Origin: a virus | Lineage: Duplodnaviria > Caudoviricetes | Reading direction: 5' to 3' (one strand) | IMG/VR virus record: IMGVR_UViG_3300036944_001223 | Span: 498 to 64,497 of that record | Length of the DNA stretch: 64,000 nucleotides | Shown here: piece after piece, positions 1 to 64,000 of the stretch | Position numbering within the stretch: the stretch's first letter is position 1 | Layout: the number at the start of each line of letters is the position of its first letter | The notes under the pieces: model-generated | Databases searched by the model: none | What the model saw: the letters and a program-made list of their open reading frames with translations, nothing else | Told to the model about the DNA's origin: nothing | Program-made: the position numbers and the translations under genes

Positions 1-1002
1 TGTGCCATTTGGACTTGTATATGGCCTCAGCCCGCGCCCTACAACTTGCAGATACGAAGCTAGGGAAAGTGTTGGCCTGAGCAATATGATTGCGCTGATA
101 GCCGGACAATCAACCCCCTCGACCAAAATACCAACAAAGGTGACAACCTGAATCTCTCCAGTATCTAGCGCTTTCAAAACCTTATCGCGATATGGGCCGT
201 CGTGCTCTCCGCATAACATCACAGCTTTTATGCCATTTTCATTAAACGCCTCAGCTACGTGAGTAGCGTGCGCAATAGTAACGCACCAAGCAACTGCTGG
301 CGCACCTGGGCAAATTTTTTGATATTGAGCAACGGCGTCGCCTGTGATCTTGGGCTTATCAACAACAGAGGCTAAAGCGTCAGTTTTATAATCGCCCATG
401 CTGGTTTTTATACCAGACAAATCTAATTCTTGCTCAGAACCATATACAACCGGACGAACAAGAAATTCGCGGGAAATTAAATTCCCCATTGACGCGCCTT
501 TTACCATGAAATCATAAACGCCACCATGTTCGCGCCCAAGCGGTTTATTATCAAGACGGACAGGCGAGCCAGTAACACCAAGCACTTTAGCATTAGGCCA
601 TTTTTCTAGGATTTTCAGGTAGCTTGTGGCCGCGGATAAATGAGCCTCATCTATGACAATGAGATCTGGCTCAAATTTTATATTATGCAGACGCCGTACC
701 AATGTTTGGACTGATCCTACTTGAACCAAGGCTTTTACGTTTGGAGTAAATCCGGCCATGATTATGCCGTGTTGAACGTCATAATCCCGCAGCTTTGATG
801 ATGCCTGTTTAATCAGTTGGTCTCGATGCGCTAAGATCAACACTTTTTTACCATTTTCAGCCACTGCTCTTGCAATGTAACTAAAAACGATGGTTTTACC
901 CGCCCCAGTGCTGAGGACAAGTATTACTCTATTATGTTTCCTTAATGCCAACCTGACATTGCCTACGGCATCGTCTTGGTAATCACGTAAAACTACTGTC
1001 AT
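1..1002 (-). CDS. SF2 DEAH-box helicase, 3' end beyond window (not in ORF track)
   Basis: Manual translation from ATG at 1002: MTVVLRDYQ (Q motif), LSTGAGKT (Walker A), VIDEAH (Walker B), GVTGSP (motif III). Confidence 0.9.
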   Translation of the reverse strand, partial: MTVVLRDYQDDAVGNVRLALRKHNRVILVLSTGAGKTIVFSYIARAVAENGKKVLILAHRDQLIKQASSKLRDYDVQHGIIMAGFTPNVKALVQVGSVQTLVRRLHNIKFEPDLIVIDEAHLSAATSYLKILEKWPNAKVLGVTGSPVRLDNKPLGREHGGVYDFMVKGASMGNLISREFLVRPVVYGSEQELDLSGIKTSMGDYKTDALASVVDKPKITGDAVAQYQKICPGAPAVAWCVTIAHATHVAEAFNENGIKAVMLCGEHDGPYRDKVLKALDTGEIQVVTFVGILVEGVDCPAISAIILLRPTLSLASYLQVVGRGLRPYTSPNGT

Positions 1003-1059
1003 ATATTAAAGCGCGGCTTTATGAATTGGCCCGCACCCCGTAAGTTAAATTGCATTAAA

Positions 1060-1275
1060 TTACTTAGCAGCATTCTCCGCAGCTACTACGGCTTTTTCCA
1101 GTTCGTCAATAGCACGAATTGACTTAGGGGCGCTTTTGCGCCAGCGGTCAGGCGTAGCTCTTGCTATACCAGCATCTCGGCACATATGAGTTAACGTTAT
1201 GCCCGCGGCTCTAGCTCTGGACTCTAAGCTGTCCAGTTTAGCAAGAAAATCATCATAAAAGGTTTTCGGTTCCAT
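1060..1275 (-). CDS. Cro-like HTH regulator
   Basis: 71 aa; LTHMCRDAGIARATPDRW fits an XRE-type HTH; lies beside a divergent promoter region. Confidence 0.7.
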   Translation of the reverse strand: MEPKTFYDDFLAKLDSLESRARAAGITLTHMCRDAGIARATPDRWRKSAPKSIRAIDELEKAVVAAENAAK

Positions 1276-1290
1276 ATATAGGTCCTGTTT

Positions 1291-1438
1291 TCAAATTTGG
1301 TTAAGAGTATCTTATTTGATTAAACAAAGTCAAAGGAGAAATGATGACGGTACATTATCCCAGTAAATTGTAGTTATTTTCAATATACAGTATTGCGCGT
1401 TAATCTTTTTTGATGCTAGAATCATGTCTCAAATTCGA
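1291..1438. promoter_or_regulatory. Divergent sigma70-type promoters with four operator-like palindromes
   Basis: Leftward TTGACT(1333-1328)-16-GATACT; rightward TTGCGC(1393-1398)-18-TAGAAT with extended TG; TCA-W4-TGA-like sites at 1291, 1310, 1404, 1429. Confidence 0.6.
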
Positions 1439-1452
1439 TTAGGGCGTTAATT

Positions 1453-2466
1453 ATGGAACTTCATGGGTTAGTTGATTTAACTAATGAGCAGTATCACAAA
1501 GGGCCGGGCATAAGCAAATCTATGCTAGATACCATAGCGCCCGAGTTAGAAGGTACTCCGCTAAATTATTGGGATAACTACATTAATGAAGATAGAGAAG
1601 AACGCGAGTATAAACATTGCTTCTCAATCGGCGACGGTACCCACAAAATAGTCCTAGAGCCAGGAACATTTGAAAAAACCTATGCAGTCGGTTTTGATAA
1701 AAAAGCTTACCCTGACGCACTAGATACCATTGCAGAAATGAAAGCTGAATTATCAAAACTGAACTATGCCGTTAGTGGTTCTCGTCAGGAATTGGCAGAG
1801 CGGCTGCTTTATGAGCTCGAGTTTCCTCGTGAACGATTGATGTGGTTTCTTGAAAAAGATCACGTTAAATCAATGGAAAACAAAATAGCAATTAAGGCTG
1901 ACGAGTACAAAGATATGGCCAACAGTCTGAAGGCCATTCATCGCGATTATTATGCACATAACCTGCTAGAAAATTGCTACGTTGAGCAATCGTTTTTTGT
2001 TACAACTCGAGAAATCATCCTTGATCCAATAACTCAAGAGGTGATTGATGTTGTTGATGTGCTTCGAAAATGCCGTACCGATGCAATCACTCATAACGGC
2101 AAGGTTATTGTCGATCTAAAAACAACTGAAGATGTTAGTCAGATCGGATTCGGCAAAACAATAGCCAAACGTCGATACCATGTACAAGCGGCATGGTACC
2201 TAGACATTATGTATTTACTGTTCGGCGATGACGCACCAACTCAATTTGCATTTATCGCAGCTCAGAAAAAACGGCCATATGATGTTGGTGTTTATTATCT
2301 CACCAAAGAGCAAATCCAGCTTGGACGCATGATTTATCAGCGCGACCTTAACCAGATTTTAATTTGTCAGCACGAAGGCCATTGGCCGGGCGCAACTAAT
2401 GGCCAAATAATGAAAGCGGAGCTCCCTTACTGGGAAATGAGAAAACTAACTGAGGGCGTGATATGA
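1453..2466 (+). CDS. RecE/exonuclease VIII-like PD-(D/E)XK nuclease with SAP-like insert
   Basis: YH..PGISKS.LD, KCRTD, VDLKTT, YHVQAAWY, C...GHWPG motifs. Confidence 0.85.
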   Translation: MELHGLVDLTNEQYHKGPGISKSMLDTIAPELEGTPLNYWDNYINEDREEREYKHCFSIGDGTHKIVLEPGTFEKTYAVGFDKKAYPDALDTIAEMKAELSKLNYAVSGSRQELAERLLYELEFPRERLMWFLEKDHVKSMENKIAIKADEYKDMANSLKAIHRDYYAHNLLENCYVEQSFFVTTREIILDPITQEVIDVVDVLRKCRTDAITHNGKVIVDLKTTEDVSQIGFGKTIAKRRYHVQAAWYLDIMYLLFGDDAPTQFAFIAAQKKRPYDVGVYYLTKEQIQLGRMIYQRDLNQILICQHEGHWPGATNGQIMKAELPYWEMRKLTEGVI

Positions 2467-2822
2467 GTAATTTATCAGCGACTGAAAGAGAGTGGATTGA
2501 TAAAGGCAAAAAATGCGGCGCCAGCCTGACATTATTGTCTTATTGCACAGGGCGCTACATGATGCAAGGCGAGCCATACACTCACCCTAAAAGCATTGAT
2601 GAGTTAAGCCGTTGTAGACTTCTTTTAGAAGATGTTCCTGACTTAAAAAGCTGTTTTCCTCGGGTGGCTAGCGCCTCGCTAGAATGGTCTGAGTTTGTTT
2701 TGTTTTGGGATGATCTTTGCATCATCCATGATCTAGAAAATCCAGATTGGCGCATATCGGCAAACCCGACACCAAAAACAGTAAAAATGTTAAACAGCAT
2801 ACTGAACAGAGAGAGAACGTAA
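2463..2822 (+). CDS. Hypothetical phage protein, paralogue of 50549-50995
   Basis: ATGA overlap with upstream gene; RC.LL...VP..K..FP and WDDLC shared with 50549-50995. Confidence 0.7.
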   Translation: MSNLSATEREWIDKGKKCGASLTLLSYCTGRYMMQGEPYTHPKSIDELSRCRLLLEDVPDLKSCFPRVASASLEWSEFVLFWDDLCIIHDLENPDWRISANPTPKTVKMLNSILNRERT

Positions 2823-2824
2823 TC

Positions 2825-4144
2825 ATGCAAATTGCTCAACTAACTATTCGAAACATACTCGGCTGCAAATCGCTAGAGTTTAGCCCCGGCAACTTTAATG
2901 AAATTAGCGGGCAAAATGGCGCAGGCAAAACATCCGTCCTTGAAGCCATTAAAGCGGCAGTTGGCTCCGGTCATGACGCGACGTTATTGCATCGCGGCGC
3001 TGAAGATGGCGAAATTGTTCTGGTATTGGATAACGGTGATCAAATTCGCCGCAGGATAACTCCAAGTGCCAGTAAAACCGAAGTAACTCAAGGCGGAGTG
3101 AAAGCCAAACGTCCTACTGACGTTATTAAGCAGTTAACTGATCTAGTTTCAATTAACCCTATTGATTTCCTACGTGCCCCAAAAAAAGACCGTGTTCGCG
3201 TCTTGCTTGAGACTATGCCTCTTGAGGCTGACATTGAGTACCTGAAAAAAATTACTCGTATAAACGTGCAAGCGGAGCCCGGCATTCACGCGCTTGATGT
3301 GATCGATAAAGTGGCAAAAATCGTTTATGACGATCGCACTGGCACAAACCGAGCTATAAAAGAAAAAGAGTCCACAATTAACCAGATGAATCTGGCCTTA
3401 CCTGAAGCTCCTGCCGGAGTTGACGGGTCTGAAGCAGAGATAAATGAGGCAGTTGCTCAAGCTTATCAAGCAAAAGAAGCTGAAATGGCTCGCATTCAGG
3501 ATAAGCTTGAGGGGATACGAAAAGATTCTCAGGCAGTGGTCGATAGTATACGTGCTAAGGCGCAAGAGGCTATCGACGCCATTAAAAATCAAGCGACTAT
3601 TGACGCTGAAAATGAGCGCAAAAAATTAGCTGATATAGAACAAAAAGCGGCTACTCAACGCGATCGCAAGCTGGAACAGTTCACGGCCGAAGTTGCCCCA
3701 TACCAGCAATCACTGGCTATCATTCGGGCTAATCGTGAAAACGTAGCTAAACGTGAGCAGGGATTAGATACTGTTAAAAAAATGGAAGTGGAGCTTGACG
3801 ATCTGAAGCAAGACGAGCTAGCTCAAACCAAATCACTGGCTGACATTAACAATTACAAATTGCAGCTGTTAGATAGCCTACCGATCCCCGGCTTAGTTGT
3901 TCGTGATGGTGAAATATACCGTGACGATATCCACTTTGATCGACTGAATACAGCTCAACAAGTGCAAATCGCCGTGGAAATTGCCAAAATGCGAGCTGGA
4001 GACCTTGGCCTTATTTGCGTAGATGGGCTTGAGTTGTTAGATAAAGACGCTTTTGAGCAGTTCAAAGTGAAAGCGCTTGAGTCTGGATTACAGTTATTTG
4101 TAACCCGAGTTTCAGATGACGACTTTGCTGTAAAAGCAGAGTAA
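2825..4144 (+). CDS. SMC/Rad50-like coiled-coil ATPase
   Basis: GQNGAGKT Walker A, long coiled coil, LNTAQ signature-like motif, ICVDGLE Walker B; start placed at ATG 2825. Confidence 0.85.
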   Translation: MQIAQLTIRNILGCKSLEFSPGNFNEISGQNGAGKTSVLEAIKAAVGSGHDATLLHRGAEDGEIVLVLDNGDQIRRRITPSASKTEVTQGGVKAKRPTDVIKQLTDLVSINPIDFLRAPKKDRVRVLLETMPLEADIEYLKKITRINVQAEPGIHALDVIDKVAKIVYDDRTGTNRAIKEKESTINQMNLALPEAPAGVDGSEAEINEAVAQAYQAKEAEMARIQDKLEGIRKDSQAVVDSIRAKAQEAIDAIKNQATIDAENERKKLADIEQKAATQRDRKLEQFTAEVAPYQQSLAIIRANRENVAKREQGLDTVKKMEVELDDLKQDELAQTKSLADINNYKLQLLDSLPIPGLVVRDGEIYRDDIHFDRLNTAQQVQIAVEIAKMRAGDLGLICVDGLELLDKDAFEQFKVKALESGLQLFVTRVSDDDFAVKAE

Positions 4145-4201
4145 TACTATAACCCTATCCGCGTCATTATCTGGCGCGGACAATAAATATCAGGAAATAT
4201 T

Positions 4202-5329
4202 ATGAGTAATAATAATTTACCAGTACAACAAGCACAAACTAATGGCATGATTGCTCAGTTTAATCAAAATGCTGGCATGCCGGCTAGTATCAATGCTGGT
4301 TCTGTCTCAATTGAATCAGAGCGAGCGATTGCAGAAGCCCGCGGGCAAATGCAATTATCAAAAATGTTCCCGCGCGATCTAACCAAAGCTCATTCCGAGC
4401 TCATGACAGCGTGCAAATCAAAATCCTTTGCTGGTGCCGCATTCTATAGCGTTCCTCGCGCTGGCGGAGCTGTTACAGGCCCTAGCATTCGATTAGCGGA
4501 AGAGATCGCTCGAGTGGTCGGCAATTTTCAATACGGTCATCGCGAATTAAGCCGAGATGATCACAAGTCTGAAATTGAAGTGTTCGCTTGGGATGTTGAA
4601 AACAATAACCGCAGCCTGCGTCAGCTTACAGTCATGCACGTTATTGACACGAAGCAAGGCCCAAGACCGTGCCGAGATCAAAAAGACATTGATGATAAGA
4701 TCAGTAACGTAGCATCTAAGCAGGTTCGTGGGCGAATTCTCGCGCTGATCCCTAAATGGCTTCTTGAAGATGCCATCCTTGAGTGCCGTCGCACATTAAC
4801 GGGTAACAACGATGAGCCGCTGGAAGTTCGCGTCAGAAAGATGACTCAGGCATTCATCAAGTACGGTGTAAACGTTGAGCATTTAGAAGCTTATTTGGGC
4901 CATAAAGTATCTGATATTTTAGTGGATGAATTAGTTGATCTGCAAGGTGTCTATAATGCCCTAAAAGAAGGGGCAAAACCATCTGAGTATTTTAACTCAA
5001 AAGAGGAAGCCGATGCCGATGACGACGCTGCCAATATCATTAAGAACGCAGCTAAAACCTCTGCCAAGGCATCTGCACCGCAAAATGCAGCACCCGTAAC
5101 AGCAGCAAAAAAAGCTGCGGCACCAGCTGCGGCACAAAAGCGCAAGTCTCCTGAGCCAGAAGTGGAACAATTAGCTGCTAACAGTGAAGTTGTTGAGCAA
5201 AAAACTGTCGTAAATGAAGCTAAAGCAAAAAAAGAGCCTGAACCTGAGCTCGAGCCTGAACCTGAACAAGTAACTACTGAAGCAGCAACAACTGAACAGC
5301 AAGAAGAGGAAGAAGAAGATCTGTTTTAA
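4202..5329 (+). CDS. Putative single-strand annealing/recombination protein
   Basis: Follows RecE-like nuclease and ATPase; A.Y..PR.GG...GPSIRLAE motif; low-complexity linker and acidic tail ending DLF. Confidence 0.55.
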   Translation: MSNNNLPVQQAQTNGMIAQFNQNAGMPASINAGSVSIESERAIAEARGQMQLSKMFPRDLTKAHSELMTACKSKSFAGAAFYSVPRAGGAVTGPSIRLAEEIARVVGNFQYGHRELSRDDHKSEIEVFAWDVENNNRSLRQLTVMHVIDTKQGPRPCRDQKDIDDKISNVASKQVRGRILALIPKWLLEDAILECRRTLTGNNDEPLEVRVRKMTQAFIKYGVNVEHLEAYLGHKVSDILVDELVDLQGVYNALKEGAKPSEYFNSKEEADADDDAANIIKNAAKTSAKASAPQNAAPVTAAKKAAAPAAAQKRKSPEPEVEQLAANSEVVEQKTVVNEAKAKKEPEPELEPEPEQVTTEAATTEQQEEEEEDLF

Positions 5330-5402
5330 CATTACAGCATATCAGAACGCTAGATAACTAGCGTTCTATATAACTCCCAGAAATTAAAAGGTAAATAACG
5401 CC

Positions 5403-5675
5403 ATGAATAAAAATGACTTAGTAAAACTCACCGCTATAAATACTGGAGCAACGATTAAAGCAACCGACGAAACAATTTCGTCTTTTATTGACGAAATCAA
5501 CTCAGCGCTTAAAAGCGGTGATGAAGTTAGAGTTTCTGGCCTAGGCACTTTCAATGTATCAGAACGTGCAGCCCGCAAAGGCCGCAACCCCAGCACTGGC
5601 GCACCAATGGATTTCCCCGCCAGTAAAAATGTAAAATTTAAGGCGGCTCAGTCGCTTAAAGATGCCGTAAAATAA
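5403..5675 (+). CDS. HU-family DNA-binding protein
   Basis: MNKNDLV, GLGTF, RAARKGRNPSTG, VKFKAAQSLKDAV. Confidence 0.95.
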   Translation: MNKNDLVKLTAINTGATIKATDETISSFIDEINSALKSGDEVRVSGLGTFNVSERAARKGRNPSTGAPMDFPASKNVKFKAAQSLKDAVK

Positions 5676-5692
5676 TAAAATTTCATTAAATT

Positions 5693-5717
5693 AAAGGCAG
5701 ACTTATCTGCCTTTTTT
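5693..5717 (+). terminator. Intrinsic terminator after HU gene
   Basis: AAAGGCAGA-ctta-TCTGCCTTT followed by T run. Confidence 0.75.
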
Positions 5718-5734
5718 CTTTTGAGGAATTCACT

Positions 5735-6487
5735 GTGAAAGCATTAGATATAAAATCCGCGCTTAGAGCTCGATTTTCAGGTCAAGAATGGGCTATATTT
5801 TTTGAGGTAGCCGACGCTTCCGGCTCTGGAAATAAACGCTATGCCGACGCGGTAGCAATGAACCTGTGGCCGTCACGCGGATTAGAACTTCATGGTTTTG
5901 AGATAAAAGTTAGCCGCTCTGACTGGTTAAGTGAGCTTAAGAACCCAGCAAAATCTGAGCCTGTTCAAAAGTATTGCGATCGTTGGTGGATAATTTGCCC
6001 GTCTGGAATTATTAAGCCTGGTGAGTTACCGCCAACATGGGGCCATTATGAAATCTCAGATAGCGGCCAAATCACTGAAAAAGTTAAAGCGCCAAAATTA
6101 GAGCCAATTGATGCCACCCGCGGCTTTATAGCCTCTTTACTGCGTCGAGCAGGATCAGTTGATACGGCTGAGGTATCCAACCTAGTTGAAAAGAGAATTG
6201 ATAAAATAAGGTCTGAAGATAAGGAGCATATTGACAGAGAGATAAAGAGGCGCAGCGCTAAAGCTACTGCTCTTCTGGAAAAGGTGGCTTATATCAAGCT
6301 GCATACCGGAATCGATCTACTTACCTACCAAATGCCTGAAGATGTTGCTTCTGCAATAAAACTGGTTATTGATAGCGGAGTATTTGAAACGTATACAGGG
6401 CTGTCAAATTTAACTGATCATGTTCAAAAAATGGCTGACAAACTAAAAGATGCAATGAAAGAGATGAAAGTTAAACCATCTCGTTAA
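5735..6487 (+). CDS. MmcB-like PD-(D/E)XK nuclease-fold protein
   Basis: FFEV..., YADAVAM, GFEIKVSRSDW..EL..P.K, YCDRWW. Confidence 0.7.
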   Translation: MKALDIKSALRARFSGQEWAIFFEVADASGSGNKRYADAVAMNLWPSRGLELHGFEIKVSRSDWLSELKNPAKSEPVQKYCDRWWIICPSGIIKPGELPPTWGHYEISDSGQITEKVKAPKLEPIDATRGFIASLLRRAGSVDTAEVSNLVEKRIDKIRSEDKEHIDREIKRRSAKATALLEKVAYIKLHTGIDLLTYQMPEDVASAIKLVIDSGVFETYTGLSNLTDHVQKMADKLKDAMKEMKVKPSR

Positions 6488-6497
6488 TCATTTTTGA

Positions 6498-6560
6498 TTG
6501 ACTCGTTATCTAAAAATGACTAAAGTGGCATTTAATGATTTACATTGAATGCCATTTTTT
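6498..6560 (+). promoter_or_regulatory. Integrase promoter overlapping a terminator hairpin
   Basis: TTGACT(6498)-17-TAAAGT(6521); hairpin TGGCATTTAATG/CATTGAATGCCA (6526-6554) plus T6. Confidence 0.65.
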
Positions 6561-6578
6561 ATGGGCGGAGCTAATCAA

Positions 6579-7766
6579 ATGCCGAAATTAACTAAAACAC
6601 TGATTGATAATTTAAAGCCTGCTGGCTTAGAACAATGGATATGGGATACCGAGCTGGAAGGATTCGGGATCAGAATTCAGGCGTCAGGCAGAAAAGTTTA
6701 TGTTATTCGGTACCGAGTTAAAAATGCCAATAAAACTCAACGCAAACAAAACATTGCTCGTTGTAGCGATATTCCTCCTGAAAAAGCAAGAGAGCTGGCC
6801 CGTAAAGTTTTTGCCCAAGTTGCTGAGGGCCTAGATCCTGTTATGGAGCGAAAAAACAAAGTAGAAGCCCCAACTATCAGTGAGATGTGCGACCGCTTCT
6901 TAAAAGAGCACTCACGGCCGTTCAAAAAGCCTCGCAGCGTTGAGCATGACGAAAGTAAAATTAAAAATTACATTAAGCCTCTGGCTGGCGAGCGTAAAGT
7001 GGCGGAGTTTACTAAGGCCGACGTGCTCACGATTCATGGCAGCCTATCAGACAAGCCTGCGACTGCTAACCAAGTATTGGCATTACTCAGCAAGGCATTT
7101 AACTTAGCTGAAGATTGGGGATGGCGAGAGCAGGGTTCTAATCCTTGTCGTCGAATTAAAAAGTACAAAATTAATGAGCGAGAGCTAATTTTAACTACTC
7201 CGCAAATTAAAGCGTTAAGCAACGCCTTAATATCACTAGAGACCGAAAATAAAATTACTCAGCCAATGGTAAATTTAGTTCGTTTGTTAATGCTGACCGG
7301 CTGTCGATTAAGAGAGATCATGCATGCAAAACTGTCTTGGGTTGATCATGAGCGCTCGCTACTTATATTGCCAGACTCTAAAGTGGGGCAACGAAAGATC
7401 CCGCTAGCTCCGCTTGCAATGGATATCATTAATTCAATACCGGATGGTGAGTGGATGATCCCTAGCAGAGTTAATGGGATCCCTATGGACTCACCCTACA
7501 AAGAGTGGTCAGCGATAAAATCTGCTGCTGATTTGCCTGCAGAGCTAAGATTGCATGACCTACGGCATACTGCGGGCTCACTTGGCCATATGGCTGGGCT
7601 CACTCAGCAGCAGATTGCGACGCTTTTAGGACATAAGCAGATAAGCACAACAGCTAGGTACCTTCACGGCTACCACGGTGATGGTGAGCGCATAGCTGAG
7701 ACTGTTAGTAACGTCATCTCGCTGGCTTGGAGCAATCCAGCAGCTAAATTGGTCGCTGCTATTTAG
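6579..7766 (+). CDS. int: Tyrosine integrase with N-terminal arm-binding domain
   Basis: WD.EL.GFGIR arm domain; TGCRLREI, DSK, LHDLRHT, LLGH, TARY catalytic motifs; GGAG RBS before ATG 6579. Confidence 0.95.
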   Translation: MPKLTKTLIDNLKPAGLEQWIWDTELEGFGIRIQASGRKVYVIRYRVKNANKTQRKQNIARCSDIPPEKARELARKVFAQVAEGLDPVMERKNKVEAPTISEMCDRFLKEHSRPFKKPRSVEHDESKIKNYIKPLAGERKVAEFTKADVLTIHGSLSDKPATANQVLALLSKAFNLAEDWGWREQGSNPCRRIKKYKINERELILTTPQIKALSNALISLETENKITQPMVNLVRLLMLTGCRLREIMHAKLSWVDHERSLLILPDSKVGQRKIPLAPLAMDIINSIPDGEWMIPSRVNGIPMDSPYKEWSAIKSAADLPAELRLHDLRHTAGSLGHMAGLTQQQIATLLGHKQISTTARYLHGYHGDGERIAETVSNVISLAWSNPAAKLVAAI

Positions 7767-7781
7767 TCGTGATAGCATTAT
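7766..7781 (+). promoter_or_regulatory. Putative late promoter copy upstream of TraR/DksA gene
   Basis: GTCGTGATAG-CATTAT. Confidence 0.55.
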
Positions 7782-7790
7782 TTTTAAATC

Positions 7791-7815
7791 AAGCCCTAAT
7801 CAGGGCTTCTTTTTT
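7791..7815 (+). terminator. Intrinsic terminator after integrase
   Basis: AAGCCCT-aatc-AGGGCTT then CTTTTTT. Confidence 0.65.
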
Positions 7816-7829
7816 ATTTTGAGGAAATT

Positions 7830-8033
7830 ATGTCTAATGAAAATCTAGCTCAAGATGTTGAACTAAAAGAATGGGAATTTAACAATCGAGCCAGAAACCC
7901 CGTCGTTAAATTTAGTCAAAAAGATGCTGAATTTGGCCCCGAGTTCTGCGTCAAATGTGATGAAAGCATGCCATTAGTCAGGCGTCAATACGGGTATAAA
8001 TTGTGCGTTACATGCAAGTCGAAAGAAGAATAG
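7830..8033 (+). CDS. TraR/DksA-type C4 zinc-finger protein
   Basis: C..C...MP..RR..G..LC..C pattern; GAGG RBS. Confidence 0.85.
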   Translation: MSNENLAQDVELKEWEFNNRARNPVVKFSQKDAEFGPEFCVKCDESMPLVRRQYGYKLCVTCKSKEE

Positions 8034-8306
8034 TTAAGGTTTTTTCTTTATGCATCCAACTGCGGCCATTTCCCAAGCATTAGCGTATTGCTCCGCCATT
8101 TCAAAATCTTCTGCTAAAATTGCCGCGGCTGCCTTATCGCCAGGATAAGGCCCTATTCCAGTTTTAAATTCTGGGCGAGTTGGCGTCGACTCAATACAGG
8201 CTTCCTTTACCATCACTTTAACCGTCACGATCTCAGGCTCAGGTTTGGCGTTATTAGCTTGGCAGCCGGTAAGCAAAATAAACATCACAATTAAATACAA
8301 TTTCAT
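8034..8306 (-). CDS. o-spanin-like lipoprotein
   Basis: Lipobox LLTGC, Pro-rich, follows i-spanin candidate. Confidence 0.75.
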   Translation of the reverse strand: MKLYLIVMFILLTGCQANNAKPEPEIVTVKVMVKEACIESTPTRPEFKTGIGPYPGDKAAAAILAEDFEMAEQYANAWEMAAVGCIKKKP

Positions 8307-8713
8307 TATCTAAGGTCCCAGTACCGTTTTAAAACTGGCCCGCACGTTATTTCTGATTTAGTATCACTATTTAACTTACCTATCCGGCTGTCGCTTTGAG
8401 CTTTCAATTGAGCCAGTAATTTCTCAGCCTGTTCTTTTGCTCCTTCTGCAGCATCCGCTCTGGCTTTTTCCGCGTCAATAGCCCCATTATACTCAACTAT
8501 TTTTAACTTTAGCTCTGAACTATAATTAGCCAATTTGAGAACGGAAGTATTAAGGCTTTCAATTTTTTCATTAAGGCCTTGCTTTGCCGATGAACAGACC
8601 ACTTCAGTTCTTGCAGAGCCAACCGTATCACCAAATTTAAAACCACCAGCAAAAGCTGTTAGCAACGCTATTACCGCAAGTAATATTTTATATTGCATTG
8701 GTATTGCATTCAT
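8306..8713 (-). CDS. i-spanin-like protein
   Basis: N-terminal TM helix plus coiled coil in lysis cassette. Confidence 0.7.
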   Translation of the reverse strand: MNAIPMQYKILLAVIALLTAFAGGFKFGDTVGSARTEVVCSSAKQGLNEKIESLNTSVLKLANYSSELKLKIVEYNGAIDAEKARADAAEGAKEQAEKLLAQLKAQSDSRIGKLNSDTKSEITCGPVLKRYWDLR

Positions 8714-9168
8714 TTGACCACCCTTAGCGGTAATGGCGGCAGCATCGATGTGCTATCACGTCCGACTAAGTTATTTTGATATTTTATTGTGACATTCAGG
8801 GAATATTCCCCGGCAGGAACAGATGGAACGATCCCGCCCATAGCAGCTTTGTAGCAACCTTTTCGGGCTAGATAAACTGTGCTACTCAGCGGATATCTGA
8901 CCTTATCTTTCCCATCAATAGAGGGATAGACCTCTATACCAATGCCCTCAGAAGAGCAGATAACGCCTCTAACTGCAAACGGATCCCCTGCATGCATAAT
9001 TTGAGTTATCTGGTTTGATTCATTAGTCAGGTATGCCTCTTTAACTGTAATTGGATCCCCGCCTACAAGCACCATCCACCACATAATAAAGCCAGACAAA
9101 TAAAGGGCTACTAAGTAGCAGCTGGCGATTACCATGGCATTCATGCCTTTTTCGGCGGGGATTCTCAT
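8710..9168 (-). CDS. Membrane-anchored periplasmic protein in lysis cassette
   Basis: N-terminal TM, beta-rich C-terminal domain with two Cys. Confidence 0.55.
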   Translation of the reverse strand: MRIPAEKGMNAMVIASCYLVALYLSGFIMWWMVLVGGDPITVKEAYLTNESNQITQIMHAGDPFAVRGVICSSEGIGIEVYPSIDGKDKVRYPLSSTVYLARKGCYKAAMGGIVPSVPAGEYSLNVTIKYQNNLVGRDSTSMLPPLPLRVVK

Positions 9169-9368
9169 TTTATAAGTACCTTAGCCATTATCGCCATGAA
9201 TACCGACGTCATGACAGCTGTTGCTAGACCATATGCGATTAGCTTTACTGGCGCGAACTCCTGCTTACTAACAAAATCCTCAATGTCTTTTTGCAGATGT
9301 TTCACAGTTAGATTTAAATTAGAAACCTGAGTTTTCAGCTCTTGAAAATCTTCTGGATTTACTTGCAT
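9165..9368 (-). CDS. Small coiled-coil plus C-terminal TM protein (holin/antiholin-like)
   Basis: Hydrophobic C-terminus; coupled between endolysin and spanins. Confidence 0.5.
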   Translation of the reverse strand: MQVNPEDFQELKTQVSNLNLTVKHLQKDIEDFVSKQEFAPVKLIAYGLATAVMTSVFMAIMAKVLIK

Positions 9369-10063
9369 CGCGTCCCCTGCCCTTTTTCAAAAAAATCAAT
9401 GTACTTTTCGCGTCTCACATAAATGACATTTGAGACATATTCACGGTTTATGTGGAAAAAAGACTGACGATATCCTGGTCTTGGCATTTTAGATTTTAAG
9501 CTTGTCAGCTCTACATTGCCGGTCCACTTGCTAGGATCGCAGAGGTCAGTGTTAGCGCATAACCTCCTATCTTGCAATAACCCTCCTTCGCCGCCATTGT
9601 AAGCTGAGAGCGTAAAGCTGAGCTGATCTATCTCTGACGCCGCGCCTTTTTGCCTCTTGTATATCGAATGATCCATCTCGACAATAGCAGTTAATTGATA
9701 CACTGGATCAGCCCATCGCGCGGTAGTCCACCCGCGTAACGACGGAAACCTTAGCCTAAGCTCTTCTTGCTTATCAAACCTAACAGTGCCATCGGAATTA
9801 TATGCTGTAGTGACTTGGCCTAAGCCGCGCCCCCATTCTCTGCTAGTTTTTAGCTGAACATTTGGATTCCAGCACTTGGAGTGAGTCAGGCTTATGCAGC
9901 TTTCTTGCTCGACCTGAGAAGCCAAGAAAGAAGGTATAGGTGCATCTGGCCATATCTTTTGCTGAGAACATAATAGTGTCGGCAAATGCTCAGCGGCTCG
10001 CGCCGGTAGATCTTGAGCAAAGGCATTAAAACTTAATGCTGCCAGCAAAATAATCAGCTTCAT
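9359..10063 (-). CDS. Lytic transglycosylase endolysin with signal peptide
   Basis: QVEQES catalytic Glu, GLGQ, SAYNGG, NREYV; N-terminal signal peptide ending AFA. Confidence 0.9.
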   Translation of the reverse strand: MKLIILLAALSFNAFAQDLPARAAEHLPTLLCSQQKIWPDAPIPSFLASQVEQESCISLTHSKCWNPNVQLKTSREWGRGLGQVTTAYNSDGTVRFDKQEELRLRFPSLRGWTTARWADPVYQLTAIVEMDHSIYKRQKGAASEIDQLSFTLSAYNGGEGGLLQDRRLCANTDLCDPSKWTGNVELTSLKSKMPRPGYRQSFFHINREYVSNVIYVRREKYIDFFEKGQGTRCK

Positions 10064-10065
10064 GA

Positions 10066-10386
10066 CTATGCCTTAACCCACATTACTAACGCCATAAAAA
10101 CGATAGCAACAAATAATACTATAGCGGATGCTAGAACAGCTGCTGCCATATTGCCTTTTTCAGTTAAGATGATCAGCTTAGTTAGTTCGATCCTATGAAA
10201 CACGATACGAGATACAACTACGGCAATCCCAGCCATAATTGGTGAAAAAACAGTCCAGTCTACTAGAGTTTTTGCCATAGCAGGGTCAATAAAATACATT
10301 ACCAATAACGCAGGAACTATCAGAATTAATGCTGATTTATCAATTAACGCCCTAAGACGTTTACTTAAACTTTCAAATTTACTCAT
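10066..10386 (-). CDS. Putative holin (3 TM)
   Basis: Three hydrophobic segments directly upstream of endolysin; ATG 10386 with GAGGG RBS. Confidence 0.7.
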   Translation of the reverse strand: MSKFESLSKRLRALIDKSALILIVPALLVMYFIDPAMAKTLVDWTVFSPIMAGIAVVVSRIVFHRIELTKLIILTEKGNMAAAVLASAIVLFVAIVFMALVMWVKA

Positions 10387-10388
10387 GA

Positions 10389-10431
10389 AAAATGCCCTCA
10401 ATTGTCATTAAGGGCATTTTGTCATCACGAC
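10389..10431 (-). promoter_or_regulatory. Putative late promoter of lysis operon overlapping a 14-bp hairpin
   Basis: GTCGTGATGA-CAAAAT (10431-10416); stem 10389-10420 with one G-U pair. Confidence 0.7.
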
Positions 10432-12926
10432 TAAATTAGATGAAAAACTACATCTGATAAGTCAATTAAGTCAAGGTGTATTGATACGGTATCAACTGGC
10501 AAATTAAAAGCGTAAACATTTCCATCTGGGCCAAACATAACATTAGCTGATCCTGATGGGTTGCCATTAGAAAGTATTGGAGTAGCTGAACTATACTTTG
10601 TAACCGCTGGCCATAAATGCTTTGGTAACTGCATAAAAGGAGTGCCTTCAGGAACATTAGAATCGACTAAATCCAACAGATCAACTGTACCAGTTATTAC
10701 AGATGCTTTTAATGACGGCCTTGAATTAACTCCAAATCCATTTCTCATCCAGCTTGGCGGTACTAGCTCAAAAGGAACGTGATTAGTATCATCAAACTGA
10801 TGAAGTGCCCCCACTATTGATTCTGCTAAACCTAAACCAAGCATATTCACAGCGTATGGTGTAGGGTGAATATTATCAACAACTATGGGGTCTATTTCCA
10901 CACCAGTAACAGATGCATCTAACCATGATGCGGTAACAGGACCGTAATTTTTCATCGACTGTAAATTAATTAATGCCCCAGCATTTGCAACAGCTCTTAT
11001 CAATATAGATCTATAAGTGTGACCTACTTCATTATAAGTAGTATTTTGCCCACCCGTCTGACCGTGAGCATTAGCTTCTGCTTTTGAATAATATTGAGTC
11101 GGGATGCCAACTATAGCTATTGTTCCAACTGATTTGCAATAATTACACATCGCAACTATTGAGTTGCTAAATGCAGTTATATCAGTAAGACCTTGAATGT
11201 CATTAACGCCAATCTGTATTAAACAGAAATCATATCCAACACCAATAGTTTGCAATATTGCTAATTGCTCAGCAACTTTTTGACCTGCAACAGCAATATT
11301 ATTTAATTCTGATAACTGTATTCCTTGCGATTGCAATATACTTGCCATGACTCTAAAAGGTGAATATTGTACATTATTATCAGAAATTGAATCTCCAACA
11401 CCAATTATTCTTAATGGTTTGCTTCCGCCAGTTGAATTACTTAACACTAAAGATGGTTGACTAATGTACGTGGTTCCTGAAATATTTTCAGTACCCATCA
11501 TCACCCCTGTAATATTAGATTTTGTATTGTATGTCCCTACAACTAAACCATTACATAAAACGCTAAATTTTCTTTCTGAAATAACTCTAACACTCATTAA
11601 AGAGTTGTTGAATAAATCCCTTTGTTGGTTAAGCAATGCTCTTGGCACGCCTTGAATTAATGCGGGCTCACCGGTAACGGCTTCAACTAATGTTACCGCT
11701 TGAGTTGCTGAGCTTTGAGAGTAGTATGCATATCCATTAAGCGTCTTTACTCCGGCAAAAAAAACTCCTGATACAGAGTTAGACATTAAAGCAAATATTT
11801 CTTGATTAACTTTGCAGTTTCTTAATGCAGCTATGGTTTTTCCAGTTCCATCAAAAGATATGCTATCACTACTTGAACTAATAGGCGCTTCAGTGTTGTC
11901 TGGATCTGAAAGGTTAACAACAACAAAATCTGAACCACTAAGAGATTTTGGTTTTGAATAAACACCTTGAGTTTGAGTTAATGTTGGAAGTGTTGAAGAT
12001 GGGCGTTTTTTTACAAATGGATGGCCGTAAGTGCTAAACCCAAAATTATGCTGAACCTTTAAAAGTTCTCGATTGTATTTCAATAAATCATTATTAGCAA
12101 AAGGGCTGTTTGAAATCCCTCCGCTATAAACAATCCTTAAAGATACACCTTCATCTGCAACTATTTCAACTGGATAGTATACCGGAGTAGTATCGTCTCC
12201 GTTGATTAAATATTGCCCGGTTTGTTTTTTTGGTAAATAAAGTTTTCCGCCACCCATTAAATTTAATTGAGTAAATGCAGAAGAAAATGCTGACAAGTTA
12301 TTAGTAGTCAATAAAGTTCCATCATTATCATCGACTCCACCATGATCAAAGATGTTAATAGTATCACGAGCTCTCGATAAAAGATCTCGCTCTACTCCTG
12401 CGACAACTTCCGCTTTTATCGTAGATGCAGGTTTTGGAAGAGCTTGTATTGCTACAACTCTTTTACTATCACCAGGAGTATCTGGAGTAGTAATAGGATC
12501 TATTCCAGCTGCACTCGCTAACGTATCTGTAAAAGCTTTCCAATCGTCAATATCTTGCTGTACATTCCCGCCATTTTTATTTAAAAGCCTGTCCGCAGGT
12601 ACAGGTATCTCTGATAAATCAGTCCACCCCTCGTCTGGAAGCATTCCTGCTCCTACGATTTTAGGAAAGGATCCATCCCACCGAAAAACTTTACCTAATC
12701 CAGAAGACAAAAGGCAATCCGTAGGATATTGTAAAACCCCACCAGTTTCAAATGAACCAGAAACCAATTTATAACCAAATGAATTATAAATTCTTTTTGT
12801 CAACTCAAAAACATTTACATCTGCAGTGCTAAATGTTTGCTGAATTCTAACGACGTCTACGCTAAGGTCATTATCAGCGTTAGGCAAAGGAAGCCCTAAA
12901 TTAGTCGTTACATTATCAATAGTCAT
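10431..12926 (-). CDS. Tailspike/receptor-binding protein with SGNH esterase domain
   Basis: N-terminal anchor (T.NLGLPLP); GSFETGG...WDGSFPK tailspike module; GDSIS, IGVND, DNIHP SGNH blocks. Confidence 0.85.
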   Translation of the reverse strand: MTIDNVTTNLGLPLPNADNDLSVDVVRIQQTFSTADVNVFELTKRIYNSFGYKLVSGSFETGGVLQYPTDCLLSSGLGKVFRWDGSFPKIVGAGMLPDEGWTDLSEIPVPADRLLNKNGGNVQQDIDDWKAFTDTLASAAGIDPITTPDTPGDSKRVVAIQALPKPASTIKAEVVAGVERDLLSRARDTINIFDHGGVDDNDGTLLTTNNLSAFSSAFTQLNLMGGGKLYLPKKQTGQYLINGDDTTPVYYPVEIVADEGVSLRIVYSGGISNSPFANNDLLKYNRELLKVQHNFGFSTYGHPFVKKRPSSTLPTLTQTQGVYSKPKSLSGSDFVVVNLSDPDNTEAPISSSSDSISFDGTGKTIAALRNCKVNQEIFALMSNSVSGVFFAGVKTLNGYAYYSQSSATQAVTLVEAVTGEPALIQGVPRALLNQQRDLFNNSLMSVRVISERKFSVLCNGLVVGTYNTKSNITGVMMGTENISGTTYISQPSLVLSNSTGGSKPLRIIGVGDSISDNNVQYSPFRVMASILQSQGIQLSELNNIAVAGQKVAEQLAILQTIGVGYDFCLIQIGVNDIQGLTDITAFSNSIVAMCNYCKSVGTIAIVGIPTQYYSKAEANAHGQTGGQNTTYNEVGHTYRSILIRAVANAGALINLQSMKNYGPVTASWLDASVTGVEIDPIVVDNIHPTPYAVNMLGLGLAESIVGALHQFDDTNHVPFELVPPSWMRNGFGVNSRPSLKASVITGTVDLLDLVDSNVPEGTPFMQLPKHLWPAVTKYSSATPILSNGNPSGSANVMFGPDGNVYAFNLPVDTVSIHLDLIDLSDVVFHLI

Positions 12927-12946
12927 TATCTTTTTCCTTATGAAAT

Positions 12947-14161
12947 TTAAGTCACGCTGACTCTTAGATTTTTAACAAATGGCCGAGAGGCCGCATTTCC
13001 ATTTAAAGTTAGCTTAGTCCTTAAATTAGCTTCATTAGTCCCTGTTATATAAAATTGAAATTCAAACCAATCGTCACCTAATGGTATTGGAGAGCCATAA
13101 GATGGAACAGGCACCCATGTATCTCCGGGGTCTGTTCCCGATATCTGAACAGCAACAGAAGCCCCTGACGGGATTAAAGCATCAATAATTATTTTGACAT
13201 TTGATCCTGCAGCATCGGCTGGCATAGCCCTAGATACATAATCAGCAGAATTTGATAACGTTCCTGAAATTATTTGAGCACCAGGCGCTATCATAGCCGA
13301 AGCTTGAGAGTTTGCTTTCAAACGAGCTTTAACCCCAACATCTCCTGTTATTCCGGCCGCTAAACGGATAACTTGACTGTCACCAGTTGAAATTACTGAG
13401 CTGTCAGGAAGAGTTAGCAAAATGTCACTTGTCGCAGAAGTTGTTGGATTATCTGTGACGGCTAAAACAATCAAATCAGTAGCATTAGTAACGGATACTG
13501 TGCCAAGATCAATAATTCTTTCAGTTTGATTATATTTTGCAGCTAAAAGCCTAAATGTAAGATCTCGATCTTGATGCGGTGTCCAAGTGCTTGCATTGCT
13601 TGAGCTAAGTAACACTCCTACTTGATATGGTTGATTGGTCACCCATCTTGAGTTTGTTTCGTCATACTTCCCAAGCTCAGCTACAGCAACAGAAGATACT
13701 GCGTCATTACATAAAACAACAATTGCATATTCAATGTTAGCTTGAATAGTAATCGGCAACTCAAAACTAAATCTATTCCAATTATTTACATTTATTGCTG
13801 CTGGTTTAAGACGGCACTCAGCAATCACAGATGAAGTCGGCAGACCAACTTGCGTCTCTCTTATTTGCAATATGATGTCACTAGAACCTTTTGCTGTCAC
13901 AAAAATATCTGCGCCGCCAAGCTGCGTTAAAGTTGGTAAAGAAAAGGTTTGCGCAAGCGGATCTACCGGGAAAAACCGCTGAGTAATTGTAGTGATACTT
14001 TGTCTAGCTTCTTGAACTAAATCACCTTGACCAAAAAATGATGCAGATCCAGAGCTGCCACCGGAACCATTAAAAATAACGGCTTTAGCTCCAGCTAAAA
14101 CGTTTGCTGGAATAGTAAACTTACCCTGAACTACGCCCTGTGAATCAGCTGTTACTGACAT
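12947..14161 (-). CDS. Baseplate/tail protein, C-terminal part of a DUF4815/VrlC-like protein
   Basis: G.FTIP, DPLAQTF, SSNASTWT.HQD.DL.F motifs; AGAGG RBS before ATG 14161. Confidence 0.75.
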   Translation of the reverse strand: MSVTADSQGVVQGKFTIPANVLAGAKAVIFNGSGGSSGSASFFGQGDLVQEARQSITTITQRFFPVDPLAQTFSLPTLTQLGGADIFVTAKGSSDIILQIRETQVGLPTSSVIAECRLKPAAINVNNWNRFSFELPITIQANIEYAIVVLCNDAVSSVAVAELGKYDETNSRWVTNQPYQVGVLLSSSNASTWTPHQDRDLTFRLLAAKYNQTERIIDLGTVSVTNATDLIVLAVTDNPTTSATSDILLTLPDSSVISTGDSQVIRLAAGITGDVGVKARLKANSQASAMIAPGAQIISGTLSNSADYVSRAMPADAAGSNVKIIIDALIPSGASVAVQISGTDPGDTWVPVPSYGSPIPLGDDWFEFQFYITGTNEANLRTKLTLNGNAASRPFVKNLRVSVT

Positions 14162-14171
14162 AAAAACCTCT

Positions 14172-16109
14172 TTACAATGGATTTGCTGTGACAGATATTC
14201 CGTCAAAAATTACGTTATTTAAAACTTCACCCGGTCCAAATCCTGAAATCTTAAATCCAACATCTATTTGCCTAAGATTTTGAATCAAACTTGAAGTAGT
14301 CTTAACTAATTGTGTCGATGCAGTAGTTGTCACAGATGATCTATTACCCCAACCCTCAACAAATCTTTGTGTTATTGGTGATAGCCATACCGAATTTACT
14401 TCCGTCCATCGATCAATAGCTGGATTGAGCTGCACGCCTGCCGGTAATAAACCAAAAGCCATATATGGATTTATTTTCATTCCGCCAGTCCGCAATTCTT
14501 GTTGCAGTATAGGTTCCAAAGTGTATCCGCAAGTTAACGCATTAGATAATGATATGGACGTATCTAAGGCCTCGCCGTCAATCGGCAAAGTAAGCACACC
14601 ATTGGATATTGCCGCAGTTTGAGATATCCCTTGGTCTCTTTGTAAGTCATCAAGAAAAGGATCTACAAATAACCCTTTTTGAGCTGAAGATTCCCTTTGC
14701 GTTATATCTCCAGAAAGTTTTTGCTGTGCAACTAAGTCAGTTATTGCATCAAGCCTGAAAAATAACTGCTCAATACTTGACATGGATACAGCTCTAACCC
14801 CGTCATTTAGCACCTGCCGAGCATTGGTCCAAGTCTGAACCACTTGCGCTAGTGCGATAAGATTGTTTGGCGTAGCGGGCCTTACAGGGCTGTAATCAGT
14901 AGACACTCCTTTAACCCAAATAAATTGCCCACTCTCATCAAGACATAAACGATCTATTCTGGGAAGTTTTGTATTGTAATCTGTTAAAACGAGAGTACCG
15001 ACCACTGCGTTAGCAATAGTAAATCCAGTATCATCAACATCTACAGGGGTGACGTCTGTTATGTGGCGATAAATAATATTAAAAGTAGAACCTGGTGCCG
15101 GCTCTGCGCCGGGCAATGACCAATCAACCTTGCCTGCAGTTAATTGATAATCAGTACCTAGAATATAAGTAGTAGCTCCTTGAGTTACTGATTCAATAGA
15201 AATTACTGACGTATCTGGTATTGGATCTTGAGCCCCAGAAAAAGAACCGTGCACAATTGTTGTTGAGGTTTCTTTGGTAATTGACACCTGCTGTATGTTA
15301 GATATTGGAGGCCTATCAACATTTATTCTTTGCGATGAAACAGTTGTAGATGTTTTTGGTTCATTAGAAATAAACTTGAGCTCTGGATTAGCAGGATAAT
15401 TTAAACGAACAGATGTATTTAGCTCGATACCAAAACCGTTTACTCTAGCTCTGCCAGACTCAATATTGTAAACTTGATTTATGCCGTCATCGTTCATTTT
15501 AGAAACAATAAGCCCATTTACGACATAATTTGATCCTGCGCTATCTCTGTCATACCTTGCTATAGCTTGTGTTACACTATCAAGCTGAGGCGGTGGCTCT
15601 TTTGCTCGCTGAACACCATCTTCAATATAATAAACTGGGAAAAACTCTAAATTATTTGATGAATCTGTTGTTTGGAACCCCCAAGATGGATCAACTTTTA
15701 AGCGAGCAGCTCCTGGTTCATTATAATTACGAGTTCCTGCTGCTGGATCATTGAGAGATGCGTCAGTAATCTCTGTAACTATTGATTCTGTAAGAATAAT
15801 GCCTACAGCAACCGTTCCTATAGTCGGGATGTTTAAAGTGCCATCAGGAACCCCTCTAACGGCCCCCCTTAGGTAAATAGCGCCTGACTCACAAGTTACA
15901 TCACCATTAGATTGGTTAACGACTATGCGAGCGTCACGAATAATATCGCCATCTTTAAATAAGGCATCACCAAACTGTTTATCTCTATAAATTCCAGCTT
16001 GCTGTATTTCATTTATCTCAGAAGACTGCAAGACGTATCCTGACCTGAAAAGATGTTCTTCAAAATTTTTTGCAGGGTCAAAACGAGAGTAATAATCTAA
16101 TAATGTCAT
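14172..16109 (-). CDS. DUF4815-like baseplate/tail protein
   Basis: YY.RFDP.KNF...LF.SG..LQS.E.NE.Q, EPGAARLK, KGLFVDPF.DD, INPY motifs. Confidence 0.8.
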   Translation of the reverse strand: MTLLDYYSRFDPAKNFEEHLFRSGYVLQSSEINEIQQAGIYRDKQFGDALFKDGDIIRDARIVVNQSNGDVTCESGAIYLRGAVRGVPDGTLNIPTIGTVAVGIILTESIVTEITDASLNDPAAGTRNYNEPGAARLKVDPSWGFQTTDSSNNLEFFPVYYIEDGVQRAKEPPPQLDSVTQAIARYDRDSAGSNYVVNGLIVSKMNDDGINQVYNIESGRARVNGFGIELNTSVRLNYPANPELKFISNEPKTSTTVSSQRINVDRPPISNIQQVSITKETSTTIVHGSFSGAQDPIPDTSVISIESVTQGATTYILGTDYQLTAGKVDWSLPGAEPAPGSTFNIIYRHITDVTPVDVDDTGFTIANAVVGTLVLTDYNTKLPRIDRLCLDESGQFIWVKGVSTDYSPVRPATPNNLIALAQVVQTWTNARQVLNDGVRAVSMSSIEQLFFRLDAITDLVAQQKLSGDITQRESSAQKGLFVDPFLDDLQRDQGISQTAAISNGVLTLPIDGEALDTSISLSNALTCGYTLEPILQQELRTGGMKINPYMAFGLLPAGVQLNPAIDRWTEVNSVWLSPITQRFVEGWGNRSSVTTTASTQLVKTTSSLIQNLRQIDVGFKISGFGPGEVLNNVIFDGISVTANPL

Positions 16110-16119
16110 TTCAATAACC

Positions 16120-16602
16120 TTAAAATTGAACCACAAGTTCAAATTGTTGACGAATAGTCGGACTTCTATCTATTCTGTCAAAATGTTCAATAGTCAAAAT
16201 TCCGCCGGGAGAATCGACTTCAGAAGGCAAAAGATATTCTTGAGAAGGAGGGACTCCGCTTTTCAAAGTAGTCCCAATAAACACCGCAGCTTCACGAATA
16301 ACTTCAGTTGGTGAATCTAAAAAATCAAATGAAAACCTCATGTAAAGCCATTTTGTTGGAGTTTCTGAGATCGAGAACCTTCCAGATGGTACATATATCA
16401 AACCATTAACGTCTGGCACACAATAAGCTACTTGAGACGCTTTTCTTCTACCAAATTCAGCAGTTAGTGATTCTGCGTCTATATTCTCAGGCGGCCTTGA
16501 TGCATCCCAAGACGTATTACCTCGCCCCCATGCCAAGTGAAGCGTTTCATTTTTGATTGCGGTAGCCACGCTTGCTCTTCCGGGGTTAGTTAAAATTGCC
16601 AT
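16120..16602 (-). CDS. Baseplate protein
   Basis: MAILT..GR, HLAWG.G...W; position upstream of DUF4815-like gene. Confidence 0.7.
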   Translation of the reverse strand: MAILTNPGRASVATAIKNETLHLAWGRGNTSWDASRPPENIDAESLTAEFGRRKASQVAYCVPDVNGLIYVPSGRFSISETPTKWLYMRFSFDFLDSPTEVIREAAVFIGTTLKSGVPPSQEYLLPSEVDSPGGILTIEHFDRIDRSPTIRQQFELVVQF

Positions 16603-16621
16603 ACGTCCTCCATTTCACAAC

Positions 16622-16637
16622 AGTCTTGCATCACGAC
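16622..16637 (-). promoter_or_regulatory. Putative late promoter
   Basis: GTCGTGATGC-AAGACT, followed by GGAGG RBS and ATG 16602. Confidence 0.75.
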
Positions 16638-16654
16638 AAGCTATTATGATGCGG

Positions 16655-17791
16655 TTAATTTCCTAGCCAATTTATATCAGACCAAATCCCAGACTCAACC
16701 CAAGTGTAACCAAGTCTTTGACTTATAAGCATGCTTGCAGAATGAGGAGAAGAAGAATCAAAGACAAAATCATTCCATTGGCGATTATCCCAACCCCCAT
16801 CTTGCCAAGTAAAATTCCTGCCATTAACGTAAGTTCCATTACTAGATATTCCAAAATAATAATTTCTAATACACTGGCTTTCTGATAGGACAAGATTATC
16901 ACTTAACTTACAATCATCAGCAGACTTCACTAGATTTGAATGCTGAGCTTGTATCCCCATAAGAACTGTACCGTCGATTGATGCATCGACGAAAGTTGAC
17001 GGCCGTATTTCAGCATCAAGCACTATAATTCCTGAGGCTTTATTTCGCATTATAATGGGAATTACATCAGACCAATCTAATGGAATTAATGAAACAGGAC
17101 GAATTAAGTGATAACCAACTTTTTCACCATTATATAACTTTTTAGTGCCAGAGAGCTCAGAGTCATCAAGCCTGAACATTTCCCCCCAAGGCTCTTCGAT
17201 AATGACTCTTTTACCTGTCTCATCAAAAATAGCTTGCTCAATAGCAAAAGCATTTACTCTTTCCCTAAAAGCTTCCTTAGGTATCTGATTGGAATAATCA
17301 ATATCTATTTGGTTTTGTGATCTTTTATGATTATAAAGGTTTCCCCATAAATCAAGCCATTCACCTTCTGCTGAAGATATAACCATCTGTTTTATGGCTT
17401 CATCAATTTGTTTTTTTGCAATTTTAAGCTCTTTGCTATAAGCCCCAAAAAATGCATATATTAAATTAGTGAAACCATATAAAAAACCAGATTCGTTTTG
17501 ATTTCCTAATCCATCAGTTAACACCGTTGAATTAAAATCTAAGAAATCACTTGACACCGAGCCGACTTCAAATCCATCAGTTTGTAATTGAACGATCAAT
17601 TCAGCAATTGAAAGCTCTGGCAGACTATAATTGAATAATTGAACGCCATCACTGACAGATAGGGCTTCATTACTAACGGACCAACTGCAGCTGCCAAGCG
17701 GATTTCTCAACCTAAATGCCATTTGATCATAAGGACTGGTATCAAATACGTCTTTATGAGGATATTTTAAAAGCTTCTGTAAAGTAGCCAT
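16655..17791 (-). CDS. Baseplate wedge protein (P2 gpI-like)
   Basis: A.GEWLDLWG..Y...R motif; directly downstream of gpJ-like gene. Confidence 0.7.
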   Translation of the reverse strand: MATLQKLLKYPHKDVFDTSPYDQMAFRLRNPLGSCSWSVSNEALSVSDGVQLFNYSLPELSIAELIVQLQTDGFEVGSVSSDFLDFNSTVLTDGLGNQNESGFLYGFTNLIYAFFGAYSKELKIAKKQIDEAIKQMVISSAEGEWLDLWGNLYNHKRSQNQIDIDYSNQIPKEAFRERVNAFAIEQAIFDETGKRVIIEEPWGEMFRLDDSELSGTKKLYNGEKVGYHLIRPVSLIPLDWSDVIPIIMRNKASGIIVLDAEIRPSTFVDASIDGTVLMGIQAQHSNLVKSADDCKLSDNLVLSESQCIRNYYFGISSNGTYVNGRNFTWQDGGWDNRQWNDFVFDSSSPHSASMLISQRLGYTWVESGIWSDINWLGN

Positions 17792-18885
17792 TAAATCTCC
17801 GACAGTAAAATAGTACCGGGCTTAAGCACTTCAAGTTCAGCACAGACAATATTGCCGGTAATATTTAATACTACGGTATCAACACCTATTACGCTGGAAA
17901 TATCGGTTTCTAAGGAGCCAAGATAAAGAACTGTCCCCGGATTAACGTTTGATAATGTAGTTGCGAAAATCACAGTGATCTGCTGAGTTATAGCGCCATC
18001 AAGTACATATCCATTCAGCATTTTTATTTGAGCAGTTAACGGTATAAGTCTTTCGGTCATAGGTAAAGCATCTACTCTAATGCCTCCGGAACGATAGCCT
18101 GGTACAATTTCCTGAGTAAGCTGATCCCTTTTCCCATCAAGAAGAATTTGAGCATTAGCAATTAATTTTTCGGAAGGTAATCCATTAGATGAATAGAGAT
18201 AAATCCTTACATAACCAGGATTCTCAACTAAACCAGTTTTTGTTACATATTCAATGATATTGCCAACTTCATCAAGTACGACAGCCTGCTTAGCCCCATA
18301 AAGGCAAGCAGAATTTGTCCCTCTCGACAACGCAGCAATGTACTCAGAGAACCTTGATTCTTGCTCATTATCAGTTTCAATATTGGCGCCATTATCAATT
18401 GCAGAGTTACTTACGCTATAACCCGCACCAAAAATAGGACTCTCACTAATAGCCCCAGCAGAAACGTTGTATGATGCACCAACAGCCGAGGCTTGGACTG
18501 GTATAATGCAAGATATTTCTCCAGCCAAAAAAGTCACTTCTGCCGTGCTTAAATATAAACGACCATCAGTAGTCCTAAACTCTGAACCAATTAATATGAC
18601 TAAGTTTTCTGTTTGAGGCACATCAGCTTCGATATAAACAAAACCGCGCGCAAATTTCGCTGGCAGCTTAGAGAAATTAAAAGACTTAAATGTGGCCACA
18701 GGTATAGCTTCTCGTAAACCTGTGAAAAATTGCAAGTATAGCTCTTCAATTTCTACAGCCGGGGCTTCTATCAGTGTTCTTGAAGCCGAACCCGGTATCC
18801 AATCTGTGATCTTTTTAGTCACGCTTCTAGCATGATTTATCATTGACGCCGTGATGGACGCAAAGTCCTTGATCTGGAAAGCCAA
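17791..18885 (-). CDS. Baseplate J-like wedge protein
   Basis: TDW.PGS..RTL.EA.A, G..YNV, G.N.ETD...RF...LSRGT; TTG start with GGTGG RBS. Confidence 0.9.
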   Translation of the reverse strand: MAFQIKDFASITASMINHARSVTKKITDWIPGSASRTLIEAPAVEIEELYLQFFTGLREAIPVATFKSFNFSKLPAKFARGFVYIEADVPQTENLVILIGSEFRTTDGRLYLSTAEVTFLAGEISCIIPVQASAVGASYNVSAGAISESPIFGAGYSVSNSAIDNGANIETDNEQESRFSEYIAALSRGTNSACLYGAKQAVVLDEVGNIIEYVTKTGLVENPGYVRIYLYSSNGLPSEKLIANAQILLDGKRDQLTQEIVPGYRSGGIRVDALPMTERLIPLTAQIKMLNGYVLDGAITQQITVIFATTLSNVNPGTVLYLGSLETDISSVIGVDTVVLNITGNIVCAELEVLKPGTILLSEI

Positions 18886-18920
18886 GATGCCACCATTTAT
18901 GAGATAAGATTTTATCAGTC

Positions 18921-18936
18921 AGTCTGACATCACGAC
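18921..18936 (-). promoter_or_regulatory. Putative late promoter
   Basis: GTCGTGATGT-CAGACT; its TGA is the stop codon of the upstream gene. Confidence 0.7.
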
Positions 18937-19547
18937 AGCTGGCTAATATCTATCTTAGCGCCCTCAATGGCTTCCGCTGTTGCAGAAATCCTCATAACAT
19001 CACCGACTGATTCGGCTGAAGAAAATGTGACTACTGATACCCTATAGTCAGCTTCTAAAGCAGATTTTACATATTCTGCCCCTAATGCTCCCGCCGCGGG
19101 GCCAGCAACAGATCCTTTGAGCTTCCAAACTAAGCACCCATATTCTGGATGCCTGTTTAGTTGGCCTTTCGTCGTAGTTACACGATGCTTTAGTTGCTGA
19201 GATAAATTTAATGTTCCGGCTGCAATAGATAGATCGCCAGTTTCATCAACAGTTAGCAACTTATTCGATAATAAACAGTCCCTCTCGTAAACTTGGCCTT
19301 TTTCAGCCTCGTCGGTGTAGACGCCAACAGGGGCCGGGACTTTTATTAATGAGCCAGTTATTTTGGTTGACTCTGTAACAAGTGATAGATCATCAGTTAA
19401 GTATGGGTAAACCAATTGATTTAACCACACTAACTCTGCCCATCTATTTGCGTCACCGAGCTCTCGTGATGCCACCGACTGTAAGGTATCAGATATGAAA
19501 GTTTCGACTAATCGATAATTTGGCTCACTTCGTTCAAATTCACTCAT
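18930..19547 (-). CDS. LysM-like plus gp25/gpW-like baseplate protein
   Basis: DTLQSVA.RELGDA.RW..L..LNQL; HPEYG; D.RV. Confidence 0.8.
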   Translation of the reverse strand: MSEFERSEPNYRLVETFISDTLQSVASRELGDANRWAELVWLNQLVYPYLTDDLSLVTESTKITGSLIKVPAPVGVYTDEAEKGQVYERDCLLSNKLLTVDETGDLSIAAGTLNLSQQLKHRVTTTKGQLNRHPEYGCLVWKLKGSVAGPAAGALGAEYVKSALEADYRVSVVTFSSAESVGDVMRISATAEAIEGAKIDISQLS

Positions 19548-20725
19548 TTAATTTCCACACCATTATTGATGATCGTTAAGTTCCTATCAATCTCTTGTAT
19601 TGACATTGGAGCTAGAACTGGATCAGCTCGTCCAACTGTAGAAATGCTAGAATATGCAGAGCTATTGACTCCCACGCTTCCTTTGCTAGTTTGCATTAAC
19701 TGAAAAGCATTACTTCCAGAGTATGAGCTTCCTAGTCTGCCACCAGTCGTTGACGAACAATTTGATGCTCCAAATAACCCATCATAATCATTATAAGTTT
19801 TACGTGGTCTCAATGAATTGCTGAATATACATAAAACTTCGTTATATGCTGCAGCAACTCTTGATATTGCTGACATCAGCCGGCTTGGCAATCCGGCTAC
19901 GGATGAGATGGTACGATTGATGTTGATACCTACAGCAGCCAAATCTGCCGCAATGCTAATTAAAGAGTTGGCGGAACTAAATACTCCGTCCTGAACGCTA
20001 AGGACAGCATCATTTACAGCATTAAAAACTTGAAGAGACTTTGCCGCAAAGTCGGCAATAGTTTTGCCGACAGGCATCAATGCGGCGTCTTTATATGATA
20101 CAGCCTCTTCTATAATCGATTGAATGTTTGCCGACAATTCTTGAAGTTTAACTATTGCACTAGATAAAGCATTTATGCCGGCTGGCACGCTACCTCGAAT
20201 TGGAACAATTTTAAATTGTTCGTCGATATTTGTAGATACTGCCTGGAGAGCGATTTGATACTGAAAAAGTAAAGGCCTAGATTTTGAGCGGCGTAATACA
20301 AACTGAGTTGGTACAACTGACCATGTGAAGTTGTCGAGCATATCAACAAACAAAAGTTTAATTAACGATGGATCAAGACCGTTGTCAATCGACCTCTGTT
20401 TAGCTTTGTGATAATCATGAGCTACCAGCTGATTTAACTGCTCAAATGCCGCGGCCCCATCTTTACCTCCGGCATACGTTTGCCTCCATCCAGTGTGGCC
20501 TGAAATAGTCAAAGATGGCAATCCTTCGCCAAAATTGTCAACCCAACCACTCACATTTCTGCCCAGAGTTTGAGTTATTGCGACGCGAGAAGGCTCCACT
20601 CTATTCAGATCTTCTGGTCTGATTTTTAGAGTAACAGGAGCGCTAAAACGTCCGTTTTCTTGCAATACAAATGCAATCGGGCGAACGCCTGCGCGTTGAT
20701 CTTTCGGTGGAGAGGTATTTTGCAT
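19544..20725 (-). CDS. Tail tube initiator-type baseplate protein
   Basis: PE.L...EP.R....QTLG...WVD.FG.G...LTISG.TG; position between spike and wedge genes. Confidence 0.6.
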   Translation of the reverse strand: MQNTSPPKDQRAGVRPIAFVLQENGRFSAPVTLKIRPEDLNRVEPSRVAITQTLGRNVSGWVDNFGEGLPSLTISGHTGWRQTYAGGKDGAAAFEQLNQLVAHDYHKAKQRSIDNGLDPSLIKLLFVDMLDNFTWSVVPTQFVLRRSKSRPLLFQYQIALQAVSTNIDEQFKIVPIRGSVPAGINALSSAIVKLQELSANIQSIIEEAVSYKDAALMPVGKTIADFAAKSLQVFNAVNDAVLSVQDGVFSSANSLISIAADLAAVGININRTISSVAGLPSRLMSAISRVAAAYNEVLCIFSNSLRPRKTYNDYDGLFGASNCSSTTGGRLGSSYSGSNAFQLMQTSKGSVGVNSSAYSSISTVGRADPVLAPMSIQEIDRNLTIINNGVEIK

Positions 20726-20731
20726 ATTCAA

Positions 20732-20747
20732 ATTCTCGCATCACGAC
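20732..20747 (-). promoter_or_regulatory. Putative late promoter, leaderless geometry
   Basis: GTCGTGATGC-GAGAAT-6nt-ATG. Confidence 0.75.
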
Positions 20748-20762
20748 AAAATAGCTATATCA

Positions 20763-21581
20763 CTACTGCTCTGGCGGACCAGAGACACTAGAACCGGCAG
20801 TCACTCCCGTTTGCTTATGATTTTTAAGGCTTACAGCGTCCGCCACAATATCATCTTCAGCATGAATTCCTTTATCAACTTGCATATTGCCGGTAAATCT
20901 GGCTATTTCCATATCAAATAAACCGCTAGGGGCCTTTATAGTTACTTCTCCAGTTGAGTCGATGAGCGAAGTGCCAGCAACTGCCGCTGATAGGTTCCCA
21001 CCAACATCTACTTCTAGATCGCTTTTCATTGTCATTTTAGCTTTACCGTCAGGCGACAAGGTTACAACTACCTCGTCATCAGCAAGGCCAATTCTAACAA
21101 AAACTTTTCGATCTTTATTTCTGCTGATACTCAAGTTTTTATCAGCATTAGAATTTTCATAATCAACTTTATCGGGGCTTTCACCAATTCTAACATAGGT
21201 GCCGCATGGATGAGATATTTGGTAATTGCCATCGCCATCAATAGTCTTAACCAAATCAGATTGATGGCGATAAATACTCAGCTTTCCATCTTTGAAAAGC
21301 ATTTGGTTTAATTGAGGAAAAATAAAGCCGATCACTATTGGATTTCTACCTAGATAACCGACTAATGCCAATACGTCTTGGCCATCATGATCTCTTTGAG
21401 TTATATCCCACTTATTTTTTTTAGCAATAACCTCAGGAAGATCTACTGTACCAGTTCTTCCGCTGGCGCCCAATGATGACACTTGAGCGCCAATAATGCG
21501 GGCGCCGTCATCGGTCATGACTAAATCAACAGACATGTCCGCGGCATGCGTTTCTACGACGATACCTAATCGTAAGCTCAT
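20763..21581 (-). CDS. Baseplate central spike (gpV/gp45-like)
   Basis: OB-like N-terminus, beta-helix repeats, VSLKNH.Q.GV..G...SGPP tip. Confidence 0.85.
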   Translation of the reverse strand: MSLRLGIVVETHAADMSVDLVMTDDGARIIGAQVSSLGASGRTGTVDLPEVIAKKNKWDITQRDHDGQDVLALVGYLGRNPIVIGFIFPQLNQMLFKDGKLSIYRHQSDLVKTIDGDGNYQISHPCGTYVRIGESPDKVDYENSNADKNLSISRNKDRKVFVRIGLADDEVVVTLSPDGKAKMTMKSDLEVDVGGNLSAAVAGTSLIDSTGEVTIKAPSGLFDMEIARFTGNMQVDKGIHAEDDIVADAVSLKNHKQTGVTAGSSVSGPPEQ

Positions 21582-23117
21582 TTAGGATCCTTTTCTCGTT
21601 GCTTGCTCAGCTAACCATGGAGACTGTTTCCCGCTTTCCATTGCTGATCTAGTGACAAAACCTTGTCCTCTCTCATACGTTATTGTTGCAATGTAGCTTT
21701 GAAATGGTACAAATTCATCGACAATTTGAGTGATGTAAGCAGTGTATTCCATTGCTCCAATTTTAAACTTGGCATAGTCTCCTGCTTTTATGTGCTCTTC
21801 ATTGTCGGCACGCATTAGACCGCCTTTTATCCTGGCGCTGCCCTGCTCAAAAACAACATTGTCTTTATTCATTTCGATCATTAATCTGCGTCGATTATCA
21901 ATCCAACTTTCAGTATCAATGCTCCTCGACTCTTGCTTGTCTGCTGGAAGCCCTCCTGACTCGCTATAAGTTAGATCGGCACCTTGGTTCGTTTCAGAAT
22001 ACATAGGCCTTACACCATAGTATTTAGTTGCTGAGTTAGCATATCCACCAGTAGACACTTGACCTGCTTGAACAGCAAAAAGCTTTCTATAAATATCATC
22101 AATCAAATCGTACTTTTGATTGTTTACCCAAAAGAAATTGGCAACATTATCATCGCTGCGCTCAGAGCTAATAGATACAAGATCATCATCTAAAATGTCA
22201 TTGTAAATTGGCTCAGGAGCATCATCTTGGATCATGTAAGATTTTGCGCCGTCGGGTTTGCTGATATGCATCGCAGGAATTGGGCGATACACAACATGAA
22301 CGCCGTCTGATTTGTCTTCAATATAAAGCTCGTTCCAGACTCCAACGTCACCATACATCTTTGCCAGCTCATACAGTGATCCTTGAGCGCTTTGATAACC
22401 GCCATTGATCACTCCGTGCTTAACAAGTATAAATTGATCTGTTTTTATCGACCTCGGCATAGGCGAGTTTTTGGGCACAAACTCGTCCATAAATGGGTTA
22501 ATAATTTTGTCAATCAGCAGTTTTATGTACTCGCTAGATTTGAGCACATTTGTAGCTTGGATACCAAATTTCTCAAACATATTATATGCAGTTAAATAAG
22601 CCGCAGAAGCATCGTAAGCCCTTAAATAAAGGACTTGGTACATCTGCCATATTTTCCCATAGTCTTGACCTGATATGGATACCGTTCTAGCAGGGATACC
22701 ATTTGGCCCCATAGCCATCCCGCGCCCAACCTTAGAGACAAACCCCCTCATTTTTATTGGGTAAGGTTTTCCTTTTGGCCATACTCCGACGCCTTTCCAC
22801 ATTCTGATCTCTATCATGTCCATTGGTTCAACTAGGCCATAGATAGACTCGAGTGCTTTTGTTACTACGTCACCAGAAAGACCGCTAGAAACTTGAGGCT
22901 GGTCAGAGAATGTAATAGAGAAAGCTCCAGCCGGCTCGCGAATGCCTTTTGTCGTAGTTACACTTGAACCATCACCGAGAAAATGCGTTAGATCAATGAA
23001 TGCTTCTCTACCTTCATATCGTGATGAAACGGCTTTTTTACCATCAATAGTTTTTCTATCAATCGTTTTGTACAGCCTTAAACTGATCTGCGGTTTTGCA
23101 TCTTTAAATGATGGCAT
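21582..23117 (-). CDS. Baseplate hub (gpD/gp27-like)
   Basis: PAG.FSITF, MRGFVSKV, ISGQDYGK; between tape measure and spike. Confidence 0.7.
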   Translation of the reverse strand: MPSFKDAKPQISLRLYKTIDRKTIDGKKAVSSRYEGREAFIDLTHFLGDGSSVTTTKGIREPAGAFSITFSDQPQVSSGLSGDVVTKALESIYGLVEPMDMIEIRMWKGVGVWPKGKPYPIKMRGFVSKVGRGMAMGPNGIPARTVSISGQDYGKIWQMYQVLYLRAYDASAAYLTAYNMFEKFGIQATNVLKSSEYIKLLIDKIINPFMDEFVPKNSPMPRSIKTDQFILVKHGVINGGYQSAQGSLYELAKMYGDVGVWNELYIEDKSDGVHVVYRPIPAMHISKPDGAKSYMIQDDAPEPIYNDILDDDLVSISSERSDDNVANFFWVNNQKYDLIDDIYRKLFAVQAGQVSTGGYANSATKYYGVRPMYSETNQGADLTYSESGGLPADKQESRSIDTESWIDNRRRLMIEMNKDNVVFEQGSARIKGGLMRADNEEHIKAGDYAKFKIGAMEYTAYITQIVDEFVPFQSYIATITYERGQGFVTRSAMESGKQSPWLAEQATRKGS

Positions 23118-25625
23118 TTAATTCCTCACAGTTCCAAAAGGCGTAGCGGGCCTCAATGTTGTCGTTATCGATTGGCTAGGCATTACCTGCTGGCCTCGTT
23201 CATTTCTATGAATGACTTCGATCGGAGTAGCGTCTAATACAAATCTTTGCTCTCCACCATGTCCATTGCCAGCCGCATTTGGGATCTGAGTTCCAGATTT
23301 TTGAGCTTTAGATACTTCATCTTGCTGCTGAAGCCTGATAGAGTCTGCCTTGTCAATTCTAAACTTTTCCTCGTCCAATCTTGATTTTTCACTTTGAATT
23401 GAGCGATTTGCCTCTATATCAATTTTTCTGCGTCTTTCATCAAGATCTTTTTGTAACTGATTGGCAGCCACCCCATTGTCACCATACACAGACTGTGGCC
23501 CACCGCTATATCTGCGCTTTTCAAATTCAGAAAGATAATCAGCTTTGTCTTTAGATGTTGCCGTGCCCATTGAGACTTTTTCTTGATAACTTTTAAACCA
23601 ATCCTTACCGCTAAGTTTAGTGTTATTTGGATCTAGCGCCATTGCATCCATTTGTTTTTGATATTCAGTTTTAGCGTTAGCTTTTTCCTGAGCAGCGGTA
23701 CCAGAAATACGAGAAATACGTGATTTAGAATCTGCTTCAGCAATTTTATTTAAAACATCAACGCCGCTCAGCTCATCGTCTTTACCGGCTAAATATAGAA
23801 TACCAGCCCTCATATCTTGAGTGAGTGGTATTAACTGGCTAGCTATCAAGGTTTTCATATTATCGATAGCAATTTTGCTATCATGAATATCTTTCCCCTG
23901 AGTTTGTTCCTGCCCTCTTGTTGCAATTAATGACAGTAGAGTCTGCTTCATTTGATCCGTATTGCCTGAGGACATTGAGGCGTCTAACTGCTTACGCTCT
24001 TCAGAACTTAACCCTTCCGATCCTGTTCTGCTCCTAAGGTCTCCCGCTACAGAGTTAAGCACGCCTTGATCCCCTGTCAGTATCTTGCCCATCGTAGCAA
24101 TTGACTCACCTCTAAGCTTGCTGATATCAAAACCTTTACCAAGTCGACCTTCAAGCTCGCCCATTTGATTTGGTTTCATATCTAACATTGCAGCAGCTTG
24201 GCTCTTACCGATCCCCAAATGCTTGCTAGATGCTTCCAGTAGCATCCAAGGGTCTTTATATTGTTCTTTGAGCAAGTCTAGCGTTTGCCCATAAAAGCTG
24301 CCGCCAGTGCCGCCTGGTGACTTTATGCCGCGTTTTGATAAATATCGACCTATCGCTGTATCATTACCGAATGCTTGGCTTGTAGATGAGAGTGGGCTTT
24401 CTCGCCAAACTCCACCAGCTATTGGGTTTAGCCCATTTTTCTCGGCAATTCTAGATGAGAAAAACTGACTTGCTTCACCAGCACCACCACCCTGCTGAAG
24501 AGTACCAATTATTCTGCTCAGGATGGCAGCAGAGTTTGATGGATCTAACCCAGGTGTTCCACTGCCGATCATGCTCGACAACAATCCACCATAAGCGCTG
24601 ATATTTGCCGCGCTTAATGACAGTTTTGTTTGAGTTGTTGCATAGCCAGATATTGCGTCCATAACCTCGGCTGATTTAGCAAAAGCGTCAGATTTACCTA
24701 TGGTTTCCCCAATTAGCAAAGCCATCCGCTTGGTATCTTGGTCGTTATTAGTAATCTTGAGCCCGCGCATAATACCAAGAGCATTAACGCCAGCCGAAGA
24801 GTCGAGACCAAGTGATCTAGACAAACCTATTCCGGTACCAGCTTCTCCAGCGGCAGATCTGGCATCATCTACATTCAGATTACCAAGCTTGGAAAACTGC
24901 TCAGTTAACTTAGTTGACTCGCTATATAAAACATGGTTTTGATCTGCGGAGTCTCTTACCGACGCTTCCAGCGCCCCAAATGATACTGTCACATCCCCGA
25001 GGACTCGTTTAAGCCGATCATTAGCGGTAGCATTGGACTCGGCTTCTCCAATTTTTTCTGTTGCGGCGCCAATAATTTTTGAAACGCCAAGCGCAGCAAT
25101 CCCCCCGAGCAAGCCCATCATGCCAGCGCCGAACCCCGCAGACATGCCGCGTCCAATGGCATTAGAGGCTACGCCTCCAACACCGCCAGTAGCGCCACTA
25201 GATGCGCCTAATCCGGCTTGAGCTGCGCGAGCCGCCGCCCTCTTGGCTGCGTCAGCAACACCAGTACCACCACCTTTTTTCTCGGAAAATGTAGTCCCTG
25301 TAACAAACTGAAAAGCTTGCGCCATTTTTGCAGTTTTAGTTTTGTCATTATCATAGAGTTTCCCCCAGTCAAGATCGACAAAGCTACTGCCAGACTGGCC
25401 AGAAACCTTCACTCGTCTGGCCATCTCCCGATTGAGCTGGAGAAGCTTTTGGAACCGCTTCTCTAGCTCGTCCATATTTTTTATGGAGCCGGCAGGGATT
25501 GGGTCAAACTTTACTTTATTCGCTTGCGCAATAGTTTTACCGATCTTGTTGATATCGTTAGTAACACTTTGCGAATCAAATATAGCCTGAACGCCAATTT
25601 TTATGGTCATATCATATCCTGCCAA
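23118..25625 (-). CDS. Tape measure protein (start 25625 or 25610)
   Basis: Long Ala/Gly-rich helical protein directly after the chaperone pair. Confidence 0.8.
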   Translation of the reverse strand: MAGYDMTIKIGVQAIFDSQSVTNDINKIGKTIAQANKVKFDPIPAGSIKNMDELEKRFQKLLQLNREMARRVKVSGQSGSSFVDLDWGKLYDNDKTKTAKMAQAFQFVTGTTFSEKKGGGTGVADAAKRAAARAAQAGLGASSGATGGVGGVASNAIGRGMSAGFGAGMMGLLGGIAALGVSKIIGAATEKIGEAESNATANDRLKRVLGDVTVSFGALEASVRDSADQNHVLYSESTKLTEQFSKLGNLNVDDARSAAGEAGTGIGLSRSLGLDSSAGVNALGIMRGLKITNNDQDTKRMALLIGETIGKSDAFAKSAEVMDAISGYATTQTKLSLSAANISAYGGLLSSMIGSGTPGLDPSNSAAILSRIIGTLQQGGGAGEASQFFSSRIAEKNGLNPIAGGVWRESPLSSTSQAFGNDTAIGRYLSKRGIKSPGGTGGSFYGQTLDLLKEQYKDPWMLLEASSKHLGIGKSQAAAMLDMKPNQMGELEGRLGKGFDISKLRGESIATMGKILTGDQGVLNSVAGDLRSRTGSEGLSSEERKQLDASMSSGNTDQMKQTLLSLIATRGQEQTQGKDIHDSKIAIDNMKTLIASQLIPLTQDMRAGILYLAGKDDELSGVDVLNKIAEADSKSRISRISGTAAQEKANAKTEYQKQMDAMALDPNNTKLSGKDWFKSYQEKVSMGTATSKDKADYLSEFEKRRYSGGPQSVYGDNGVAANQLQKDLDERRRKIDIEANRSIQSEKSRLDEEKFRIDKADSIRLQQQDEVSKAQKSGTQIPNAAGNGHGGEQRFVLDATPIEVIHRNERGQQVMPSQSITTTLRPATPFGTVRN

Positions 25626-25894
25626 TCATCTGGATGAGCTTCCATGAGCTGCAATATATCATCTTGATCAAAATCTTCGTCTTCAACTTCATCAGCCAAT
25701 TTTGGATTGCTGAAATACTGGAAAGCCCAATAATCAGTCATAATTTGCTCTAAAGTTGCCTCAAGAAATCTTGGATCATTTTCAGTTAATTTATAATGCT
25801 GTCGATACCAAAACTCATAACTTGAGTAGTGACTTTTAGCCTTCTGCTTCGCTAGTTTCTGCTGCTCTCGATCTAAAAGATTTCTCTTTTTCAC
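25607..25894 (-). CDS. Tail assembly chaperone C-terminal extension (lambda gpT-like)
   Basis: Overlaps upstream chaperone in the +1 frame; FWYR..Y.L..NDPRFL. Confidence 0.7.
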   Translation of the reverse strand: MKKRNLLDREQQKLAKQKAKSHYSSYEFWYRQHYKLTENDPRFLEATLEQIMTDYWAFQYFSNPKLADEVEDEDFDQDDILQLMEAHPDDWQDMI

Positions 25895-26174
25895 GAAAGG
25901 ACTCGTAAACTAACCTCATCTGCTTGTAGGTTTCTAAATCTAGCGGGTCCATTTCCTCAAGATCCCAATCTTTTGGACATGAAACCATCATTACTTTAAA
26001 TACTGAAATCCATCCGCACACTGTTTGCAGCCATTCCGTCGGCTCAACACCTTGAATCAATGATGCATACTCAACTTGAACCTGTATCTCATCACTCATT
26101 TTGCGGCGTCCGAAGGAAAATTTCCCGACACCTTCAACATTTATATCGAAATCACTTTCGGCAGGTTTGCGCAT
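25836..26174 (-). CDS. Tail assembly chaperone (lambda gpG-like)
   Basis: Small acidic protein between tube and tape measure genes. Confidence 0.75.
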   Translation of the reverse strand: MRKPAESDFDINVEGVGKFSFGRRKMSDEIQVQVEYASLIQGVEPTEWLQTVCGWISVFKVMMVSCPKDWDLEEMDPLDLETYKQMRLVYESFREKEKSFRSRAAETSEAEG

Positions 26175-26196
26175 TTTTATCACCAACTAATAAAGT

Positions 26197-26223
26197 AAAA
26201 AGCCGACCATGGTTCGGTCGGCA
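26197..26223 (-). terminator. Intrinsic terminator after tail tube gene
   Basis: GCCGACC stem pair with T run on minus strand. Confidence 0.65.
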
Positions 26224-26238
26224 GATTTATGACTTAGA

Positions 26239-26661
26239 TTAAATTTGAGCACCGACAACATCTAGTGCATTAAACTGTGCTGACTGCATTACAATCGCAT
26301 GTTTTGACACATCAATGTCGCCAGAAGCATAAGAACAGCCGAGGTATTTTCTCAGCAAAGTTCCATCATCTTTGTCAAACATTTCAAAGTCAAAAACTAG
26401 GCCTTGCAGCACACCATCGCCATTTTCCATGGCCACGCCGGCTTTGATCAGTGAGCCTTTGTTTAGCACCATGGCACTAACACTTAATGAGTGTCTAGCC
26501 ATCGTTGGCACGTACTCTTGAGCGTGAATGTCACCAATACCACTTGCTGGCTCGGGGCTATAATCATCATTAGAGCGAACAGATTGGAGAAGCCCAACCT
26601 GCTTGCCGTCCAGCACAACGGCAATTCGGTTGCCTGTGCGGGTTTTTAAGTTGCTTTTCAT
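26239..26661 (-). CDS. Tail tube protein
   Basis: 140 aa after sheath; TGNRI....DG..VG..QS, GIG.I...EYVP. Confidence 0.85.
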   Translation of the reverse strand: MKSNLKTRTGNRIAVVLDGKQVGLLQSVRSNDDYSPEPASGIGDIHAQEYVPTMARHSLSVSAMVLNKGSLIKAGVAMENGDGVLQGLVFDFEMFDKDDGTLLRKYLGCSYASGDIDVSKHAIVMQSAQFNALDVVGAQI

Positions 26662-26697
26662 TTCTGTTCCTCAGGAAAGATTTTTGCATGCTCATTG

Positions 26698-26713
26698 ATG
26701 TTGGCATCACGAC
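26698..26713 (-). promoter_or_regulatory. Putative late promoter for tail tube
   Basis: GTCGTGATGC-CAACAT, just past the terminator-like hairpin at ~26731-26752. Confidence 0.75.
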
Positions 26714-26769
26714 CAACGTTATAAAAAATAAAAGCGCCAACATGGGCGCTTTTGTTATTTAAACTTTGG

Positions 26770-28494
26770 CTAACCAGTAACTGCGCCGCTGTATGGCTTG
26801 GCGTAAACAGTTACAAGAACGTAGTTATTCGGTACAACAGGGGAGCACTCAAATGTTATTCGAGTAACATCACCCTCTAGCGTAGCGGAAATATTTCGGT
26901 AAGCCGGATTTGTTGCGTCCCCAGCTAAAACACCAGGACCTTCAGGCTCTGCTCTGGCCAACTCTTTTAAAGTTGAGTCAGTAATGCTAATGGCTCGAGA
27001 CAATAATAGAGGGTTGCCTTTTTGCCCGCGTAGAACATCAACAGCTGTGCGTACATTTCTGACTGTGAAATCTAATGCAGCGCCGGTTGACTGCTCAACA
27101 AGATTATACTTGTCATTAGCAAGCCAAGTGCTGATAGATTGTACTACCTTAAAGCCTTCATCGGTATCTTCAACACAGAGAACACCGCCAAGAATTAAAG
27201 GATCCGTATCGGTAGGATTAAGCAGTTTACGCTCAAAGCCTCTAACAGTCATAACCTTGTTAGTCAAAGGCGTGCCGGGATTAACTCCAGCAAACATAGC
27301 CGCAATTAACGCGGCGGTCAGGTATGGCGGCTTTAATACAAGCTCACCAGTTACTGCGTCATTGTCGTAGTAACCAATATGAACCAGTGATGTTCTTGGG
27401 CTGCCTAACGCTTTCGCCGCATCTAATGCCTGAGCATCAGTCGAAGCTGCTACCATACCACAGACTGCACGCCTTTCACGTCGCAAAACAGTGGAGCACA
27501 ATTGAACGTGTGCATCAGCCATTGCATGAATCGCCGCATCGCCTGAAACGGGGCAAACCCACTGTACGTCTGCAGTTTGCAACTTAGCAAAAGCGTCTGA
27601 CCAGTCCAGGTTAGTCGTAGTTCCTTCGGATCCGCCGGCAAGATATGTGAATGGAATATTTGCAGGAAGAGTGCCTGAGGCATCAACCCGTGTAGCTACT
27701 ACCATGTTTGCAGCATACGTGTTGAACCATTTCACTAAAGCTTGCAAATCAGCTCTCACGGCATAAGCGGCAGTTTTGCAATCTTGATCAGTTATAAAAT
27801 CCAAACCATTTAACGCATTTACATTTTCGCTACTATCTAACGCTGTAGCGCTAAAGCCTGCGATCGTATTGATTTTATCAACAATAGAGCCAACTGTTTT
27901 AAATGAAGCTAAATCAATAGTTGCAACCGCCGTAGCAGCAGGCGCATTAATAACAACTGTCGTAGCTGTAACTGTTACGGTAGCGGTAGCTTCGGCGCCG
28001 TCATAAAGAACACTAAAAGCCCCGCGCCCAATATTGTCAGCGTATGCATAACCGTTATCAACATCTGACTGCACAGTCACTTTTTTGCCGACAACTGTAC
28101 CGCTTTCAATTTTTACTTTAGTCAGATTATCTGACAAGCCATAATTTGCAGAGGCTAAATTAATAACCGCTGCAGGGACAGAGTTCTGCAGAGCTAAAAC
28201 AGCTTGAGTTGCAGGATTAACCCGTACAGCATTGACAACTGAAGGGGCGCCGGTTTCTGCCGACGGGGAGAACGCCTTTAAAACAGCTGTCAGCAATTCA
28301 CCGCTGCGAAGAACTGCTTTAGCTTCTTCTGGATTGCCAAAGCGCAAAACCGTCTTAGGCTGTCCGCCAGTTGATTTGCCAACATATGCTAAGGCATTGC
28401 CGACTGTTAGATTCTGGTTTTGCATTGCATCGTCATTGACCACGCTAGCAGTTGTGGGCGTAACCAGAAGCTGCCCATTGAAAAATACAGACAT
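26770..28494 (-). CDS. Tail sheath protein
   Basis: 574 aa; G.S.GG.P, L.SGEL..A, LAGGS.GT, PLTNK, VVQSISTW, P..P.NY.LV. Confidence 0.9.
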   Translation of the reverse strand: MSVFFNGQLLVTPTTASVVNDDAMQNQNLTVGNALAYVGKSTGGQPKTVLRFGNPEEAKAVLRSGELLTAVLKAFSPSAETGAPSVVNAVRVNPATQAVLALQNSVPAAVINLASANYGLSDNLTKVKIESGTVVGKKVTVQSDVDNGYAYADNIGRGAFSVLYDGAEATATVTVTATTVVINAPAATAVATIDLASFKTVGSIVDKINTIAGFSATALDSSENVNALNGLDFITDQDCKTAAYAVRADLQALVKWFNTYAANMVVATRVDASGTLPANIPFTYLAGGSEGTTTNLDWSDAFAKLQTADVQWVCPVSGDAAIHAMADAHVQLCSTVLRRERRAVCGMVAASTDAQALDAAKALGSPRTSLVHIGYYDNDAVTGELVLKPPYLTAALIAAMFAGVNPGTPLTNKVMTVRGFERKLLNPTDTDPLILGGVLCVEDTDEGFKVVQSISTWLANDKYNLVEQSTGAALDFTVRNVRTAVDVLRGQKGNPLLLSRAISITDSTLKELARAEPEGPGVLAGDATNPAYRNISATLEGDVTRITFECSPVVPNNYVLVTVYAKPYSGAVTG

Positions 28495-28505
28495 TTTTAC
28501 CTCGC

Positions 28506-28724
28506 TTATGCGGGTCGGTTAATAAAAGCCTTAAAACGCTCGTCGAATTCCGACTCGCTAGCTTTGAGGCGATTTGCTCGTCTCTCATCTGCTTCAAAGC
28601 CTGAGATTAACTCAACACGCTTTTCTTTAGTTGAAAGACGAATGCAAAAATCCCTCAAAGTGAGCTCTATTTCAGGGGCACTTTGAAGGGCTGTAGACTT
28701 TTGAGATTTTTGAACTGTTGCCAT
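28506..28724 (-). CDS. Small hypothetical protein upstream of sheath
   Basis: In operon; RBS and tight spacing. Confidence 0.65.
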   Translation of the reverse strand: MATVQKSQKSTALQSAPEIELTLRDFCIRLSTKEKRVELISGFEADERRANRLKASESEFDERFKAFINRPA

Positions 28725-28726
28725 AG

Positions 28727-29557
28727 TTATGTACCCGCAGTAATTTCAACGTCATTAATTTTATTAACTCTTCCGCCGACTCTTACCGGCGCTATGCAGG
28801 AAAAGCTGCACACTACTTGATACATGTTCACGTCATATTCGCCGTTGATTGCATCAACATCTTGCATCCCGACGTTTACTTGCTCAATGCCATTGGATGA
28901 TAAAACGGTAAGATTGGCGACAATGATCCGTCTTAAAGCTTTTCTCAACTCTATTCGTTCATCACTGTTAGTAGACCATGCCACTATCGACAACTGCACG
29001 TCAGCAAGCCACCCCTCTGACTCATACCAGTCTAGATCAATAGCATCATACTCATCACCGCCTATGTCTTCGCCAATACCTCGGGCTCCAGAGGTTTCGC
29101 TCAGCATATGTAAAGTGATCAATGGGAATCGCAGCTGCTGCTCAAGCGATGGCGGGGCAGTATATACTTGCACGTATCCGATATCGGCAATAATGTTCCC
29201 GCGTTCAACTTCGACTTTCATCCCCGCTTCTATTCTTTCTCTCATTAATGAGAGCACGTCGGTAGAATGCTCTTCATATGTTGAAGTTGGAGTACCAGAA
29301 GCTGTAACGCTAGAATTCCATGCAACCCCATCAAAGTAATAAACCTTGTAAAAAGCCATAACTTCATTAATGAGAAATGCGGTGTCGAGAAAAACCTTAT
29401 CGTCACCCTCGTATGCGACTATTGCGCTGCTATCATTCTCATCAACAAACGAGTCTGAGCCCTTCCTTAACACTCTCCAATACATGGATCCTGCTGGCGG
29501 GCTAATGAACACTCTTAATGCGTTGCCAATTGGTACTGGCTGAATCATTGCAATCAT
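28727..29557 (-). CDS. Tail terminator/completion-like protein
   Basis: Upstream of sheath; FPLITL, LSIVAWS.N.DER..L; start moved to ATG 29557. Confidence 0.6.
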   Translation of the reverse strand: MIAMIQPVPIGNALRVFISPPAGSMYWRVLRKGSDSFVDENDSSAIVAYEGDDKVFLDTAFLINEVMAFYKVYYFDGVAWNSSVTASGTPTSTYEEHSTDVLSLMRERIEAGMKVEVERGNIIADIGYVQVYTAPPSLEQQLRFPLITLHMLSETSGARGIGEDIGGDEYDAIDLDWYESEGWLADVQLSIVAWSTNSDERIELRKALRRIIVANLTVLSSNGIEQVNVGMQDVDAINGEYDVNMYQVVCSFSCIAPVRVGGRVNKINDVEITAGT

Positions 29558-29564
29558 GACAATG

Positions 29565-29597
29565 AGTTTGGCATCACGACAAGCGTGACGGCATAAT
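29565..29597. promoter_or_regulatory. Back-to-back putative late promoters
   Basis: Minus: GTCGTGATGC-CAAACT-7nt-ATG; plus: AGCGTGACGG-CATAAT (29582-29597). Confidence 0.7.
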
Positions 29598-29624
29598 GCA
29601 GAAAACACCGGATGGATCTTTATC

Positions 29625-30452
29625 ATGGCACAAGTTAATTATTCAATATCATTCGATGTAGGCTCTCAATTTGAACTTAACGCCGAGATATATCAGCAGA
29701 TATTCCCGCTTTTAAACCAAGCTGTTAAAGCTGTAGCCCAACAGACTGCCAGCAATTGGCAGCAATCAATATATAAAGCAAAATTATGGTCTGTTGAAAA
29801 AGATAAGTATGCTGGCAGCATAACTTGGTCGATGACTGGTGCGTTTACTGCCATAGTTGAAACCAGTTATCGATATGCGGAACAAATAGAAAGTGGCCGA
29901 CCAGCTCGAGACCTGAAGGCCATGCTAGGCACCAGCTTAAAAGTGCGCAGGTCTAAGGCTGGTAATCGTTACCTTTATATCCCATTCCGACATAATATCC
30001 CCGGTAGCGACGCGATAGGTCAGGCTATGCCTAAAAGCGTTTATGCTATGGCTAAACAAATGACGCCATCTGTTATTACTGGGATAAAATCAAGAGAGTC
30101 CGGAACTGGAGCCTATAACATTCACTCAAAAGGAAAAATGATGGTGCCTCAGAACGTCTATGCTTGGGGTGACAAACTACCATCAGGAATGGGGCAAAAG
30201 ATAAAACCTGAGCATCATAGCGATCCTTATGCTGGGATGGTTAAGTTTAATACCAGCACACCCGGCGGAGCTAAAAGCAGCACTTATCTAACATTTAGAG
30301 TGATGAGCGAAAAATCTCAGGGCTGGATTGTACCTGCTCAACCTGGTCAACATATAGCTAAGAATGTAGCAGATGAAATGCGTCCAAAAGCTGAGAACGC
30401 CTTTTCCAAAGCTATATCTATGAGTTTGTCAAAAATAAAAGCTGGCGAGTAG
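29625..30452 (+). CDS. Neck/tail-completion protein on the opposite strand
   Basis: YA..IE.G....DLK.ML, G.RYL.IPFRH, YLTFRVMSEKS.GWI.P..PG. Confidence 0.65.
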   Translation: MAQVNYSISFDVGSQFELNAEIYQQIFPLLNQAVKAVAQQTASNWQQSIYKAKLWSVEKDKYAGSITWSMTGAFTAIVETSYRYAEQIESGRPARDLKAMLGTSLKVRRSKAGNRYLYIPFRHNIPGSDAIGQAMPKSVYAMAKQMTPSVITGIKSRESGTGAYNIHSKGKMMVPQNVYAWGDKLPSGMGQKIKPEHHSDPYAGMVKFNTSTPGGAKSSTYLTFRVMSEKSQGWIVPAQPGQHIAKNVADEMRPKAENAFSKAISMSLSKIKAGE

Positions 30453-30466
30453 CCAGCTTTTATTTT
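30432..30466. terminator. Bidirectional terminator
   Basis: AAAATAAAAGCTGGC-gagta-GCCAGCTTTTATTTT between convergent genes. Confidence 0.85.
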
Positions 30467-31103
30467 ATCTGCCGAACAAATCCCACCGTCGTAACACCAC
30501 TCGCTTTGGCAGCCGCATTCCTTGGTGCATATTTCTATTTGATGGAAAGTCACCAAATACAAAATACTCGCAATATTTCCAGCCGGTTATAGAGTAGGTC
30601 TTGCCAGATGGAGGCTCACCAATTCCGCCAGCCCATGACGGTACGCCATTATCATCAATGGTCGGTATCCCTCCTTCAACAAGGCTTTGATCATTTGCCT
30701 TCCAGAATACTCTATCTATTCTCTCTGGGACGAATAAAAGCCTTTCAGGATTCCCGCCTCTCACTAATGGCAAACTGAATTTATCCGTGGCATTGAGCAT
30801 TGTCACTCTGTCGAATTGCCCAGAATCCCACATAGGGGAATCTTCTGGAATACTGACAACTAAGTCGCCCTGTTCCCACAAACCAAGGTCAGCCCATTGG
30901 TTTTGTGTTTTTTGTTGGCATATACCGCAAACAGTTGGCAGGCGATCTTCCCAAATCCTGCCCTTTTTACTGCATAAAGTGCATTTTGGATCTGCTGATC
31001 CGCTGCTAGGGTTTACGCACGAACAAGCAAAAGAAGACTGCCATAAAATGTTTTGCCCCATATTCAATAAGTGCCGATTAAACGCTTCTTTATTGAACTG
31101 CAT
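30465..31103 (-). CDS. Head-closure/neck protein
   Basis: GQ.I.W....CSC...C..C..KG Cys cluster; neck position. Confidence 0.65.
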   Translation of the reverse strand: MQFNKEAFNRHLLNMGQNILWQSSFACSCVNPSSGSADPKCTLCSKKGRIWEDRLPTVCGICQQKTQNQWADLGLWEQGDLVVSIPEDSPMWDSGQFDRVTMLNATDKFSLPLVRGGNPERLLFVPERIDRVFWKANDQSLVEGGIPTIDDNGVPSWAGGIGEPPSGKTYSITGWKYCEYFVFGDFPSNRNMHQGMRLPKRVVLRRWDLFGR

Positions 31104-31112
31104 AATTTCTCC

Positions 31113-32207
31113 TTAGCATACCATCATACGGATTCCGTTGATCTGACTCATCAGACCGCCGTTTGATCCTTCTGGGCCATTCAGTACATGCTCAATAGTC
31201 TCTTCATACTTAGCCATATCGACTGATATAGACTGAGTTAATCCATCGGCGCTTATGGATCCTGATTGTGGCAAATAGGCATCAGCAATGACCTTCATAA
31301 CCGCTTTTTTCTTAATCACATCAAGAAGCTCAGGATATTTATTTTCAACATCAGAAAGGCCTGCAGTATAAGTAAGCTGCAGCATAAACGGAATGCTGCG
31401 GCTGCCGGCCAATGCCGTCATAATAAAGGCGTTCATCGTCGTGAATATAGCAGGAGAACTGGGCACTAATCTCACATGTCCATATTTTGCATCAATTCTG
31501 ATCCAGTCATTTGGCACATCAAAAAAACCAGTATCTTGCGACGGATAAGCAAATCGCAACCTTTCCACTGAAATTATTGGGCGTTGACGAGTGACAAAAT
31601 AACCCCACTTCTCAAAGTGGAACATATCCGGAGTATAGTCGTAAGCCGGATCCACGCCGTAGGCCATTCCTTCTAACTCATCAATTTGAGCTTGTGTCGG
31701 GTTAAGAGGGAAAAATCGAGTCGGAACTAGCGGAACCCTTAGAGTATGAGAGATCTCTGACTCAGCGGCGCGTATTTTGTCCCAAATATAATCGTCAGAA
31801 ACCTTAATGTTCTGAAATACTCCTGCGGCAGCGGCCATGAGTCGATCTTCGCGCATCTCGTTAACAACAAGATCTTTGATGAATAACGATGTTCTAGTCG
31901 GAGAGAACAACGTTTCAACTGTTAGGCTAAACCGCTTAATGCCGATAGCTGGCCCCTGAAGTATCAGCATTGACTGCCCCGCAGGAATTGGCGTAGTTTC
32001 TTCCGAGCTTAGATTTATTGCCACAATCCCTGACAACCATTTAGCACCGGCATCGGCATCGGTCAGCGTCTTTACTGGCAGATACTCCTGCTTGCCATCC
32101 ATAGAGTATATGCGGGCCTGAACAACCCCAGTAATAGGTATTGGATTACCGTTTATAAGAACTTTTTGAATAATTTTAGCGGGATCGCCAGCAATAATAG
32201 TGCTCAT
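31113..32207 (-). CDS. Head-tail adaptor with extra N-terminal beta domain
   Basis: RPIISVE, W...D...G, YTAGL, SISADGL.QS. Confidence 0.7.
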   Translation of the reverse strand: MSTIIAGDPAKIIQKVLINGNPIPITGVVQARIYSMDGKQEYLPVKTLTDADAGAKWLSGIVAINLSSEETTPIPAGQSMLILQGPAIGIKRFSLTVETLFSPTRTSLFIKDLVVNEMREDRLMAAAAGVFQNIKVSDDYIWDKIRAAESEISHTLRVPLVPTRFFPLNPTQAQIDELEGMAYGVDPAYDYTPDMFHFEKWGYFVTRQRPIISVERLRFAYPSQDTGFFDVPNDWIRIDAKYGHVRLVPSSPAIFTTMNAFIMTALAGSRSIPFMLQLTYTAGLSDVENKYPELLDVIKKKAVMKVIADAYLPQSGSISADGLTQSISVDMAKYEETIEHVLNGPEGSNGGLMSQINGIRMMVC

Positions 32208-32220
32208 ATTAATTCCTACA

Positions 32221-32246
32221 AAAAAGGCCGCGATTAAGCGGCCTTT
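32221..32246 (-). terminator. Intrinsic terminator
   Basis: AAAGGCCGC/GCGGCCTTT stem with T run. Confidence 0.75.
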
Positions 32247-32274
32247 AAAGATAATAACAGGCCGTAGCCTTGCG

Positions 32275-32475
32275 TTATTCTGACGCGATCAAGCCAGCGT
32301 CGCGCAAACTCGTTAGTAAGGCGTTAAATTCTGCTTGTGTCGGCACGTCAGCGGCATCAGGAACATGCACACCTTGCCGAGTAGCTTGGCCAACCAAGAA
32401 ATCACCAACCTTATGATGATTGGTGCCAATATTGAGTTTGTTCAATAATTTTTTAGCGGTTTCAATTACAGTCAT
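32275..32475 (-). CDS. Head fibre/decoration-like protein
   Basis: PTQAEFNALLTSLRDAGLIA trimerisation-type C-terminus. Confidence 0.65.
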   Translation of the reverse strand: MTVIETAKKLLNKLNIGTNHHKVGDFLVGQATRQGVHVPDAADVPTQAEFNALLTSLRDAGLIASE

Positions 32476-32484
32476 GATGTTCTC

Positions 32485-32862
32485 CTAGAAAACTTCACCA
32501 GTATCGTCTTCAGTTTCAGTTTCAGCGGCAGGCGCATCAGCCAGTAATTTAGCCGCTTCATCTTCCAAGGCTTGTTTATTAGCTGCTTCTTCAGCTGCTA
32601 ATTTTTCAGCTTCGGCTTTTTCAGCTTTTTCTCTAGCTTTTTTTTGAGCGCTAGTTTCGGGCTTTGTTTCGACTTTTACGCGAATAGCGTCAGGAATCTC
32701 TTCATCCTCAGCTAATCGGTATCCAGGCACGGCTAGAAACTGCTCTAGCAACTCATCATTTTCGATATGCTCAGAGATAGATAGCACATCAAGAGTTGGA
32801 TGAAATGCAACACCGTTGATCATAGTGATCAAGCCGGGCAATTCTTTAATAACATGGCGCAT
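32485..32862 (-). CDS. Hypothetical protein downstream of capsid gene
   Basis: INGVAF, FLAVPGY, acidic/Ala tail; GGGAG RBS before ATG 32862. Confidence 0.65.
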   Translation of the reverse strand: MRHVIKELPGLITMINGVAFHPTLDVLSISEHIENDELLEQFLAVPGYRLAEDEEIPDAIRVKVETKPETSAQKKAREKAEKAEAEKLAAEEAANKQALEDEAAKLLADAPAAETETEDDTGEVF

Positions 32863-32924
32863 GGCAACACTCCCATCATTAATGCAAAAAAGGGCGGACA
32901 ATGCCGCCCTAATTCATTTTCAGC

Positions 32925-34379
32925 TTAGAAAGGCTTCCAAGCAGCATTTGTTGGAACAATGTTCTTAATCAGAACATGCTGATTCCGCTTGGTGATGCGG
33001 AGGTAACCACAGATCATTTGCAACCATGGAATGATAGGGCTGTTTACTGCTGCCATAGGAATTTTCATCATAGGCAGGTATTGGCGCCACGCAATTGCGT
33101 GATCCACTGGCGACAAGTTTAGCGCGTAGCTAGAAGTTGAGCCTGGGATATCTTGGTTGTTATCAACGTGAACTGTTGACGCACCGGTTTTGGCAATTTT
33201 AGTCATTTCACGAACATCTGACAGCGCAGCTGTGCCGTTCTTACGTCCGCGATAAATCACATAGCCAGTTTCAGTGCCAGCAGCAGAAGCTGTGATGGTA
33301 AGCGTCACTTTATTGCCAGCTGCAACAGTTACCGCGCCGCCCGTGGCCGCAGTAGTTTGAGTTTCGCCTTTTTCGTTGATACCTGTCACGAAATAAACGT
33401 AAGTTCCGGCCTGACCAGCTGCCCATTGAGATGTAGCGTCACCAGCAGCGGCAACAGCAGTCATTGCAGCAGGTTTGAATGATGCGTTAGCAACGGCGCG
33501 AGTCGCGTGTAAAGCATTGCGAGTTTCGAACGGTTTTTGCATCTTCTCATCACGAATAAACACATCGTTTTTCGTGGCGATGGCACCGTATGACGTTTGG
33601 ATGGCGCGAACATGGGTACCATAAGAGATACTGTTCGGCGTATTATCCAGCGCAACACGGAATGCAGGATCAAGAGAGATGTTTAAATCAGTTTGTACTG
33701 AAGGCGGTAAGTATAGATCGGTAATTTTACCGAAGTTACCGTAACCGAAAACAGTCTCAGCAGCACGAGCGATCGGGCTGATATCATTCATCGGTTCGCC
33801 GCGCATATCGATGATATGGTCAGCTGAGTTCAGCTCTTCCATTTGCTGACGTAAACCAGCAAATGATTTTGGCATAACAAGGTCGTTACCTTCAAACAAG
33901 CTGAATTCAATAGATGAAAGCAACTGTTTAGTGCCGTTTACAGTTTCCAGCGCCACCGCGTCGGTGATGTTGTTCTGAGACTGCAATACGATAGGGATCT
34001 TACGGTAGGTCGTCATATACTTGACTTTACCTACGCGGCGAGCGTACTCACCACTTGTTTCATCAGCGGCGCCGTCTTGGTCGTTAAACGAATCACCCAA
34101 GAAACCACCGATGGATGATTGCTCAGTCCATTCGTCAAGTACCGCTGTCGCCTTAGGCTTTGGCAATGCGTTGAACAAAGAGAAATGCTGGTTGTCCTGC
34201 ACTGTCGCTTGTAATGTAGTATCCAGTGATTGGATACGTAGAGCAGAGCCGCCCTGTAGAGAGCTCATCTCAGAACCATATCCAGCGTTCAAAGATTTTT
34301 GCAGCTCAGCAAGCTCCGCAGAACCAAACTCGCCAGCCATTGAAGCGCCGGAGGTGTCGAGGTTAGTCAGAAAGTCCAT
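32925..34379 (-). CDS. Major capsid protein (SPO1/A511/K-like)
   Basis: KSL.AGYG, ALR..SLD, KYM, NNI.D, IEF.LF.G...F.GL match my recollection of Herelleviridae capsids. Confidence 0.9.
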   Translation of the reverse strand: MDFLTNLDTSGASMAGEFGSAELAELQKSLNAGYGSEMSSLQGGSALRIQSLDTTLQATVQDNQHFSLFNALPKPKATAVLDEWTEQSSIGGFLGDSFNDQDGAADETSGEYARRVGKVKYMTTYRKIPIVLQSQNNITDAVALETVNGTKQLLSSIEFSLFEGNDLVMPKSFAGLRQQMEELNSADHIIDMRGEPMNDISPIARAAETVFGYGNFGKITDLYLPPSVQTDLNISLDPAFRVALDNTPNSISYGTHVRAIQTSYGAIATKNDVFIRDEKMQKPFETRNALHATRAVANASFKPAAMTAVAAAGDATSQWAAGQAGTYVYFVTGINEKGETQTTAATGGAVTVAAGNKVTLTITASAAGTETGYVIYRGRKNGTAALSDVREMTKIAKTGASTVHVDNNQDIPGSTSSYALNLSPVDHAIAWRQYLPMMKIPMAAVNSPIIPWLQMICGYLRITKRNQHVLIKNIVPTNAAWKPF

Positions 34380-34393
34380 GGAAAGTCTCCGGT

Positions 34394-35029
34394 TTAATTA
34401 ATTTTAGACAGAACGTCAGCGGGAGCCGCTACGCCTGAGTTAAAAGCAGCTTCACAGCGAGCAACGTCAAGACCTGTAATGCGTCCTGCTGTATGTGCGC
34501 TCTGCGCTTTAGCCATGATCTGACCAGGTGAATCTTGTTCTGGTTCGGACTTGGCTAGAGTTGTGGGCTTTTCAGCGATGGAGACCATCGTCTTGCGCCC
34601 GCGCCCTTGGCTAGATAGAGTTTCAACTCTTTGGCTAAGAGACTTAATTAGTTCGCTTTGGCTTTTTAATGCGCCCAGCGTAGTTTGTAACGCCTTAGTC
34701 AGCGTTTCGTCATGCAATTGCAGACGAGAATCATGCTCAGCTAGCGATTTAGTCAGTTGTTCAACATCAACAACCTCATACTCTTCGCCATCTACGACCA
34801 TAGATTTGGTCATATGCTCTTTTTTCTCATCTTCTGCTGACTCAGCGCCTTCTTCAGTTGACTCAGGCTCTTCACCTTCATCTTCTTCTTCGCCTTCGTC
34901 ACCTTCCGCGGCAGCGGCTTGGATCGTTTTATCATCCGCGCCGTCGTCCTGCGGGAGTGCTTTAGCAAGCGTATCCTGCTCAGCAGCCGCCGCTTCGAGT
35001 TCGGCTAGTAGCTCATTGAATTTGCTCAT
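34394..35029 (-). CDS. Scaffold-like acidic coiled-coil protein
   Basis: Between protease and capsid; ATGA overlap with protease; seven x-K-[S/A] motifs. Confidence 0.75.
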   Translation of the reverse strand: MSKFNELLAELEAAAAEQDTLAKALPQDDGADDKTIQAAAAEGDEGEEEDEGEEPESTEEGAESAEDEKKEHMTKSMVVDGEEYEVVDVEQLTKSLAEHDSRLQLHDETLTKALQTTLGALKSQSELIKSLSQRVETLSSQGRGRKTMVSIAEKPTTLAKSEPEQDSPGQIMAKAQSAHTAGRITGLDVARCEAAFNSGVAAPADVLSKIN

Positions 35030-35913
35030 TGTCGCAAGCTCCGTGTAGTAAGACTTCGTTTCAAATCGCCAATAAAGCGATCCACCCACTCTGTGGCCTC
35101 GTCGGGCTGCAGATTGAATTGTTTAACAGAGAACGTTATTAATCCGTCCCCGGTCATTTGTAATGGCTGCCCTTCAATCATGCAATTTGACAGCTTGTCT
35201 CTAAAATCAAAATATGATTGTGGAGTACCGTCAAGCGACTGCATTCTGATAGCGCTGCCACCCGATAAATTAGCCATATCAGATCCGTATCCAGCCTCGA
35301 GAGACTTTGACATAACGAATCCGTTTAAAGATTTGGCAAAAACTGCAACAGGGGCTGTTTGAGCTTCAGGAAGATGCTGATTAACTGGCGTGCGGCTCAA
35401 TGCTAAATTTGTCCATCGAACTTTTGTTACTACAGCGACTTTTTCATGAGTTCGCGGATCTATGACTAGACTTTTAGCTAAAACAGAACCACCAACAGAG
35501 GGGTACCATCTAGCCGGAGGGTTCAAAGCCGTCATTGATTCCCAAACCATATTTGCATTTCTAGCCAACTCGCCATCGCCCTTGTATAGCTGTGCCTTAA
35601 CAAAGGTGGTTTCGCCCTTTACTACCACATCAACAGGTCTGCCTATCTCGAAAGACATGGGGTTTACAATACCCATTTTGGCGCCGATAAGAGTGTAATG
35701 ATCTAGGTCGATGTTACCAAATTTTAAAAAGTTAGCAGCGCTTTCTTCAAGCGCTTTAGCGAGCACTCGCTCGCCCTGCTGATCAACGCCTTCGTTGCTG
35801 GCTTCTAAATAGATGAAGCGTTCCCCACCCTCTTCTTTGGGCGTGGCTTTCAGCAGTGTATCAACGCTGAAAAAATCCGGTATATCAGCTAATAGCTGTT
35901 CGTCTTTGTTCAT
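35026..35913 (-). CDS. Prohead protease
   Basis: EAS.E.VDQQGE, IDLDH, IGRP, SVGG, LALS..PVN resemble HK97-family maturation proteases. Confidence 0.85.
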   Translation of the reverse strand: MNKDEQLLADIPDFFSVDTLLKATPKEEGGERFIYLEASNEGVDQQGERVLAKALEESAANFLKFGNIDLDHYTLIGAKMGIVNPMSFEIGRPVDVVVKGETTFVKAQLYKGDGELARNANMVWESMTALNPPARWYPSVGGSVLAKSLVIDPRTHEKVAVVTKVRWTNLALSRTPVNQHLPEAQTAPVAVFAKSLNGFVMSKSLEAGYGSDMANLSGGSAIRMQSLDGTPQSYFDFRDKLSNCMIEGQPLQMTGDGLITFSVKQFNLQPDEATEWVDRFIGDLKRSLTTRSLRQ

Positions 35914-35919
35914 GGGATT

Positions 35920-35935
35920 AGTGTGGCATCACGAC
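35920..35935 (-). promoter_or_regulatory. Putative late promoter, leaderless geometry
   Basis: GTCGTGATGC-CACACT-6nt-ATG, no SD. Confidence 0.8.
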
Positions 35936-35975
35936 AGAAAATCAAGTAAACACGTTAAAAGGTAAAAAAATAAAA

Positions 35976-36233
35976 TTAATCACCTAAGGCCTTCATCGCG
36001 TTGCCAATAATAATGTTAAGACTGCCTCTTTCCGCTACTAGGCCCTGATAGCGCTCCTGCTCATCATCAGGAGCACTATCTATACCATCGCTAATTTCAT
36101 CAATATAGTTTTGAACAGCAATTAACCTTTCTTCTGCTGAGCGTAAAATATTGCGCTCAGTTTGATCTGTTTTTGCCTGCAGCCCAGCAAGCTCACTCAA
36201 TTGTAATTTTGTATTTGCTATATGCTGTTTCAT
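35976..36233 (-). CDS. Small coiled-coil hypothetical protein
   Basis: In operon after SNF2 gene. Confidence 0.6.
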   Translation of the reverse strand: MKQHIANTKLQLSELAGLQAKTDQTERNILRSAEERLIAVQNYIDEISDGIDSAPDDEQERYQGLVAERGSLNIIIGNAMKALGD

Positions 36234-36244
36234 TGATTTAGTAC

Positions 36245-39200
36245 CTATAATAATGACTGGCCAGATGCGGCCATTTTCTTTCTTGCGCTTATGTAGCCGG
36301 CAACGCCTGAATCATCCAAACCATCCATTGGGTCAGCCATCATATCCTTTAGCGCATATTTCTTCATGAGTCGGTCGTATGCTTTACGCTCTTCAGGGTG
36401 ATCACCATGAAGGTCGATCAGCTCAATTGCATTTTTCTGACCGATACGATCGATCCTTGCTTGTCGCTGGCTATGCGTTTTTGCTGTCTGGCTAATATCA
36501 TGCTGGATCAAATACTGCCCTGATTGTAAATTCATGCCAACGGCGCCCGCATCAGAAGCAATCAGGATATCAGCTTGAGCCTCACCCTTCTCAGGATTGA
36601 ATAGTTTACGCTTAGCGTCCTTATCCTTAGCACTGTCAGATCCAGTAATAGTGACCACTTTTTTACCAATGGCCTCCATCGCTTGGCGGTACTGCTCAAC
36701 GCTGGCTTTATTTCGCGCAAATATCACGCCCTGCTTACCGTTTCTTTGCTTTACCATTTCAACAGCATGAGCAACTTTAGCATTGTCAGGGTGAGTGTTA
36801 ATTATTTTGTTCACTGCCGAAGATCTGAGTATTCCTAAGCTGTTCTGTATGCCTTTAGCAATATTCTCATGCTCTGACTCTGGTACCCCATCGAATGAGT
36901 TGGGACTGATCGCTTTAGCCGCTGCGATATCAACCTTGCCCGTAGTTCTCGCTGCCCTCGCTTTGATCATATGCTGAGATAACTCATCTAATGCCTTTTT
37001 CTGCCCAGCTGAGAGCGGCACCTTTTCCGTTAGCCGGCTACGAGCAACATCTGGAGAAATTGACGTAGGAAATACATACCGAGCCATTTCTCGTTTAAGG
37101 GCTTGCTTACTCGCAATCGTGTCAGCGCCATATTTGCGCATAAACTCATTGCGATCACTGTATTTCTCAGGATCCATTTTCTGCAGCAAAGAATGGATCT
37201 CACTAGAGTCGTTTTTCACTGGGTCGCCGCTCGCATAAACGTGATACGGAGTATTATGCCCGACGGCCTCAACAACGTTAGCTAGACTTGAGTTCTCCTT
37301 ACCTGCTCGATTTAACGTATCGTGAGCCTCATCAACAAAGGAAGCGTCAAAGTTAATGCCTTCCTTCTTCATAGTATCTGCGGCCCACTGCTTGCGCTCA
37401 GCCGTGCTCATACTGCCAATCTTAGACGTCATCTCGGACTCGCTCACCCCCGCATGCTGAGATGCTAGATGGATCATGTCGTCACGGAATGATTGATGCG
37501 TCATTACAGCAATATGCGTTTCAGGATCTTTATACGCCGCAATTCGTTCTGCTTGACTTGCACCAGGCTGAATATGCGTCTTGAATTTTCCAGCCTCCAA
37601 TAAACGCAGCGCCTCGCCGGAGAACTGGCCCTGCACAATACTTGGGACCAGCATGATCGAGCGCTTAACTTTGCCAAGCCCACTGAGATGAGCATGGGCA
37701 CCCAACATTATGTTAGTTTTACCGCTACCAGCGCCAGCTGCCAACGCCACGCGCTTATTTGCGGCGATCAGTTTTATAGCTCGTTGCTGAGGGGCATACT
37801 TGCCAGACATGCTGATCCCCCATAACTTTGTGGGCTGATTAGGCTTAAAGTTTTGCCCCACAATCCCCATCATTCCTGCAATTTGATTTTCTGCCTCGGT
37901 ACCAAGCGTCACTTTAGATGAGTCGGCGCCAGTGATCCCGTTAAAATCAATTCCATTGCGCAACTGGCCTTTGCCGGCTTTCAATGGTGATGACGGGTTT
38001 AATTTATTGTGATGCTGCACAAACGAGTTAGATAATTTCGACCTTACCATATCCTGAGCTGTTGCATAGGCATTGGCTGCGCCGCTCATCTGGCCGACAA
38101 AATCTTTCCAACCCATACCAGTAGAATCAGTGAAATGGTCTCTCAATACCCGCTGATCGGTTTTACTTAGCTCACCAATCTGCTTATACGCAGTCACACC
38201 TTCAGGATGTTCCGACAATGCTCGATGAAGAGCATCAACAGACTTTTGATTGACCTCAAATTTTTGAGAATTCAACTCTGGACTATCTGCTTCTGCTTGC
38301 TCAACAATGCCGGGCTTCACTTCCATAGCTAAATCAGGTCTGTTGTCCACGCCAAGAGGTAGCCAGCCATCCTCGTCTTGATCGCCTCGTATTATTGACA
38401 GATTCCGCTTAACTTGCTGAACATCATCACGAGAAACTGGCTTAGCCAACCTATCCATGCCGTCGGCATTCACCTTTAAGAACGTGTCGCCACCAACCCG
38501 CTCAAGCTCATAGTCACCAGGCATTAAGCCTATCGCCCGAATCTGTTTAATTGCCTGCTGCGCCCCGATTTGACCTAGTGACACCTCAAAGTGATCTTGC
38601 TTACCCTGCTTTAATGCCATAACCAATGAAGCATTAGCCTCCATCTCACCAAGTGATTGCCCTAATATCCGCTGAGCATCACCAATGGCAGCGCGACGGC
38701 GTCCATTGAGCTCTTGAGCTAGAGACAGTTCAGCTCCATTGGTTGCCTCAGCGGATATCTCTATATCCTTGGCTGCATCAGTGAGCTCTCTGGCTTTTTT
38801 CAGGCTCTCCGTGCTGGTTTGCATGTAATGGTTTAAATGCCAATCCTGCATTCCTGCAGTAACATGCCCGAGCTCTTCAGGAGATAAATCCGATTGCAGT
38901 CTCCGCGCCAATATCTGCGATGCGCCAGCAATACCCAAAACGTCGACTACAGACCGATCAACTAGCGCTTCGCCGCCAACAGCAAGGGCCAATGAATTGA
39001 TTGAATTATAAGCCCCAACTCCAATATGACCGCCTAATGTATCCTCTGGCGAACCGCCAGCGATCCGGTGGACTTCAGATAAAAAAGCTTTTGTCTGAAC
39101 AGTATTTAGCTCGCTTTCAAGATCCTTAGCCATCTTCGCATCAATATCAGCGTCAGATGCCTCGATGACAAACGCCTTAGGTTCAGCTTTTGCTTTATCT

Positions 39201-40132
39201 ATCTCAGAGTTAGCCGATCTTGCCGCCTTTTCAATTAAAGCAAGTTTCTTACCTTCTTTGAGTATATCAACAGCGTCTTTAGCACTGATCAAGGAAAAAT
39301 CAGCCTCTGGTGCGGCAGGCTCTTTAACGCCATCAAGCTCCTTTTTGAGTAGATCTGCTGATTCTTTTTTAGCAAAAATAGCCTTCTTCTGCTCGTCAGT
39401 CATGCCCGCCAGCTTAATTTGGTCTGCCTCTGCCTGCAATGCCTCATCTGTAAGCCCAGAAGCCTCAGCGCGAGCCTTGTAGTCTGGATTGAACCCTAGG
39501 CCAGCTTTTGCTTTTTTTGAGGGGTCTAGGTCGGACACTGAGAGACTGGCAGGATCATCGCTGAATAAAGGCACCTCACCGATGCCAGCTTCCTTACGCG
39601 CGGACGGATCATTAACAAGTTTATCCTGGCTTTGTTTAATGACCATTTTCGCGCGTCTAAGAAGGTTCGAATGATGCTGGTTTCTTAGTTTATTAATTGC
39701 CGCATCAGACAGGTGGGAATACTCAGCATCATTAAACTCAAGATCCGCCTCATCCCACCCAACTTTTTTACCTACCGCACTAATAACTGATTTTTCAGCA
39801 GCTGTTTTTTGCGCTTTAATGTCTTTTCTGGCTGCTTGCTTTGCATCATGAATGCCGGCATCTTTATCCGCGCTAATCTGCTCTTTTCGTTTAGCTTTAG
39901 CCTCATCTTTCTTTTGCTTTGATTCTTTAGCGTACTCGCCTTTTGATTTAACGTTCCGAAGCTTCAGATAATTTAAACTGCCACCAGCGCCGCCAATTAC
40001 TCGAGCTGATCCGTCAGGCTGAGGCTGAATAAGAACAGCCTGACCTTTACCTGAGCCATTACCGCCGTGAACAGTGATCCAGTGTGCGTCCTCAGGGATA
40101 GCGGACGCTTTAGTTAAGATAACCTTTTTCAA
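36245..40132 (-). CDS. Large SNF2-type helicase/translocase in head operon
   Basis: PQQRAI, GAGSGKT, VDEAH, ASGDPVKND.SE, DAGAVGMNLQ, QRQARIDRIGQ; long helical N-terminal region. Confidence 0.85.
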   Translation of the reverse strand: MKKVILTKASAIPEDAHWITVHGGNGSGKGQAVLIQPQPDGSARVIGGAGGSLNYLKLRNVKSKGEYAKESKQKKDEAKAKRKEQISADKDAGIHDAKQAARKDIKAQKTAAEKSVISAVGKKVGWDEADLEFNDAEYSHLSDAAINKLRNQHHSNLLRRAKMVIKQSQDKLVNDPSARKEAGIGEVPLFSDDPASLSVSDLDPSKKAKAGLGFNPDYKARAEASGLTDEALQAEADQIKLAGMTDEQKKAIFAKKESADLLKKELDGVKEPAAPEADFSLISAKDAVDILKEGKKLALIEKAARSANSEIDKAKAEPKAFVIEASDADIDAKMAKDLESELNTVQTKAFLSEVHRIAGGSPEDTLGGHIGVGAYNSINSLALAVGGEALVDRSVVDVLGIAGASQILARRLQSDLSPEELGHVTAGMQDWHLNHYMQTSTESLKKARELTDAAKDIEISAEATNGAELSLAQELNGRRRAAIGDAQRILGQSLGEMEANASLVMALKQGKQDHFEVSLGQIGAQQAIKQIRAIGLMPGDYELERVGGDTFLKVNADGMDRLAKPVSRDDVQQVKRNLSIIRGDQDEDGWLPLGVDNRPDLAMEVKPGIVEQAEADSPELNSQKFEVNQKSVDALHRALSEHPEGVTAYKQIGELSKTDQRVLRDHFTDSTGMGWKDFVGQMSGAANAYATAQDMVRSKLSNSFVQHHNKLNPSSPLKAGKGQLRNGIDFNGITGADSSKVTLGTEAENQIAGMMGIVGQNFKPNQPTKLWGISMSGKYAPQQRAIKLIAANKRVALAAGAGSGKTNIMLGAHAHLSGLGKVKRSIMLVPSIVQGQFSGEALRLLEAGKFKTHIQPGASQAERIAAYKDPETHIAVMTHQSFRDDMIHLASQHAGVSESEMTSKIGSMSTAERKQWAADTMKKEGINFDASFVDEAHDTLNRAGKENSSLANVVEAVGHNTPYHVYASGDPVKNDSSEIHSLLQKMDPEKYSDRNEFMRKYGADTIASKQALKREMARYVFPTSISPDVARSRLTEKVPLSAGQKKALDELSQHMIKARAARTTGKVDIAAAKAISPNSFDGVPESEHENIAKGIQNSLGILRSSAVNKIINTHPDNAKVAHAVEMVKQRNGKQGVIFARNKASVEQYRQAMEAIGKKVVTITGSDSAKDKDAKRKLFNPEKGEAQADILIASDAGAVGMNLQSGQYLIQHDISQTAKTHSQRQARIDRIGQKNAIELIDLHGDHPEERKAYDRLMKKYALKDMMADPMDGLDDSGVAGYISARKKMAASGQSLL

Positions 40133-40144
40133 AATACTAGCCCC

Positions 40145-41293
40145 TTAGCTTAACGTTTCAAGCAACCAGTCTGAAAATTCTTTATCATCATTCTCAGCCA
40201 TTTCAATTGTAGGAACCCATCTTCCCCTGCAATGTGGGTGAACTAGGCCAGCAGGCAAGTGCCACATCTCATCTTGACTTCTAGGCACCAACAACGATCC
40301 AACCCTTTTACGCGGAGAGGCCGAACGTCCTATATTATTTTTGCCGGGCCAGATTTGCGTCTCTGGATTTTTAACCGCAGCAGTAGGTGAAACTACTTCA
40401 GCAATTACACCATCAATTCTTTTGCAAAAGGAGCATGCATTTTGATATTGCTCCACACGTTTTACTCGAGTTCCCGGCTTTAGGCTGGCAATATAACCCT
40501 GCGTCTGTGCCTCGCCCAATTCAGTTACAGCAATTCTGCGCCAGTCTCTATTTAATACCCCGAACTGATCGAGCAACTTTGACTCAAGAGAAGGGCTAGC
40601 AACTCCAGCCGGCTGAGATTGCGTCGACTCAATATGCTGTAAAATTGTGTTTTGCATTTTATGACGCACAGAGTCAGTAAGTGCTCTGACATTTTCTGCC
40701 GCCTTTACTCTGGCAAAGCCAATCTGTGATTTTAATTGCGCTGACAGGTTAAATTGCGATGTAGCTGTAGAGGCTAGTGACGGGAGCGCGGCTAGAATTA
40801 AATTAGCCTGAGCTATGGTAGCGTCAGCCGTCATGTGAGCTTGAACTTTGCCCATCATCGAGGCTTTTGTTGTAGCCCACTCGCTTTCTGTTAATAGTTC
40901 GTCGATAGGTAAATAGCGCTGCACAACATAATCAACGGCCATCATATGATCGTCCAGTGTCCACTTGCTCACTGGTAATGCTTGCAGATAAAGCTTAACA
41001 AGATCCAGCTCTGCTTTTCCCCACTGTCTCATCATGCCGGGCTTATGTTCCGGCATAATTGCATCAGGGTTGTGATAAACCCCACTTTCCCATTCAATTA
41101 GCTGTTTTTTCACCTCAGCCAAACGATCTAGCCCGCGCTGAGTAAACATTTCAATTAAACGGCGGATCAACTTGCTTTCATGAGGCTTCCAAATACCTTC
41201 ATCATCTTCATGGGATGATTTGCAAATAAGCTCAAGCGCATCATCAGTAACGCGAGCCGATAGGTTTGAAATGTCGAGAAATAACGGATCCAT
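40145..41293 (-). CDS. Minor head morphogenesis protein (SPP1 gp7/Mu gpF-like)
   Basis: RDWRRIAVTE, CSFC, HPHCRG. Confidence 0.85.
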   Translation of the reverse strand: MDPLFLDISNLSARVTDDALELICKSSHEDDEGIWKPHESKLIRRLIEMFTQRGLDRLAEVKKQLIEWESGVYHNPDAIMPEHKPGMMRQWGKAELDLVKLYLQALPVSKWTLDDHMMAVDYVVQRYLPIDELLTESEWATTKASMMGKVQAHMTADATIAQANLILAALPSLASTATSQFNLSAQLKSQIGFARVKAAENVRALTDSVRHKMQNTILQHIESTQSQPAGVASPSLESKLLDQFGVLNRDWRRIAVTELGEAQTQGYIASLKPGTRVKRVEQYQNACSFCKRIDGVIAEVVSPTAAVKNPETQIWPGKNNIGRSASPRKRVGSLLVPRSQDEMWHLPAGLVHPHCRGRWVPTIEMAENDDKEFSDWLLETLS

Positions 41294-41318
41294 ATAATAA
41301 TTTATCCTCACAATAATG

Positions 41319-41509
41319 AAAAAACCCAGCTACTTTGCAGCAGCTGGGCAGTGCCTTCATACGGCTACCGATCACTCGGCTGTCGGCTGCGCTTTGCGCT
41401 ATACCCGCTCTCTCTTGTTTCCAAAAAAGCACCATGAGCGCTCATGGTTGGGATTACCCGGCTATTTACCCCTAGCCGGCCGCTCCGGGTCTAAACGTTA
41501 TGCGGGGCC
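41319..41509 (-). ncRNA. Candidate structured RNA ending in an intrinsic terminator
   Basis: GC-rich intergenic gap with consecutive hairpins, three GNRA loops and G-U pairs valid only on the minus strand. Confidence 0.6.
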
Positions 41510-41776
41510 TTATTCTTTTGCTCCGCTTGGGATACCGATGTAACGCTTCTTTCCATCTTGGTTTTGCACGATCAAGCCATCTTCACCGTGTTGCAAAACT
41601 GAATACTTTTGAGGTGTTCGCTTCTTGAAACCGCTTATTTCATGCCATTTTAGCTTATGAGTATTACCCTCATGCTCAACATGGCAACCATGCTTTCCAG
41701 CGCTTAAAACTTTACCATGCACGGGCTCGCCAGCTTTATGGAAGAATACTTCATCACCAGGATATGCGCGACTCAT
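41510..41776 (-). CDS. Hypothetical protein (SH3/KOW-like)
   Basis: PGDEVFF, GKV.SAG.HG; ATGA coupling. Confidence 0.65.
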   Translation of the reverse strand: MSRAYPGDEVFFHKAGEPVHGKVLSAGKHGCHVEHEGNTHKLKWHEISGFKKRTPQKYSVLQHGEDGLIVQNQDGKKRYIGIPSGAKE

Positions 41777-42012
41777 TTTAGCTCCTCACCTAACTTAAAC
41801 TGAAATAAATCAGGATTATCAGGATAGACCAAGGGCCTAAACGTACCCTCTAAAGCAGAAAAAAAATCAAAAACTATATCAAGAGCCACATGCTTAGTCT
41901 GAACTTTAAACTCACCAGATGGATCCCCGATATATACTGGCACGCCATAATAGGAACCGTGATGAGTGAATCCTAACTCTTTAGCTTTTTTTACTGTGAT
42001 ATAACCCAGCAT
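41773..42012 (-). CDS. Hypothetical phage protein
   Basis: GFTHHGSYYGVPVY; coupled in operon. Confidence 0.65.
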   Translation of the reverse strand: MLGYITVKKAKELGFTHHGSYYGVPVYIGDPSGEFKVQTKHVALDIVFDFFSALEGTFRPLVYPDNPDLFQFKLGEELK

Positions 42013-42013
42013 T

Positions 42014-42370
42014 TCAAGCCTCTATCTCTGGCAGATCTACAGTTTTACCAGCAAGAATATGAGTGCAATCACCCAAAAACTGAATCTTCCCATCAGTAAC
42101 AAATGAGTGACATATTCCACACTCAAAACCGTCTCTTTCTTCATCAGGATTTTCTTCAAAATAAGTACACCAACATGGTTCACCTTTTTCCCAGTGTTTA
42201 GCAAAATGCCCGTAACTAGCTAATATAGAAGGCTGAAATGTTGGCCTGTCAAAATTGCCATTGAAAGACCATGCTGGTCCGCTGGATCCTCCAATGTTTA
42301 ACGAATGGTACATTTTGCAACCTGGACATTTAAATGATGCTATATTTTTAGTTATTTTAACTTTGCTCAT
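42014..42370 (-). CDS. Zn-binding phage protein (DUF6527-like)
   Basis: CPGC..YH, W.FNG...RPTF.PSI, CHSFVTDG.IQFL.DCTH.LAG.TV.LP. Confidence 0.75.
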   Translation of the reverse strand: MSKVKITKNIASFKCPGCKMYHSLNIGGSSGPAWSFNGNFDRPTFQPSILASYGHFAKHWEKGEPCWCTYFEENPDEERDGFECGICHSFVTDGKIQFLGDCTHILAGKTVDLPEIEA

Positions 42371-44088
42371 GGCTCTGGCTTCCAGATTGGCAACCCAAAA
42401 GACTTGGCCATTTGATCGCCATCATCTTCTTGATCTTGCTTGTCATCAGGTTTGCTTTCAGGATCTTCTTCGTTAGAAGATTTGTTTTCATCTTTAGGAT
42501 CTTGTTGGTCTTTAGGATCTTGCCCAAAATCTCCGCCGCCATCTGGATTGCCGTAGTCCTCGCTGGACGATGCTATTGATTGCATATACGCGCCCATTAA
42601 ATTCTGGTTCAACGGAGCGTTGTTTAGCACCTCGTCTTTGATCTCATCCCATCCGCGAACCTTTCGAGCTTCACCCCATGTTAGCAGCGTAGTTTCTTCA
42701 TCCCACTGTTGTTTTGCATCGGTTTCGTCGAGACCTGACCAGCGGAATAAGTATTTATCACTAAACTCAGCAACAACGTAGTCAGAAAAAACATCTTCAA
42801 AATAAGACAGAAGAGGGCGAAGGCCCTTATCTTTAGAGTTAATCAGCTTCTCTTCTGTATCCGATCCAGATAACGAGCTTGCGCCATTGGTGAAACTCTC
42901 GAAATTTATCTCATCAGGAGCCATGCCGTAGATCGCGCAAATAATTGATGTTAAAAACGTCATCCATTTGGAGAACATCATTTCATTTACGTCGACACCA
43001 AAATTCTCGAAACTTGCTTTTGACTCTTGGTTTTTACTGACCATTACAGGCAGAGTCCAAGCGTTATTGATCCCCTTCACCATCGAGTTCCAATAACGCT
43101 TAAAGGCGCTCATATCGTCTTGGCTATAATCACCAGACAAGTGAAGTAAGCCCTTAGGGATCGCATTGGAGTCAAAATATTTGTTGTTGTACGTCATGGC
43201 ATTCAGGAAGCCGGTCACAACTTTTACTAATAGCTCTGTTTCTGACATGCCGTAGCCGCCGACCATGACATCAGTACGCGGGTTCCTTGGCACATAGATC
43301 AGGTCGTCATACGTGTAAGCCGCTCTGATTTGGCCTTGGGCAACCTGCAAGGCAAATAGTTCGTCATCGCCTTGGTAGCCTTCCTCATTACACAGTCGTA
43401 TCGTCGCGCCATCGACAGCATACATGCCGTCCATCCCTTTAGACTTATCGCGCTTGTATTCAGTCTCGATCGCAGCGCTATCCATTGTTAGGCTGTCTCG
43501 AGTAAGTTTGGCCACAAAGTTAGAGAAATTATCACGTTTAAGTCTTGCGCGTTGACGCGGGTTATTTTCCCATCCGCAATTTGTAAAAAAGCTTTCAAGC
43601 AGAACAATACTCTTTTTTTCCGCCTCACCTAATTTCGCAGAGGGATCTTTCGACTTGATATTAAATCCTGGTCCTTTACCGCCTTCTGATACGCGGCAAA
43701 AACGCCTTAATTGGCGTTGGCGAGTGAGTATTACAGCGGAAAGAATCGGCGTCTGATCGACCATTGTTCGCATCATATCAAACGAGAATGCACTATTTTT
43801 CTCGTACCACTCACCCATCATTTGGACGCGGGTATCATCGAGATATAACGATTGCATACCGGGCTGCCCAGTGGCGATAGCGCGGCTAGGAAAAGGGATC
43901 ACATTGGGCTTAGATAAAGCTTTAGTAAACTGCTGATCCTGATATTGCTCCGCAACATAGCGGACCAGTTCCGTCATATTGGGAACAGTCGAGGGCATCG
44001 CGTCTTTTTGAGCTTCGCGCAATGCATCCTGCCGCTCATCTTGTGGCGCTGCAGGGTTATGTGAAACTTCTAAGGCTTTATCTGTCAT
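42367..44088 (-). CDS. Portal protein
   Basis: RDSLT.D, VDGATIR, PRNP, YGMS..E, F...AIPKGLL, M.F..W, YG..PDEI, SKDKGL.PLL, EAR...G. Confidence 0.9.
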   Translation of the reverse strand: MTDKALEVSHNPAAPQDERQDALREAQKDAMPSTVPNMTELVRYVAEQYQDQQFTKALSKPNVIPFPSRAIATGQPGMQSLYLDDTRVQMMGEWYEKNSAFSFDMMRTMVDQTPILSAVILTRQRQLRRFCRVSEGGKGPGFNIKSKDPSAKLGEAEKKSIVLLESFFTNCGWENNPRQRARLKRDNFSNFVAKLTRDSLTMDSAAIETEYKRDKSKGMDGMYAVDGATIRLCNEEGYQGDDELFALQVAQGQIRAAYTYDDLIYVPRNPRTDVMVGGYGMSETELLVKVVTGFLNAMTYNNKYFDSNAIPKGLLHLSGDYSQDDMSAFKRYWNSMVKGINNAWTLPVMVSKNQESKASFENFGVDVNEMMFSKWMTFLTSIICAIYGMAPDEINFESFTNGASSLSGSDTEEKLINSKDKGLRPLLSYFEDVFSDYVVAEFSDKYLFRWSGLDETDAKQQWDEETTLLTWGEARKVRGWDEIKDEVLNNAPLNQNLMGAYMQSIASSSEDYGNPDGGGDFGQDPKDQQDPKDENKSSNEEDPESKPDDKQDQEDDGDQMAKSFGLPIWKPEP

Positions 44089-44094
44089 AGGGAA

Positions 44095-44110
44095 ATCTTG
44101 GCATCACGAC
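44095..44110 (-). promoter_or_regulatory. Putative late promoter of portal operon, leaderless geometry
   Basis: GTCGTGATGC-CAAGAT-6nt-ATG, no SD. Confidence 0.8.
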
Positions 44111-44205
44111 GTGTGCACATTGTATCACCAAACCTATTTACTAAGAAATATTGTCTCATTGCTCAAATTTTGATATTGTAACGATAATCAACAAGGGGGA
44201 CCGCC

Positions 44206-44631
44206 ATGGACTTGCTTTCAACAAAACAGCTTTACATTGTACGTTTTTTGTCTAAACAGCGATTATTAAGAGGCACTGAGCTCAGCATTAGTCGAAATAT
44301 CAAGTGCGAGAAGCTGATTGTAAAAAATCTGCTCACTCAATTAAAAGATATCGGCATTGTTTCATACTGCAATACATCTCGCGTTTACACCATGACTGAT
44401 AAAGGGCGACGACTTAGTGAAACATTGCCGAAGATCGCTTTAGAGGACACGATCGGCGTTCACGCTTTAGAGCTGGAAACGGTTGAAGCTAAGCCGCGAA
44501 AAATAAAAAACTATGACAAGAAATTAAATCTGCTATCCCGCCTAATGGAGCTTTTGGACTATGACGACTCAGAGATGGTTAAGTCGATCAAAAAAGACCT
44601 GAAAAGCCTACACATAAAATCTGATACATAA
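44206..44631 (+). CDS. Winged-helix DNA-binding protein (MarR-like)
   Basis: LS.KQ..I..FL, ELS, L..L.D.GIV, Y.MTDKGR. Confidence 0.7.
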   Translation: MDLLSTKQLYIVRFLSKQRLLRGTELSISRNIKCEKLIVKNLLTQLKDIGIVSYCNTSRVYTMTDKGRRLSETLPKIALEDTIGVHALELETVEAKPRKIKNYDKKLNLLSRLMELLDYDDSEMVKSIKKDLKSLHIKSDT

Positions 44632-44737
44632 TCAGATCTAAACTAAAAATACCGCCAATGCAGTCAATAACTTATCTGGCTGCATTTTCTTTATTGGGCG
44701 CACATAGGGCGCTTATTCAAAAAATAGCAATTAATTG

Positions 44738-44766
44738 TTGCATTAATTAAATTTGATGCTTATTAT
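44738..44766 (+). promoter_or_regulatory. Sigma70-type early promoter with operator-like site in spacer
   Basis: TTGCAT-17-TATTAT; TTAAATTTGA at 44747. Confidence 0.65.
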
Positions 44767-44808
44767 ATTTAAAATAAACCGCCAAAAGTCCACAGAACAG
44801 GGATCATT

Positions 44809-45564
44809 ATGACCGATAACGTAGATAAAGAATTTGTACCAACAATCAATCCAGTAACCGCCACAGTGCAAGAAATGTTCGGACAAGTGCTGCAACAACG
44901 CATTCAATCCGGTGCGTTTGAGGAAGCTATTGGCAAGTATGCAGACAAGCTGATTGATCAAGCCGCAAAAGACTGCCTAGATAGTTACGGAGGTGTTGGT
45001 AAAGCATTAAAGGAGCAGTTTGCAAAAGCGATCATGCCGCAACTCGATAGCATTGCGGATCTTCCTACTTATCATGAATTTGTCACTAATCGACTTAAGC
45101 TAGCTACTCAGCAGTTTTACGATAGTCGCCTTGCTACCGTGCTGGACGCCGAGCTTAAAGAATTGCTTACTGAAATACCGGAGCAAATCACTTTGTCATG
45201 GTTAGTAGAAAAAGTAATGCAAGAGCGCCGCAATGATGAAGATGATTACGAAGGCGAAATTACGCTGATTATTGAAGAAGATAACACCTATGGAAAATGG
45301 GCGCACATCTACCTTGATAAAGATGAGAATAAATCAAAGCGCGATTGTGAGTACGATATTCAACTAAGACACGAAAAAGAATCAGCAAAATGGGCAGTAA
45401 TCGGGGTGCGCATCAACGGACACAAAGCGGGTGAGCAACTTAGCATGGGCCGTCAATACGGCTTTGAAAAAATCCTGTTCAACATCTACGCCATGAAAGG
45501 CCAAATCGAGCTTGACGAAGGGATGGATTCTTCAGACTACGAAACCAGCTGGTGTAACTACTAA
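44809..45564 (+). CDS. Hypothetical phage protein
   Basis: 251-aa ORF with RBS after promoter. Confidence 0.7.
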   Translation: MTDNVDKEFVPTINPVTATVQEMFGQVLQQRIQSGAFEEAIGKYADKLIDQAAKDCLDSYGGVGKALKEQFAKAIMPQLDSIADLPTYHEFVTNRLKLATQQFYDSRLATVLDAELKELLTEIPEQITLSWLVEKVMQERRNDEDDYEGEITLIIEEDNTYGKWAHIYLDKDENKSKRDCEYDIQLRHEKESAKWAVIGVRINGHKAGEQLSMGRQYGFEKILFNIYAMKGQIELDEGMDSSDYETSWCNY

Positions 45565-45619
45565 CTAATTTTTAAACCACTAGGCCAGCTTAGCTGGCCA
45601 AATTAATCAGGAAATCAAT

Positions 45620-46555
45620 ATGCGCCAATTTATTAAAAATGCACGAGTTTTCTCAGCTGTTTTACCTGCGGCAAATCTGTTAGCTGAGCATTTGAAAGAG
45701 TTGCTTTTTACCCCAATGTCATCTTCAAACATCGTCGCGTTTGGATTCGAAGCCAACGACACGACTAAGGAGCTAGTTACCCAGCTGCAAGGCGGGTTCT
45801 CGTTTACGTTCCGCTTTGATCAAAAGATTATCCCCGGTGATATCGTTAAGCAGCGTCTCCAAGTTTTCAAAGAGAACTTCTTCGAAAATATGGGCCGCCG
45901 CCCAACTAAGACGGAAGTCGCAGAACTAAGGGATAGCGTCATCACTTTAATGGCCTCTACCGCGCCGATTCGCACGAAGCTAATTCATGTTTTTTATAGC
46001 CAGACGGAGCAGCTGTTATTTATCCCTGTCATTAGCAAGTCTATGGCTAGCCGAATTATGGGGCAGCTTATCAGAGCCTGCGGCTCAGTTAAGACGACGA
46101 CGATCCATGTTGACGGGCTGACCAACGGCCTTGCTAGTCGATTAGTTGCATATTTGAACCGTGAAGATGACACCGAATCAATGGCGTTTGATGGCGAGTT
46201 TGAGCCAAGCTCTTATGTTGTACTGGGTTGCGGAAAAAATAAAGTGACTTATGACCTTAATGATCTAGGCTCTGGCAGTGTTGGCATTATTGAGCGCGTA
46301 GACGCCGGATTTAATGTAAATAGTCTGCAATTAGAGCGCGGCCCAGTAAGTTTCCGTATTGACTCTGAGTTTGTATTTAAAGCTATCTCTTTGCCAGAGT
46401 ATAGCGACGATGAAGCTGCCGATGATATGGCTTATCAATGGCGCCAGCAGGCACAAGGCGAGATCATTCTCATCGCTGACGCAGTTAAGGCGCTATGTGT
46501 AATGTTTGACTACAAGGCTCCTGAAGAATCAGTTGAAGAAGCAACTGAAGAGTAA
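45620..46555 (+). CDS. rdgC: RdgC-like recombination-associated protein
   Basis: FIKNA.VF, FTP....GF, KIIP...V, KTEV.ELRD.V, V.SL.L, F.IDS.F.FK. Confidence 0.75.
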   Translation: MRQFIKNARVFSAVLPAANLLAEHLKELLFTPMSSSNIVAFGFEANDTTKELVTQLQGGFSFTFRFDQKIIPGDIVKQRLQVFKENFFENMGRRPTKTEVAELRDSVITLMASTAPIRTKLIHVFYSQTEQLLFIPVISKSMASRIMGQLIRACGSVKTTTIHVDGLTNGLASRLVAYLNREDDTESMAFDGEFEPSSYVVLGCGKNKVTYDLNDLGSGSVGIIERVDAGFNVNSLQLERGPVSFRIDSEFVFKAISLPEYSDDEAADDMAYQWRQQAQGEIILIADAVKALCVMFDYKAPEESVEEATEE

Positions 46556-46596
46556 GCTAATTCGATCAAAGCCCCGAAAGGGGCTAAGGTTTCATA

Positions 46597-46947
46597 ATGA
46601 AAGTCTATAAAAAAGTTAAAGTTAAAGGTCTCACATGGTCTGTTCTTAGCGCAAATGAAAGGGCTTGCTCATTCAAGGGGCGCCACTTCTTTGCTCTTCG
46701 ATGCCATTCTAAAATGTTGTGGTCACTAACGGAGCATGACTGCGATATAACAAGCTCAAGTGACGGAGCTAGACAAGTCGGTTACTTAGAACACCGGCTG
46801 CCAACGCCACTACTCTCTAATGCTGTAATTTGGGTTGTTCATAGCAACTTCATTATGGAAAAGAAAGGTAATGGAGAGCCGCTTAACCGACTAACGAAAG
46901 ATGCTACGCTTGATTTTGTCCAAAGTATTAAGGATTTGAAGCTATGA
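46597..46947 (+). CDS. Hypothetical protein
   Basis: In operon, AAGG RBS. Confidence 0.6.
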   Translation: MKVYKKVKVKGLTWSVLSANERACSFKGRHFFALRCHSKMLWSLTEHDCDITSSSDGARQVGYLEHRLPTPLLSNAVIWVVHSNFIMEKKGNGEPLNRLTKDATLDFVQSIKDLKL

Positions 46948-47207
46948 GGCTGACCACTGTTCATGGCGAGCATAAAGCGAACGTCATTATTACAATGTTC
47001 AATTTATCTAAGTCTGGGCAGCTCAATATGACTAAAAAATCTATTTTAACGTTAGCGTCAATTGACTCGGCAGAGGACATTCTTAAATTATCCGTCGACG
47101 AAAATGCTGACACTATTTTTATCAGTGGCTGCTCACAAGATCTACTGGATAAGCTCAATAAAACCCTACCAGCAGACACTATTGTTATTGCCGCCATGCG
47201 CGGATAA
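46944..47207 (+). CDS. Hypothetical protein
   Basis: ATGA coupling. Confidence 0.6.
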   Translation: MRLTTVHGEHKANVIITMFNLSKSGQLNMTKKSILTLASIDSAEDILKLSVDENADTIFISGCSQDLLDKLNKTLPADTIVIAAMRG

Positions 47208-47216
47208 GGTGATTTT

Positions 47217-47819
47217 ATGTATAGACGTTATTTTAAAGTTGTTAGCGGCCCGTTTGTTGATGAAGTTCTTAAAATTCGCGAGCACCAAATTGAGACGCAC
47301 AAAAAGTTTCAAGAACTGGCTTTATCTATTGGTGCAGAAGGTTGCGCTATTTATGATGCTGGCGGATTAGCTGGCTTTATGTTCGAATCCGAACCTGACA
47401 TGAAAATTTACCGTAGCAAAGCCAATTACTATTTGCCGCGGAAAAATGTTGCAGAAGGTAAAGCTATTTGGAAGCTTATTGATGCCTTACCAAAATGTCG
47501 CTCAGTAAATAATGCTTTGCGCCTAGTGGGGCTGCCCCCTGACTTTCCTTGCATTTTTGGAGAAGGAAAAGCTTATTCTTGCACTTTTTGTGGCAGCTAC
47601 TATGAGAAAGTATTTTTTATTACCATTCCATGGAAGGACGTCGATCCTGAAGAGATGGCCCAATATCTAAAAGATAGAGAAGCAGGAAAACGTTGCTGCT
47701 CAGAATTGGATTATCTTCAGTATGTGCCGCACGAATCTATGGTTGAAGTGAAGGAGTGGGAAAGGCTCAAATACATGGATGAAATGATAGAGCGCGAAAA
47801 AGAAAGAAAAGAAGGTTAA
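47217..47819 (+). CDS. Hypothetical phage early protein
   Basis: RYFKV, PRKN..EGK, E.KEWE motifs; AAGGTG RBS. Confidence 0.65.
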   Translation: MYRRYFKVVSGPFVDEVLKIREHQIETHKKFQELALSIGAEGCAIYDAGGLAGFMFESEPDMKIYRSKANYYLPRKNVAEGKAIWKLIDALPKCRSVNNALRLVGLPPDFPCIFGEGKAYSCTFCGSYYEKVFFITIPWKDVDPEEMAQYLKDREAGKRCCSELDYLQYVPHESMVEVKEWERLKYMDEMIEREKERKEG

Positions 47820-47831
47820 TACCAATAAATA

Positions 47832-47859
47832 AAAGGCCACTCAAGCGAGTGGCCTTTTT
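47832..47859. terminator. Bidirectional terminator
   Basis: AAAGGCCACTC-aagc-GAGTGGCCTTT between convergent genes. Confidence 0.85.
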
Positions 47860-47860
47860 G

Positions 47861-50467
47861 TTAATACTCGCTTCTAGACTCGTAATTATAGCAGCCGGGA
47901 TCAATCGGCTTAACGAAAGCCTGCAACTCGCTGCAATAGCTTGTGGCGGGGTCCCTAAAGCGACATTTACCGCAAGTGTTATCAATCGCTAGCTGAATTT
48001 TAATATCTTCTAACACTGACGTTGTTGAGCTTGGTATAGCTATTGCTTTAGGGCTGTATTCTCTCTCTGGCTCTGAATCAGGCATGATAAATGTACTCGT
48101 TCCGTGGGCTCGGCTCCATGCAACATCGCATAGCATGTTTGCATAGCTAAAGTGAGGATCGATACCCACTTTTTTTACGCTGCGGCGATACTGGTTAGTT
48201 TCCTCATCTTTCTCGGCCACCAGCGCTGTCTTGGTGAAGTGATGGAACATGCGAGGTAATACCGGAGCCAATTGCTTCTGGCCCTTCTCTACGACCTCCT
48301 GAACTAATCCCATAGGGTCTGGAAATAGGCAGTGTGGCTCATCAGCAGTAAACCGGCTCATTGATACTTGCATGCACTTATACTGATCCATGCGCAAAGT
48401 GTATCGGTCTTGAGCCTCGTCGTCTGTCCGGCGATCGGAGGTGCCCATTTTTGGCGTATCACCCCATCGGATCATATCCTCTTGTAATGATCCAAAGGAG
48501 TTACAAATAAAAACTCTTCCGGGGTATTTGTTAGCAAACTTTTTGGCGTCGTTATAGTTAGGGTTGATCTCAACAACGCAGACGGCCACGCCGTATATTT
48601 CCATCAGCTCACCAGAGCGAGCAAACGGATCAGCGTCATAGATTTCCTCAACGTGGACCACGGCTTGGCGCCCGTCCTTTAAACGCTCTTTGATCACAAT
48701 AACGTTGAAGTTACCCATTTGGTCGATGCCCATATAGCAGCCTTGCCCACGGCTCTTCCATACAACTCCGGCTTCTCTGCCAGCTTTGACGCAATTAGCT
48801 AGATGATCCAAGTTGACAGGGACCTGTGACGGATCAAGGTAGGGTTTGCCCAGCTTACGATTGAAAAAGTTTTTCATATCAGTAGCGGTGTTATAAGAGA
48901 AAATTATTTCACCTGGGCTGATCGTCGGGCTAAGGAACTGAGGAAAATGAATCGACGTTATTGGAGCCTCGCCGGCTAAGTTGTCTGGCGCGTCGGGTAC
49001 CCATTCGCCAATCTGAGGATCATCTATCCACCCGCCGCAACTATGGCAAACATATCGATGACGTTCGCATGAGCTGTCATATTTTATACAGTCGGGGAAA
49101 TACTCATCAAGCGGCTTGCTCTCACCGCAATCTGGGTTAGGGCACCTAGTTTGAAATCGATGCTGACTGCCGCGCTTATACCAGTGGTGAATATCACTGT
49201 CGGGCCAATTTGCAGTGGAGCCCATCAATGTGTAACGAATAGAACTTGCTGACAAACGTTCGCGAGTTTTTTCCATCTGCTCGAGCGTCATTTCTTGCAC
49301 TTCATCAAACGATAGAATATCCATCGGGATTGATTCAGTAGTCGCCCGTCCTGAGGTCCAACTAAAAACAAACATAGCCTCACCGATGCGGCGCGTCCTT
49401 ACGTTACCCTCTCCAGTTTTCCTGCCGCTACCGTCTGCTGAGTCCATGCTCATTAGCTGGTGAGCCGCGGGGATCGTTCTGACTATTGGCATAAAACGTT
49501 CTGACGACTTTAAGCCGGCTAGATTCATGTCTGGCAAAAACATACCAACGATCGCGGGTTGAAATTTTAGCCCCAAGTAAATAACGGCTAGCATTTCCAT
49601 GATCGTAAAGCCCACCTGGGCACATTTCATTAAAACTAGCGTCTTACGGAACGCTTCGGCAGCAGTGCTGGGGATTTGCTCATAAATCCATGCCATTGCT
49701 GGCCGGTTATCAAGCGTGAATGGCCTGCCGTCCACTTTTAGCCCATCAACTTCTAACCTTCGGCACCATTCTAAGAACGTCTCGTTAGTGCCGATGATCC
49801 GGTGTGCTGCGGTCATTTCTATTGCAACGTCAAGGAATTGGTTTTCAAATCGCTGGTCATATTCAAGATCAGTAACTGACATAGCAAGCTCAGCCGTCTC
49901 TTTGGGTAGGAATGGGTTTGAAAATGATGGAATGCTAGTGCAGCTCCAAAATTCAGGATCTTGCTGAGCAATTTGGTATAACTGATAGAAATCGTTCTTT
50001 TTGCCATAGGCATCGGAAAAGAACCATGCAGATCCTGAGTGTTCTTTCAGTGACTGACTAAGCTCCAACCACTGATTCATGAAGTCGGGCACGCGCCGGA
50101 CATCGTCGATAACGACTAGGCCGAATTGCTCGGTCTTGTCAGGTTTCTCATCCATCGAGTACATAAAAATAGAATTGCCATTGATAAGCTCGATCTGGCG
50201 GCGGCTAGCTAGGCGTTTAATAAGCGGCTCCACAGCCTTCATAATCAACAACCTTACTTCAGCAAGCCTATCCTTGCTGGACGTAAAGAAAGCCACCGGA
50301 GCCTTGCCTTGGGCGGCCCCGTAGTCACTTGTGATTAGCGCCTCAATAGCTAAAGTCGTTTTTCCTGAATCTTCCCCGCCAACAACAACGTTAAAACGCC
50401 GAGCATTAGTTAATGCTTGGCGCTGTTCCTCGAATGGTTTGGGTAATTTTATTTTGTACTCGGCCAT
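47861..50467 (-). CDS. terL: Terminase large subunit (gpA-like) with extra N-terminal degenerate ATPase domain
   Basis: KCAQVGFT, FDEVQ, GST, CPNPDC/CHSC, LGKPY, GIDQMG, DPHF; N-terminal GGEDSGKTT and VVIDD. Confidence 0.9.
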   Translation of the reverse strand: MAEYKIKLPKPFEEQRQALTNARRFNVVVGGEDSGKTTLAIEALITSDYGAAQGKAPVAFFTSSKDRLAEVRLLIMKAVEPLIKRLASRRQIELINGNSIFMYSMDEKPDKTEQFGLVVIDDVRRVPDFMNQWLELSQSLKEHSGSAWFFSDAYGKKNDFYQLYQIAQQDPEFWSCTSIPSFSNPFLPKETAELAMSVTDLEYDQRFENQFLDVAIEMTAAHRIIGTNETFLEWCRRLEVDGLKVDGRPFTLDNRPAMAWIYEQIPSTAAEAFRKTLVLMKCAQVGFTIMEMLAVIYLGLKFQPAIVGMFLPDMNLAGLKSSERFMPIVRTIPAAHQLMSMDSADGSGRKTGEGNVRTRRIGEAMFVFSWTSGRATTESIPMDILSFDEVQEMTLEQMEKTRERLSASSIRYTLMGSTANWPDSDIHHWYKRGSQHRFQTRCPNPDCGESKPLDEYFPDCIKYDSSCERHRYVCHSCGGWIDDPQIGEWVPDAPDNLAGEAPITSIHFPQFLSPTISPGEIIFSYNTATDMKNFFNRKLGKPYLDPSQVPVNLDHLANCVKAGREAGVVWKSRGQGCYMGIDQMGNFNVIVIKERLKDGRQAVVHVEEIYDADPFARSGELMEIYGVAVCVVEINPNYNDAKKFANKYPGRVFICNSFGSLQEDMIRWGDTPKMGTSDRRTDDEAQDRYTLRMDQYKCMQVSMSRFTADEPHCLFPDPMGLVQEVVEKGQKQLAPVLPRMFHHFTKTALVAEKDEETNQYRRSVKKVGIDPHFSYANMLCDVAWSRAHGTSTFIMPDSEPEREYSPKAIAIPSSTTSVLEDIKIQLAIDNTCGKCRFRDPATSYCSELQAFVKPIDPGCYNYESRSEY

Positions 50468-50499
50468 TTAGATTTAGAGGTGAATGACAAGAATGATTA

Positions 50500-50508
50500 A
50501 TCATACCA
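50500..50508 (-). promoter_or_regulatory. Extended -10 promoter candidate for terminase
   Basis: TGGTATGAT just past terminator 50512-50536. Confidence 0.45.
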
Positions 50509-50511
50509 CAT

Positions 50512-50536
50512 AAAAAACCCCGCTATGCGGGGTTTT
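50512..50536 (-). terminator. Intrinsic terminator
   Basis: CCCCGC/GCGGGG stem with T6 on minus strand. Confidence 0.75.
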
Positions 50537-50548
50537 GAAATGCTATTT

Positions 50549-50995
50549 TTATGACTTAATTGATGCGGATCCTAAATTAATAGTTCGATGTTCTCCCCTC
50601 TCCCATCCCATAGCTGTTTTTACAAAGCCATCGGCTTCCATACACGCTGGATAAAGCTCCTTGATACGATGATAGCACCCTGTGCCATCAGCACTAAGCA
50701 GGGTACAAAGCTCATCCCAGTTATCGAGAATAGGGCCGAATCGAGGGAATTTATCCTTGATAAACGGGAAAGCTTCTTTGATCTGAGGTACTTCATCAAC
50801 TAAAGCCTTGCAACGACGAAAATCGCTAGCGTCTGACGGTATGTCGAAACGCCAAAAATGATCGTTATCTTTATGGCTCACGTTCATAGCCAGCATGGCC
50901 ATTGTTTTAGATGAGGTGCCGACATTACTGGTTAAGCACCAGATCAATAATGCTTCTTTACTCTCTTGCGACAACTCAAAAAATTTACTTTCCAT
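50549..50995 (-). CDS. Hypothetical phage protein, paralogue of 2463-2822
   Basis: G.SSKTM, P.D.SDFRRC..LV..VP, WDELC. Confidence 0.75.
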   Translation of the reverse strand: MESKFFELSQESKEALLIWCLTSNVGTSSKTMAMLAMNVSHKDNDHFWRFDIPSDASDFRRCKALVDEVPQIKEAFPFIKDKFPRFGPILDNWDELCTLLSADGTGCYHRIKELYPACMEADGFVKTAMGWERGEHRTINLGSASIKS

Positions 50996-51015
50996 TGTTA
51001 AATCCCCATTTAGTT

Positions 51016-51285
51016 TTATTCACACTTTGCCATATAAAACGCTTGGCCAGTTTTTTGATGATACGAGTCTATCGACAACGTGCTATCCCGTCCGTAGGTT
51101 GTCCCGTCCTGAAAAACCGCGCACATTCTTGCAGGCTCATTATGCTGCATCATCGGCAGCTTGCCGTTGAACATGGCAATAATGTAGCTGCCAAAGAAAG
51201 CGTAAAGGCACAAGGCCGTTACGCATCCAATCACTAAGCCGATTAATTTATTCACTAAGAAGTTTAGCATCGTAAAGCTTTCCAA
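51016..51285 (-). CDS. Small membrane protein
   Basis: Hydrophobic N-terminus; exact start uncertain. Confidence 0.5.
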   Translation of the reverse strand: MESFTMLNFLVNKLIGLVIGCVTALCLYAFFGSYIIAMFNGKLPMMQHNEPARMCAVFQDGTTYGRDSTLSIDSYHQKTGQAFYMAKCE

Positions 51286-52333
51286 TAATTAATGGCGCAC
51301 CGGGTATAAATTCTTGCGATGGATGACAGCCAATCTGCAGCATAACAGAGTCAATTTTCTTTTCTCTTTGAGATATATTATTGATTGGATGCACAAATAG
51401 GTGATTTTCTACAATAAATCCTAGTTCTTTATGCTCAAAAACAACCGATTCTTCATTTACTAATAAAGCAACATAGTTTCCAGTAGCGGTTGAAAATTCC
51501 ATGCCAACCTTTACTTTTTTACCGGCATCTGCCATTGCTTGGGTGAAGATTGGACGCTGAACATTAACAGCTAGCGCTTCAACTTGCTGCGCCGTGTTGT
51601 CATAGTGCAATCCTTCATTTCCGTTTTGCATAATGACCTTCATTCGCAATTCTTCTGCTGCCATTTTTTTGCAGTAGGATGTAAATTCTTTTATTGTGCA
51701 AATAACTTTCCAGTAATCATCCCCAATGTCGTTAGTGAAGATTGCGTTAGTGTAACAACCAAGGCTGAATCGCTCGTATGCTTTAGTGCAGATAACCAAC
51801 TGTTTATGATTACCATCTTCTATAGGGTTGGTTAGATTTTGAAGCGATCCATTTAAATCCACCCACGCCTTATGGATTGCTGCTTCTTTTTCGATAATAT
51901 CAGACATAGCTTGCTGCTCGTTATAACCGATCATTCTTTCATCGAACTTCAATTGATGATTGGTTGTTTTATAAACTACAAGCTCCATAGTATCAGCACC
52001 AAGATAAGGGCGCCAAAAAGCAACAGGGATTTTACCTGGCGGAAGGTCGTCACCAAGGCGCCAATCTAGCCCATCAGCATCGCGCCCAAACAACACTTTA
52101 CCACCAACCAGTAATACTTCTTTAGGCCCTGAGAAATTAGGCTCAAAACCTTCGTTATCACGATAGGCAATAGAAAACGCAAAGCAGTCTTGGTACATAT
52201 CAGGGTTTTCAATCAAAGTTTTATCATCGACTTTGTACCAATGAGATACGCAACCACAGATAATTGCAGTATCATGCTCATTCAAATGGAAACCTTTCTT
52301 AGCTAATTCAATGACACTATTACATTTATTCAT
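51248..52333 (-). CDS. Mosaic hypothetical protein
   Basis: 361-aa ORF with RBS; VICT..EF and IFTQAMAD.G modules. Confidence 0.7.
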   Translation of the reverse strand: MNKCNSVIELAKKGFHLNEHDTAIICGCVSHWYKVDDKTLIENPDMYQDCFAFSIAYRDNEGFEPNFSGPKEVLLVGGKVLFGRDADGLDWRLGDDLPPGKIPVAFWRPYLGADTMELVVYKTTNHQLKFDERMIGYNEQQAMSDIIEKEAAIHKAWVDLNGSLQNLTNPIEDGNHKQLVICTKAYERFSLGCYTNAIFTNDIGDDYWKVICTIKEFTSYCKKMAAEELRMKVIMQNGNEGLHYDNTAQQVEALAVNVQRPIFTQAMADAGKKVKVGMEFSTATGNYVALLVNEESVVFEHKELGFIVENHLFVHPINNISQREKKIDSVMLQIGCHPSQEFIPGAPLIIGKLYDAKLLSE

Positions 52334-52362
52334 AACTATCCCGTTAATTATTTAATGTTTAA

Positions 52363-52671
52363 TTAAGAATCAAGACCTTTTTTAATCTTCATGGTTTCTT
52401 GATTTATTTCGCGAGTTTCAACAATGTTGCCAGCCATCCAGCTCCAATCATTCTCATCAGCCAGCTCATCATCAAAATCAGGATCGCCACTGGTTAATTT
52501 CTCATAGATAAGAACATTCAACCCCTCAGGGTTTTTGATATCATGGTAACTGCAATGATCGAACAAACCATCACCAAAAGCAAAATCAACAAATGCCTCG
52601 TCAGGAGTATTACCCTCACCATAATGGTGAACAGTACCTTCAAATTCAATTGATGCCATGTATTTCATCAC
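52363..52671 (-). CDS. Hypothetical acidic protein
   Basis: Coupled in operon. Confidence 0.6.
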   Translation of the reverse strand: MMKYMASIEFEGTVHHYGEGNTPDEAFVDFAFGDGLFDHCSYHDIKNPEGLNVLIYEKLTSGDPDFDDELADENDWSWMAGNIVETREINQETMKIKKGLDS

Positions 52672-53144
52672 GGTTTCCTTATTTCAGCAGCGTGACGCAT
52701 TATATTGATGATCACATTGCGCATTTTTACATTATGAAGCCGACCATACTCAGGGACTGGAATAGTCATGATGGCTTTAATCAATTTTTCAGTGTGATCG
52801 GTGATTAATTGGTGATGCTTAGCCTTTTCATTGAACAGCTGAGTTTGAATTGCATCATATAATTTTTGCAGCTCATAATAATCAGCTACAGTTGGTTCTG
52901 GAGCCGGGCCATCAGTCCATGGCACATCTTCGCTGACTGCATGGCCAAGGCATTTACCTTCGGCGTCTTCGTTATCGCATCCCTCTGTGTGAAGATAGAT
53001 GCGGCCCATAGCCATCTGTTGTTTGAACTCTTCGCGTGCGACCACAGGGTCGCATTCAAACATGCTTTTCAATTGTTTATTTGTCATAGATAGCGCAGTG
53101 GCTATTTTCATTTGAACGTGCCACGACTTCACCACGTTATTCAT
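52668..53144 (-). CDS. Hypothetical protein
   Basis: CDN.D..G.CLGH metal-binding motif; AAGGA RBS. Confidence 0.65.
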   Translation of the reverse strand: MNNVVKSWHVQMKIATALSMTNKQLKSMFECDPVVAREEFKQQMAMGRIYLHTEGCDNEDAEGKCLGHAVSEDVPWTDGPAPEPTVADYYELQKLYDAIQTQLFNEKAKHHQLITDHTEKLIKAIMTIPVPEYGRLHNVKMRNVIINIMRHAAEIRKP

Positions 53145-53169
53145 ATTGGCGGTTCCTTATGTTGATCAA

Positions 53170-53292
53170 TTATCCAAAAAATTTAACTATTAAAATTACC
53201 GCAAGAGTAGCTAATGCCGCTCCGCCGAGAAACCCGCAAATTGCACCAAAGATAAGGCCAGTCTTAAATGCTTCTACTTCTTCACTTCCCAT
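53170..53292 (-). CDS. 40-aa single-TM protein (not in ORF track)
   Basis: AGAGG RBS; MGSEEVEAFKTGLIFGAICGFLGGAALATLAVILIVKFFG; fills the gap. Confidence 0.65.
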   Translation of the reverse strand: MGSEEVEAFKTGLIFGAICGFLGGAALATLAVILIVKFFG

Positions 53293-53301
53293 GTGCAACC
53301 T

Positions 53302-53586
53302 CTAAGCGATGATAATGATTCGTTGATTTAGATGGCATAGGTCATTCTCCACTTCACTATACCAACGCAAATAAAAAGCTTGATTACCAAATGTAGATCT
53401 CCACATCTTGCCGGGATACACTCCAGTAGGGACCGACCAAGAGTAATCACATAATGAGTTAAAATCCTTCAGGCTCATCAGTGCATGAGTGTCATCAATT
53501 AAGATGTTTTTAGGACTTGGCTGCGCCCAAGACCTTCCTGAACGAACGTCTATGGGTGGGATCTCGTTTTTATTTAAAGCGCTCAT
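53302..53586 (-). CDS. Hypothetical phage protein
   Basis: W.QP, L.DYS.SVPTGVYPGKMW. Confidence 0.7.
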   Translation of the reverse strand: MSALNKNEIPPIDVRSGRSWAQPSPKNILIDDTHALMSLKDFNSLCDYSWSVPTGVYPGKMWRSTFGNQAFYLRWYSEVENDLCHLNQRIIIIA

Positions 53587-53623
53587 TTAAGCCTCAGTAT
53601 GCTATAAAATCTTTGACTCACCC

Positions 53624-53652
53624 ATAATATAGCTCAAATTTGCTCAAGGCAA
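53624..53652 (-). promoter_or_regulatory. Sigma70-type early promoter with operator-like site in spacer
   Basis: TTGCCT-17-TATTAT; TCAAATTTGC at 53634. Confidence 0.65.
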
Positions 53653-53754
53653 GCATATTTTTTGATGCGCCCTATGCGTGCCCTGTAAAAACGAACAATG
53701 CCCATAAGCATTGCTGCTTACAGGCATTTTAAATTTACTTGATCTGATTTAGGA

Positions 53755-54090
53755 TCAGGCTTTCAAGCCTTGGAGATACTGGCCTTTCTGTACGGCGGCT
53801 TTAAATACTGCATGCCGCACTGCCGCCGCACGATCATCATAGTCTGCATAATACTCAATAACTCCATCATTTGTTCTGCACCACTTTGCACGACAGTAAT
53901 TATCAATTTTACTTGGATGAATCGTGATCCCGGCATTTACTGCTAATCTAAAGCTGTCTCCGTCGTCATTAACAGGATCCCAATTTCTAAAGTATCCATC
54001 AGGACTAAAAGGGTTTTCAACAAAAACACCTTCATCAACATTTATACTGGCGGATAAGGCCGCAAGCTCAAGTAGTTCACGTTCTTTCAT
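53755..54090 (-). CDS. NinX/DUF2591-like protein
   Basis: RELLELAA, WDP..DDGD.FRLAV, AVR.A..KAA. Confidence 0.6.
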   Translation of the reverse strand: MKERELLELAALSASINVDEGVFVENPFSPDGYFRNWDPVNDDGDSFRLAVNAGITIHPSKIDNYCRAKWCRTNDGVIEYYADYDDRAAAVRHAVFKAAVQKGQYLQGLKA

Positions 54091-54109
54091 TGCTGTTCCT
54101 TAATGATAA

Positions 54110-54523
54110 TTAAATAATGCCGTTTTCAAAATCAGCTTTACTTACAGCGGCAAACCTTTCGTTATAACCCTTCTCTAGCGTAGTCATTCTAGTTTTACAG
54201 CTTCTAGTGTGACCATCAACTAGCAGGTCAAAAGGATAAACTTTCAGCTCCTCACAACAGCGACCTTTTATACCCATTAATTCTTTCACGCCGATCAGCT
54301 TATAATCGCTATCTGGACGCCTATGATCCCACACATAACTACTAAATACATAATCAGAACCGTAGATTCCTTCTTTAGCTTTTAATCTCCGGATCATATA
54401 GTTTAAGTCAAGTCTACAATCAAAAGCGCTTCTGTGATACTCAAATTTAACGAACGTAAGATCGCAAATTGACTCATGCTCAACCCTGATCACTAACGAT
54501 GTGCCTGGAAATACAGTCCCCAT
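54110..54523 (-). CDS. Hypothetical protein
   Basis: TAATG coupling, strong RBS. Confidence 0.6.
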   Translation of the reverse strand: MGTVFPGTSLVIRVEHESICDLTFVKFEYHRSAFDCRLDLNYMIRRLKAKEGIYGSDYVFSSYVWDHRRPDSDYKLIGVKELMGIKGRCCEELKVYPFDLLVDGHTRSCKTRMTTLEKGYNERFAAVSKADFENGII

Positions 54524-54726
54524 TATTCCCCCTCGTCGCCTTGCCGGCGCTCTTGTTTCATTTGGATCGGCTGAAACTCACTCATCTTGTGCTTTCCGCA
54601 CCGCAAGCAGTCTAAATCCAGCCTCGCTTGGTCAATCATTGCCTGAGCAATCAGGTAACCGCAACTAGGGCAACAACGATGAGTCACTGCTTGATAAATA
54701 TTTATGACGTTACTTGAGTCAATCAT
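54523..54726 (-). CDS. Small Zn-finger protein
   Basis: CPSCG...CLRCG; start at ATG 54726 (MIDSS). Confidence 0.55.
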   Translation of the reverse strand: MIDSSNVINIYQAVTHRCCPSCGYLIAQAMIDQARLDLDCLRCGKHKMSEFQPIQMKQERRQGDEGE

Positions 54727-54739
54727 TTTAATGTCCCAT

Positions 54740-55240
54740 TCAATTAAAATATTTTTTAGTAACGCCCATAATAACCTGAAGAGGATTAGGTTCTGCACCT
54801 TGAGGGCAAATCCCTATCCTGAGCTCCAATCCATCAATGCTCACAGCCGCCCCATCTGCGTTGTATCCTGCAGCAACACCCTTGAACTGCATCGGTATTC
54901 CGCAATCGACGCAGTGGATCCTGATATCAGCGACGAACCTGCCAGTATCAGTAAGTCTTGCTACGCGAACATCGGTTCTAAAATTTTCATGTTTGCAAGT
55001 CGCTAAATTCATCTCAGCAAAATTAACCGGCTTTCCATTTAGCCGATCAATGCTATTAGCTGAAAGATCATCAATGCCTGATTTTGACACTGCCCAGTTG
55101 CCGTCCCAGTGAGAGAAAACGTAAGTGGCCCGTATCCCGCCACAACGGGATACCCTAATTTTGTCACCAGATTTTAGAACCAGCTTTGCATTTGCTGTTG
55201 CTTTCCGGCATAGGATAATTTGCTCTTCAGTCATTTTCAT
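54740..55240 (-). CDS. Two-module hypothetical protein
   Basis: KOW-like N-part plus C.H.NF...C..CG.P.QF C-part. Confidence 0.6.
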   Translation of the reverse strand: MKMTEEQIILCRKATANAKLVLKSGDKIRVSRCGGIRATYVFSHWDGNWAVSKSGIDDLSANSIDRLNGKPVNFAEMNLATCKHENFRTDVRVARLTDTGRFVADIRIHCVDCGIPMQFKGVAAGYNADGAAVSIDGLELRIGICPQGAEPNPLQVIMGVTKKYFN

Positions 55241-55746
55241 AGTTGGTTACCATTATCTTCCTTCATAAACACTAACCAGTGAGTAAGTCCTTTCCTTCCG
55301 GAAAGATGGCCAAAAAGAGGTTTTATAGGAACAAGCTCTAATACCTCCCTAACCTTTACTTGGGTTTCATTCCACTTGAAAACAAGCACACCATTAGGTT
55401 CAAGAACCCTAAAGCATTCACTAAACCCTTTAGCTAAATCTTCTTTCCAACTATCACTCAGTTTTCCGTATTTTGCAGCTAACCAACTTTTTGGCCCAGC
55501 TCTAACCAAGTGAGGAGGATCAAATGAAACCAGCTTAAATGAATTATCAGGAAAAGGCAGAGCGCGAAAATCCATTAACGTATCCGGCTCAATATTGATT
55601 GTGCGGGTGCCGCCTTCATTGCCATGGCTACGATCGGTAACCGTTATTGATTCACTACGTATATCGCCGAAAATAACAGATGGATTCTTTTTGTCAGCCC
55701 ACATCATTCGACTTCCGCAGCAAGGATCTAATATTAGCTTATTCAT
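55237..55746 (-). CDS. Small SAM-dependent methyltransferase
   Basis: ILDPCCGSRM, DFR.LPF.D.SF, FDPPH, ECFRVL. Confidence 0.85.
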   Translation of the reverse strand: MNKLILDPCCGSRMMWADKKNPSVIFGDIRSESITVTDRSHGNEGGTRTINIEPDTLMDFRALPFPDNSFKLVSFDPPHLVRAGPKSWLAAKYGKLSDSWKEDLAKGFSECFRVLEPNGVLVFKWNETQVKVREVLELVPIKPLFGHLSGRKGLTHWLVFMKEDNGNQL

Positions 55747-56645
55747 AGATCACTGGCCTTAGGCGTAGCAGTCAGTGAATAGGAGTGATCCTCGCCATTG
55801 ATCGTCACAGCTTTAACGTCGACGATGCCATTTGTCCACGTCGTCATCGTGTAGCTTTCCTCGGAGCAGCTGCTGGCTAGCTGCCAGTTTCCGGCCTTAG
55901 CCACGGCGCAAGTACCGGCCATCGAGTGAATCGCATTAAGTAGACGATAAACGTCATCTTTGTTTTTGCTGGTGGCGCGGATAGGTTCAATTTTTGTGTT
56001 TGGATTGATGGCGCTGACAGGATTTGCTGGAATTTTAGCGTTATCGCTTAAAGTCAACGCCTTTAGTGCTGTTTCATAGCACTTCTTCAGGCCATATTTA
56101 GCAGTGCCTTTATCGCAGGCCGACTTGAAGTAAAACTTTGCATCGTTTTTAATACTATCAAGCGCCTCAGTTACCTGAATGTGCACTGGCGAATTTAAAT
56201 ACCCATGCTCAACACTAAGCCACTCGTTAGCTAAAGCTAATTTGCTATGAAGCATTTTAAGCTGCTCAGCCTGCTGGGTGATTAGTTTTTGTTGCGCCGC
56301 ATTCTCCGCGATTAGCTGGTCATACTTGTAAATTTTATTAAGCGCCTCACCGAAATGCTTAACATATTCATCCGTCGAGTCTCCCCAAGAATTGACCATG
56401 CAAACCTGCTCAGGATGACTATCCGGAAATTCTTCCTCAATAGCACCTTCAGTCATAAAATACTCACGCTCAATAGCGTGCAACTTATCAGCAAAGTCTT
56501 TGCAGTGTGTCGCGCACGTTAGTGTTACGTGGTGTTCGCAACTAGGTCCTACGCCAAATAATTCACGTATTCTGTCAAACATTCTTGCTTTATTTGCTAG
56601 TTCAGTCATTGCTAGATACCTTCTTTTTATCCCATTCACCGCCAA
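55743..56645 (-). CDS. Mosaic Ead/Ea22-type hypothetical protein (likely start MTEL)
   Basis: Central coiled coil with L.AENA; coupled ORF. Confidence 0.55.
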   Translation of the reverse strand: MAVNGIKRRYLAMTELANKARMFDRIRELFGVGPSCEHHVTLTCATHCKDFADKLHAIEREYFMTEGAIEEEFPDSHPEQVCMVNSWGDSTDEYVKHFGEALNKIYKYDQLIAENAAQQKLITQQAEQLKMLHSKLALANEWLSVEHGYLNSPVHIQVTEALDSIKNDAKFYFKSACDKGTAKYGLKKCYETALKALTLSDNAKIPANPVSAINPNTKIEPIRATSKNKDDVYRLLNAIHSMAGTCAVAKAGNWQLASSCSEESYTMTTWTNGIVDVKAVTINGEDHSYSLTATPKASDL

Positions 56646-56955
56646 GGAACTCTAAAGCCTTAGCTCGCCACTTCGGGCTAATGAAGCCTCCACCATCAGG
56701 CCGACCAGAGTAAACCATCCAAGACCATTCCTCTGAGCCGTCAGCCGACCACTCTAGCGGATCGGCGTCTTTTTTACTCCAAATTTTACTAATCAAATTA
56801 ATGCGCGGTCTTTCGTCGGACTTTTTGACATGGCTACAGAGAATTATATCGCCGCAATTTATGCCCGCGGACAATAGCTGTGAGTCAGTGCCGTGAACCT
56901 CTGCAAAAAATAACTCACCATCTTTAACGCTAGCTGCATTAGCATCAAACATCAC
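56602..56955 (-). CDS. Hypothetical protein
   Basis: Coupled via AAGGATGGTGAGTGATG junction. Confidence 0.65.
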   Translation of the reverse strand: MMFDANAASVKDGELFFAEVHGTDSQLLSAGINCGDIILCSHVKKSDERPRINLISKIWSKKDADPLEWSADGSEEWSWMVYSGRPDGGGFISPKWRAKALEFLGGEWDKKKVSSND

Positions 56956-57209
56956 TCACCATCCTTACTTGTATCGCGCAGTTTGCCACCGCAAAATGGA
57001 CAGCTGTTAAAAACAAGTCCTTCAGCCAAATGCTCACCTTGTTTAATCTTCACCATCTGTCCGAGCTTTTCACGAGTTTCGAGGTTAACGATTGAATGCC
57101 GATAAATACCTTTGGACTTTTTAGTAGGGAAAATATCTGAAACGCTCATAAGTGCATCGCAAATATTTTCAGCATAGCCGCCTTTTCTCATTGAACACTT
57201 TGCCATCAC
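56952..57209 (-). CDS. Zn-ribbon hypothetical protein
   Basis: C...C and CPFCGG. Confidence 0.65.
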   Translation of the reverse strand: MMAKCSMRKGGYAENICDALMSVSDIFPTKKSKGIYRHSIVNLETREKLGQMVKIKQGEHLAEGLVFNSCPFCGGKLRDTSKDGE

Positions 57210-57218
57210 TTGCCACCC

Positions 57219-57335
57219 TTAATCCCGCGTAATTACCGACGCCACCAGAAGCCAAGCCCAACCATCATGCGCCGAGCCGGTGACGCCAATAGCTATAATA
57301 ATTAATATAGAAACAAGCAGCCTAGCACTACTCAT
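57219..57335 (-). CDS. 38-aa membrane peptide (not in ORF track)
   Basis: TGATG coupling; MSSARLLVSILIIIAIGVTGSAHDGWAWLLVASVITRD. Confidence 0.6.
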   Translation of the reverse strand: MSSARLLVSILIIIAIGVTGSAHDGWAWLLVASVITRD

Positions 57336-57991
57336 CACTCACCATCCTTAACGGCTAACCAGGTGACACGGCCAAAAGAATCAACAGTAACTGACTTGAG
57401 CCCCTTAGATAAAGTGACCAGCTGAGCGTCCACTTTAACAAGCTCATTCCCTTGGTTTGCCAAGTAAATAATTTTGTTGATCGCTACTGGAAGAAAGTTA
57501 TTTAGCGACAAATTATCTATCTTTTTCATCAAGCCAATATTTGCCAGCTTCTCATCATTCAGCGCCGCAAAGTCTACGCCTTCAGCAGTAATGATCGCGC
57601 TAACGCCCTTAGGTAGCATGCTCATCAGGTTTTCGCGGTAATGACTATAATCATTATGCTCATTAACCCATTTAGCCGCTAGTTTAACCACTAGGATATC
57701 GCCAGAGCTCAGCTTTAGCGCTTCACCGGCTACGACAGACTCATAATGCTTAACCACGCTTTCAGCTTTGCGAACTCGCTCAATTAACTCAACAACATGC
57801 TGAGGGGATACTTTTTCATGAAACGATGCATTAGCTGCATAATTATTACTATCTCGAGGGTGAGTGTAAATGTGACAAGGGCCTGCAGTCGCGGCCTTCG
57901 ACGCTTCTAATAACTCATCCAGCTTGATTTCAGTTAAGCTCATAAAATTCTCCAGGTTCAATAAGTTTGTTTTCTTGCTTTGAGTGGTCAA
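57335..57991 (-). CDS. Ead/Ea22-like protein (likely start MSLTE)
   Basis: L..ASKAAT.GP, ANA.F....SP..V.ELIE. Confidence 0.65.
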   Translation of the reverse strand: MTTQSKKTNLLNLENFMSLTEIKLDELLEASKAATAGPCHIYTHPRDSNNYAANASFHEKVSPQHVVELIERVRKAESVVKHYESVVAGEALKLSSGDILVVKLAAKWVNEHNDYSHYRENLMSMLPKGVSAIITAEGVDFAALNDEKLANIGLMKKIDNLSLNNFLPVAINKIIYLANQGNELVKVDAQLVTLSKGLKSVTVDSFGRVTWLAVKDGE

Positions 57992-58127
57992 ATACTGCGT
58001 AACAATGGCAGCAGATGGTCAGCGTCAATAATTTATTATCATTTCGACTAGAGCGGTCTTGCGGCCCAAATCTTTTGCATGCAGGACACTTAACGACTCG
58101 TATGCGCCTAATTTTCATGGCTACCAT
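57930..58127 (-). CDS. Small Zn-finger protein
   Basis: CPAC...CCHC; fills gap with ATGA couplings. Confidence 0.55.
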   Translation of the reverse strand: MVAMKIRRIRVVKCPACKRFGPQDRSSRNDNKLLTLTICCHCYAVFDHSKQENKLIEPGEFYELN

Positions 58128-58533
58128 CCTTTTTCAGCTGAGCCACGATATCACACAGGCTGGCTTGCTCTGCTGCATTATCGCCATTAAGTAACACATC
58201 AAGTTCACGAACTAACCTTAGATGGTCAGCTTGAATAGCCTCTAGGTCAGCGAGGCTCTGCTCAGCCTTTGTCAGTCGTCTCGACAGCCAGCGGATCCGC
58301 TCTTTAGCGGCCGTCAAGTAAACTATTGGCATCTTTTTAATGTTAGCTATCACATCTCTAATGCATGGATTTTCATTGCCATGCAAAAACACTTCGTTAG
58401 CCAACTCGCAGTCAGTCAGCTCGCCTAAGGGAAGATCATTTCGATCGCAGTTATAGCGCTCGCCGAAAGGATCTTCATCACCATTTTCTCGCCATTTTGC
58501 TGCAGGAGTTTTAGCCATAATAGTCGTTGTCAT
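58108..58533 (-). CDS. Hypothetical phage protein
   Basis: PAAKWR..G..DP, ELAN.VF, LTAAKERIRWLSR. Confidence 0.7.
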   Translation of the reverse strand: MTTTIMAKTPAAKWRENGDEDPFGERYNCDRNDLPLGELTDCELANEVFLHGNENPCIRDVIANIKKMPIVYLTAAKERIRWLSRRLTKAEQSLADLEAIQADHLRLVRELDVLLNGDNAAEQASLCDIVAQLKKDGSHEN

Positions 58534-58566
58534 AATGTATCAATCCTTTTATTTTTAGCTTTCAAT

Positions 58567-60180
58567 TTATGCGGCATCCATATGGGGTAAGCATAGTCTG
58601 GTTTCTTTGCCAATATTTGCTTCAACAATAGCCTGAGCCATCGTCGGCGGCACTGAATTGCCAACTCTTGCAACTTGGCTCTTCTTCGACAGTTTCTTTC
58701 CATTGCTATCGTGAGAAATTATGTAATCACTTCTAAAATCATGAGCTGCAAATAGTTCATGTGGTTCTAACATTCTCATGCCAATGTCAATTATTTGATA
58801 TTGGATCCCTTTAATAGTGACAATGGCAAATCTGTCTCGAGTAGTTACCGTATGAAGAGGCCTATCGCAACCGTGAGCAACTCCGGCCCCGTAATACTCA
58901 ATTAAGAAAGCTCTAACCTCACCAAGATGAAAGCCACCAGCTGAAATAGTATGCAGTGGTTCGTCTGTTCCGTGACCTATGTTGGTGCCGCGCATTTTTA
59001 TCATACTGCTAGTTACTAAGGAGCTATTGAGATCGGGTTCAATTAATTCGTCAGACTCGTAAAGCTGCACATACTCATCATAGCTACCACCAAAATCTTT
59101 AGTTTTTGAATACCATTCAGTGAAGGTAGGGATGGTACTGCTAACTTTTTCGATCACAGGCTGTACCAGTGCGAAGTGCCCCCCTTTAACCTGAGCGCAC
59201 AATGTTCTAAGCGGCTCGTTAATATCCATATTGCGCTGACTTGAACCATTCGCATGTTCAGTAATAAATGGAATTGATGCTTGGCTAGGCACGACAAACG
59301 GATCCGCTGAATCTATAACAAATTTCTTTATACCTTTAGCTATGCGTTCCATTGTCTTTTTTGCTAATGGTTTTTTCCTGCCAAAAATTGACTTAACAGG
59401 GATTGACCAGTCAATAATGTTTGCTGCAGGCACCCAAGGTTTTAATTTGCTTCCTATAAAACCAGGTAATTTAGGGTTGCCATGTGTTGGCGCTGGCCAT
59501 TTAATTTGTTCGCCATCATTTCTAGCAACAAGAAAAAAGCGCTTCCTAATAGTTGGCACGCCATAATCACAAGCCGACATAACTTTGTGCTCAAGACAGT
59601 AACCAAGGCCCTTAAACAACTTTAGTTTTGCATTAATATTATGCTCTATCTCAAGAGACAAACACATCTCACGCCAAGATGGATGTTTAGGGGTAATCCC
59701 AGTAGTTAAGGCGCCTGTAAAGGCCTCAAAAGTTTCACCTTTGCGCTTAGGATTAGGTTTCATATTCCCATTGGAATCCTTAATTAATGGCCCCCATGTT
59801 TTGAACTCTTCCACATTCTCAAGATAAAGCATTCTGACTGGTACCGTCATAGCCCAACGAACAGCAACCCAAGCAAGTCCTCTGATATTTTTATCGACAG
59901 GTTTACCGCCTTTAGCCTTACTAAAATGCTTGCAGTCAGGGCTAAACCAAGCGACGCCTACCATTCGCCCTCTGCACGCTTTTACGGGGTCAACGTCCCA
60001 CACTGATTCACAATAATGCTCAGTTTCTGGATGATTAAGCTTGTGCATATCGATAGCATCAACATCGTGATTTATAGCAATATCAACGTGCGTCCCAAGG
60101 CCTAGAGTCATCCCCTCAGAAGCTCCGCCGCCGCCAGCAAAATTATCAACAACAATTTCACCAGGCATTAAATAGTTCAT
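58567..60180 (-). CDS. C5-cytosine DNA methyltransferase
   Basis: DNFAGGGG, SPDCKHFS, ENVEEF, DYGVPT.RKR, R.L...E, GNSV; AAGGAG RBS before ATG 60180. Confidence 0.95.
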   Translation of the reverse strand: MNYLMPGEIVVDNFAGGGGASEGMTLGLGTHVDIAINHDVDAIDMHKLNHPETEHYCESVWDVDPVKACRGRMVGVAWFSPDCKHFSKAKGGKPVDKNIRGLAWVAVRWAMTVPVRMLYLENVEEFKTWGPLIKDSNGNMKPNPKRKGETFEAFTGALTTGITPKHPSWREMCLSLEIEHNINAKLKLFKGLGYCLEHKVMSACDYGVPTIRKRFFLVARNDGEQIKWPAPTHGNPKLPGFIGSKLKPWVPAANIIDWSIPVKSIFGRKKPLAKKTMERIAKGIKKFVIDSADPFVVPSQASIPFITEHANGSSQRNMDINEPLRTLCAQVKGGHFALVQPVIEKVSSTIPTFTEWYSKTKDFGGSYDEYVQLYESDELIEPDLNSSLVTSSMIKMRGTNIGHGTDEPLHTISAGGFHLGEVRAFLIEYYGAGVAHGCDRPLHTVTTRDRFAIVTIKGIQYQIIDIGMRMLEPHELFAAHDFRSDYIISHDSNGKKLSKKSQVARVGNSVPPTMAQAIVEANIGKETRLCLPHMDAA

Positions 60181-60215
60181 TAAGCTTAGCTCCTTGATGT
60201 AGCCAAATTGGTTCA

Positions 60216-60539
60216 TCATTCAAAATCCTCCAGACTTAACCCAAGCTCTTTGGCAAGTTTGATATCTTCGACGCGGCGGCGTTTAGCCAAGCGAGATTTA
60301 TCTTCAGCCGATACCCTCACAGACTGAATTACGGGCTCCTTTTCCTGCTGAAATCGCACTGTTTGGGTTTTAGGTGCAACTGTTGAAGTCTGCGAAGTAG
60401 ATGAGTTAACGACTTTCATCACTTTTGGCTTTCTTGCTTTAGGTGCGTATTTATCGCGTTTATGCGCCTTGATACTTTCCTTATTAGCTTGATAGTAAGC
60501 CCTCGCAGCGATTTGCTTTGGTGTGAGTTGTTGGCTCAT
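60216..60539 (-). CDS. Basic hypothetical protein
   Basis: RAYYQANKE, RRRVED.KLAKELG; ATGA coupling. Confidence 0.65.
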   Translation of the reverse strand: MSQQLTPKQIAARAYYQANKESIKAHKRDKYAPKARKPKVMKVVNSSTSQTSTVAPKTQTVRFQQEKEPVIQSVRVSAEDKSRLAKRRRVEDIKLAKELGLSLEDFE

Positions 60540-61240
60540 GCTGCACCGCCTGTGGTACTTATCACCTTGAACTCGATAACCCACACCCACGGGTTGGCAT
60601 CCCAATTTTCATAGATTGAGTTCCATAAATTTGCAAATGCCCACTTAGCTGACGATAAACACTCTTCATATTTATTAGATTTACGCCATAACCATCCTGG
60701 TTGCTGATTGCCAAATTTATTTAGTCCGTAATCGGTAAATTTTACCCCTTCTTTAATGGCATCTTGCTCGCTAATATCATTTAGCCTTTCTACCCGAACG
60801 GCAGTGACTTCAAGCAGAATACGAGCGCAAGAACGAGGCATATGGATAGATGGTTTCCATTTGCTTTCGCCACTATCACCCGTTGCTTTGAATAAGACGG
60901 TCCCGTTATTTGGGCATCCGCATGGATACTCACTGCAACCGCATTCATCAGATGAATTGAATTGTCGCCAAGTCTCACGCACCCAGAGCTGATCGCCAAT
61001 CGTGCCGAATGGTGAAACAAACGCGCAATCTTCATCGCTAACACCAAAAAGCTCATAATTTGCGGGTTGATAGAACCCATGCTTATCAATAATTGTCGGT
61101 GTATACCATTCTGCATTTTTAGAAAATGGATCCCAATCATTATGCGGCTGAGCTTTAAACATTCTGCGCGTCTGTGTTTTGCCTCCATCAAGAATGGCAC
61201 GCACCATTTCGGTGTTGAAGATAATAGGGCGCTGTTTCAT
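60536..61240 (-). CDS. ASCH/PUA-like phage protein
   Basis: PIIFN.EMVRAIL.G.KTQTRR, LWVRETW, PSIHMPR, DAI.EG, NPWVWVIEF. Confidence 0.8.
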   Translation of the reverse strand: MKQRPIIFNTEMVRAILDGGKTQTRRMFKAQPHNDWDPFSKNAEWYTPTIIDKHGFYQPANYELFGVSDEDCAFVSPFGTIGDQLWVRETWRQFNSSDECGCSEYPCGCPNNGTVLFKATGDSGESKWKPSIHMPRSCARILLEVTAVRVERLNDISEQDAIKEGVKFTDYGLNKFGNQQPGWLWRKSNKYEECLSSAKWAFANLWNSIYENWDANPWVWVIEFKVISTTGGAA

Positions 61241-61252
61241 GCTGCACCGCCT
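60536..61252 (-). repeat. 16-bp direct repeat at gene junctions
   Basis: TCATGCTGCACCGCCT at 60536-60551 and 61237-61252. Confidence 0.85.
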
Positions 61253-61644
61253 TTAACCGCAGCTAAGGCTGAGTGAGCGTCATTAAGCGCAGCGGCGTTA
61301 AACTTAGATGGATTAGTAAACAAGATTAAAGCCTCAAGTGCATCAGCTAATAGATTTCTATCAGCATTGTACTTAACGACGAGCTTAGACATGCCCTCTA
61401 TAGCGTTTTTGGGCATGGTGCCAAGCAACTCATCAGGAATGCCATTAAATGCGTTTACGCAAGCTACGATGCGTTTAGCATCATCAGAGTTTTCGCAAAC
61501 TGCAACTGGCTTATCAGTTAGCGCAGAAAGTACAAGCTTCTCTGCGGCTGCATTTGCCTTGCTAATGTCCTCGTAACTCATTTTTTCTGTCGCATCCATC
61601 ACTGCAACTTTGCCTTGATACCAAAGCTCTTTTTGTTGTGTCAC
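61237..61644 (-). CDS. Hypothetical phage protein
   Basis: A.RIVACVNA..G motif. Confidence 0.7.
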   Translation of the reverse strand: MTQQKELWYQGKVAVMDATEKMSYEDISKANAAAEKLVLSALTDKPVAVCENSDDAKRIVACVNAFNGIPDELLGTMPKNAIEGMSKLVVKYNADRNLLADALEALILFTNPSKFNAAALNDAHSALAAVKGGAA

Positions 61645-61931
61645 TGTGCACCTCCAGCGCGTTCTATCGTTGAATAACCCAAAAGCCGACCTTTTAAAAG
61701 TCGGCGTGGCGGTTGAATGATCATGTTATCTGCTGGTCCAAGATAACCATTAATGACCAAAGCGCATTTGCCATGGCCAGTAATTGAATATTTAATACCG
61801 GTCAGAACAATGTACCCCATGCGGTGAAGGTGACTAATAACAGCTTCGCTATCAAATGAATGCTGAAACTCACCAATACCGATGGAGATCAATACATCTA
61901 GTTGCGCTCGGGATAAATTGCTCATAACCAT
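61641..61931 (-). CDS. Small winged-helix-like protein
   Basis: LS.AQ..VL, L...GYI, Y.IT..G. Confidence 0.5.
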   Translation of the reverse strand: MVMSNLSRAQLDVLISIGIGEFQHSFDSEAVISHLHRMGYIVLTGIKYSITGHGKCALVINGYLGPADNMIIQPPRRLLKGRLLGYSTIERAGGAQ

Positions 61932-61958
61932 TCTCGCCCTTAATCAAATATAGTGCTT

Positions 61959-61986
61959 ACTATATCAACAAATCAAATTTGAGCAA
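61959..61986 (-). promoter_or_regulatory. Sigma70-type early promoter overlapping perfect operator palindrome
   Basis: TTGCTC-16-TATAGT with extended TG; TCAAATTTGA at 61973. Confidence 0.65.
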
Positions 61987-61989
61987 ATA

Positions 61990-63599
61990 TTATTTTTTAA
62001 TGGCTTTGAGTATTACGACGGATACGCCCGTGCCATCAAACTCATTATCAAAAGGACCGGACCAGCTGCACTCAAACCCATCAAGTTCGTATTTGTTGCG
62101 GGCGCCAGCAGGCAGGATGGCAACCATAACGCCTCCATTACGTAAAGCCGCTGCAGCCTTATCTGTGTGGGCTTGCCATCTGCCTTGACTAAATGGTGGG
62201 TTCATAACGACGCGATCAAACCGTTCTAAAATATCAGTCTTTAAAAAGTCGGATTTCTCAGTATAAAAACCTTTTTCTCTTAAAATATTGCAATGCAGCT
62301 CACTAATCTCGATGCATGTCGTCCGCTCTTTTGGCATAAAGCCAGCTAGCCCGCCTTGCCCTGCACTGGGCTCAAGGCATAAATGGTCTGGACCAATCTC
62401 AGCCAGCTCAATAGCGGCTTTAGCAACTAGCTCTGGTGTAGGATAATATTGGTGAGACTTGTGGTCTGGAATACAACCAGAACAGATGATCTCCCCAATA
62501 ATTGAGCTACTGTCATAATCGAATTGAAATACATTCCCATGCCTCACTGCAACTGCCCCGATCGCATAAAGTACATTTTTAGCCTCGGCCATTACATGCT
62601 TATCAACTTGGTACCCGCTGAACTGAATAGCGTTAACTACGCGCTTATATTTGCGTGAAAGCTTTCACCTATCGGCTCGTAAGCTGGTTTTAAATCAGAG
62701 AGCAAGCGGATAACAGCAAAAGGCAAAGGCTTTTGTATCAGTTCAAACTCTTTAGCCTTTTTAGTCGGCTTAGTCCTGAATGCCGGAGGAATGGCCAAAG
62801 GATGAAGATGAGCAAGGATCGCGTTAAGGCGCCAAGCCATTTCTGGATGGATCTCCAGGTGAGCCGTGCCTTTCTTGTAAACACGGATCCTCAACGCCCC
62901 ACCGTCGATAGTCATCCACTCGCCAGAACGGCGCATAGCCTCGTCGGCAACGCGGCAACTAACATCCGAGCCTTGGGGCTCATCACGCCCCATAAATTTA
63001 GCAATTACTTTGCGTAAATCGGTTAAGTGTCCGCACTGAGAAGTGTTAGTAAAACCGTTAGTATACACATACATGATCATGCGCTTACTGAACCCCTGAG
63101 GGCAGTTTGTTACATGCTCACTAGATAAGGCTCTAAATAGCCCATCCACACGCTCAGCGAGGAATAAAGGGCGCAGATTAAGCAGATCAACAATTGTCGG
63201 GATAACTGCCTCAGCGGTAAAATCAGGCGTTGTACCATTGCTAATCTGCTCATCCCATGCGTCACGGCGCTTTTGAGGCATCATTTCATATACATCGGTC
63301 AGCCTTAATGCCTTTTGCCAATATGATGAATTTAGCGATGTTATAGCGCCAGCTGGATTAAATAACTTGCTTACAGTTGAAAAATGATTGCGCCCATCTT
63401 TGTCACAATTTCCATGAGCAAAATAGTGCATTGCATGATGAAATTCAGAGCCAGTTGCCATTTCAGCGACTTTATTAATGTCAGCTAAAATAGACTTGTA
63501 ACTGGTTAACAATCCACCGATCAAGTCAGGCGATACCGGAGCAAAGATCCCGTCACTATCTTGCATAGAGAATTGATTTAAGGGCGCAAGTTGATTCAT
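61990..63599 (-). pseudogene. DUF4942-type N6-adenine methyltransferase split by a 1-nt frameshift near 62655
   Basis: 5' ORF: F.AERVDGLF..LS..H.TN, YKKGTAHLE; 3' ORF: YYPTP, LEPSAGQG, MNPPF; -1 frame open across junction. Confidence 0.75.
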
Positions 63600-63600
63600 T

Positions 63601-63948
63601 TTATATTTTCCCTAAACGGTTAAAGCTATAAGGAGGGATTGGCTGCAATTTTGCCATGACATGCCAGACGCTTGAGCAAGCGTTACTTAAGCCTTTGTCG
63701 GTGTAAGGAATAGAGCCTTTGAAGTTTGAGTAATCGATCTCATCAATGTTTTTAGCAATGACAGCGGCAACTTCCATGCGATCGATGCGGGCGCGGTATA
63801 GATAATCGACGCCAACAGTTTTCTCAACGTGCGCCTTAGGGAACACTTTTTGAATATCGCCTTCTCGGCGGGCGCGTACTAATAACTCACTATCGTCACA
63901 GTCTTTGCTGACAATGCTAAGGAAAGCTTGATTTGTAAATATCCACAT
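63601..63948 (-). CDS. Hypothetical phage protein
   Basis: MWIFT..AFLSIV, LLVRAR, DY.YR, IDYSNFK. Confidence 0.75.
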   Translation of the reverse strand: MWIFTNQAFLSIVSKDCDDSELLVRARREGDIQKVFPKAHVEKTVGVDYLYRARIDRMEVAAVIAKNIDEIDYSNFKGSIPYTDKGLSNACSSVWHVMAKLQPIPPYSFNRLGKI

Positions 63949-64000
63949 AAAAAAGGCCTCGTTGTTAATGACGAGGCCATATTAATCATATTTGAGCTAT

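Follow-up and report, generated by a model that had tools for sequence, protein, structure and literature searches.

The window analysed here, a stretch of 64,000 nt, is an incomplete phage genome, about 70% of a temperate myovirus of ~90 kb, and not a prophage within a host genome, a distinction that the initial annotation had missed. By gene content the phage is temperate, since the window encodes an integrase. In Table 1, we list ten sites at which a promoter-like element had been noticed, together with the genes and hairpins around them. Nine of the sites are exact copies, and their positions and strands are those first reported; the tenth is a degenerate variant. Each site is oriented toward the gene downstream of it, as had been claimed.

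Table 1. Putative late promoter elements of the window, with the genes and hairpins beside them (sites are named in the text by the position of their box end)
Feature	Position	Strand	Box-hexamer	Remarks
Element	7766..7781	+	GTCGTGATAG-CATTAT	without TG at -15/-14; overlaps integrase stop codon
Intrinsic-terminator-like hairpin and T-run	7791..7808	+		7 pairs, 4 of them G-C; tail CTTTTTTATT; reported by scan
TraR/DksA-like gene	7830-8033			past the 7766 site and the 7791-7808 hairpin; ZnF phrog_54, E 3.3e-6
Presumed lysis cassette	10066-10386 and genes down to 8034			at the 10431 site
Weak hairpin and T-run	about 10394-10415			directly after the 10431 site
Late promoter element (putative)	10416..10431	-	GTCGTGATGA-CAAAAT	5' of lysis cassette; overlaps stop codon of 831-aa tail fibre-like gene
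Late promoter element (putative)	16622..16637	-	GTCGTGATGC-AAGACT	19-nt leader with GGAGG; ATG 16602
Late promoter element (putative)	18921..18936	-	GTCGTGATGT-CAGACT	35-nt leader to TTG start 18885 of a baseplate-region gene (Touem01 orthologue annotated baseplate J-like)
393-aa virion protein gene	19544-20725			downstream of the 20747 site; phrog_1011
Late promoter element (putative)	20732..20747	-	GTCGTGATGC-GAGAAT	ATG 20725, 6 nt past hexamer; leaderless geometry
140-aa gene	26239-26661			downstream of the 26713 site
Late promoter element (putative)	26698..26713	-	GTCGTGATGC-CAACAT	just past the 26730-26753 hairpin; 36-nt leader with GAGGA
Terminator-like hairpin	26730-26753			after sheath gene (phrog_279)
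276-aa gene	28727-29557			downstream of the 29580 site
Late promoter element (putative)	29565..29580	-	GTCGTGATGC-CAAACT	ATG 29557, 7 nt past hexamer; leaderless geometry
Degenerate variant	29582..29597	+	AGCGTGACGG-CATAAT	back to back with the 29580 element
275-aa gene	29625-30452	+		sole plus-strand gene of the virion cluster; downstream of the 29582 site
Head maturation protease gene	35026-35913			downstream of the 35935 site; phrog_1028, E 2e-27
Late promoter element (putative)	35920..35935	-	GTCGTGATGC-CACACT	ATG 35913, 6 nt past hexamer; leaderless geometry
Portal gene	42367..44088	-		first gene of the 44110-site operon; phrog_12, E 8.8e-42
Late promoter element (putative)	44095..44110	-	GTCGTGATGC-CAAGAT	5' of portal gene; ATG 44088, 6 nt past hexamer

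The pattern GTCGTGAT-RN-NANNNT occurs nine times in the window, where 0.04 copies are expected. The core GTCGTGAT is likewise found nine times (mean 0.90 and largest count 4 in 100 shuffles of the window), as is GTCGTGATRNNANNNT (shuffle mean 0.04). The full 64.5-kb record has eight elements on the reverse strand and one on the forward strand, and no match to the reversed control pattern. Copies with one mismatch are at chance level in all eight genomes tested (in the window, 4 seen vs 5.3 expected). The hexamers follow the initial description: all ten keep A and T as their second and sixth bases, and their first base is C in eight, A in one, G in one and T in none. An extended -10 TG (T-15 G-14) is present in 8/9 window sites and is not conserved in relatives. 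Sites resembling consensus sigma-70 promoters are at or below chance in the late region (47 vs 49.0 and 24 vs 32.3 expected).

At four of the nine sites the start codon lies 6-7 nt past the hexamer and the ATG opens a long reading frame, an arrangement that the initial annotation had overlooked. The mRNA from the 44110 site is thus predicted to be leaderless. The protease site has orthologues with the same geometry in Touem01, PHB04, ST4 and Dolphis. Genes at the other five sites have their own Shine-Dalgarno-like sequences at variable distances of 12-48 nt; among these is the 140-aa gene that follows the sheath gene, a position from which its product is inferred to be the tail tube. The sites at 7766 and 10431 begin on the terminal base of the preceding stop codon. 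The hairpin after the 10431 site, read by eye from the sequence and absent from the hairpin-scan output, has its 5' arm upstream of the predicted transcription start, and stronger versions of this layout are found in ST4, PHB04 and Dolphis. The 7766 site may be non-productive, because a complete terminator stands between it and its gene; the exact element is absent before the orthologue of that gene in Touem01 and ST4.

Is the element peculiar to this phage? The search of related phages that had been proposed was carried out on a family of ~90-kb temperate myoviruses comprising Touem01, Dolphis/Jeremy, PHB04, ST4, fHe-Yen8-01, ECML-606-1/phiT5282EW and many uncultured relatives. A strand-biased GTCGTGAY-N2-NANNNT was found in eight of nine cultured relatives (Touem01, 13 copies; Dolphis, 12; PHB04, 11; Jeremy, 11; phiT5282EW, 9; ECML-606-1, 9; ST4, 8; fHe-Yen8-01, 7; reversed control, 0 in each) and in 12/12 IMG/VR relatives, with a single reversed-control match over all 12. 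The GC content of the motif-bearing relatives ranges from 43 to 65%, and nearly all sites are on the coding strand. In five genomes, 53 of 64 GTCGTGAY occurrences are followed, at the fixed 2-nt spacing, by a hexamer of the form NANNNT. The element stands before morphogenesis and lysis operons only, with DNA-methylase operons added in relatives. Among 26 distinct IMG/VR loci 5' of a portal gene, 21 carry the exact element, three a one-mismatch copy and two none; the portal ATG is 5-7 nt past the hexamer at 18 of 24 loci by script and at 19 of 24 by manual count, the script having scored an earlier out-of-frame ATG at locus L012. Mecenats66 is the sole cultured relative without the element: its late genes are ordinary and Shine-Dalgarno-led, and one-mismatch relics stand at three orthologous positions, an exception that supports the late-promoter reading. 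The genome of E. coli K-12 (4.64 Mb), a member of the species infected by ECML-606-1, shows no enrichment (11 matches vs 10 for the reversed control).

The degenerate site at 29582 (AGCGTGACGGCATAAT) departs from the core at two positions, and by count alone such sites are at chance level (88 seen vs about 70 expected). Nevertheless, the site stands up to comparison: in 7/7 motif-bearing genomes examined, the orthologous divergent gene is preceded by an (N)NCGTGAY or GTAGTGAT box at 2-nt spacing from NANNNT. Its gene probably encodes a neck protein, as suggested by a weak local fold match. The same site also fits an ordinary promoter, TTGGCA-18-CATAAT, at 10/12 positions, which qualifies the initial view that there is no consistent -35. 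That view does hold for the family, where conservation from -62 to -23 is below 0.17 bit at every position in a logo of 68 sites, which leaves no place for a -35. In the same logo, -14 is G in 49/68 sites, -12 is C in 43/68 and T in only 6/68 (T is avoided), -8 is A or C in 65/68 and +1 is A in 38/68; the TG at -15/-14 is missing from roughly half of the sites. The box had also been called non-palindromic, which is true except for its GTCGTGAC form (35/68 sites), an imperfect inverted repeat GTC-GT-GAC.

An ATG is found 5-8 nt past the hexamer at 36 of the 68 sites (22 at 6 nt, 9 at 7 nt), and in relatives, too, many of these open long reading frames. Leaderless late mRNAs are thereby implied at about half of the sites. 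This geometry is surprising rather than expected, since leaderless mRNAs are usually translated poorly in gamma-proteobacteria. The ATG distance, fixed at about half of the sites, could also be taken to mean that the element works at the RNA level, enhancing translation or marking a processing site where genes lack a Shine-Dalgarno sequence, and GUGAU can pair with part of the 3' tail of the 16S RNA. We regard this as the most improbable of the readings considered: 32/68 sites have no ATG at 5-8 nt, half read GUGAC and so fail to match that tail, five of the nine window sites have Shine-Dalgarno-like sequences of their own, and the A-11/T-7 signature is unexplained in RNA terms. Moreover, the portal site sits in a divergent intergenic region, where a promoter is needed in any case.

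We consider it likely that GTCGTGAY-N2-NANNNT is the late promoter of this family. The dedicated class first proposed, with one fixed composite element, no -35 and a gene set restricted to late-type operons, is supported by comparison; from the presence, statistics, orientation, geometry and family-wide conservation of the element, and its lack of enrichment in the host, we infer that it acts as a promoter, that its timing is late, where transcription starts and that a phage factor is required. None of the RNA runs listed contains this sequence. Occurrence throughout a family with different hosts, and the lack of enrichment in K-12, speak for a reader specified by the phage and positioned at about -22 to -13, as had been suggested. 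Neither candidate named for this role fared well: the wHTH protein (44206-44631) has a homologue in 0/11 related genomes, and the TraR/DksA-like protein is clear in only 5/10 motif-bearing complete genomes. An AraC homologue and a small HTH protein are not universal either, and every DNA-binding candidate tested is missing from some motif-bearing genome. The reading factor is not a product of any conserved window gene.

The element could instead be read by the RNA polymerase of the host, unaided or together with a conserved host factor and with no phage specificity protein, timing being set by template copy number or by modification of the polymerase. The motif is invariant in phages of Pseudomonas, Bordetella, Aeromonas, Yersinia, Enterobacter and Escherichia although their portal proteins are only 50-70% identical, so that its reader could be a highly conserved component of the host. 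The failure to find a universal phage DNA-binding protein, the TG of the window sites and a large polyvalent protein packaged by the family (annotated as an ADP-ribosyltransferase in Dolphis) fit this explanation. We hold it to be improbable in view of the K-12 counts, the roughly half of family sites that lack TG, the rarity of T-12 and the missing -35; such promoters should be very weak for unaided holoenzyme. Still more improbable is that GTCGTGAY is a scattered repressor operator, like the asymmetric C1 operators of P1, shutting weak constitutive promoters in the lysogen. The phages are temperate by gene content, and the P1 annotation has many dispersed monovalent C1 operators; against this, the exact 2-nt spacing between box and hexamer at every site suits one composite recognition element, sites stand before late genes only, and no universal repressor-like gene was found in the family. 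Promoters without -35, TG and T-12 would have little activity to repress. Touem01 is predicted to be temperate (PMC11256456).

A less remote alternative, though an unlikely one, is that a highly diverged phage sigma-like factor replaces sigma-70, in place of an activator working with it, and reads a long "-10 only" promoter. The single contiguous 16-bp element ending at -7, the absence of a -35 and the avoidance of T at -12 all favour it. Late promoters of T4 depend on sigma only (gp55, TATAAATA). Those of SPO1/Twort-like phages, distant relatives of the family in capsid and portal, have a long -10 box (Kayvirus consensus TGTTATATTA) and no -35, and are ascribed to a phage sigma (PMC7698491). 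Both systems share with the family element the lack of a -35, the confinement to late genes and the gathering of all information into one extended element ending at -7. In contrast, their sequences are unrelated to the family element, which is G+C-rich in its upstream half, and the family has no conserved gene recognisable as a sigma: Sigma70_r2 was found in 0/5 genomes, Sigma70_r4 above cut-off in 1/11 and r4_2 in 0/11, models that a very diverged sigma could escape. Among non-structural proteins, Cys-rich ones alone are conserved universally, and the one modelled has neither a helical sigma-like fold nor a PDB match.

The late promoters of P1 (LPs, LPsit, LPdar, LPlyz, LPpro, LPmat and LPpac), named at the outset as precedent, are the closest analogue. 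They are activated by phage Lpa with host SspA, a protein with a known role in P1 late transcription. In those annotated in NC_005856, 4 bp separate a 9-bp box from the hexamer, and no -35 is marked (AAGTGACTT-N4-TANNNT). Both systems place a compact conserved box of 8-9 bp directly 5' of a -10 hexamer that keeps A2 and T6, in many copies across a temperate myovirus genome of ~90 kb, ahead of operons for morphogenesis, lysis and packaging. Among the six P1 boxes read (AAGTGACTT, AAGTGACTA, AAGTGATTT, AAGTTACTT twice and AAATGACTA), three have a GTGAY core, and one P1 hexamer, CAGAAT, has C first. They differ in box (GTCGTGAY vs AAGTNACTT), in first hexamer base (mostly C vs T) and in spacing (2 vs 4 bp), which puts the family box at -22 to -15 and that of P1 at about -25 to -17. 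About half of the family transcripts are predicted to be leaderless, whereas in P1 the hexamer is followed by an ATG within 8 nt at 0/6 sites read. No Lpa homologue was found in 12 family genomes (best E 0.26), nor any profile similarity between Lpa and a conserved Cys-rich protein (hhalign probability 0.1%). Phage phiYS40 was reportedly described by Sevostyanova et al. in 2007 as making leaderless transcripts in its middle and late classes, beginning at the initiation codon from promoters without -35. It infects Thermus, in which mRNAs of this kind are common; hosts of the present family are gamma- and beta-proteobacteria. In phiMa, another Thermus phage and a distant structural relative, there is no copy of the motif and no homologue of the Cys-rich protein.

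The element is one composite 16-bp signal: GTCGTGAY at -22 to -15, two weakly constrained bases with G preferred at -14, and a -10-like hexamer at -12 to -7, usually CA..AT or CA..CT. It is tempting to hypothesize that host RNA polymerase melts this hexamer through recognition of A-11 and T-7 by sigma-70-family region 2. With no -35 and T-12 avoided, the sites should be silent alone; a phage-specified protein reading duplex GTCGTGAY beside the hexamer would turn them on, much as Lpa does at the "-22 box" of P1. Transcription would start 6-7 nt past the hexamer, which for roughly half of the sites means on the A of the ATG, and at some sites, overlapping the terminator of the previous operon, the new transcript would begin inside or after the 5' arm of the hairpin. 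The mRNAs of the portal, the protease and several baseplate and neck genes would then be leaderless, and the remaining ones would have leaders of 12-48 nt with ordinary Shine-Dalgarno sequences.

The 64-kb window holds nine copies of the box GTCGTGAT versus 0.9 expected, and likewise nine of the same box with RN-NANNNT attached, versus 0.04 expected. Together these parts make up a predicted late promoter (hereafter the element): GTCGTGAY, two bases and a NANNNT hexamer that we number -12 to -7. The coordinates, strands and hexamers of the initial annotation are all as it had written them, and its statement that the sites point toward genes holds for each of the nine exact sites, which aims at the next open reading frame. 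Eight of the nine are on the minus strand, which also carries the virion and lysis genes; the other is on the plus strand. Copies with one mismatch are found at the frequency of resampled sequence (4 versus 5.3), so the element is all-or-none. The late region shows no excess of ordinary sigma-70 consensus promoters (47 versus 49.0 expected; 24 versus 32.3 expected). The features discussed here are collected in the table.

Coordinates of the elements, genes and associated features in the window and in related phages
Feature	Record	Coordinates	Strand
Exact element	window	7766	+
Exact element	window	10431	-
Exact element	window	16637	-
Exact element	window	18936	-
Exact element	window	20747	-
Exact element	window	26713	-
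Exact element	window	29580	-
Exact element	window	35935	-
Exact element	window	44110	-
Tenth site, degenerate box	window	29582	+
Back-to-back elements	window	29565-29597	
ATG of portal frame	window	44088	-
ATG of protease frame	window	35913	-
ATG of 276-aa frame	window	29557	-
ATG of 393-aa frame	window	20725	-
Element with weak hairpin and T-run	window	10394-10431	
Terminator	window	7791-7808	
Helicase gene, truncated	window	1-1002	-
Small Cro-like HTH gene	window	1060-1275	
Conserved stretch	window	1276-1340	
TraR/DksA-like gene	window	7830-8033	
Polyvalent protein gene	window	36245-40132	-
DUF6527 gene	window	42014-42370	-
wHTH gene	window	44206-44631	
Large terminase gene	window	47861-50467	
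Hairpin and extended -10	window	50470-50535	-
One-mismatch relics	Mecenats66	39560, 46183, 64878	
Element in terminator	ST4	3897, 37545	
Element in terminator	PHB04	90389	
Element in terminator	Dolphis	28081	
AraC-family gene	Touem01	8850-9716	
Helicase orthologue	Touem01	71134-73827	
Origin-like region	Dolphis	~66430-66690	
Origin-like region	ST4	~13835-14095	
Origin-like region	fHe-Yen8-01	~51985-52245	

The window is an IMG/VR virus record (completeness estimate 70%) minus 497 bases. Its genes include those for the large terminase, portal, head protease, major capsid protein, tail sheath, a large polyvalent protein and an integrase. A nucleotide search of cultured phages with the window gives no match. 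Protein comparison places it among myoviruses of 86-96 kb: Pseudomonas Touem01, Dolphis and Jeremy, Morganella Mecenats66, Aeromonas ST4, Bordetella PHB04, Yersinia fHe-Yen8-01, Enterobacter phiT5282EW and Escherichia ECML-606-1. Its capsid protein is 75% identical to that of Touem01; the Thermus phages and the SPO1/Twort-like phages are far more remote structural relatives. One core gene of the family has 553 relatives at 90% clustering, many of them on contigs of ~90 kb. The helicase gene runs off the window end, where the record end cuts it, and its Touem01 orthologue (897 amino acids) carries Hint and LAGLIDADG homing-endonuclease domains, i.e., an intein. The polyvalent protein (1295 amino acids; phrog_62, E-value 1.5e-196) is encoded inside the head module and recalls the DarB-type packaged anti-restriction proteins of P1; its Dolphis counterpart, annotated as an ADP-ribosyltransferase, has no tblastn match to it. 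Directly downstream of the portal gene is a gene for a DUF6527 protein (E-value 4.4e-14), common only to the window and ST4 among five cultured genomes compared.

The initial annotation had suggested a motif search in related prophages, and the element proves to recur across the whole phage family. We counted GTCGTGAYNNNANNNT as the family-wide pattern, with the same pattern written backwards as background. It occurs 13 times in Touem01, 12 in Dolphis, 11 each in PHB04 and Jeremy, nine each in phiT5282EW and ECML-606-1, eight in ST4 and seven in fHe-Yen8-01, with no reversed-control match in any of them; all 12 of the 12 larger IMG/VR relatives have it too, and together they give a single reversed-control match. 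Almost all family copies are on the coding strand, in genomes whose G+C content ranges from 43% (the window) to 65% (PHB04 and one other genome compared, G005). Of 64 occurrences of GTCGTGAY in five genomes, 53 are followed, after the same 2 nt, by a hexamer whose second base is A and whose sixth is T. The element precedes orthologous genes, namely those for portal, protease and tube, baseplate genes, the lysis cassette and the gene that follows the neck cluster; in relatives, it is also found upstream of terminase, the polyvalent protein and DNA-methylase operons. No element was found upstream of recombination or replication genes, and it is this gene content that leads us to call the element late. 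Of 26 distinct IMG/VR portal loci, 21 carry an exact element upstream of the gene, three a copy with one mismatch and two no copy.

Is the element simply a promoter class of the host? In the 4.64 Mb of E. coli K-12 there are 11 copies versus 10 of the reversed control; an E. coli phage of the family has nine in 95 kb. This rules out a class of host promoters and favors a reader (the protein or proteins presumed to recognize GTCGTGAY) specified by the phage. The Thermus phage phiMa has no copy. Mecenats66 has no exact copy either, and its late genes have ordinary Shine-Dalgarno leaders; one-mismatch relics are kept at three orthologous positions. Mecenats66 has lost the element and is a natural comparison for finding the reader.

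We built a logo from 68 sites of seven genomes. The initial annotation had seen no consistent -35 element; in the logo no position from -62 to -23 rises above 0.16 bit, so there is neither a -35 nor an UP-like signal. Its description of the hexamer likewise stands, with A at -11 and T at -7 kept in 10 of 10 window sites and T at -12 in none of the 10. Over the family, position -12 is C in 43 of 68 sites and T in six, -14 is G in 49, -8 is A or C in 65 and +1 is A in 38. The TG at -15/-14 that marks an extended -10 promoter is present in eight of the nine exact window sites and varies within the family, where -15 is T in 33 sites and C in 35. Compared with a canonical sigma-70 promoter, A-11 and T-7 are present, T-12 is rare, and a -35 hexamer 16-18 bp upstream is absent, the tenth site, 29582(+), being the exception to the last.

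The initial annotation had named the P1 late promoter as close but different in sequence, and this is what the annotated P1 record bears out. P1 late promoters consist of a 9-bp "-22 region," 4 bp and a -10 hexamer; the six that we read are AAGTGACTT-cagt-CAGAAT, AAGTGACTA-gtgt-TAAATT, AAGTGATTT-gcat-TATCCT, AAGTTACTT-tgca-TACCAT, AAGTTACTT-atct-TACAAT and AAATGACTA-ctcg-TAGAAT. The design is the same, with a conserved box immediately upstream of the -10 hexamer and no -35, and the GTGAY core of the element also occurs in three of these six P1 boxes. However, the box is GTCGTGAY here and AAGTNACTT, a 9-bp inverted repeat, in P1; the spacing is 2 bp rather than 4 bp, and the first hexamer base and the leaders differ too. 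Judged by sequence, the element would work like a P1 late promoter, a class dependent on phage Lpa and host SspA, but it is not a member of that system. The other analogue is the Kayvirus late promoter, a long -10 box without a -35 that is attributed to a phage sigma factor (PMC7698491). Late control of the lambda Q type uses a single late promoter, with a DNA site between -35 and -10 and a conserved -10-like pause sequence early in the transcript; here there are 7-13 predicted promoters per complete genome, and nothing is conserved from +3 to +28 in the 68-site logo.

The distance from the hexamer to the gene is unusual in many sites. In 36 of the 68, an ATG lies 5-8 nt past the hexamer (22 at 6 nt, nine at 7 nt). 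In the window, four of nine sites have an ATG 6-7 nt past the hexamer, without room for a Shine-Dalgarno sequence, and these open the portal, protease, 276-aa and 393-aa frames. If the hexamer is numbered -12 to -7, +1 falls on the A of the ATG, and the four mRNAs would, as predicted from this geometry, have neither a leader nor a Shine-Dalgarno sequence. Leaderless mRNAs are normally poorly translated in these hosts. The remaining window sites have leaders of 19-48 nt with GGAGG- or GAGGA-like sequences. For the portal gene, whose site falls between divergent genes, a promoter within ~120 bp of the ATG is required in any case.

The tenth site, AGCGTGACGG-CATAAT, precedes the sole plus-strand gene of the virion cluster. 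It is at chance level by count alone, and it also fits TTGGCA-18-CATAAT, which makes it the exception to the missing -35. The initial annotation had listed it among its ten sites, and despite the chance-level count it can be retained as a degenerate member: in 7 of 7 motif-bearing genomes examined, the orthologous gene is preceded by a weaker form of the box (NNCGTGAY or GTAGTGAT), equally spaced from NANNNT, and in four of them an ATG follows 5-6 nt later. Back to back at a distance of 1 bp, the two elements here precede divergent genes; that on the minus strand is canonical and that on the plus strand degenerate, and the arrangement is kept in seven relatives. The model of the divergent gene product (275 amino acids) has a pLDDT of 78, and its match to a neck chain of SaPI1 is local only.

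Some elements overlap terminators. At 10431, the element starts on the final base of the stop codon of the preceding gene, and a weak hairpin with a T-run, read by eye from the sequence and not reported by the hairpin scan, follows directly. Clearer layouts of an element within a terminator are found in ST4, PHB04 and Dolphis. In the nested layouts the 5' arm of the hairpin lies at about -6 to +3; at 10431 it is upstream of the predicted start. Read-through from the upstream operon would terminate, and transcripts begun at the nested promoter, without the 5' arm, would escape. Elements nested in the terminator of the preceding operon thus look like a recurring insulating layout. At 7766, the terminator is entirely downstream of the predicted start, and no exact element precedes the orthologous gene in Touem01 or ST4; this site may be non-productive. 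The large terminase gene has no late element in the window. Upstream of it are a terminator-like hairpin (ccccgcatagcgggg plus a T-run) and then an extended -10 type sequence, TGgTATGAT; the Touem01 orthologue does have a late element, with an ATG 6 nt after it.

Which protein reads the box? Two candidates of the initial annotation fall away. Its wHTH gene has no homologue in 11 related genomes; the HTH_45 match of the product is weak (E-value 0.00095, below cut-off), and the gene divergent from portal varies between phages. Its TraR/DksA-like gene (phrog_54) has clear matches in only 5 of 10 motif-bearing complete genomes, being weak in G011 (E-value 0.015) and without a match in fHe-Yen8-01, phiT5282EW and two further genomes compared (G001, G010). 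An AraC-family regulator is found in six records, representing five phages (Touem01, Dolphis, Jeremy, ST4 and PHB04), and HTH_18 is absent from fHe-Yen8-01, phiT5282EW and ECML-606-1, each with 7-9 sites. In five relatives the AraC-family gene (Dolphis gp100 and orthologues) lies downstream of a motif-bearing methylase operon, and the regulator may itself be late-expressed. The small Cro-like HTH protein, with a near-invariant ARATPDRW helix, is present in all seven of the first genomes and was undetected in Mecenats66, a seemingly perfect correlate of the motif across the first eight genomes. On wider sampling, however, only 5 of 12 IMG/VR records and one of five near-complete ones had it, and a profile recovered a distant copy in Mecenats66, which lacks the motif, and no copy in four complete genomes that have it. 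Upstream of this gene, a stretch conserved between phages (tcaaat-aag-ataaact-like) may be an early promoter or operator common to the family.

Late promoters of the T4 gp55, SPO1 and Kayvirus type depend on a sigma-family protein of the phage. Among sigma domains, PF04542 (Sigma70_r2) has no match in five genomes, PF04545 (r4) scores above cut-off in one of 11 and PF08281 (r4_2) in none of 11, a search that very diverged sigma factors could escape. P1 Lpa gives a best tblastn E-value of 0.26 against the window, whose own genome is incomplete, and 11 related genomes, and no homologue of P1 PacA and PacB was found.

Outside the virion and terminase modules, just two genes are shared by all 10 complete genomes with the motif. 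They form an adjacent pair (90981-91565 and 84-398 in Touem01) that encodes a protein of ~175 amino acids with eight invariant or near-invariant cysteines and a zinc-ribbon protein of ~100 amino acids. Neither gene is in the window, and the pair gave no match in the incomplete record from which the window comes. For the larger protein there are 34 relatives, all unnamed and free of Pfam domains, and it matches no Pfam or PHROG entry itself. Its model (pLDDT 91.5) has no fold match in the PDB (Foldseek best E-value 0.13; VIA-align best Z 2.8), and it has no profile similarity to P1 Lpa. The pair is absent from phiMa and present in the motif-less Mecenats66, which counts against a role in transcription. 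No late element was found within 22 kb upstream of the Cys-rich gene. Directly upstream of the pair is an iteron-rich, AT-rich, origin-like region, in which phage-specific iterons (ggtaac, gttccag, ctgtcac or ggtagc, depending on the phage) flank AT-rich short repeats. In Mecenats66, the pac site, validated by experiment, falls where the two genes meet, and the authors of the genome paper could not find a second terminase subunit (PMC9503643). On these grounds the pair may act in packaging or replication; as the reader of the element it is only a lead.

Our preferred reading is that the element is a further form of phage late promoter that lacks a -35 and depends on a factor, with a predicted leaderless output that was not expected. 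That it is active as a promoter, where and when its transcripts start and that it needs a factor are what we infer from sequence and comparison. We found no earlier description of the motif in the open-access literature searched, and the word "promoter" does not occur in the text of the family's two genome papers (PMC9503643, PMC11256456). A bolder reading, which we consider improbable, is that a widespread temperate myovirus family of beta- and gamma-proteobacteria runs its whole late program from this 16-bp promoter by means of a transcription factor of an undescribed kind, with the Cys-rich pair as candidate, and with deliberately leaderless portal, protease and baseplate mRNAs. If true, the phage would direct a switch of the translation apparatus as well.

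A 16-bp promoter that is silent in the host and dependent on a factor, as this one may be, would be useful as a genetic part. For a common and almost unstudied phage family, the element provides a testable map of the late operons and points to a late-gene switch with which no sigma factor, Lpa, AraC, TraR or Cro-like HTH protein is conserved. A further prediction is that Pseudomonas, Escherichia, Yersinia, Bordetella and Aeromonas translate major virion genes of the family from mRNAs without leaders, which, if true, would make these phages a natural system for leaderless translation and its control in proteobacteria.

What the first reader, a model, noticed from the sequence alone, without database searches (positions are those of the whole stretch)
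41319..41509. Candidate multi-hairpin ncRNA or cis-regulator inside the portal operon
Minus-strand RNA reads, in order: CCGGCUA-GGGGUAAA-UAGCCGG; ACCAUG-AGCGCU-CAUGGU; CUUUUUUG-GAAA-CAAGAGAG (two G-U); GCGC-AAA-GCGC; GCCGA-GUGA-UCGGU; GCC-7nt-GGC; terminator CCCAGCUGCU-GCAA-AGUAGCUGGG-U6. Three GNRA loops and strand-specific G-U pairs argue for RNA-level selection. CCC/GGG could close a three-way junction, and a 5' CCCC could pseudoknot with the GGGG loop. It is the largest gap in the structural cluster, and its terminator precedes the gpF-like and SNF2 genes. Options: processed stable RNA (prohead RNA-like), attenuator/antiterminator (HK022 put-like), or ribozyme. I cannot assign an Rfam family.
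Basis: partly seen in the sequence, partly recalled or inferred. Interest (0 to 1): 0.75.

Follow-up and report, generated by a model that had tools for sequence, protein, structure and literature searches.

The report
New pseudoknotted RNA in phage late operons
The gap after the portal-side genes encodes a real, conserved, intricately folded RNA of about 165 bases that matches no catalogued RNA family and also sits in cultured phages of E. coli, Yersinia, Aeromonas and Pseudomonas; what it does is still unknown.

Summary
The minus strand of 41346-41511 folds far better than shuffles (z -4.67; opposite strand -1.67). It belongs to a family of 39 distinct sequences collected here.

A consensus of five helices (P1-P5, with inner P5a) plus pseudoknots PK1 and PK3 is 88.2% paired against 67.6% in shuffles. 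36 of 40 pairs carry compensatory changes (0 of 500 shuffles reach this). A third pseudoknot, PK2, has weaker support.

No Rfam 15 family matches, in the window or in relatives.

The RNA occurs once per complete genome (5 of 5) and always on the strand of the late genes. It is found in three otherwise unrelated phage types: after portal in ~90-kb myoviruses (including 6 of 7 named phages tested), between head and tail genes in proviruses, and tentatively before an HNH/terminase block.

Its transcript context varies: 5' leader behind a promoter-like motif, 3' trailer ending in a terminator (the window), or a bare intercistronic spacer.

Function is unresolved. I rank a self-contained late RNA acting on a host component or on itself first (0.3). 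Ribozyme, ligand- or factor-responsive leader, and put-like antiterminator follow. It is a new family of high interest; expression is untested.

The parts
41346..41511 (-). Core of the structured RNA (5' leader through P5 and the first bases after it), as matched by covariance model R1
   Evidence: cmsearch gives 111.1 bits, E 9e-35, model positions 1-170 of 170. It is the only hit in the 64-kb window.
41504..41508 (-). PK2 5' strand (GCCCC), 4 nt after the stop codon of the upstream ORF. It pairs with the P2 loop.
   Evidence: Coordinates. In the self versus non-self partner permutation, 8 of 2000 reach the observed value. The window and L047 both have GCCCC:GGGGU where most members have AGCCC:GGGCU. 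L084 has AACCU:AGGUU. Members with a tetraloop P2 lack the 5' GCCC.
41481..41497 (-). P1 hairpin (in the window 4 bp, CGUU/AGCG, with a 9-nt loop). Loop bases 41486-41490 (ACCCG) are the PK1 5' strand.
   Evidence: P1 is 93.8% paired, and 5 of 5 pairs carry compensatory changes on A6.
41458..41479 (-). P2 hairpin: a 7-bp stem with an 8-nt loop GGGGUAAA (41465-41472)
   Evidence: 99.6% paired, and 7 of 7 pairs have changes on both sides. The loop begins with GGG in 34 of 39 distinct members.
41431..41448 (-). P3 hairpin (6 bp)
   Evidence: 95.3% paired; 6 of 6 pairs compensatory.
41410..41429 (-). P4 hairpin with a GAAA tetraloop
   Evidence: 89.2% paired; 6 of 6 pairs compensatory. The loop is an exact GNRA tetraloop in 27 of 39 members. 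By eye, the 5 provirus members have no convincing P4 hairpin; the covariance model nonetheless aligns short non-GNRA loops there.
41403..41407 (-). PK1 3' strand (CGGGU), just after P4
   Evidence: 27 of 30 members have >=5 contiguous complementary bases between the P1 loop and this segment. Permuting partners reaches the observed sum in 0 of 2000 trials. Column count: 80.4% paired; 4 of 5 pairs compensatory. The model did not contain this helix.
41389..41392 (-). PK3 5' strand (GCGC) in the conserved J4/5 segment
   Evidence: Pairs with 41361-41365 across the P5 helix. 88.2% paired on A6; slid controls 16-41% on A4. By eye, the near-invariant C:G pair is G:C in all 5 provirus members.
41354..41386 (-). 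P5 domain. It comprises the outer stem 41381-41386 / 41354-41359, the inner hairpin P5a 41367-41380 (GUGA loop), and the conserved bulge 41360-41366, which carries the PK3 3' strand.
   Evidence: P5 is 70.5% paired with 6 of 7 pairs compensatory. Its register is poorly aligned in some rows.
41319..41349 (-). Intrinsic terminator hairpin (11 pairs, GCAA loop) followed by U6
   Evidence: A GC-rich hairpin follows P5 within 0-7 nt in nearly all main-group members. By my reading, it is followed by a U-rich tract in 13 of 30 (11 clear, 2 weak).
41510..41776 (-). Context: upstream 88-aa ORF. No Pfam or PHROG family at E<=0.001; at E<=10 only a weak MobI hit at 0.19, below its cut-off. It is not an obligate partner of the RNA.
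   Evidence: tblastn finds the family in loci both with and without the RNA.
40145..41293 (-). Context: downstream 382-aa gene (relatives are annotated as minor head or particle-associated protein). ATG at 41293-41291; GAGGA lies 11 nt upstream.

Best explanation
The element is a member of a previously uncatalogued family of compact, multiply pseudoknotted phage RNAs of about 150-190 nt.

Fold: a 5' leader, P1, P2, P3, an optional P4, then the J4/5 segment and P5/P5a. Three tertiary helices tie the fold together. PK1 joins the P1 loop to the segment after P4. PK2 joins the extreme 5' end to the P2 loop. PK3 joins J4/5 to the P5 bulge.

It is transcribed with the late (virion) genes, always in their sense.

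My best reading is that it is a self-contained RNA module. Its activity would lie in the folded RNA itself, not in control of one particular neighbouring gene. It would work without any phage-specific protein partner, most likely by binding a conserved host component during late infection.

In the window it would be made as the 3' end of the portal-side transcript and ended by its own intrinsic terminator.

Shown: the fold, its conservation, its strand, its single copy per genome, and its varied contexts.

Inferred: that it accumulates as an RNA, that it acts in trans, and what it binds.
For: Existence and fold:
- Window fold: z -4.67 against -1.67 on the other strand.
- On a sequence-only MAFFT alignment of 21 members, 85.9% of cells pair against 66.0% in shuffles, and 26 of 31 pairs are compensatory (0 of 500 shuffles).
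- On 39 distinct members with PK1 and PK3 added, 88.2% pair against 67.6%, and 36 of 40 pairs are compensatory (0 of 500). Slid controls give 31-52%.
- 149 of 1476 cells are G-U. The opposite strand would therefore pair only 78.1%.
- A close DNA relative (X4) has 27 differences over 40601-41786 and none in 41259-41575.

Autonomy from neighbours:
- The RNA has a promoter-like octamer 16-17 nt before its 5' end in L022, L023, L025, L026, L028, L030, L079 and L179 (further upstream in L031).
- It has a terminator after it in 13 of 30 members.
- It has both in L079 and L031.
- In Dolphis and Jeremy the octamer lies between the RNA and the next ATG, so there the RNA is a trailer.
- Other ORFs or tRNA genes lie between the RNA and the 382-aa gene in several loci.
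- Proviruses G006 and G007 carry the RNA between a head protein and the tail terminator. They share almost no proteins with G001, G003 or the window at BLASTP 1e-4.
- There is one copy in each of 5 of 5 complete genomes.
- The test used found no anti-terminator complementarity to the downstream hairpin.
Against: - No expression, end-mapping or stability data exist.
- In the 5 provirus members, and in the Aeromonas, Yersinia and E. coli phages, the RNA fills the gap between two genes with no promoter motif and no U-tract. A free RNA there would need processing.
- In most contexts it ends within about 10-65 nt of the next start codon, which is what a cis-acting leader looks like.
- No partner is identified.
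- Strict co-orientation with late genes is also what cis models predict.
- That the octamer is a promoter is an inference from strand bias and spacing only.
Confidence: 0.3

Rival explanations
1. Self-cleaving ribozyme or processing element of a new class. The fold would cut the polycistronic late transcript at or near the element, separating or re-ending the messages on either side.
For: - It is a compact, pseudoknot-rich fold with few but strongly conserved junction and loop bases.
- It is intergenic, in sense, and inside polycistronic phage transcripts whose flanking genes differ between phage types.
- No protein partner is shared.
- Hammerhead ribozymes show the same pattern in prophages. 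[quoted passage not shown]
Against: - No Rfam ribozyme model matches the element or anything else in the window, G001, G006 or G007.
- No catalytic core can be recognised.
- With 150-190 nt and three pseudoknots it is larger than most known self-cleavers.
- Nothing here tests cleavage.
Confidence: 0.2
2. Cis-acting leader or attenuator (riboswitch-like or factor-binding). The fold would bind a small molecule or a host factor. That binding would set read-through of the hairpin/terminator that follows (as in the window) or access to the next start codon (as in relatives).
For: - It is always in sense.
- It ends 10-65 nt before a start codon in the G001-type clade, Touem01, ST4, the Yersinia and E. 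coli phages, the proviruses and L208.
- The conserved 'aptamer' comes with different downstream parts (terminator, long hairpin without a U-tract, bare Shine-Dalgarno). Recalled general knowledge: this is how riboswitch classes look.
- L031 reads promoter motif, RNA, terminator, gene, with no second motif.
Against: - The test used found no excess complementarity between the RNA and the 5' arm of the downstream hairpin: z values scatter around 0 in 29 members.
- In the Dolphis, Jeremy, L019, L079 and G003-type loci, a promoter-like motif with a leaderless ATG sits between the RNA and the gene. There the RNA is a trailer, not a leader.
- The downstream genes are unrelated: minor head protein, tail terminator, HNH endonuclease, tRNAs.
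- No copy was seen outside phages or prophages.
Confidence: 0.2
3. RNA-only processive antiterminator (works like HK022 put). The nascent fold would bind the transcribing host RNA polymerase and carry it through the terminator that follows and those further down the late region.
For: - It is strictly in sense and single copy.
- In the PHB04/Dolphis-like phages (after the portal-side genes) and in L208 (before the HNH/terminase block) it lies near the start of the structural gene array; in the proviruses it lies mid-array, between head and tail genes.
- A strong terminator follows it directly in 13 of 30 members.
- The window's late strand has further strong terminators at 32910-32891, 26753-26730 and 26222-26202.
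- It needs no phage protein, which fits its spread among unrelated phages.
- In 8-9 loci it is promoter-proximal, like putL.
Against: - It is not a put family member. put is ~70 nt with two stem-loops (passages of PMC9378689).
- Relatives carry many promoter-like motifs every 2-8 kb along the late region (48 on the gene strand against 5 on the other). The RNA-led unit in G001 is only about 2 kb, so processivity seems little needed.
- Of 100 sources searched (the window and 99 related loci), 66 gave no RNA match within the DNA fetched (up to 2.5 kb upstream).
Confidence: 0.12
4. Packaging (prohead) RNA like phi29 pRNA. Here PK1 or PK2 would be contacts between molecules that build a ring on the portal.
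For: In the ~90-kb phages it lies directly after the portal gene or portal-side genes. Covariation cannot tell loop-loop pairs within one molecule from pairs between molecules.
Against: - The phages encode a large lambda-gpA-type terminase.
- In the proviruses the RNA lies between head-completion and tail genes. In L208 it lies before an HNH gene.
- No Rfam pRNA hit was found. That Rfam holds a pRNA model is recalled.
- Many relatives lack the RNA.
Confidence: 0.03
5. Not an RNA at all. It would be a DNA-level site (pac site or protein-binding repeat), a small protein-coding gene, or a chance structure.
For: An antisense hypothetical CDS is annotated over it in Touem01. GC-rich members often have an open antisense frame.
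Against: - 149 G-U cells make the helices strand-specific.
- Compensatory changes occur in 36 of 40 pairs.
- Lengths fall in all three classes modulo 3 (11, 20 and 9 of 40), and no sense frame is open in more than 6 of 40.
- The fold z-score is -4.67.
Confidence: 0.02

Closest known systems
HK022 putL/putR antiterminator RNA
   Same: It is a phage RNA that acts without a dedicated protein, lies in sense inside an operon, sits upstream of terminators, and in some relatives is promoter-proximal.
   Different: put is ~70 nt, V-shaped, with two stem-loops, and lies behind early promoters (passages of PMC9378689). This RNA is 150-190 nt with five helices and three pseudoknots, lies in late operons, shows no sequence or structure likeness, and its activity is untested.
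Self-cleaving ribozymes of prophage transcripts (hammerhead type II and others)
   Same: They are compact pseudoknotted folds, lie in intergenic sense positions in polycistronic phage RNAs, have variable flanking genes, and have no protein partner (passages of PMC3088659).
   Different: No match to any Rfam ribozyme model. No recognisable catalytic core. It is larger. Cleavage is untested.
Riboswitch aptamers with terminator or Shine-Dalgarno expression platforms
   Same: It has a conserved, pseudoknotted, junction-rich domain followed by variable downstream hairpins, a terminator in the window, and sense orientation before genes.
   Different: No switching complementarity was found by the test used. 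It also occurs as a 3' trailer ahead of a promoter-like motif. The downstream genes are virion genes of unrelated families. It has been seen only in phages and prophages so far.
phi29 prohead RNA (pRNA)
   Same: It is a phage-encoded structured RNA of similar size with covarying loop pairings, and here it is next to the portal gene in one phage type. pRNA properties are recalled.
   Different: The phage type and packaging enzyme are different (gpA-type terminase). It is not portal-linked in the other two phage types. No model match.
Unnamed candidate structured RNAs of IMG/VR (Fremin, Bhatt and Kyrpides 2023, PMC10690425)
   Same: Same data source (IMG/VR) and same kind of evidence (covariation). 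That screen reports 8,495 csRNAs from DNA viruses, many of them upstream of genes or containing terminators (abstract and Results part 2).
   Different: Whether this motif is among them cannot be told. The text I read does not describe it.

Membership tests
Any Rfam 15 family (4227 models) | Score at or above the family's gathering threshold, or at least a credible sub-threshold alignment | tested here: not met
   - Window 40800-42000 at E<=10: only noise. The best is the L25 leader at 19.4 bits against a 34.1 cut-off, on the terminator hairpin.
- 18 related loci at gathering: tRNAs and one anti-hemB hit elsewhere.
- L023 2150-2500 at E<=10: noise.
- Window + G007, and G006 + G001, at gathering: nothing on the element.
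HK022 put RNA | About 70 nt, two long stem-loops, V-shape | tested here: not met
   Here there are 5 helices and 3 pseudoknots in ~165 nt. put features come from passages of PMC9378689.
HK022 put RNA | Suppresses pausing and termination by binding the RNA polymerase beta' zinc-binding domain | not testable with these tools
   Needs in vitro transcription.
Self-cleaving ribozyme classes (hammerhead, twister, twister-sister, pistol, hatchet, HDV-like, glmS) | Match to the class consensus or catalytic core | tested here: not met
   No Rfam hit. That these classes are in Rfam is recalled.
Self-cleaving ribozyme (as a way of working) | Site-specific self-scission | not testable with these tools
   Needs a cleavage assay.
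Riboswitch / attenuator | Conserved ligand-binding-type domain upstream of the regulated gene | tested here: inconclusive
   The domain is conserved. However, it is a trailer ahead of a promoter-like motif in several loci.
Riboswitch / attenuator | Mutually exclusive pairing between the domain and the terminator or sequestering hairpin | tested here: not met
   RNAduplex of the last 90 nt against the 5' arm of the hairpin, compared with shuffled arms: z ranges from -1.75 to +2.1, centred near 0, in 29 members. This is a crude test.
Intrinsic (Rho-independent) terminator | GC-rich hairpin followed directly by a U-tract | tested here: met
   41349-41324 has 11 pairs (6 GC), followed by TTTTTT.
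tRNA / tmRNA | Cloverleaf or tRNA-like domain found by ARAGORN | tested here: not met
   0 genes in the window. tRNAs were found beside the RNA in relatives, not overlapping it.
phi29 pRNA | pRNA consensus; binding to the portal; requirement for packaging | not testable with these tools
   No Rfam match on the element. Binding and packaging need experiments.

The most novel reading that the evidence does not exclude
The family is a new class of RNA that acts through its own fold on a universal target. It would be either a new self-cleaving ribozyme that processes late phage transcripts, or an RNA-only modifier of host RNA polymerase. It has spread as a portable module among unrelated phages of Proteobacteria, including cultivable coliphage and Pseudomonas phages.
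Probability: 0.3. Interest if true: 0.9.

Novelty: categorically new. Interest (0 to 1): 0.75.

Why it matters
RNA folds of about 150 nt with three covarying pseudoknots are rare. In the past they have usually turned out to be ribozymes, riboswitches or machines that bind core cell components.

This one is absent from Rfam. It is supported by strong covariation. It sits in the late operons of at least two, probably three, unrelated phage lineages.

It is also present in isolated phages that grow on laboratory hosts (E. coli, Pseudomonas putida). Its function can therefore be tested directly by deletion, compensatory mutation, end mapping, cleavage and transcription assays.

It also flags a gap in phage annotation. 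The region is unannotated, or carries a doubtful antisense ORF, in the public records. In addition, it points to an unusual promoter-like motif that appears to drive leaderless late genes in relatives.

'Categorically new' refers to the RNA family and its fold. The kind of function is unknown. The motif could be one of thousands of unnamed candidates in a 2023 IMG/VR screen whose tables I could not open.

Tried and rejected
- blastn (distant mode) of 41250-41560 against the phage and E. coli collections found no match.
- Sequencing runs: no RNA holder listed.
- Laying four runs (three 'RNA?' contig sets and one DNA set) gave no information on expression or RNA ends. Only the X4 DNA relative was informative.
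- The contiguous-run permutation test failed for PK3: 1922 of 2000 permutations reach the observed value. The helix has a bulged base, so support for PK3 rests on the column counts and on the G:C flip in the proviruses, which I read by eye.
- The 88-aa upstream ORF as a partner: rejected, because the family occurs with and without the RNA and sometimes far from it.
- A shared phage protein among carriers: none at BLASTP 1e-4 apart from 2-5 weak hits that are not common to all.
- Anti-terminator complementarity: none found.
- A loose form of the promoter-like motif is not enriched in the window itself: 6 found against 4.4 expected.
I did not repeat it.
- Supplementary tables of PMC10690425 are closed.
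- Literature searches found no description of this RNA or of the octamer in phages.

Full report
**What is in the window**

The 216-nt gap lies on the minus strand.

Genes upstream on the same strand:
- a portal gene (42367-44088)
- a DUF6527 gene
- a 79-aa gene

Downstream of the 382-aa gene lies a 1295-aa SNF2-type helicase.

The window is a 64.5-kb IMG/VR virus record, estimated 70% complete. It carries a gpA-type large terminase and an integrase.

As RNA, the minus strand folds to -87.3 kcal/mol, z -4.67 against 200 shuffles (none as good). The plus strand gives z -1.67. The closing hairpin plus U6 is one of the two best terminator-like sites in 36-51 kb. ARAGORN finds no tRNA or tmRNA.

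**Relatives**

| Search | Result |
|---|---|
| 382-aa protein against viral contigs | 17 loci |
| Alignment of 14 such proteins against viral contigs | 224 confirmed relatives, best 80 kept |
| Same alignment against bacterial/archaeal genome contigs | 27 loci, including a Microvirga prophage |

Reading the upstream DNA showed the same hairpins with different stem sequences in several loci.

I then built and used a covariance model:
- A MAFFT alignment of 21 copies (A3) gave covariance model R1 (31 pairs).
- Over the window plus 99 loci, R1 found 34 matches. All were on the strand of the 382-aa gene.
- In 6 of 7 named phage loci it found the RNA: Pseudomonas phages Dolphis, Jeremy and Touem01, Aeromonas phage ST4, Yersinia phage fHe-Yen8-01 and Escherichia phage ECML-606-1. 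It was not found in the Bordetella PHB04 locus.
- None of those records annotates an RNA there. Touem01 has an antisense hypothetical CDS over it.
- Each of 5 complete 90-96-kb genomes has exactly one copy.

**Structure**

On the sequence-only alignment A3:
- The five nested helices are 85.9% paired, against 66.0% in shuffles.
- 26 of 31 pairs change on both sides (0 of 500 shuffles reach any measure).
- RNAalifold alone recovered P1-P4.

Three further helices were not in the model, so the alignment is not fitted to them.

*PK1 (P1 loop with the segment after P4).*
- 27 of 30 members have at least 5 complementary bases with their own partner, against 37% with other members' partners.
- Permuting partners reaches the observed sum in 0 of 2000 trials.
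- More than ten different compensated versions exist.

*PK2 (the extreme 5' bases with the P2 loop).*
- 8 of 2000 permutations reach the observed value.
- The window and L047 share one double change, and L084 has another.
- Members whose P2 ends in a tetraloop also lack the 5' strand.

*PK3 (J4/5 with the P5 bulge, crossing P5).*
- It is 88-91% paired, against 16-41% when slid.
- The outer pair is G:Y, C:G, A:U or A:A in a correlated way.
- By eye, the near-invariant C:G is G:C in all five provirus members.
- A contiguous-run test did not support PK3: 1922 of 2000 permutations reach the observed value. The helix has a bulged base.

On all 39 distinct sequences, 40 pairs in 7 helices are 88.2% paired against 67.6% in shuffles. 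36 of the 40 pairs are compensatory (0 of 500).

G-U pairs make up 149 of 1476 cells, so the opposite strand would pair only 78.1%. No sense reading frame is conserved, and lengths fall in all classes modulo 3.

A close DNA relative has 27 differences in the 1186 aligned bases and none in 41259-41575. By my arithmetic, about 10 would be expected there.

Their bases belong to PK3 and P5.

**No known family**

Rfam 15 gives nothing for the element:
- in the window at E<=10
- in 18 loci at gathering threshold
- in L023 at E<=10
- in whole records

Literature searches found no description. A 2023 screen of IMG/VR predicted 8,495 unnamed candidates (PMC10690425; abstract and Results part 2 read).

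**Context is the most informative result**

*(a) In the ~90-kb PHB04/Dolphis-like phages.*
- The RNA lies after the portal gene, or after accessory genes that follow portal. In many loci it lies directly before the 382-aa gene; in 12 loci other ORFs or tRNA genes lie between them.
- The octamer GTCGTGAC is strongly biased to the late-gene strand in five complete genomes: 48 against 5, with the reversed-pattern control at 13 against 9.
- In G001 and G003, 8 of 16 and 8 of 11 such sites have an ATG 11-17 nt downstream, and 7 and 8 of these ATGs open ORFs of at least 50 codons.
- A -10-like CAYNAT lies between octamer and ATG. I infer a late promoter that makes leaderless messages.
- The same motif lies 16-17 nt before the RNA's conserved 5' end in L022, L023, L025, L026, L028, L030, L079 and Touem01, and further upstream in L031. 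There the RNA starts a transcript, and PK2 uses its very first bases.
- In Dolphis, Jeremy, L019, L079 and G003-type loci, the motif lies after the RNA, just before a leaderless ATG. There the RNA is a trailer.
- A GC-rich hairpin follows P5 in nearly all members. By my reading, a U-tract follows it in 13 of 30, the window among them.
- In several loci, tRNA genes (often tRNA-Met) or other ORFs lie between the RNA and the 382-aa gene.
- In some relatives, tRNA genes occupy the slot instead of the RNA.

*(b) In a second phage type.*
- A hairpin pattern scan of viral contigs gave 45 loci. R1 confirmed 16 of them as full-length, and 5 of these were new and divergent.
- In L168 the RNA fills the gap between a head protein (phrog_939) and the tail terminator protein. 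A major head protein, neck, sheath and protease are nearby.
- Two such records are proviruses. They share almost no proteins with the first group at BLASTP 1e-4.
- These copies keep PK2, P1, PK1, P2, P3, PK3 and P5. By eye they have no convincing P4 hairpin, although the model aligns short loops there.

*(c) Tentatively, in a third phage type.*
- Two weak matches, L208 and L222 (21-22 bits), lie in a lambdoid-like context.
- In L208 the order is NinB, NinG, an unknown 125-aa ORF, a terminator-like hairpin, the RNA, and 10 nt later an HNH endonuclease gene.
- An 8-bp PK1 and a 5-bp PK2 can be drawn by eye.

**What it most likely does**

The constants are the fold, the sense orientation in late operons, the single copy, and the lack of any shared phage protein. 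The variables are the neighbouring genes and the place in the transcript (leader, trailer, spacer).

That pattern fits best an RNA whose activity resides in itself. Such an RNA would be portable because its target is universal. My ranking:

| Reading | Confidence |
|---|---|
| Late, self-contained RNA that binds a conserved host component, ended by its own terminator in the window | 0.30 |
| New self-cleaving or processing RNA. Same genomic habits as prophage hammerheads (PMC3088659 passages), but no core recognised | 0.20 |
| Ligand- or factor-responsive leader or attenuator. Fits the many copies 10-65 nt before a start codon and L031. No switching complementarity found, and the trailer contexts argue against it | 0.20 |
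| put-like antiterminator. Fits the terminator that follows and three more strong terminators downstream in the window. It is not a put member, and the many internal promoter-like motifs reduce the need for it | 0.12 |
| pRNA-like role | 0.03 |
| Not an RNA | 0.02 |

The existence and fold of the family I hold at about 0.97. No tool here could show expression. No RNA holder was listed for the window, and the contigs I laid say nothing on transcripts.

**Verdict**

This is a real and strongly supported new family of pseudoknotted phage RNA, present in cultivable phages. Its function is open and directly testable.

Noticed in passing
Relatives: G001 (L188-L192), G003 (L193-L197), G002, G004, G005; e.g. 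L008 about 2965-3003. In the window only a weak look-alike at 41297-41313 (-): The octamer GTCGTGAC is followed by a -10-like CAYNAT and, 11-17 nt after the octamer, by an ATG that opens a gene. Across five genomes it occurs 48 times on the late-gene strand and 5 times on the other. It looks like a phage-specific late promoter that makes leaderless mRNAs. It is not enriched in the window in a loose form (6 found, 4.4 expected).
   Followed up: partly
L007 60-817, L009 65-138, L010 2840-2912, L042 450-523, L050 2001-2076, L039 2340-2415, L047 1940-2099, L058 1607-2469, L074 1922-2002: tRNA genes occupy the same slot between the portal-side genes and the 382-aa gene, either instead of the RNA or just after it. 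Five are tRNA-Met (CAU). Those of L047 and L058 have a C1:A72 mismatch, and that of L039 has a GGG/CCC anticodon stem. These are initiator-like features. That would be notable beside leaderless genes.
   Followed up: partly
L180 2459-2520 and L181 2960-3020: In the Yersinia and E. coli phages, the conserved N-terminus of the 382-aa homologue starts at ATT or ATC behind a good Shine-Dalgarno sequence. The records place the start about 33-48 nt further downstream. A non-canonical start codon seems likely.
   Followed up: no
L179 2721-2966 (-): The hypothetical CDS annotated antisense to the RNA in Pseudomonas phage Touem01 (Touem01_00051) is probably spurious.
   Followed up: no
window 41787-42366: In a close DNA relative in run X4, 22 other bases stand in place of this stretch. 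That stretch holds the 79-aa ORF and DUF6527 gene. The relative keeps the 88-aa ORF and the RNA. The post-portal slot is therefore a variable cargo site. In PHB04 it holds RelA/SpoT-like and Ser/Thr phosphatase genes, and in Touem01 a GDSL lipase.
   Followed up: partly
L048 2404-2472 (+); L189 14385-14436 (-): There are two Rfam hits at gathering score in relatives. An anti-hemB (Burkholderia RNA 7) match (50.6 bits, cut-off 49.5) lies between the RNA and the 382-aa gene. An abiF RNA match (48.7 bits, cut-off 37) lies about 2.6 kb upstream of the RNA in G001, on the other strand.
   Followed up: no
window 32891-32910, 26730-26753, 26202-26222 and 47831-47858 (all -): Strong intrinsic terminator-like sites follow large late genes and the terminase gene. 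The long minus-strand late region is therefore punctuated by terminators.
   Followed up: no
L208 448-591 (-), L222 6157-6300 (-): This is a possible third, shorter subgroup of the RNA (21-22 bits) in a lambdoid-like phage. It sits between the nin region and an HNH endonuclease gene at the head of the late genes. An unassigned 125-aa ORF lies at the position where an antiterminator gene would be expected.
   Followed up: partly
L020-L030 clade, about 60-90 nt after the RNA (e.g. L023 2414-2470): In this clade the hairpin after P5 is long and has a conserved loop motif (ACUCC...UGG). Its conserved base pairs AAGUCC with GGGGCG, and no U-tract follows. The RNA is therefore probably about 230 nt there and runs on into the gene, which then has a Shine-Dalgarno sequence and a GTG start.
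   Followed up: no
window 41510-41776 (-): The 88-aa ORF belongs to a small protein family that is widespread in this phage group (tblastn matches in 50 of the loci held, some of them duplicates of the same contig). It has a conserved C-terminal RY(V/I)GIP motif and no Pfam or PHROG family.
   Followed up: partly
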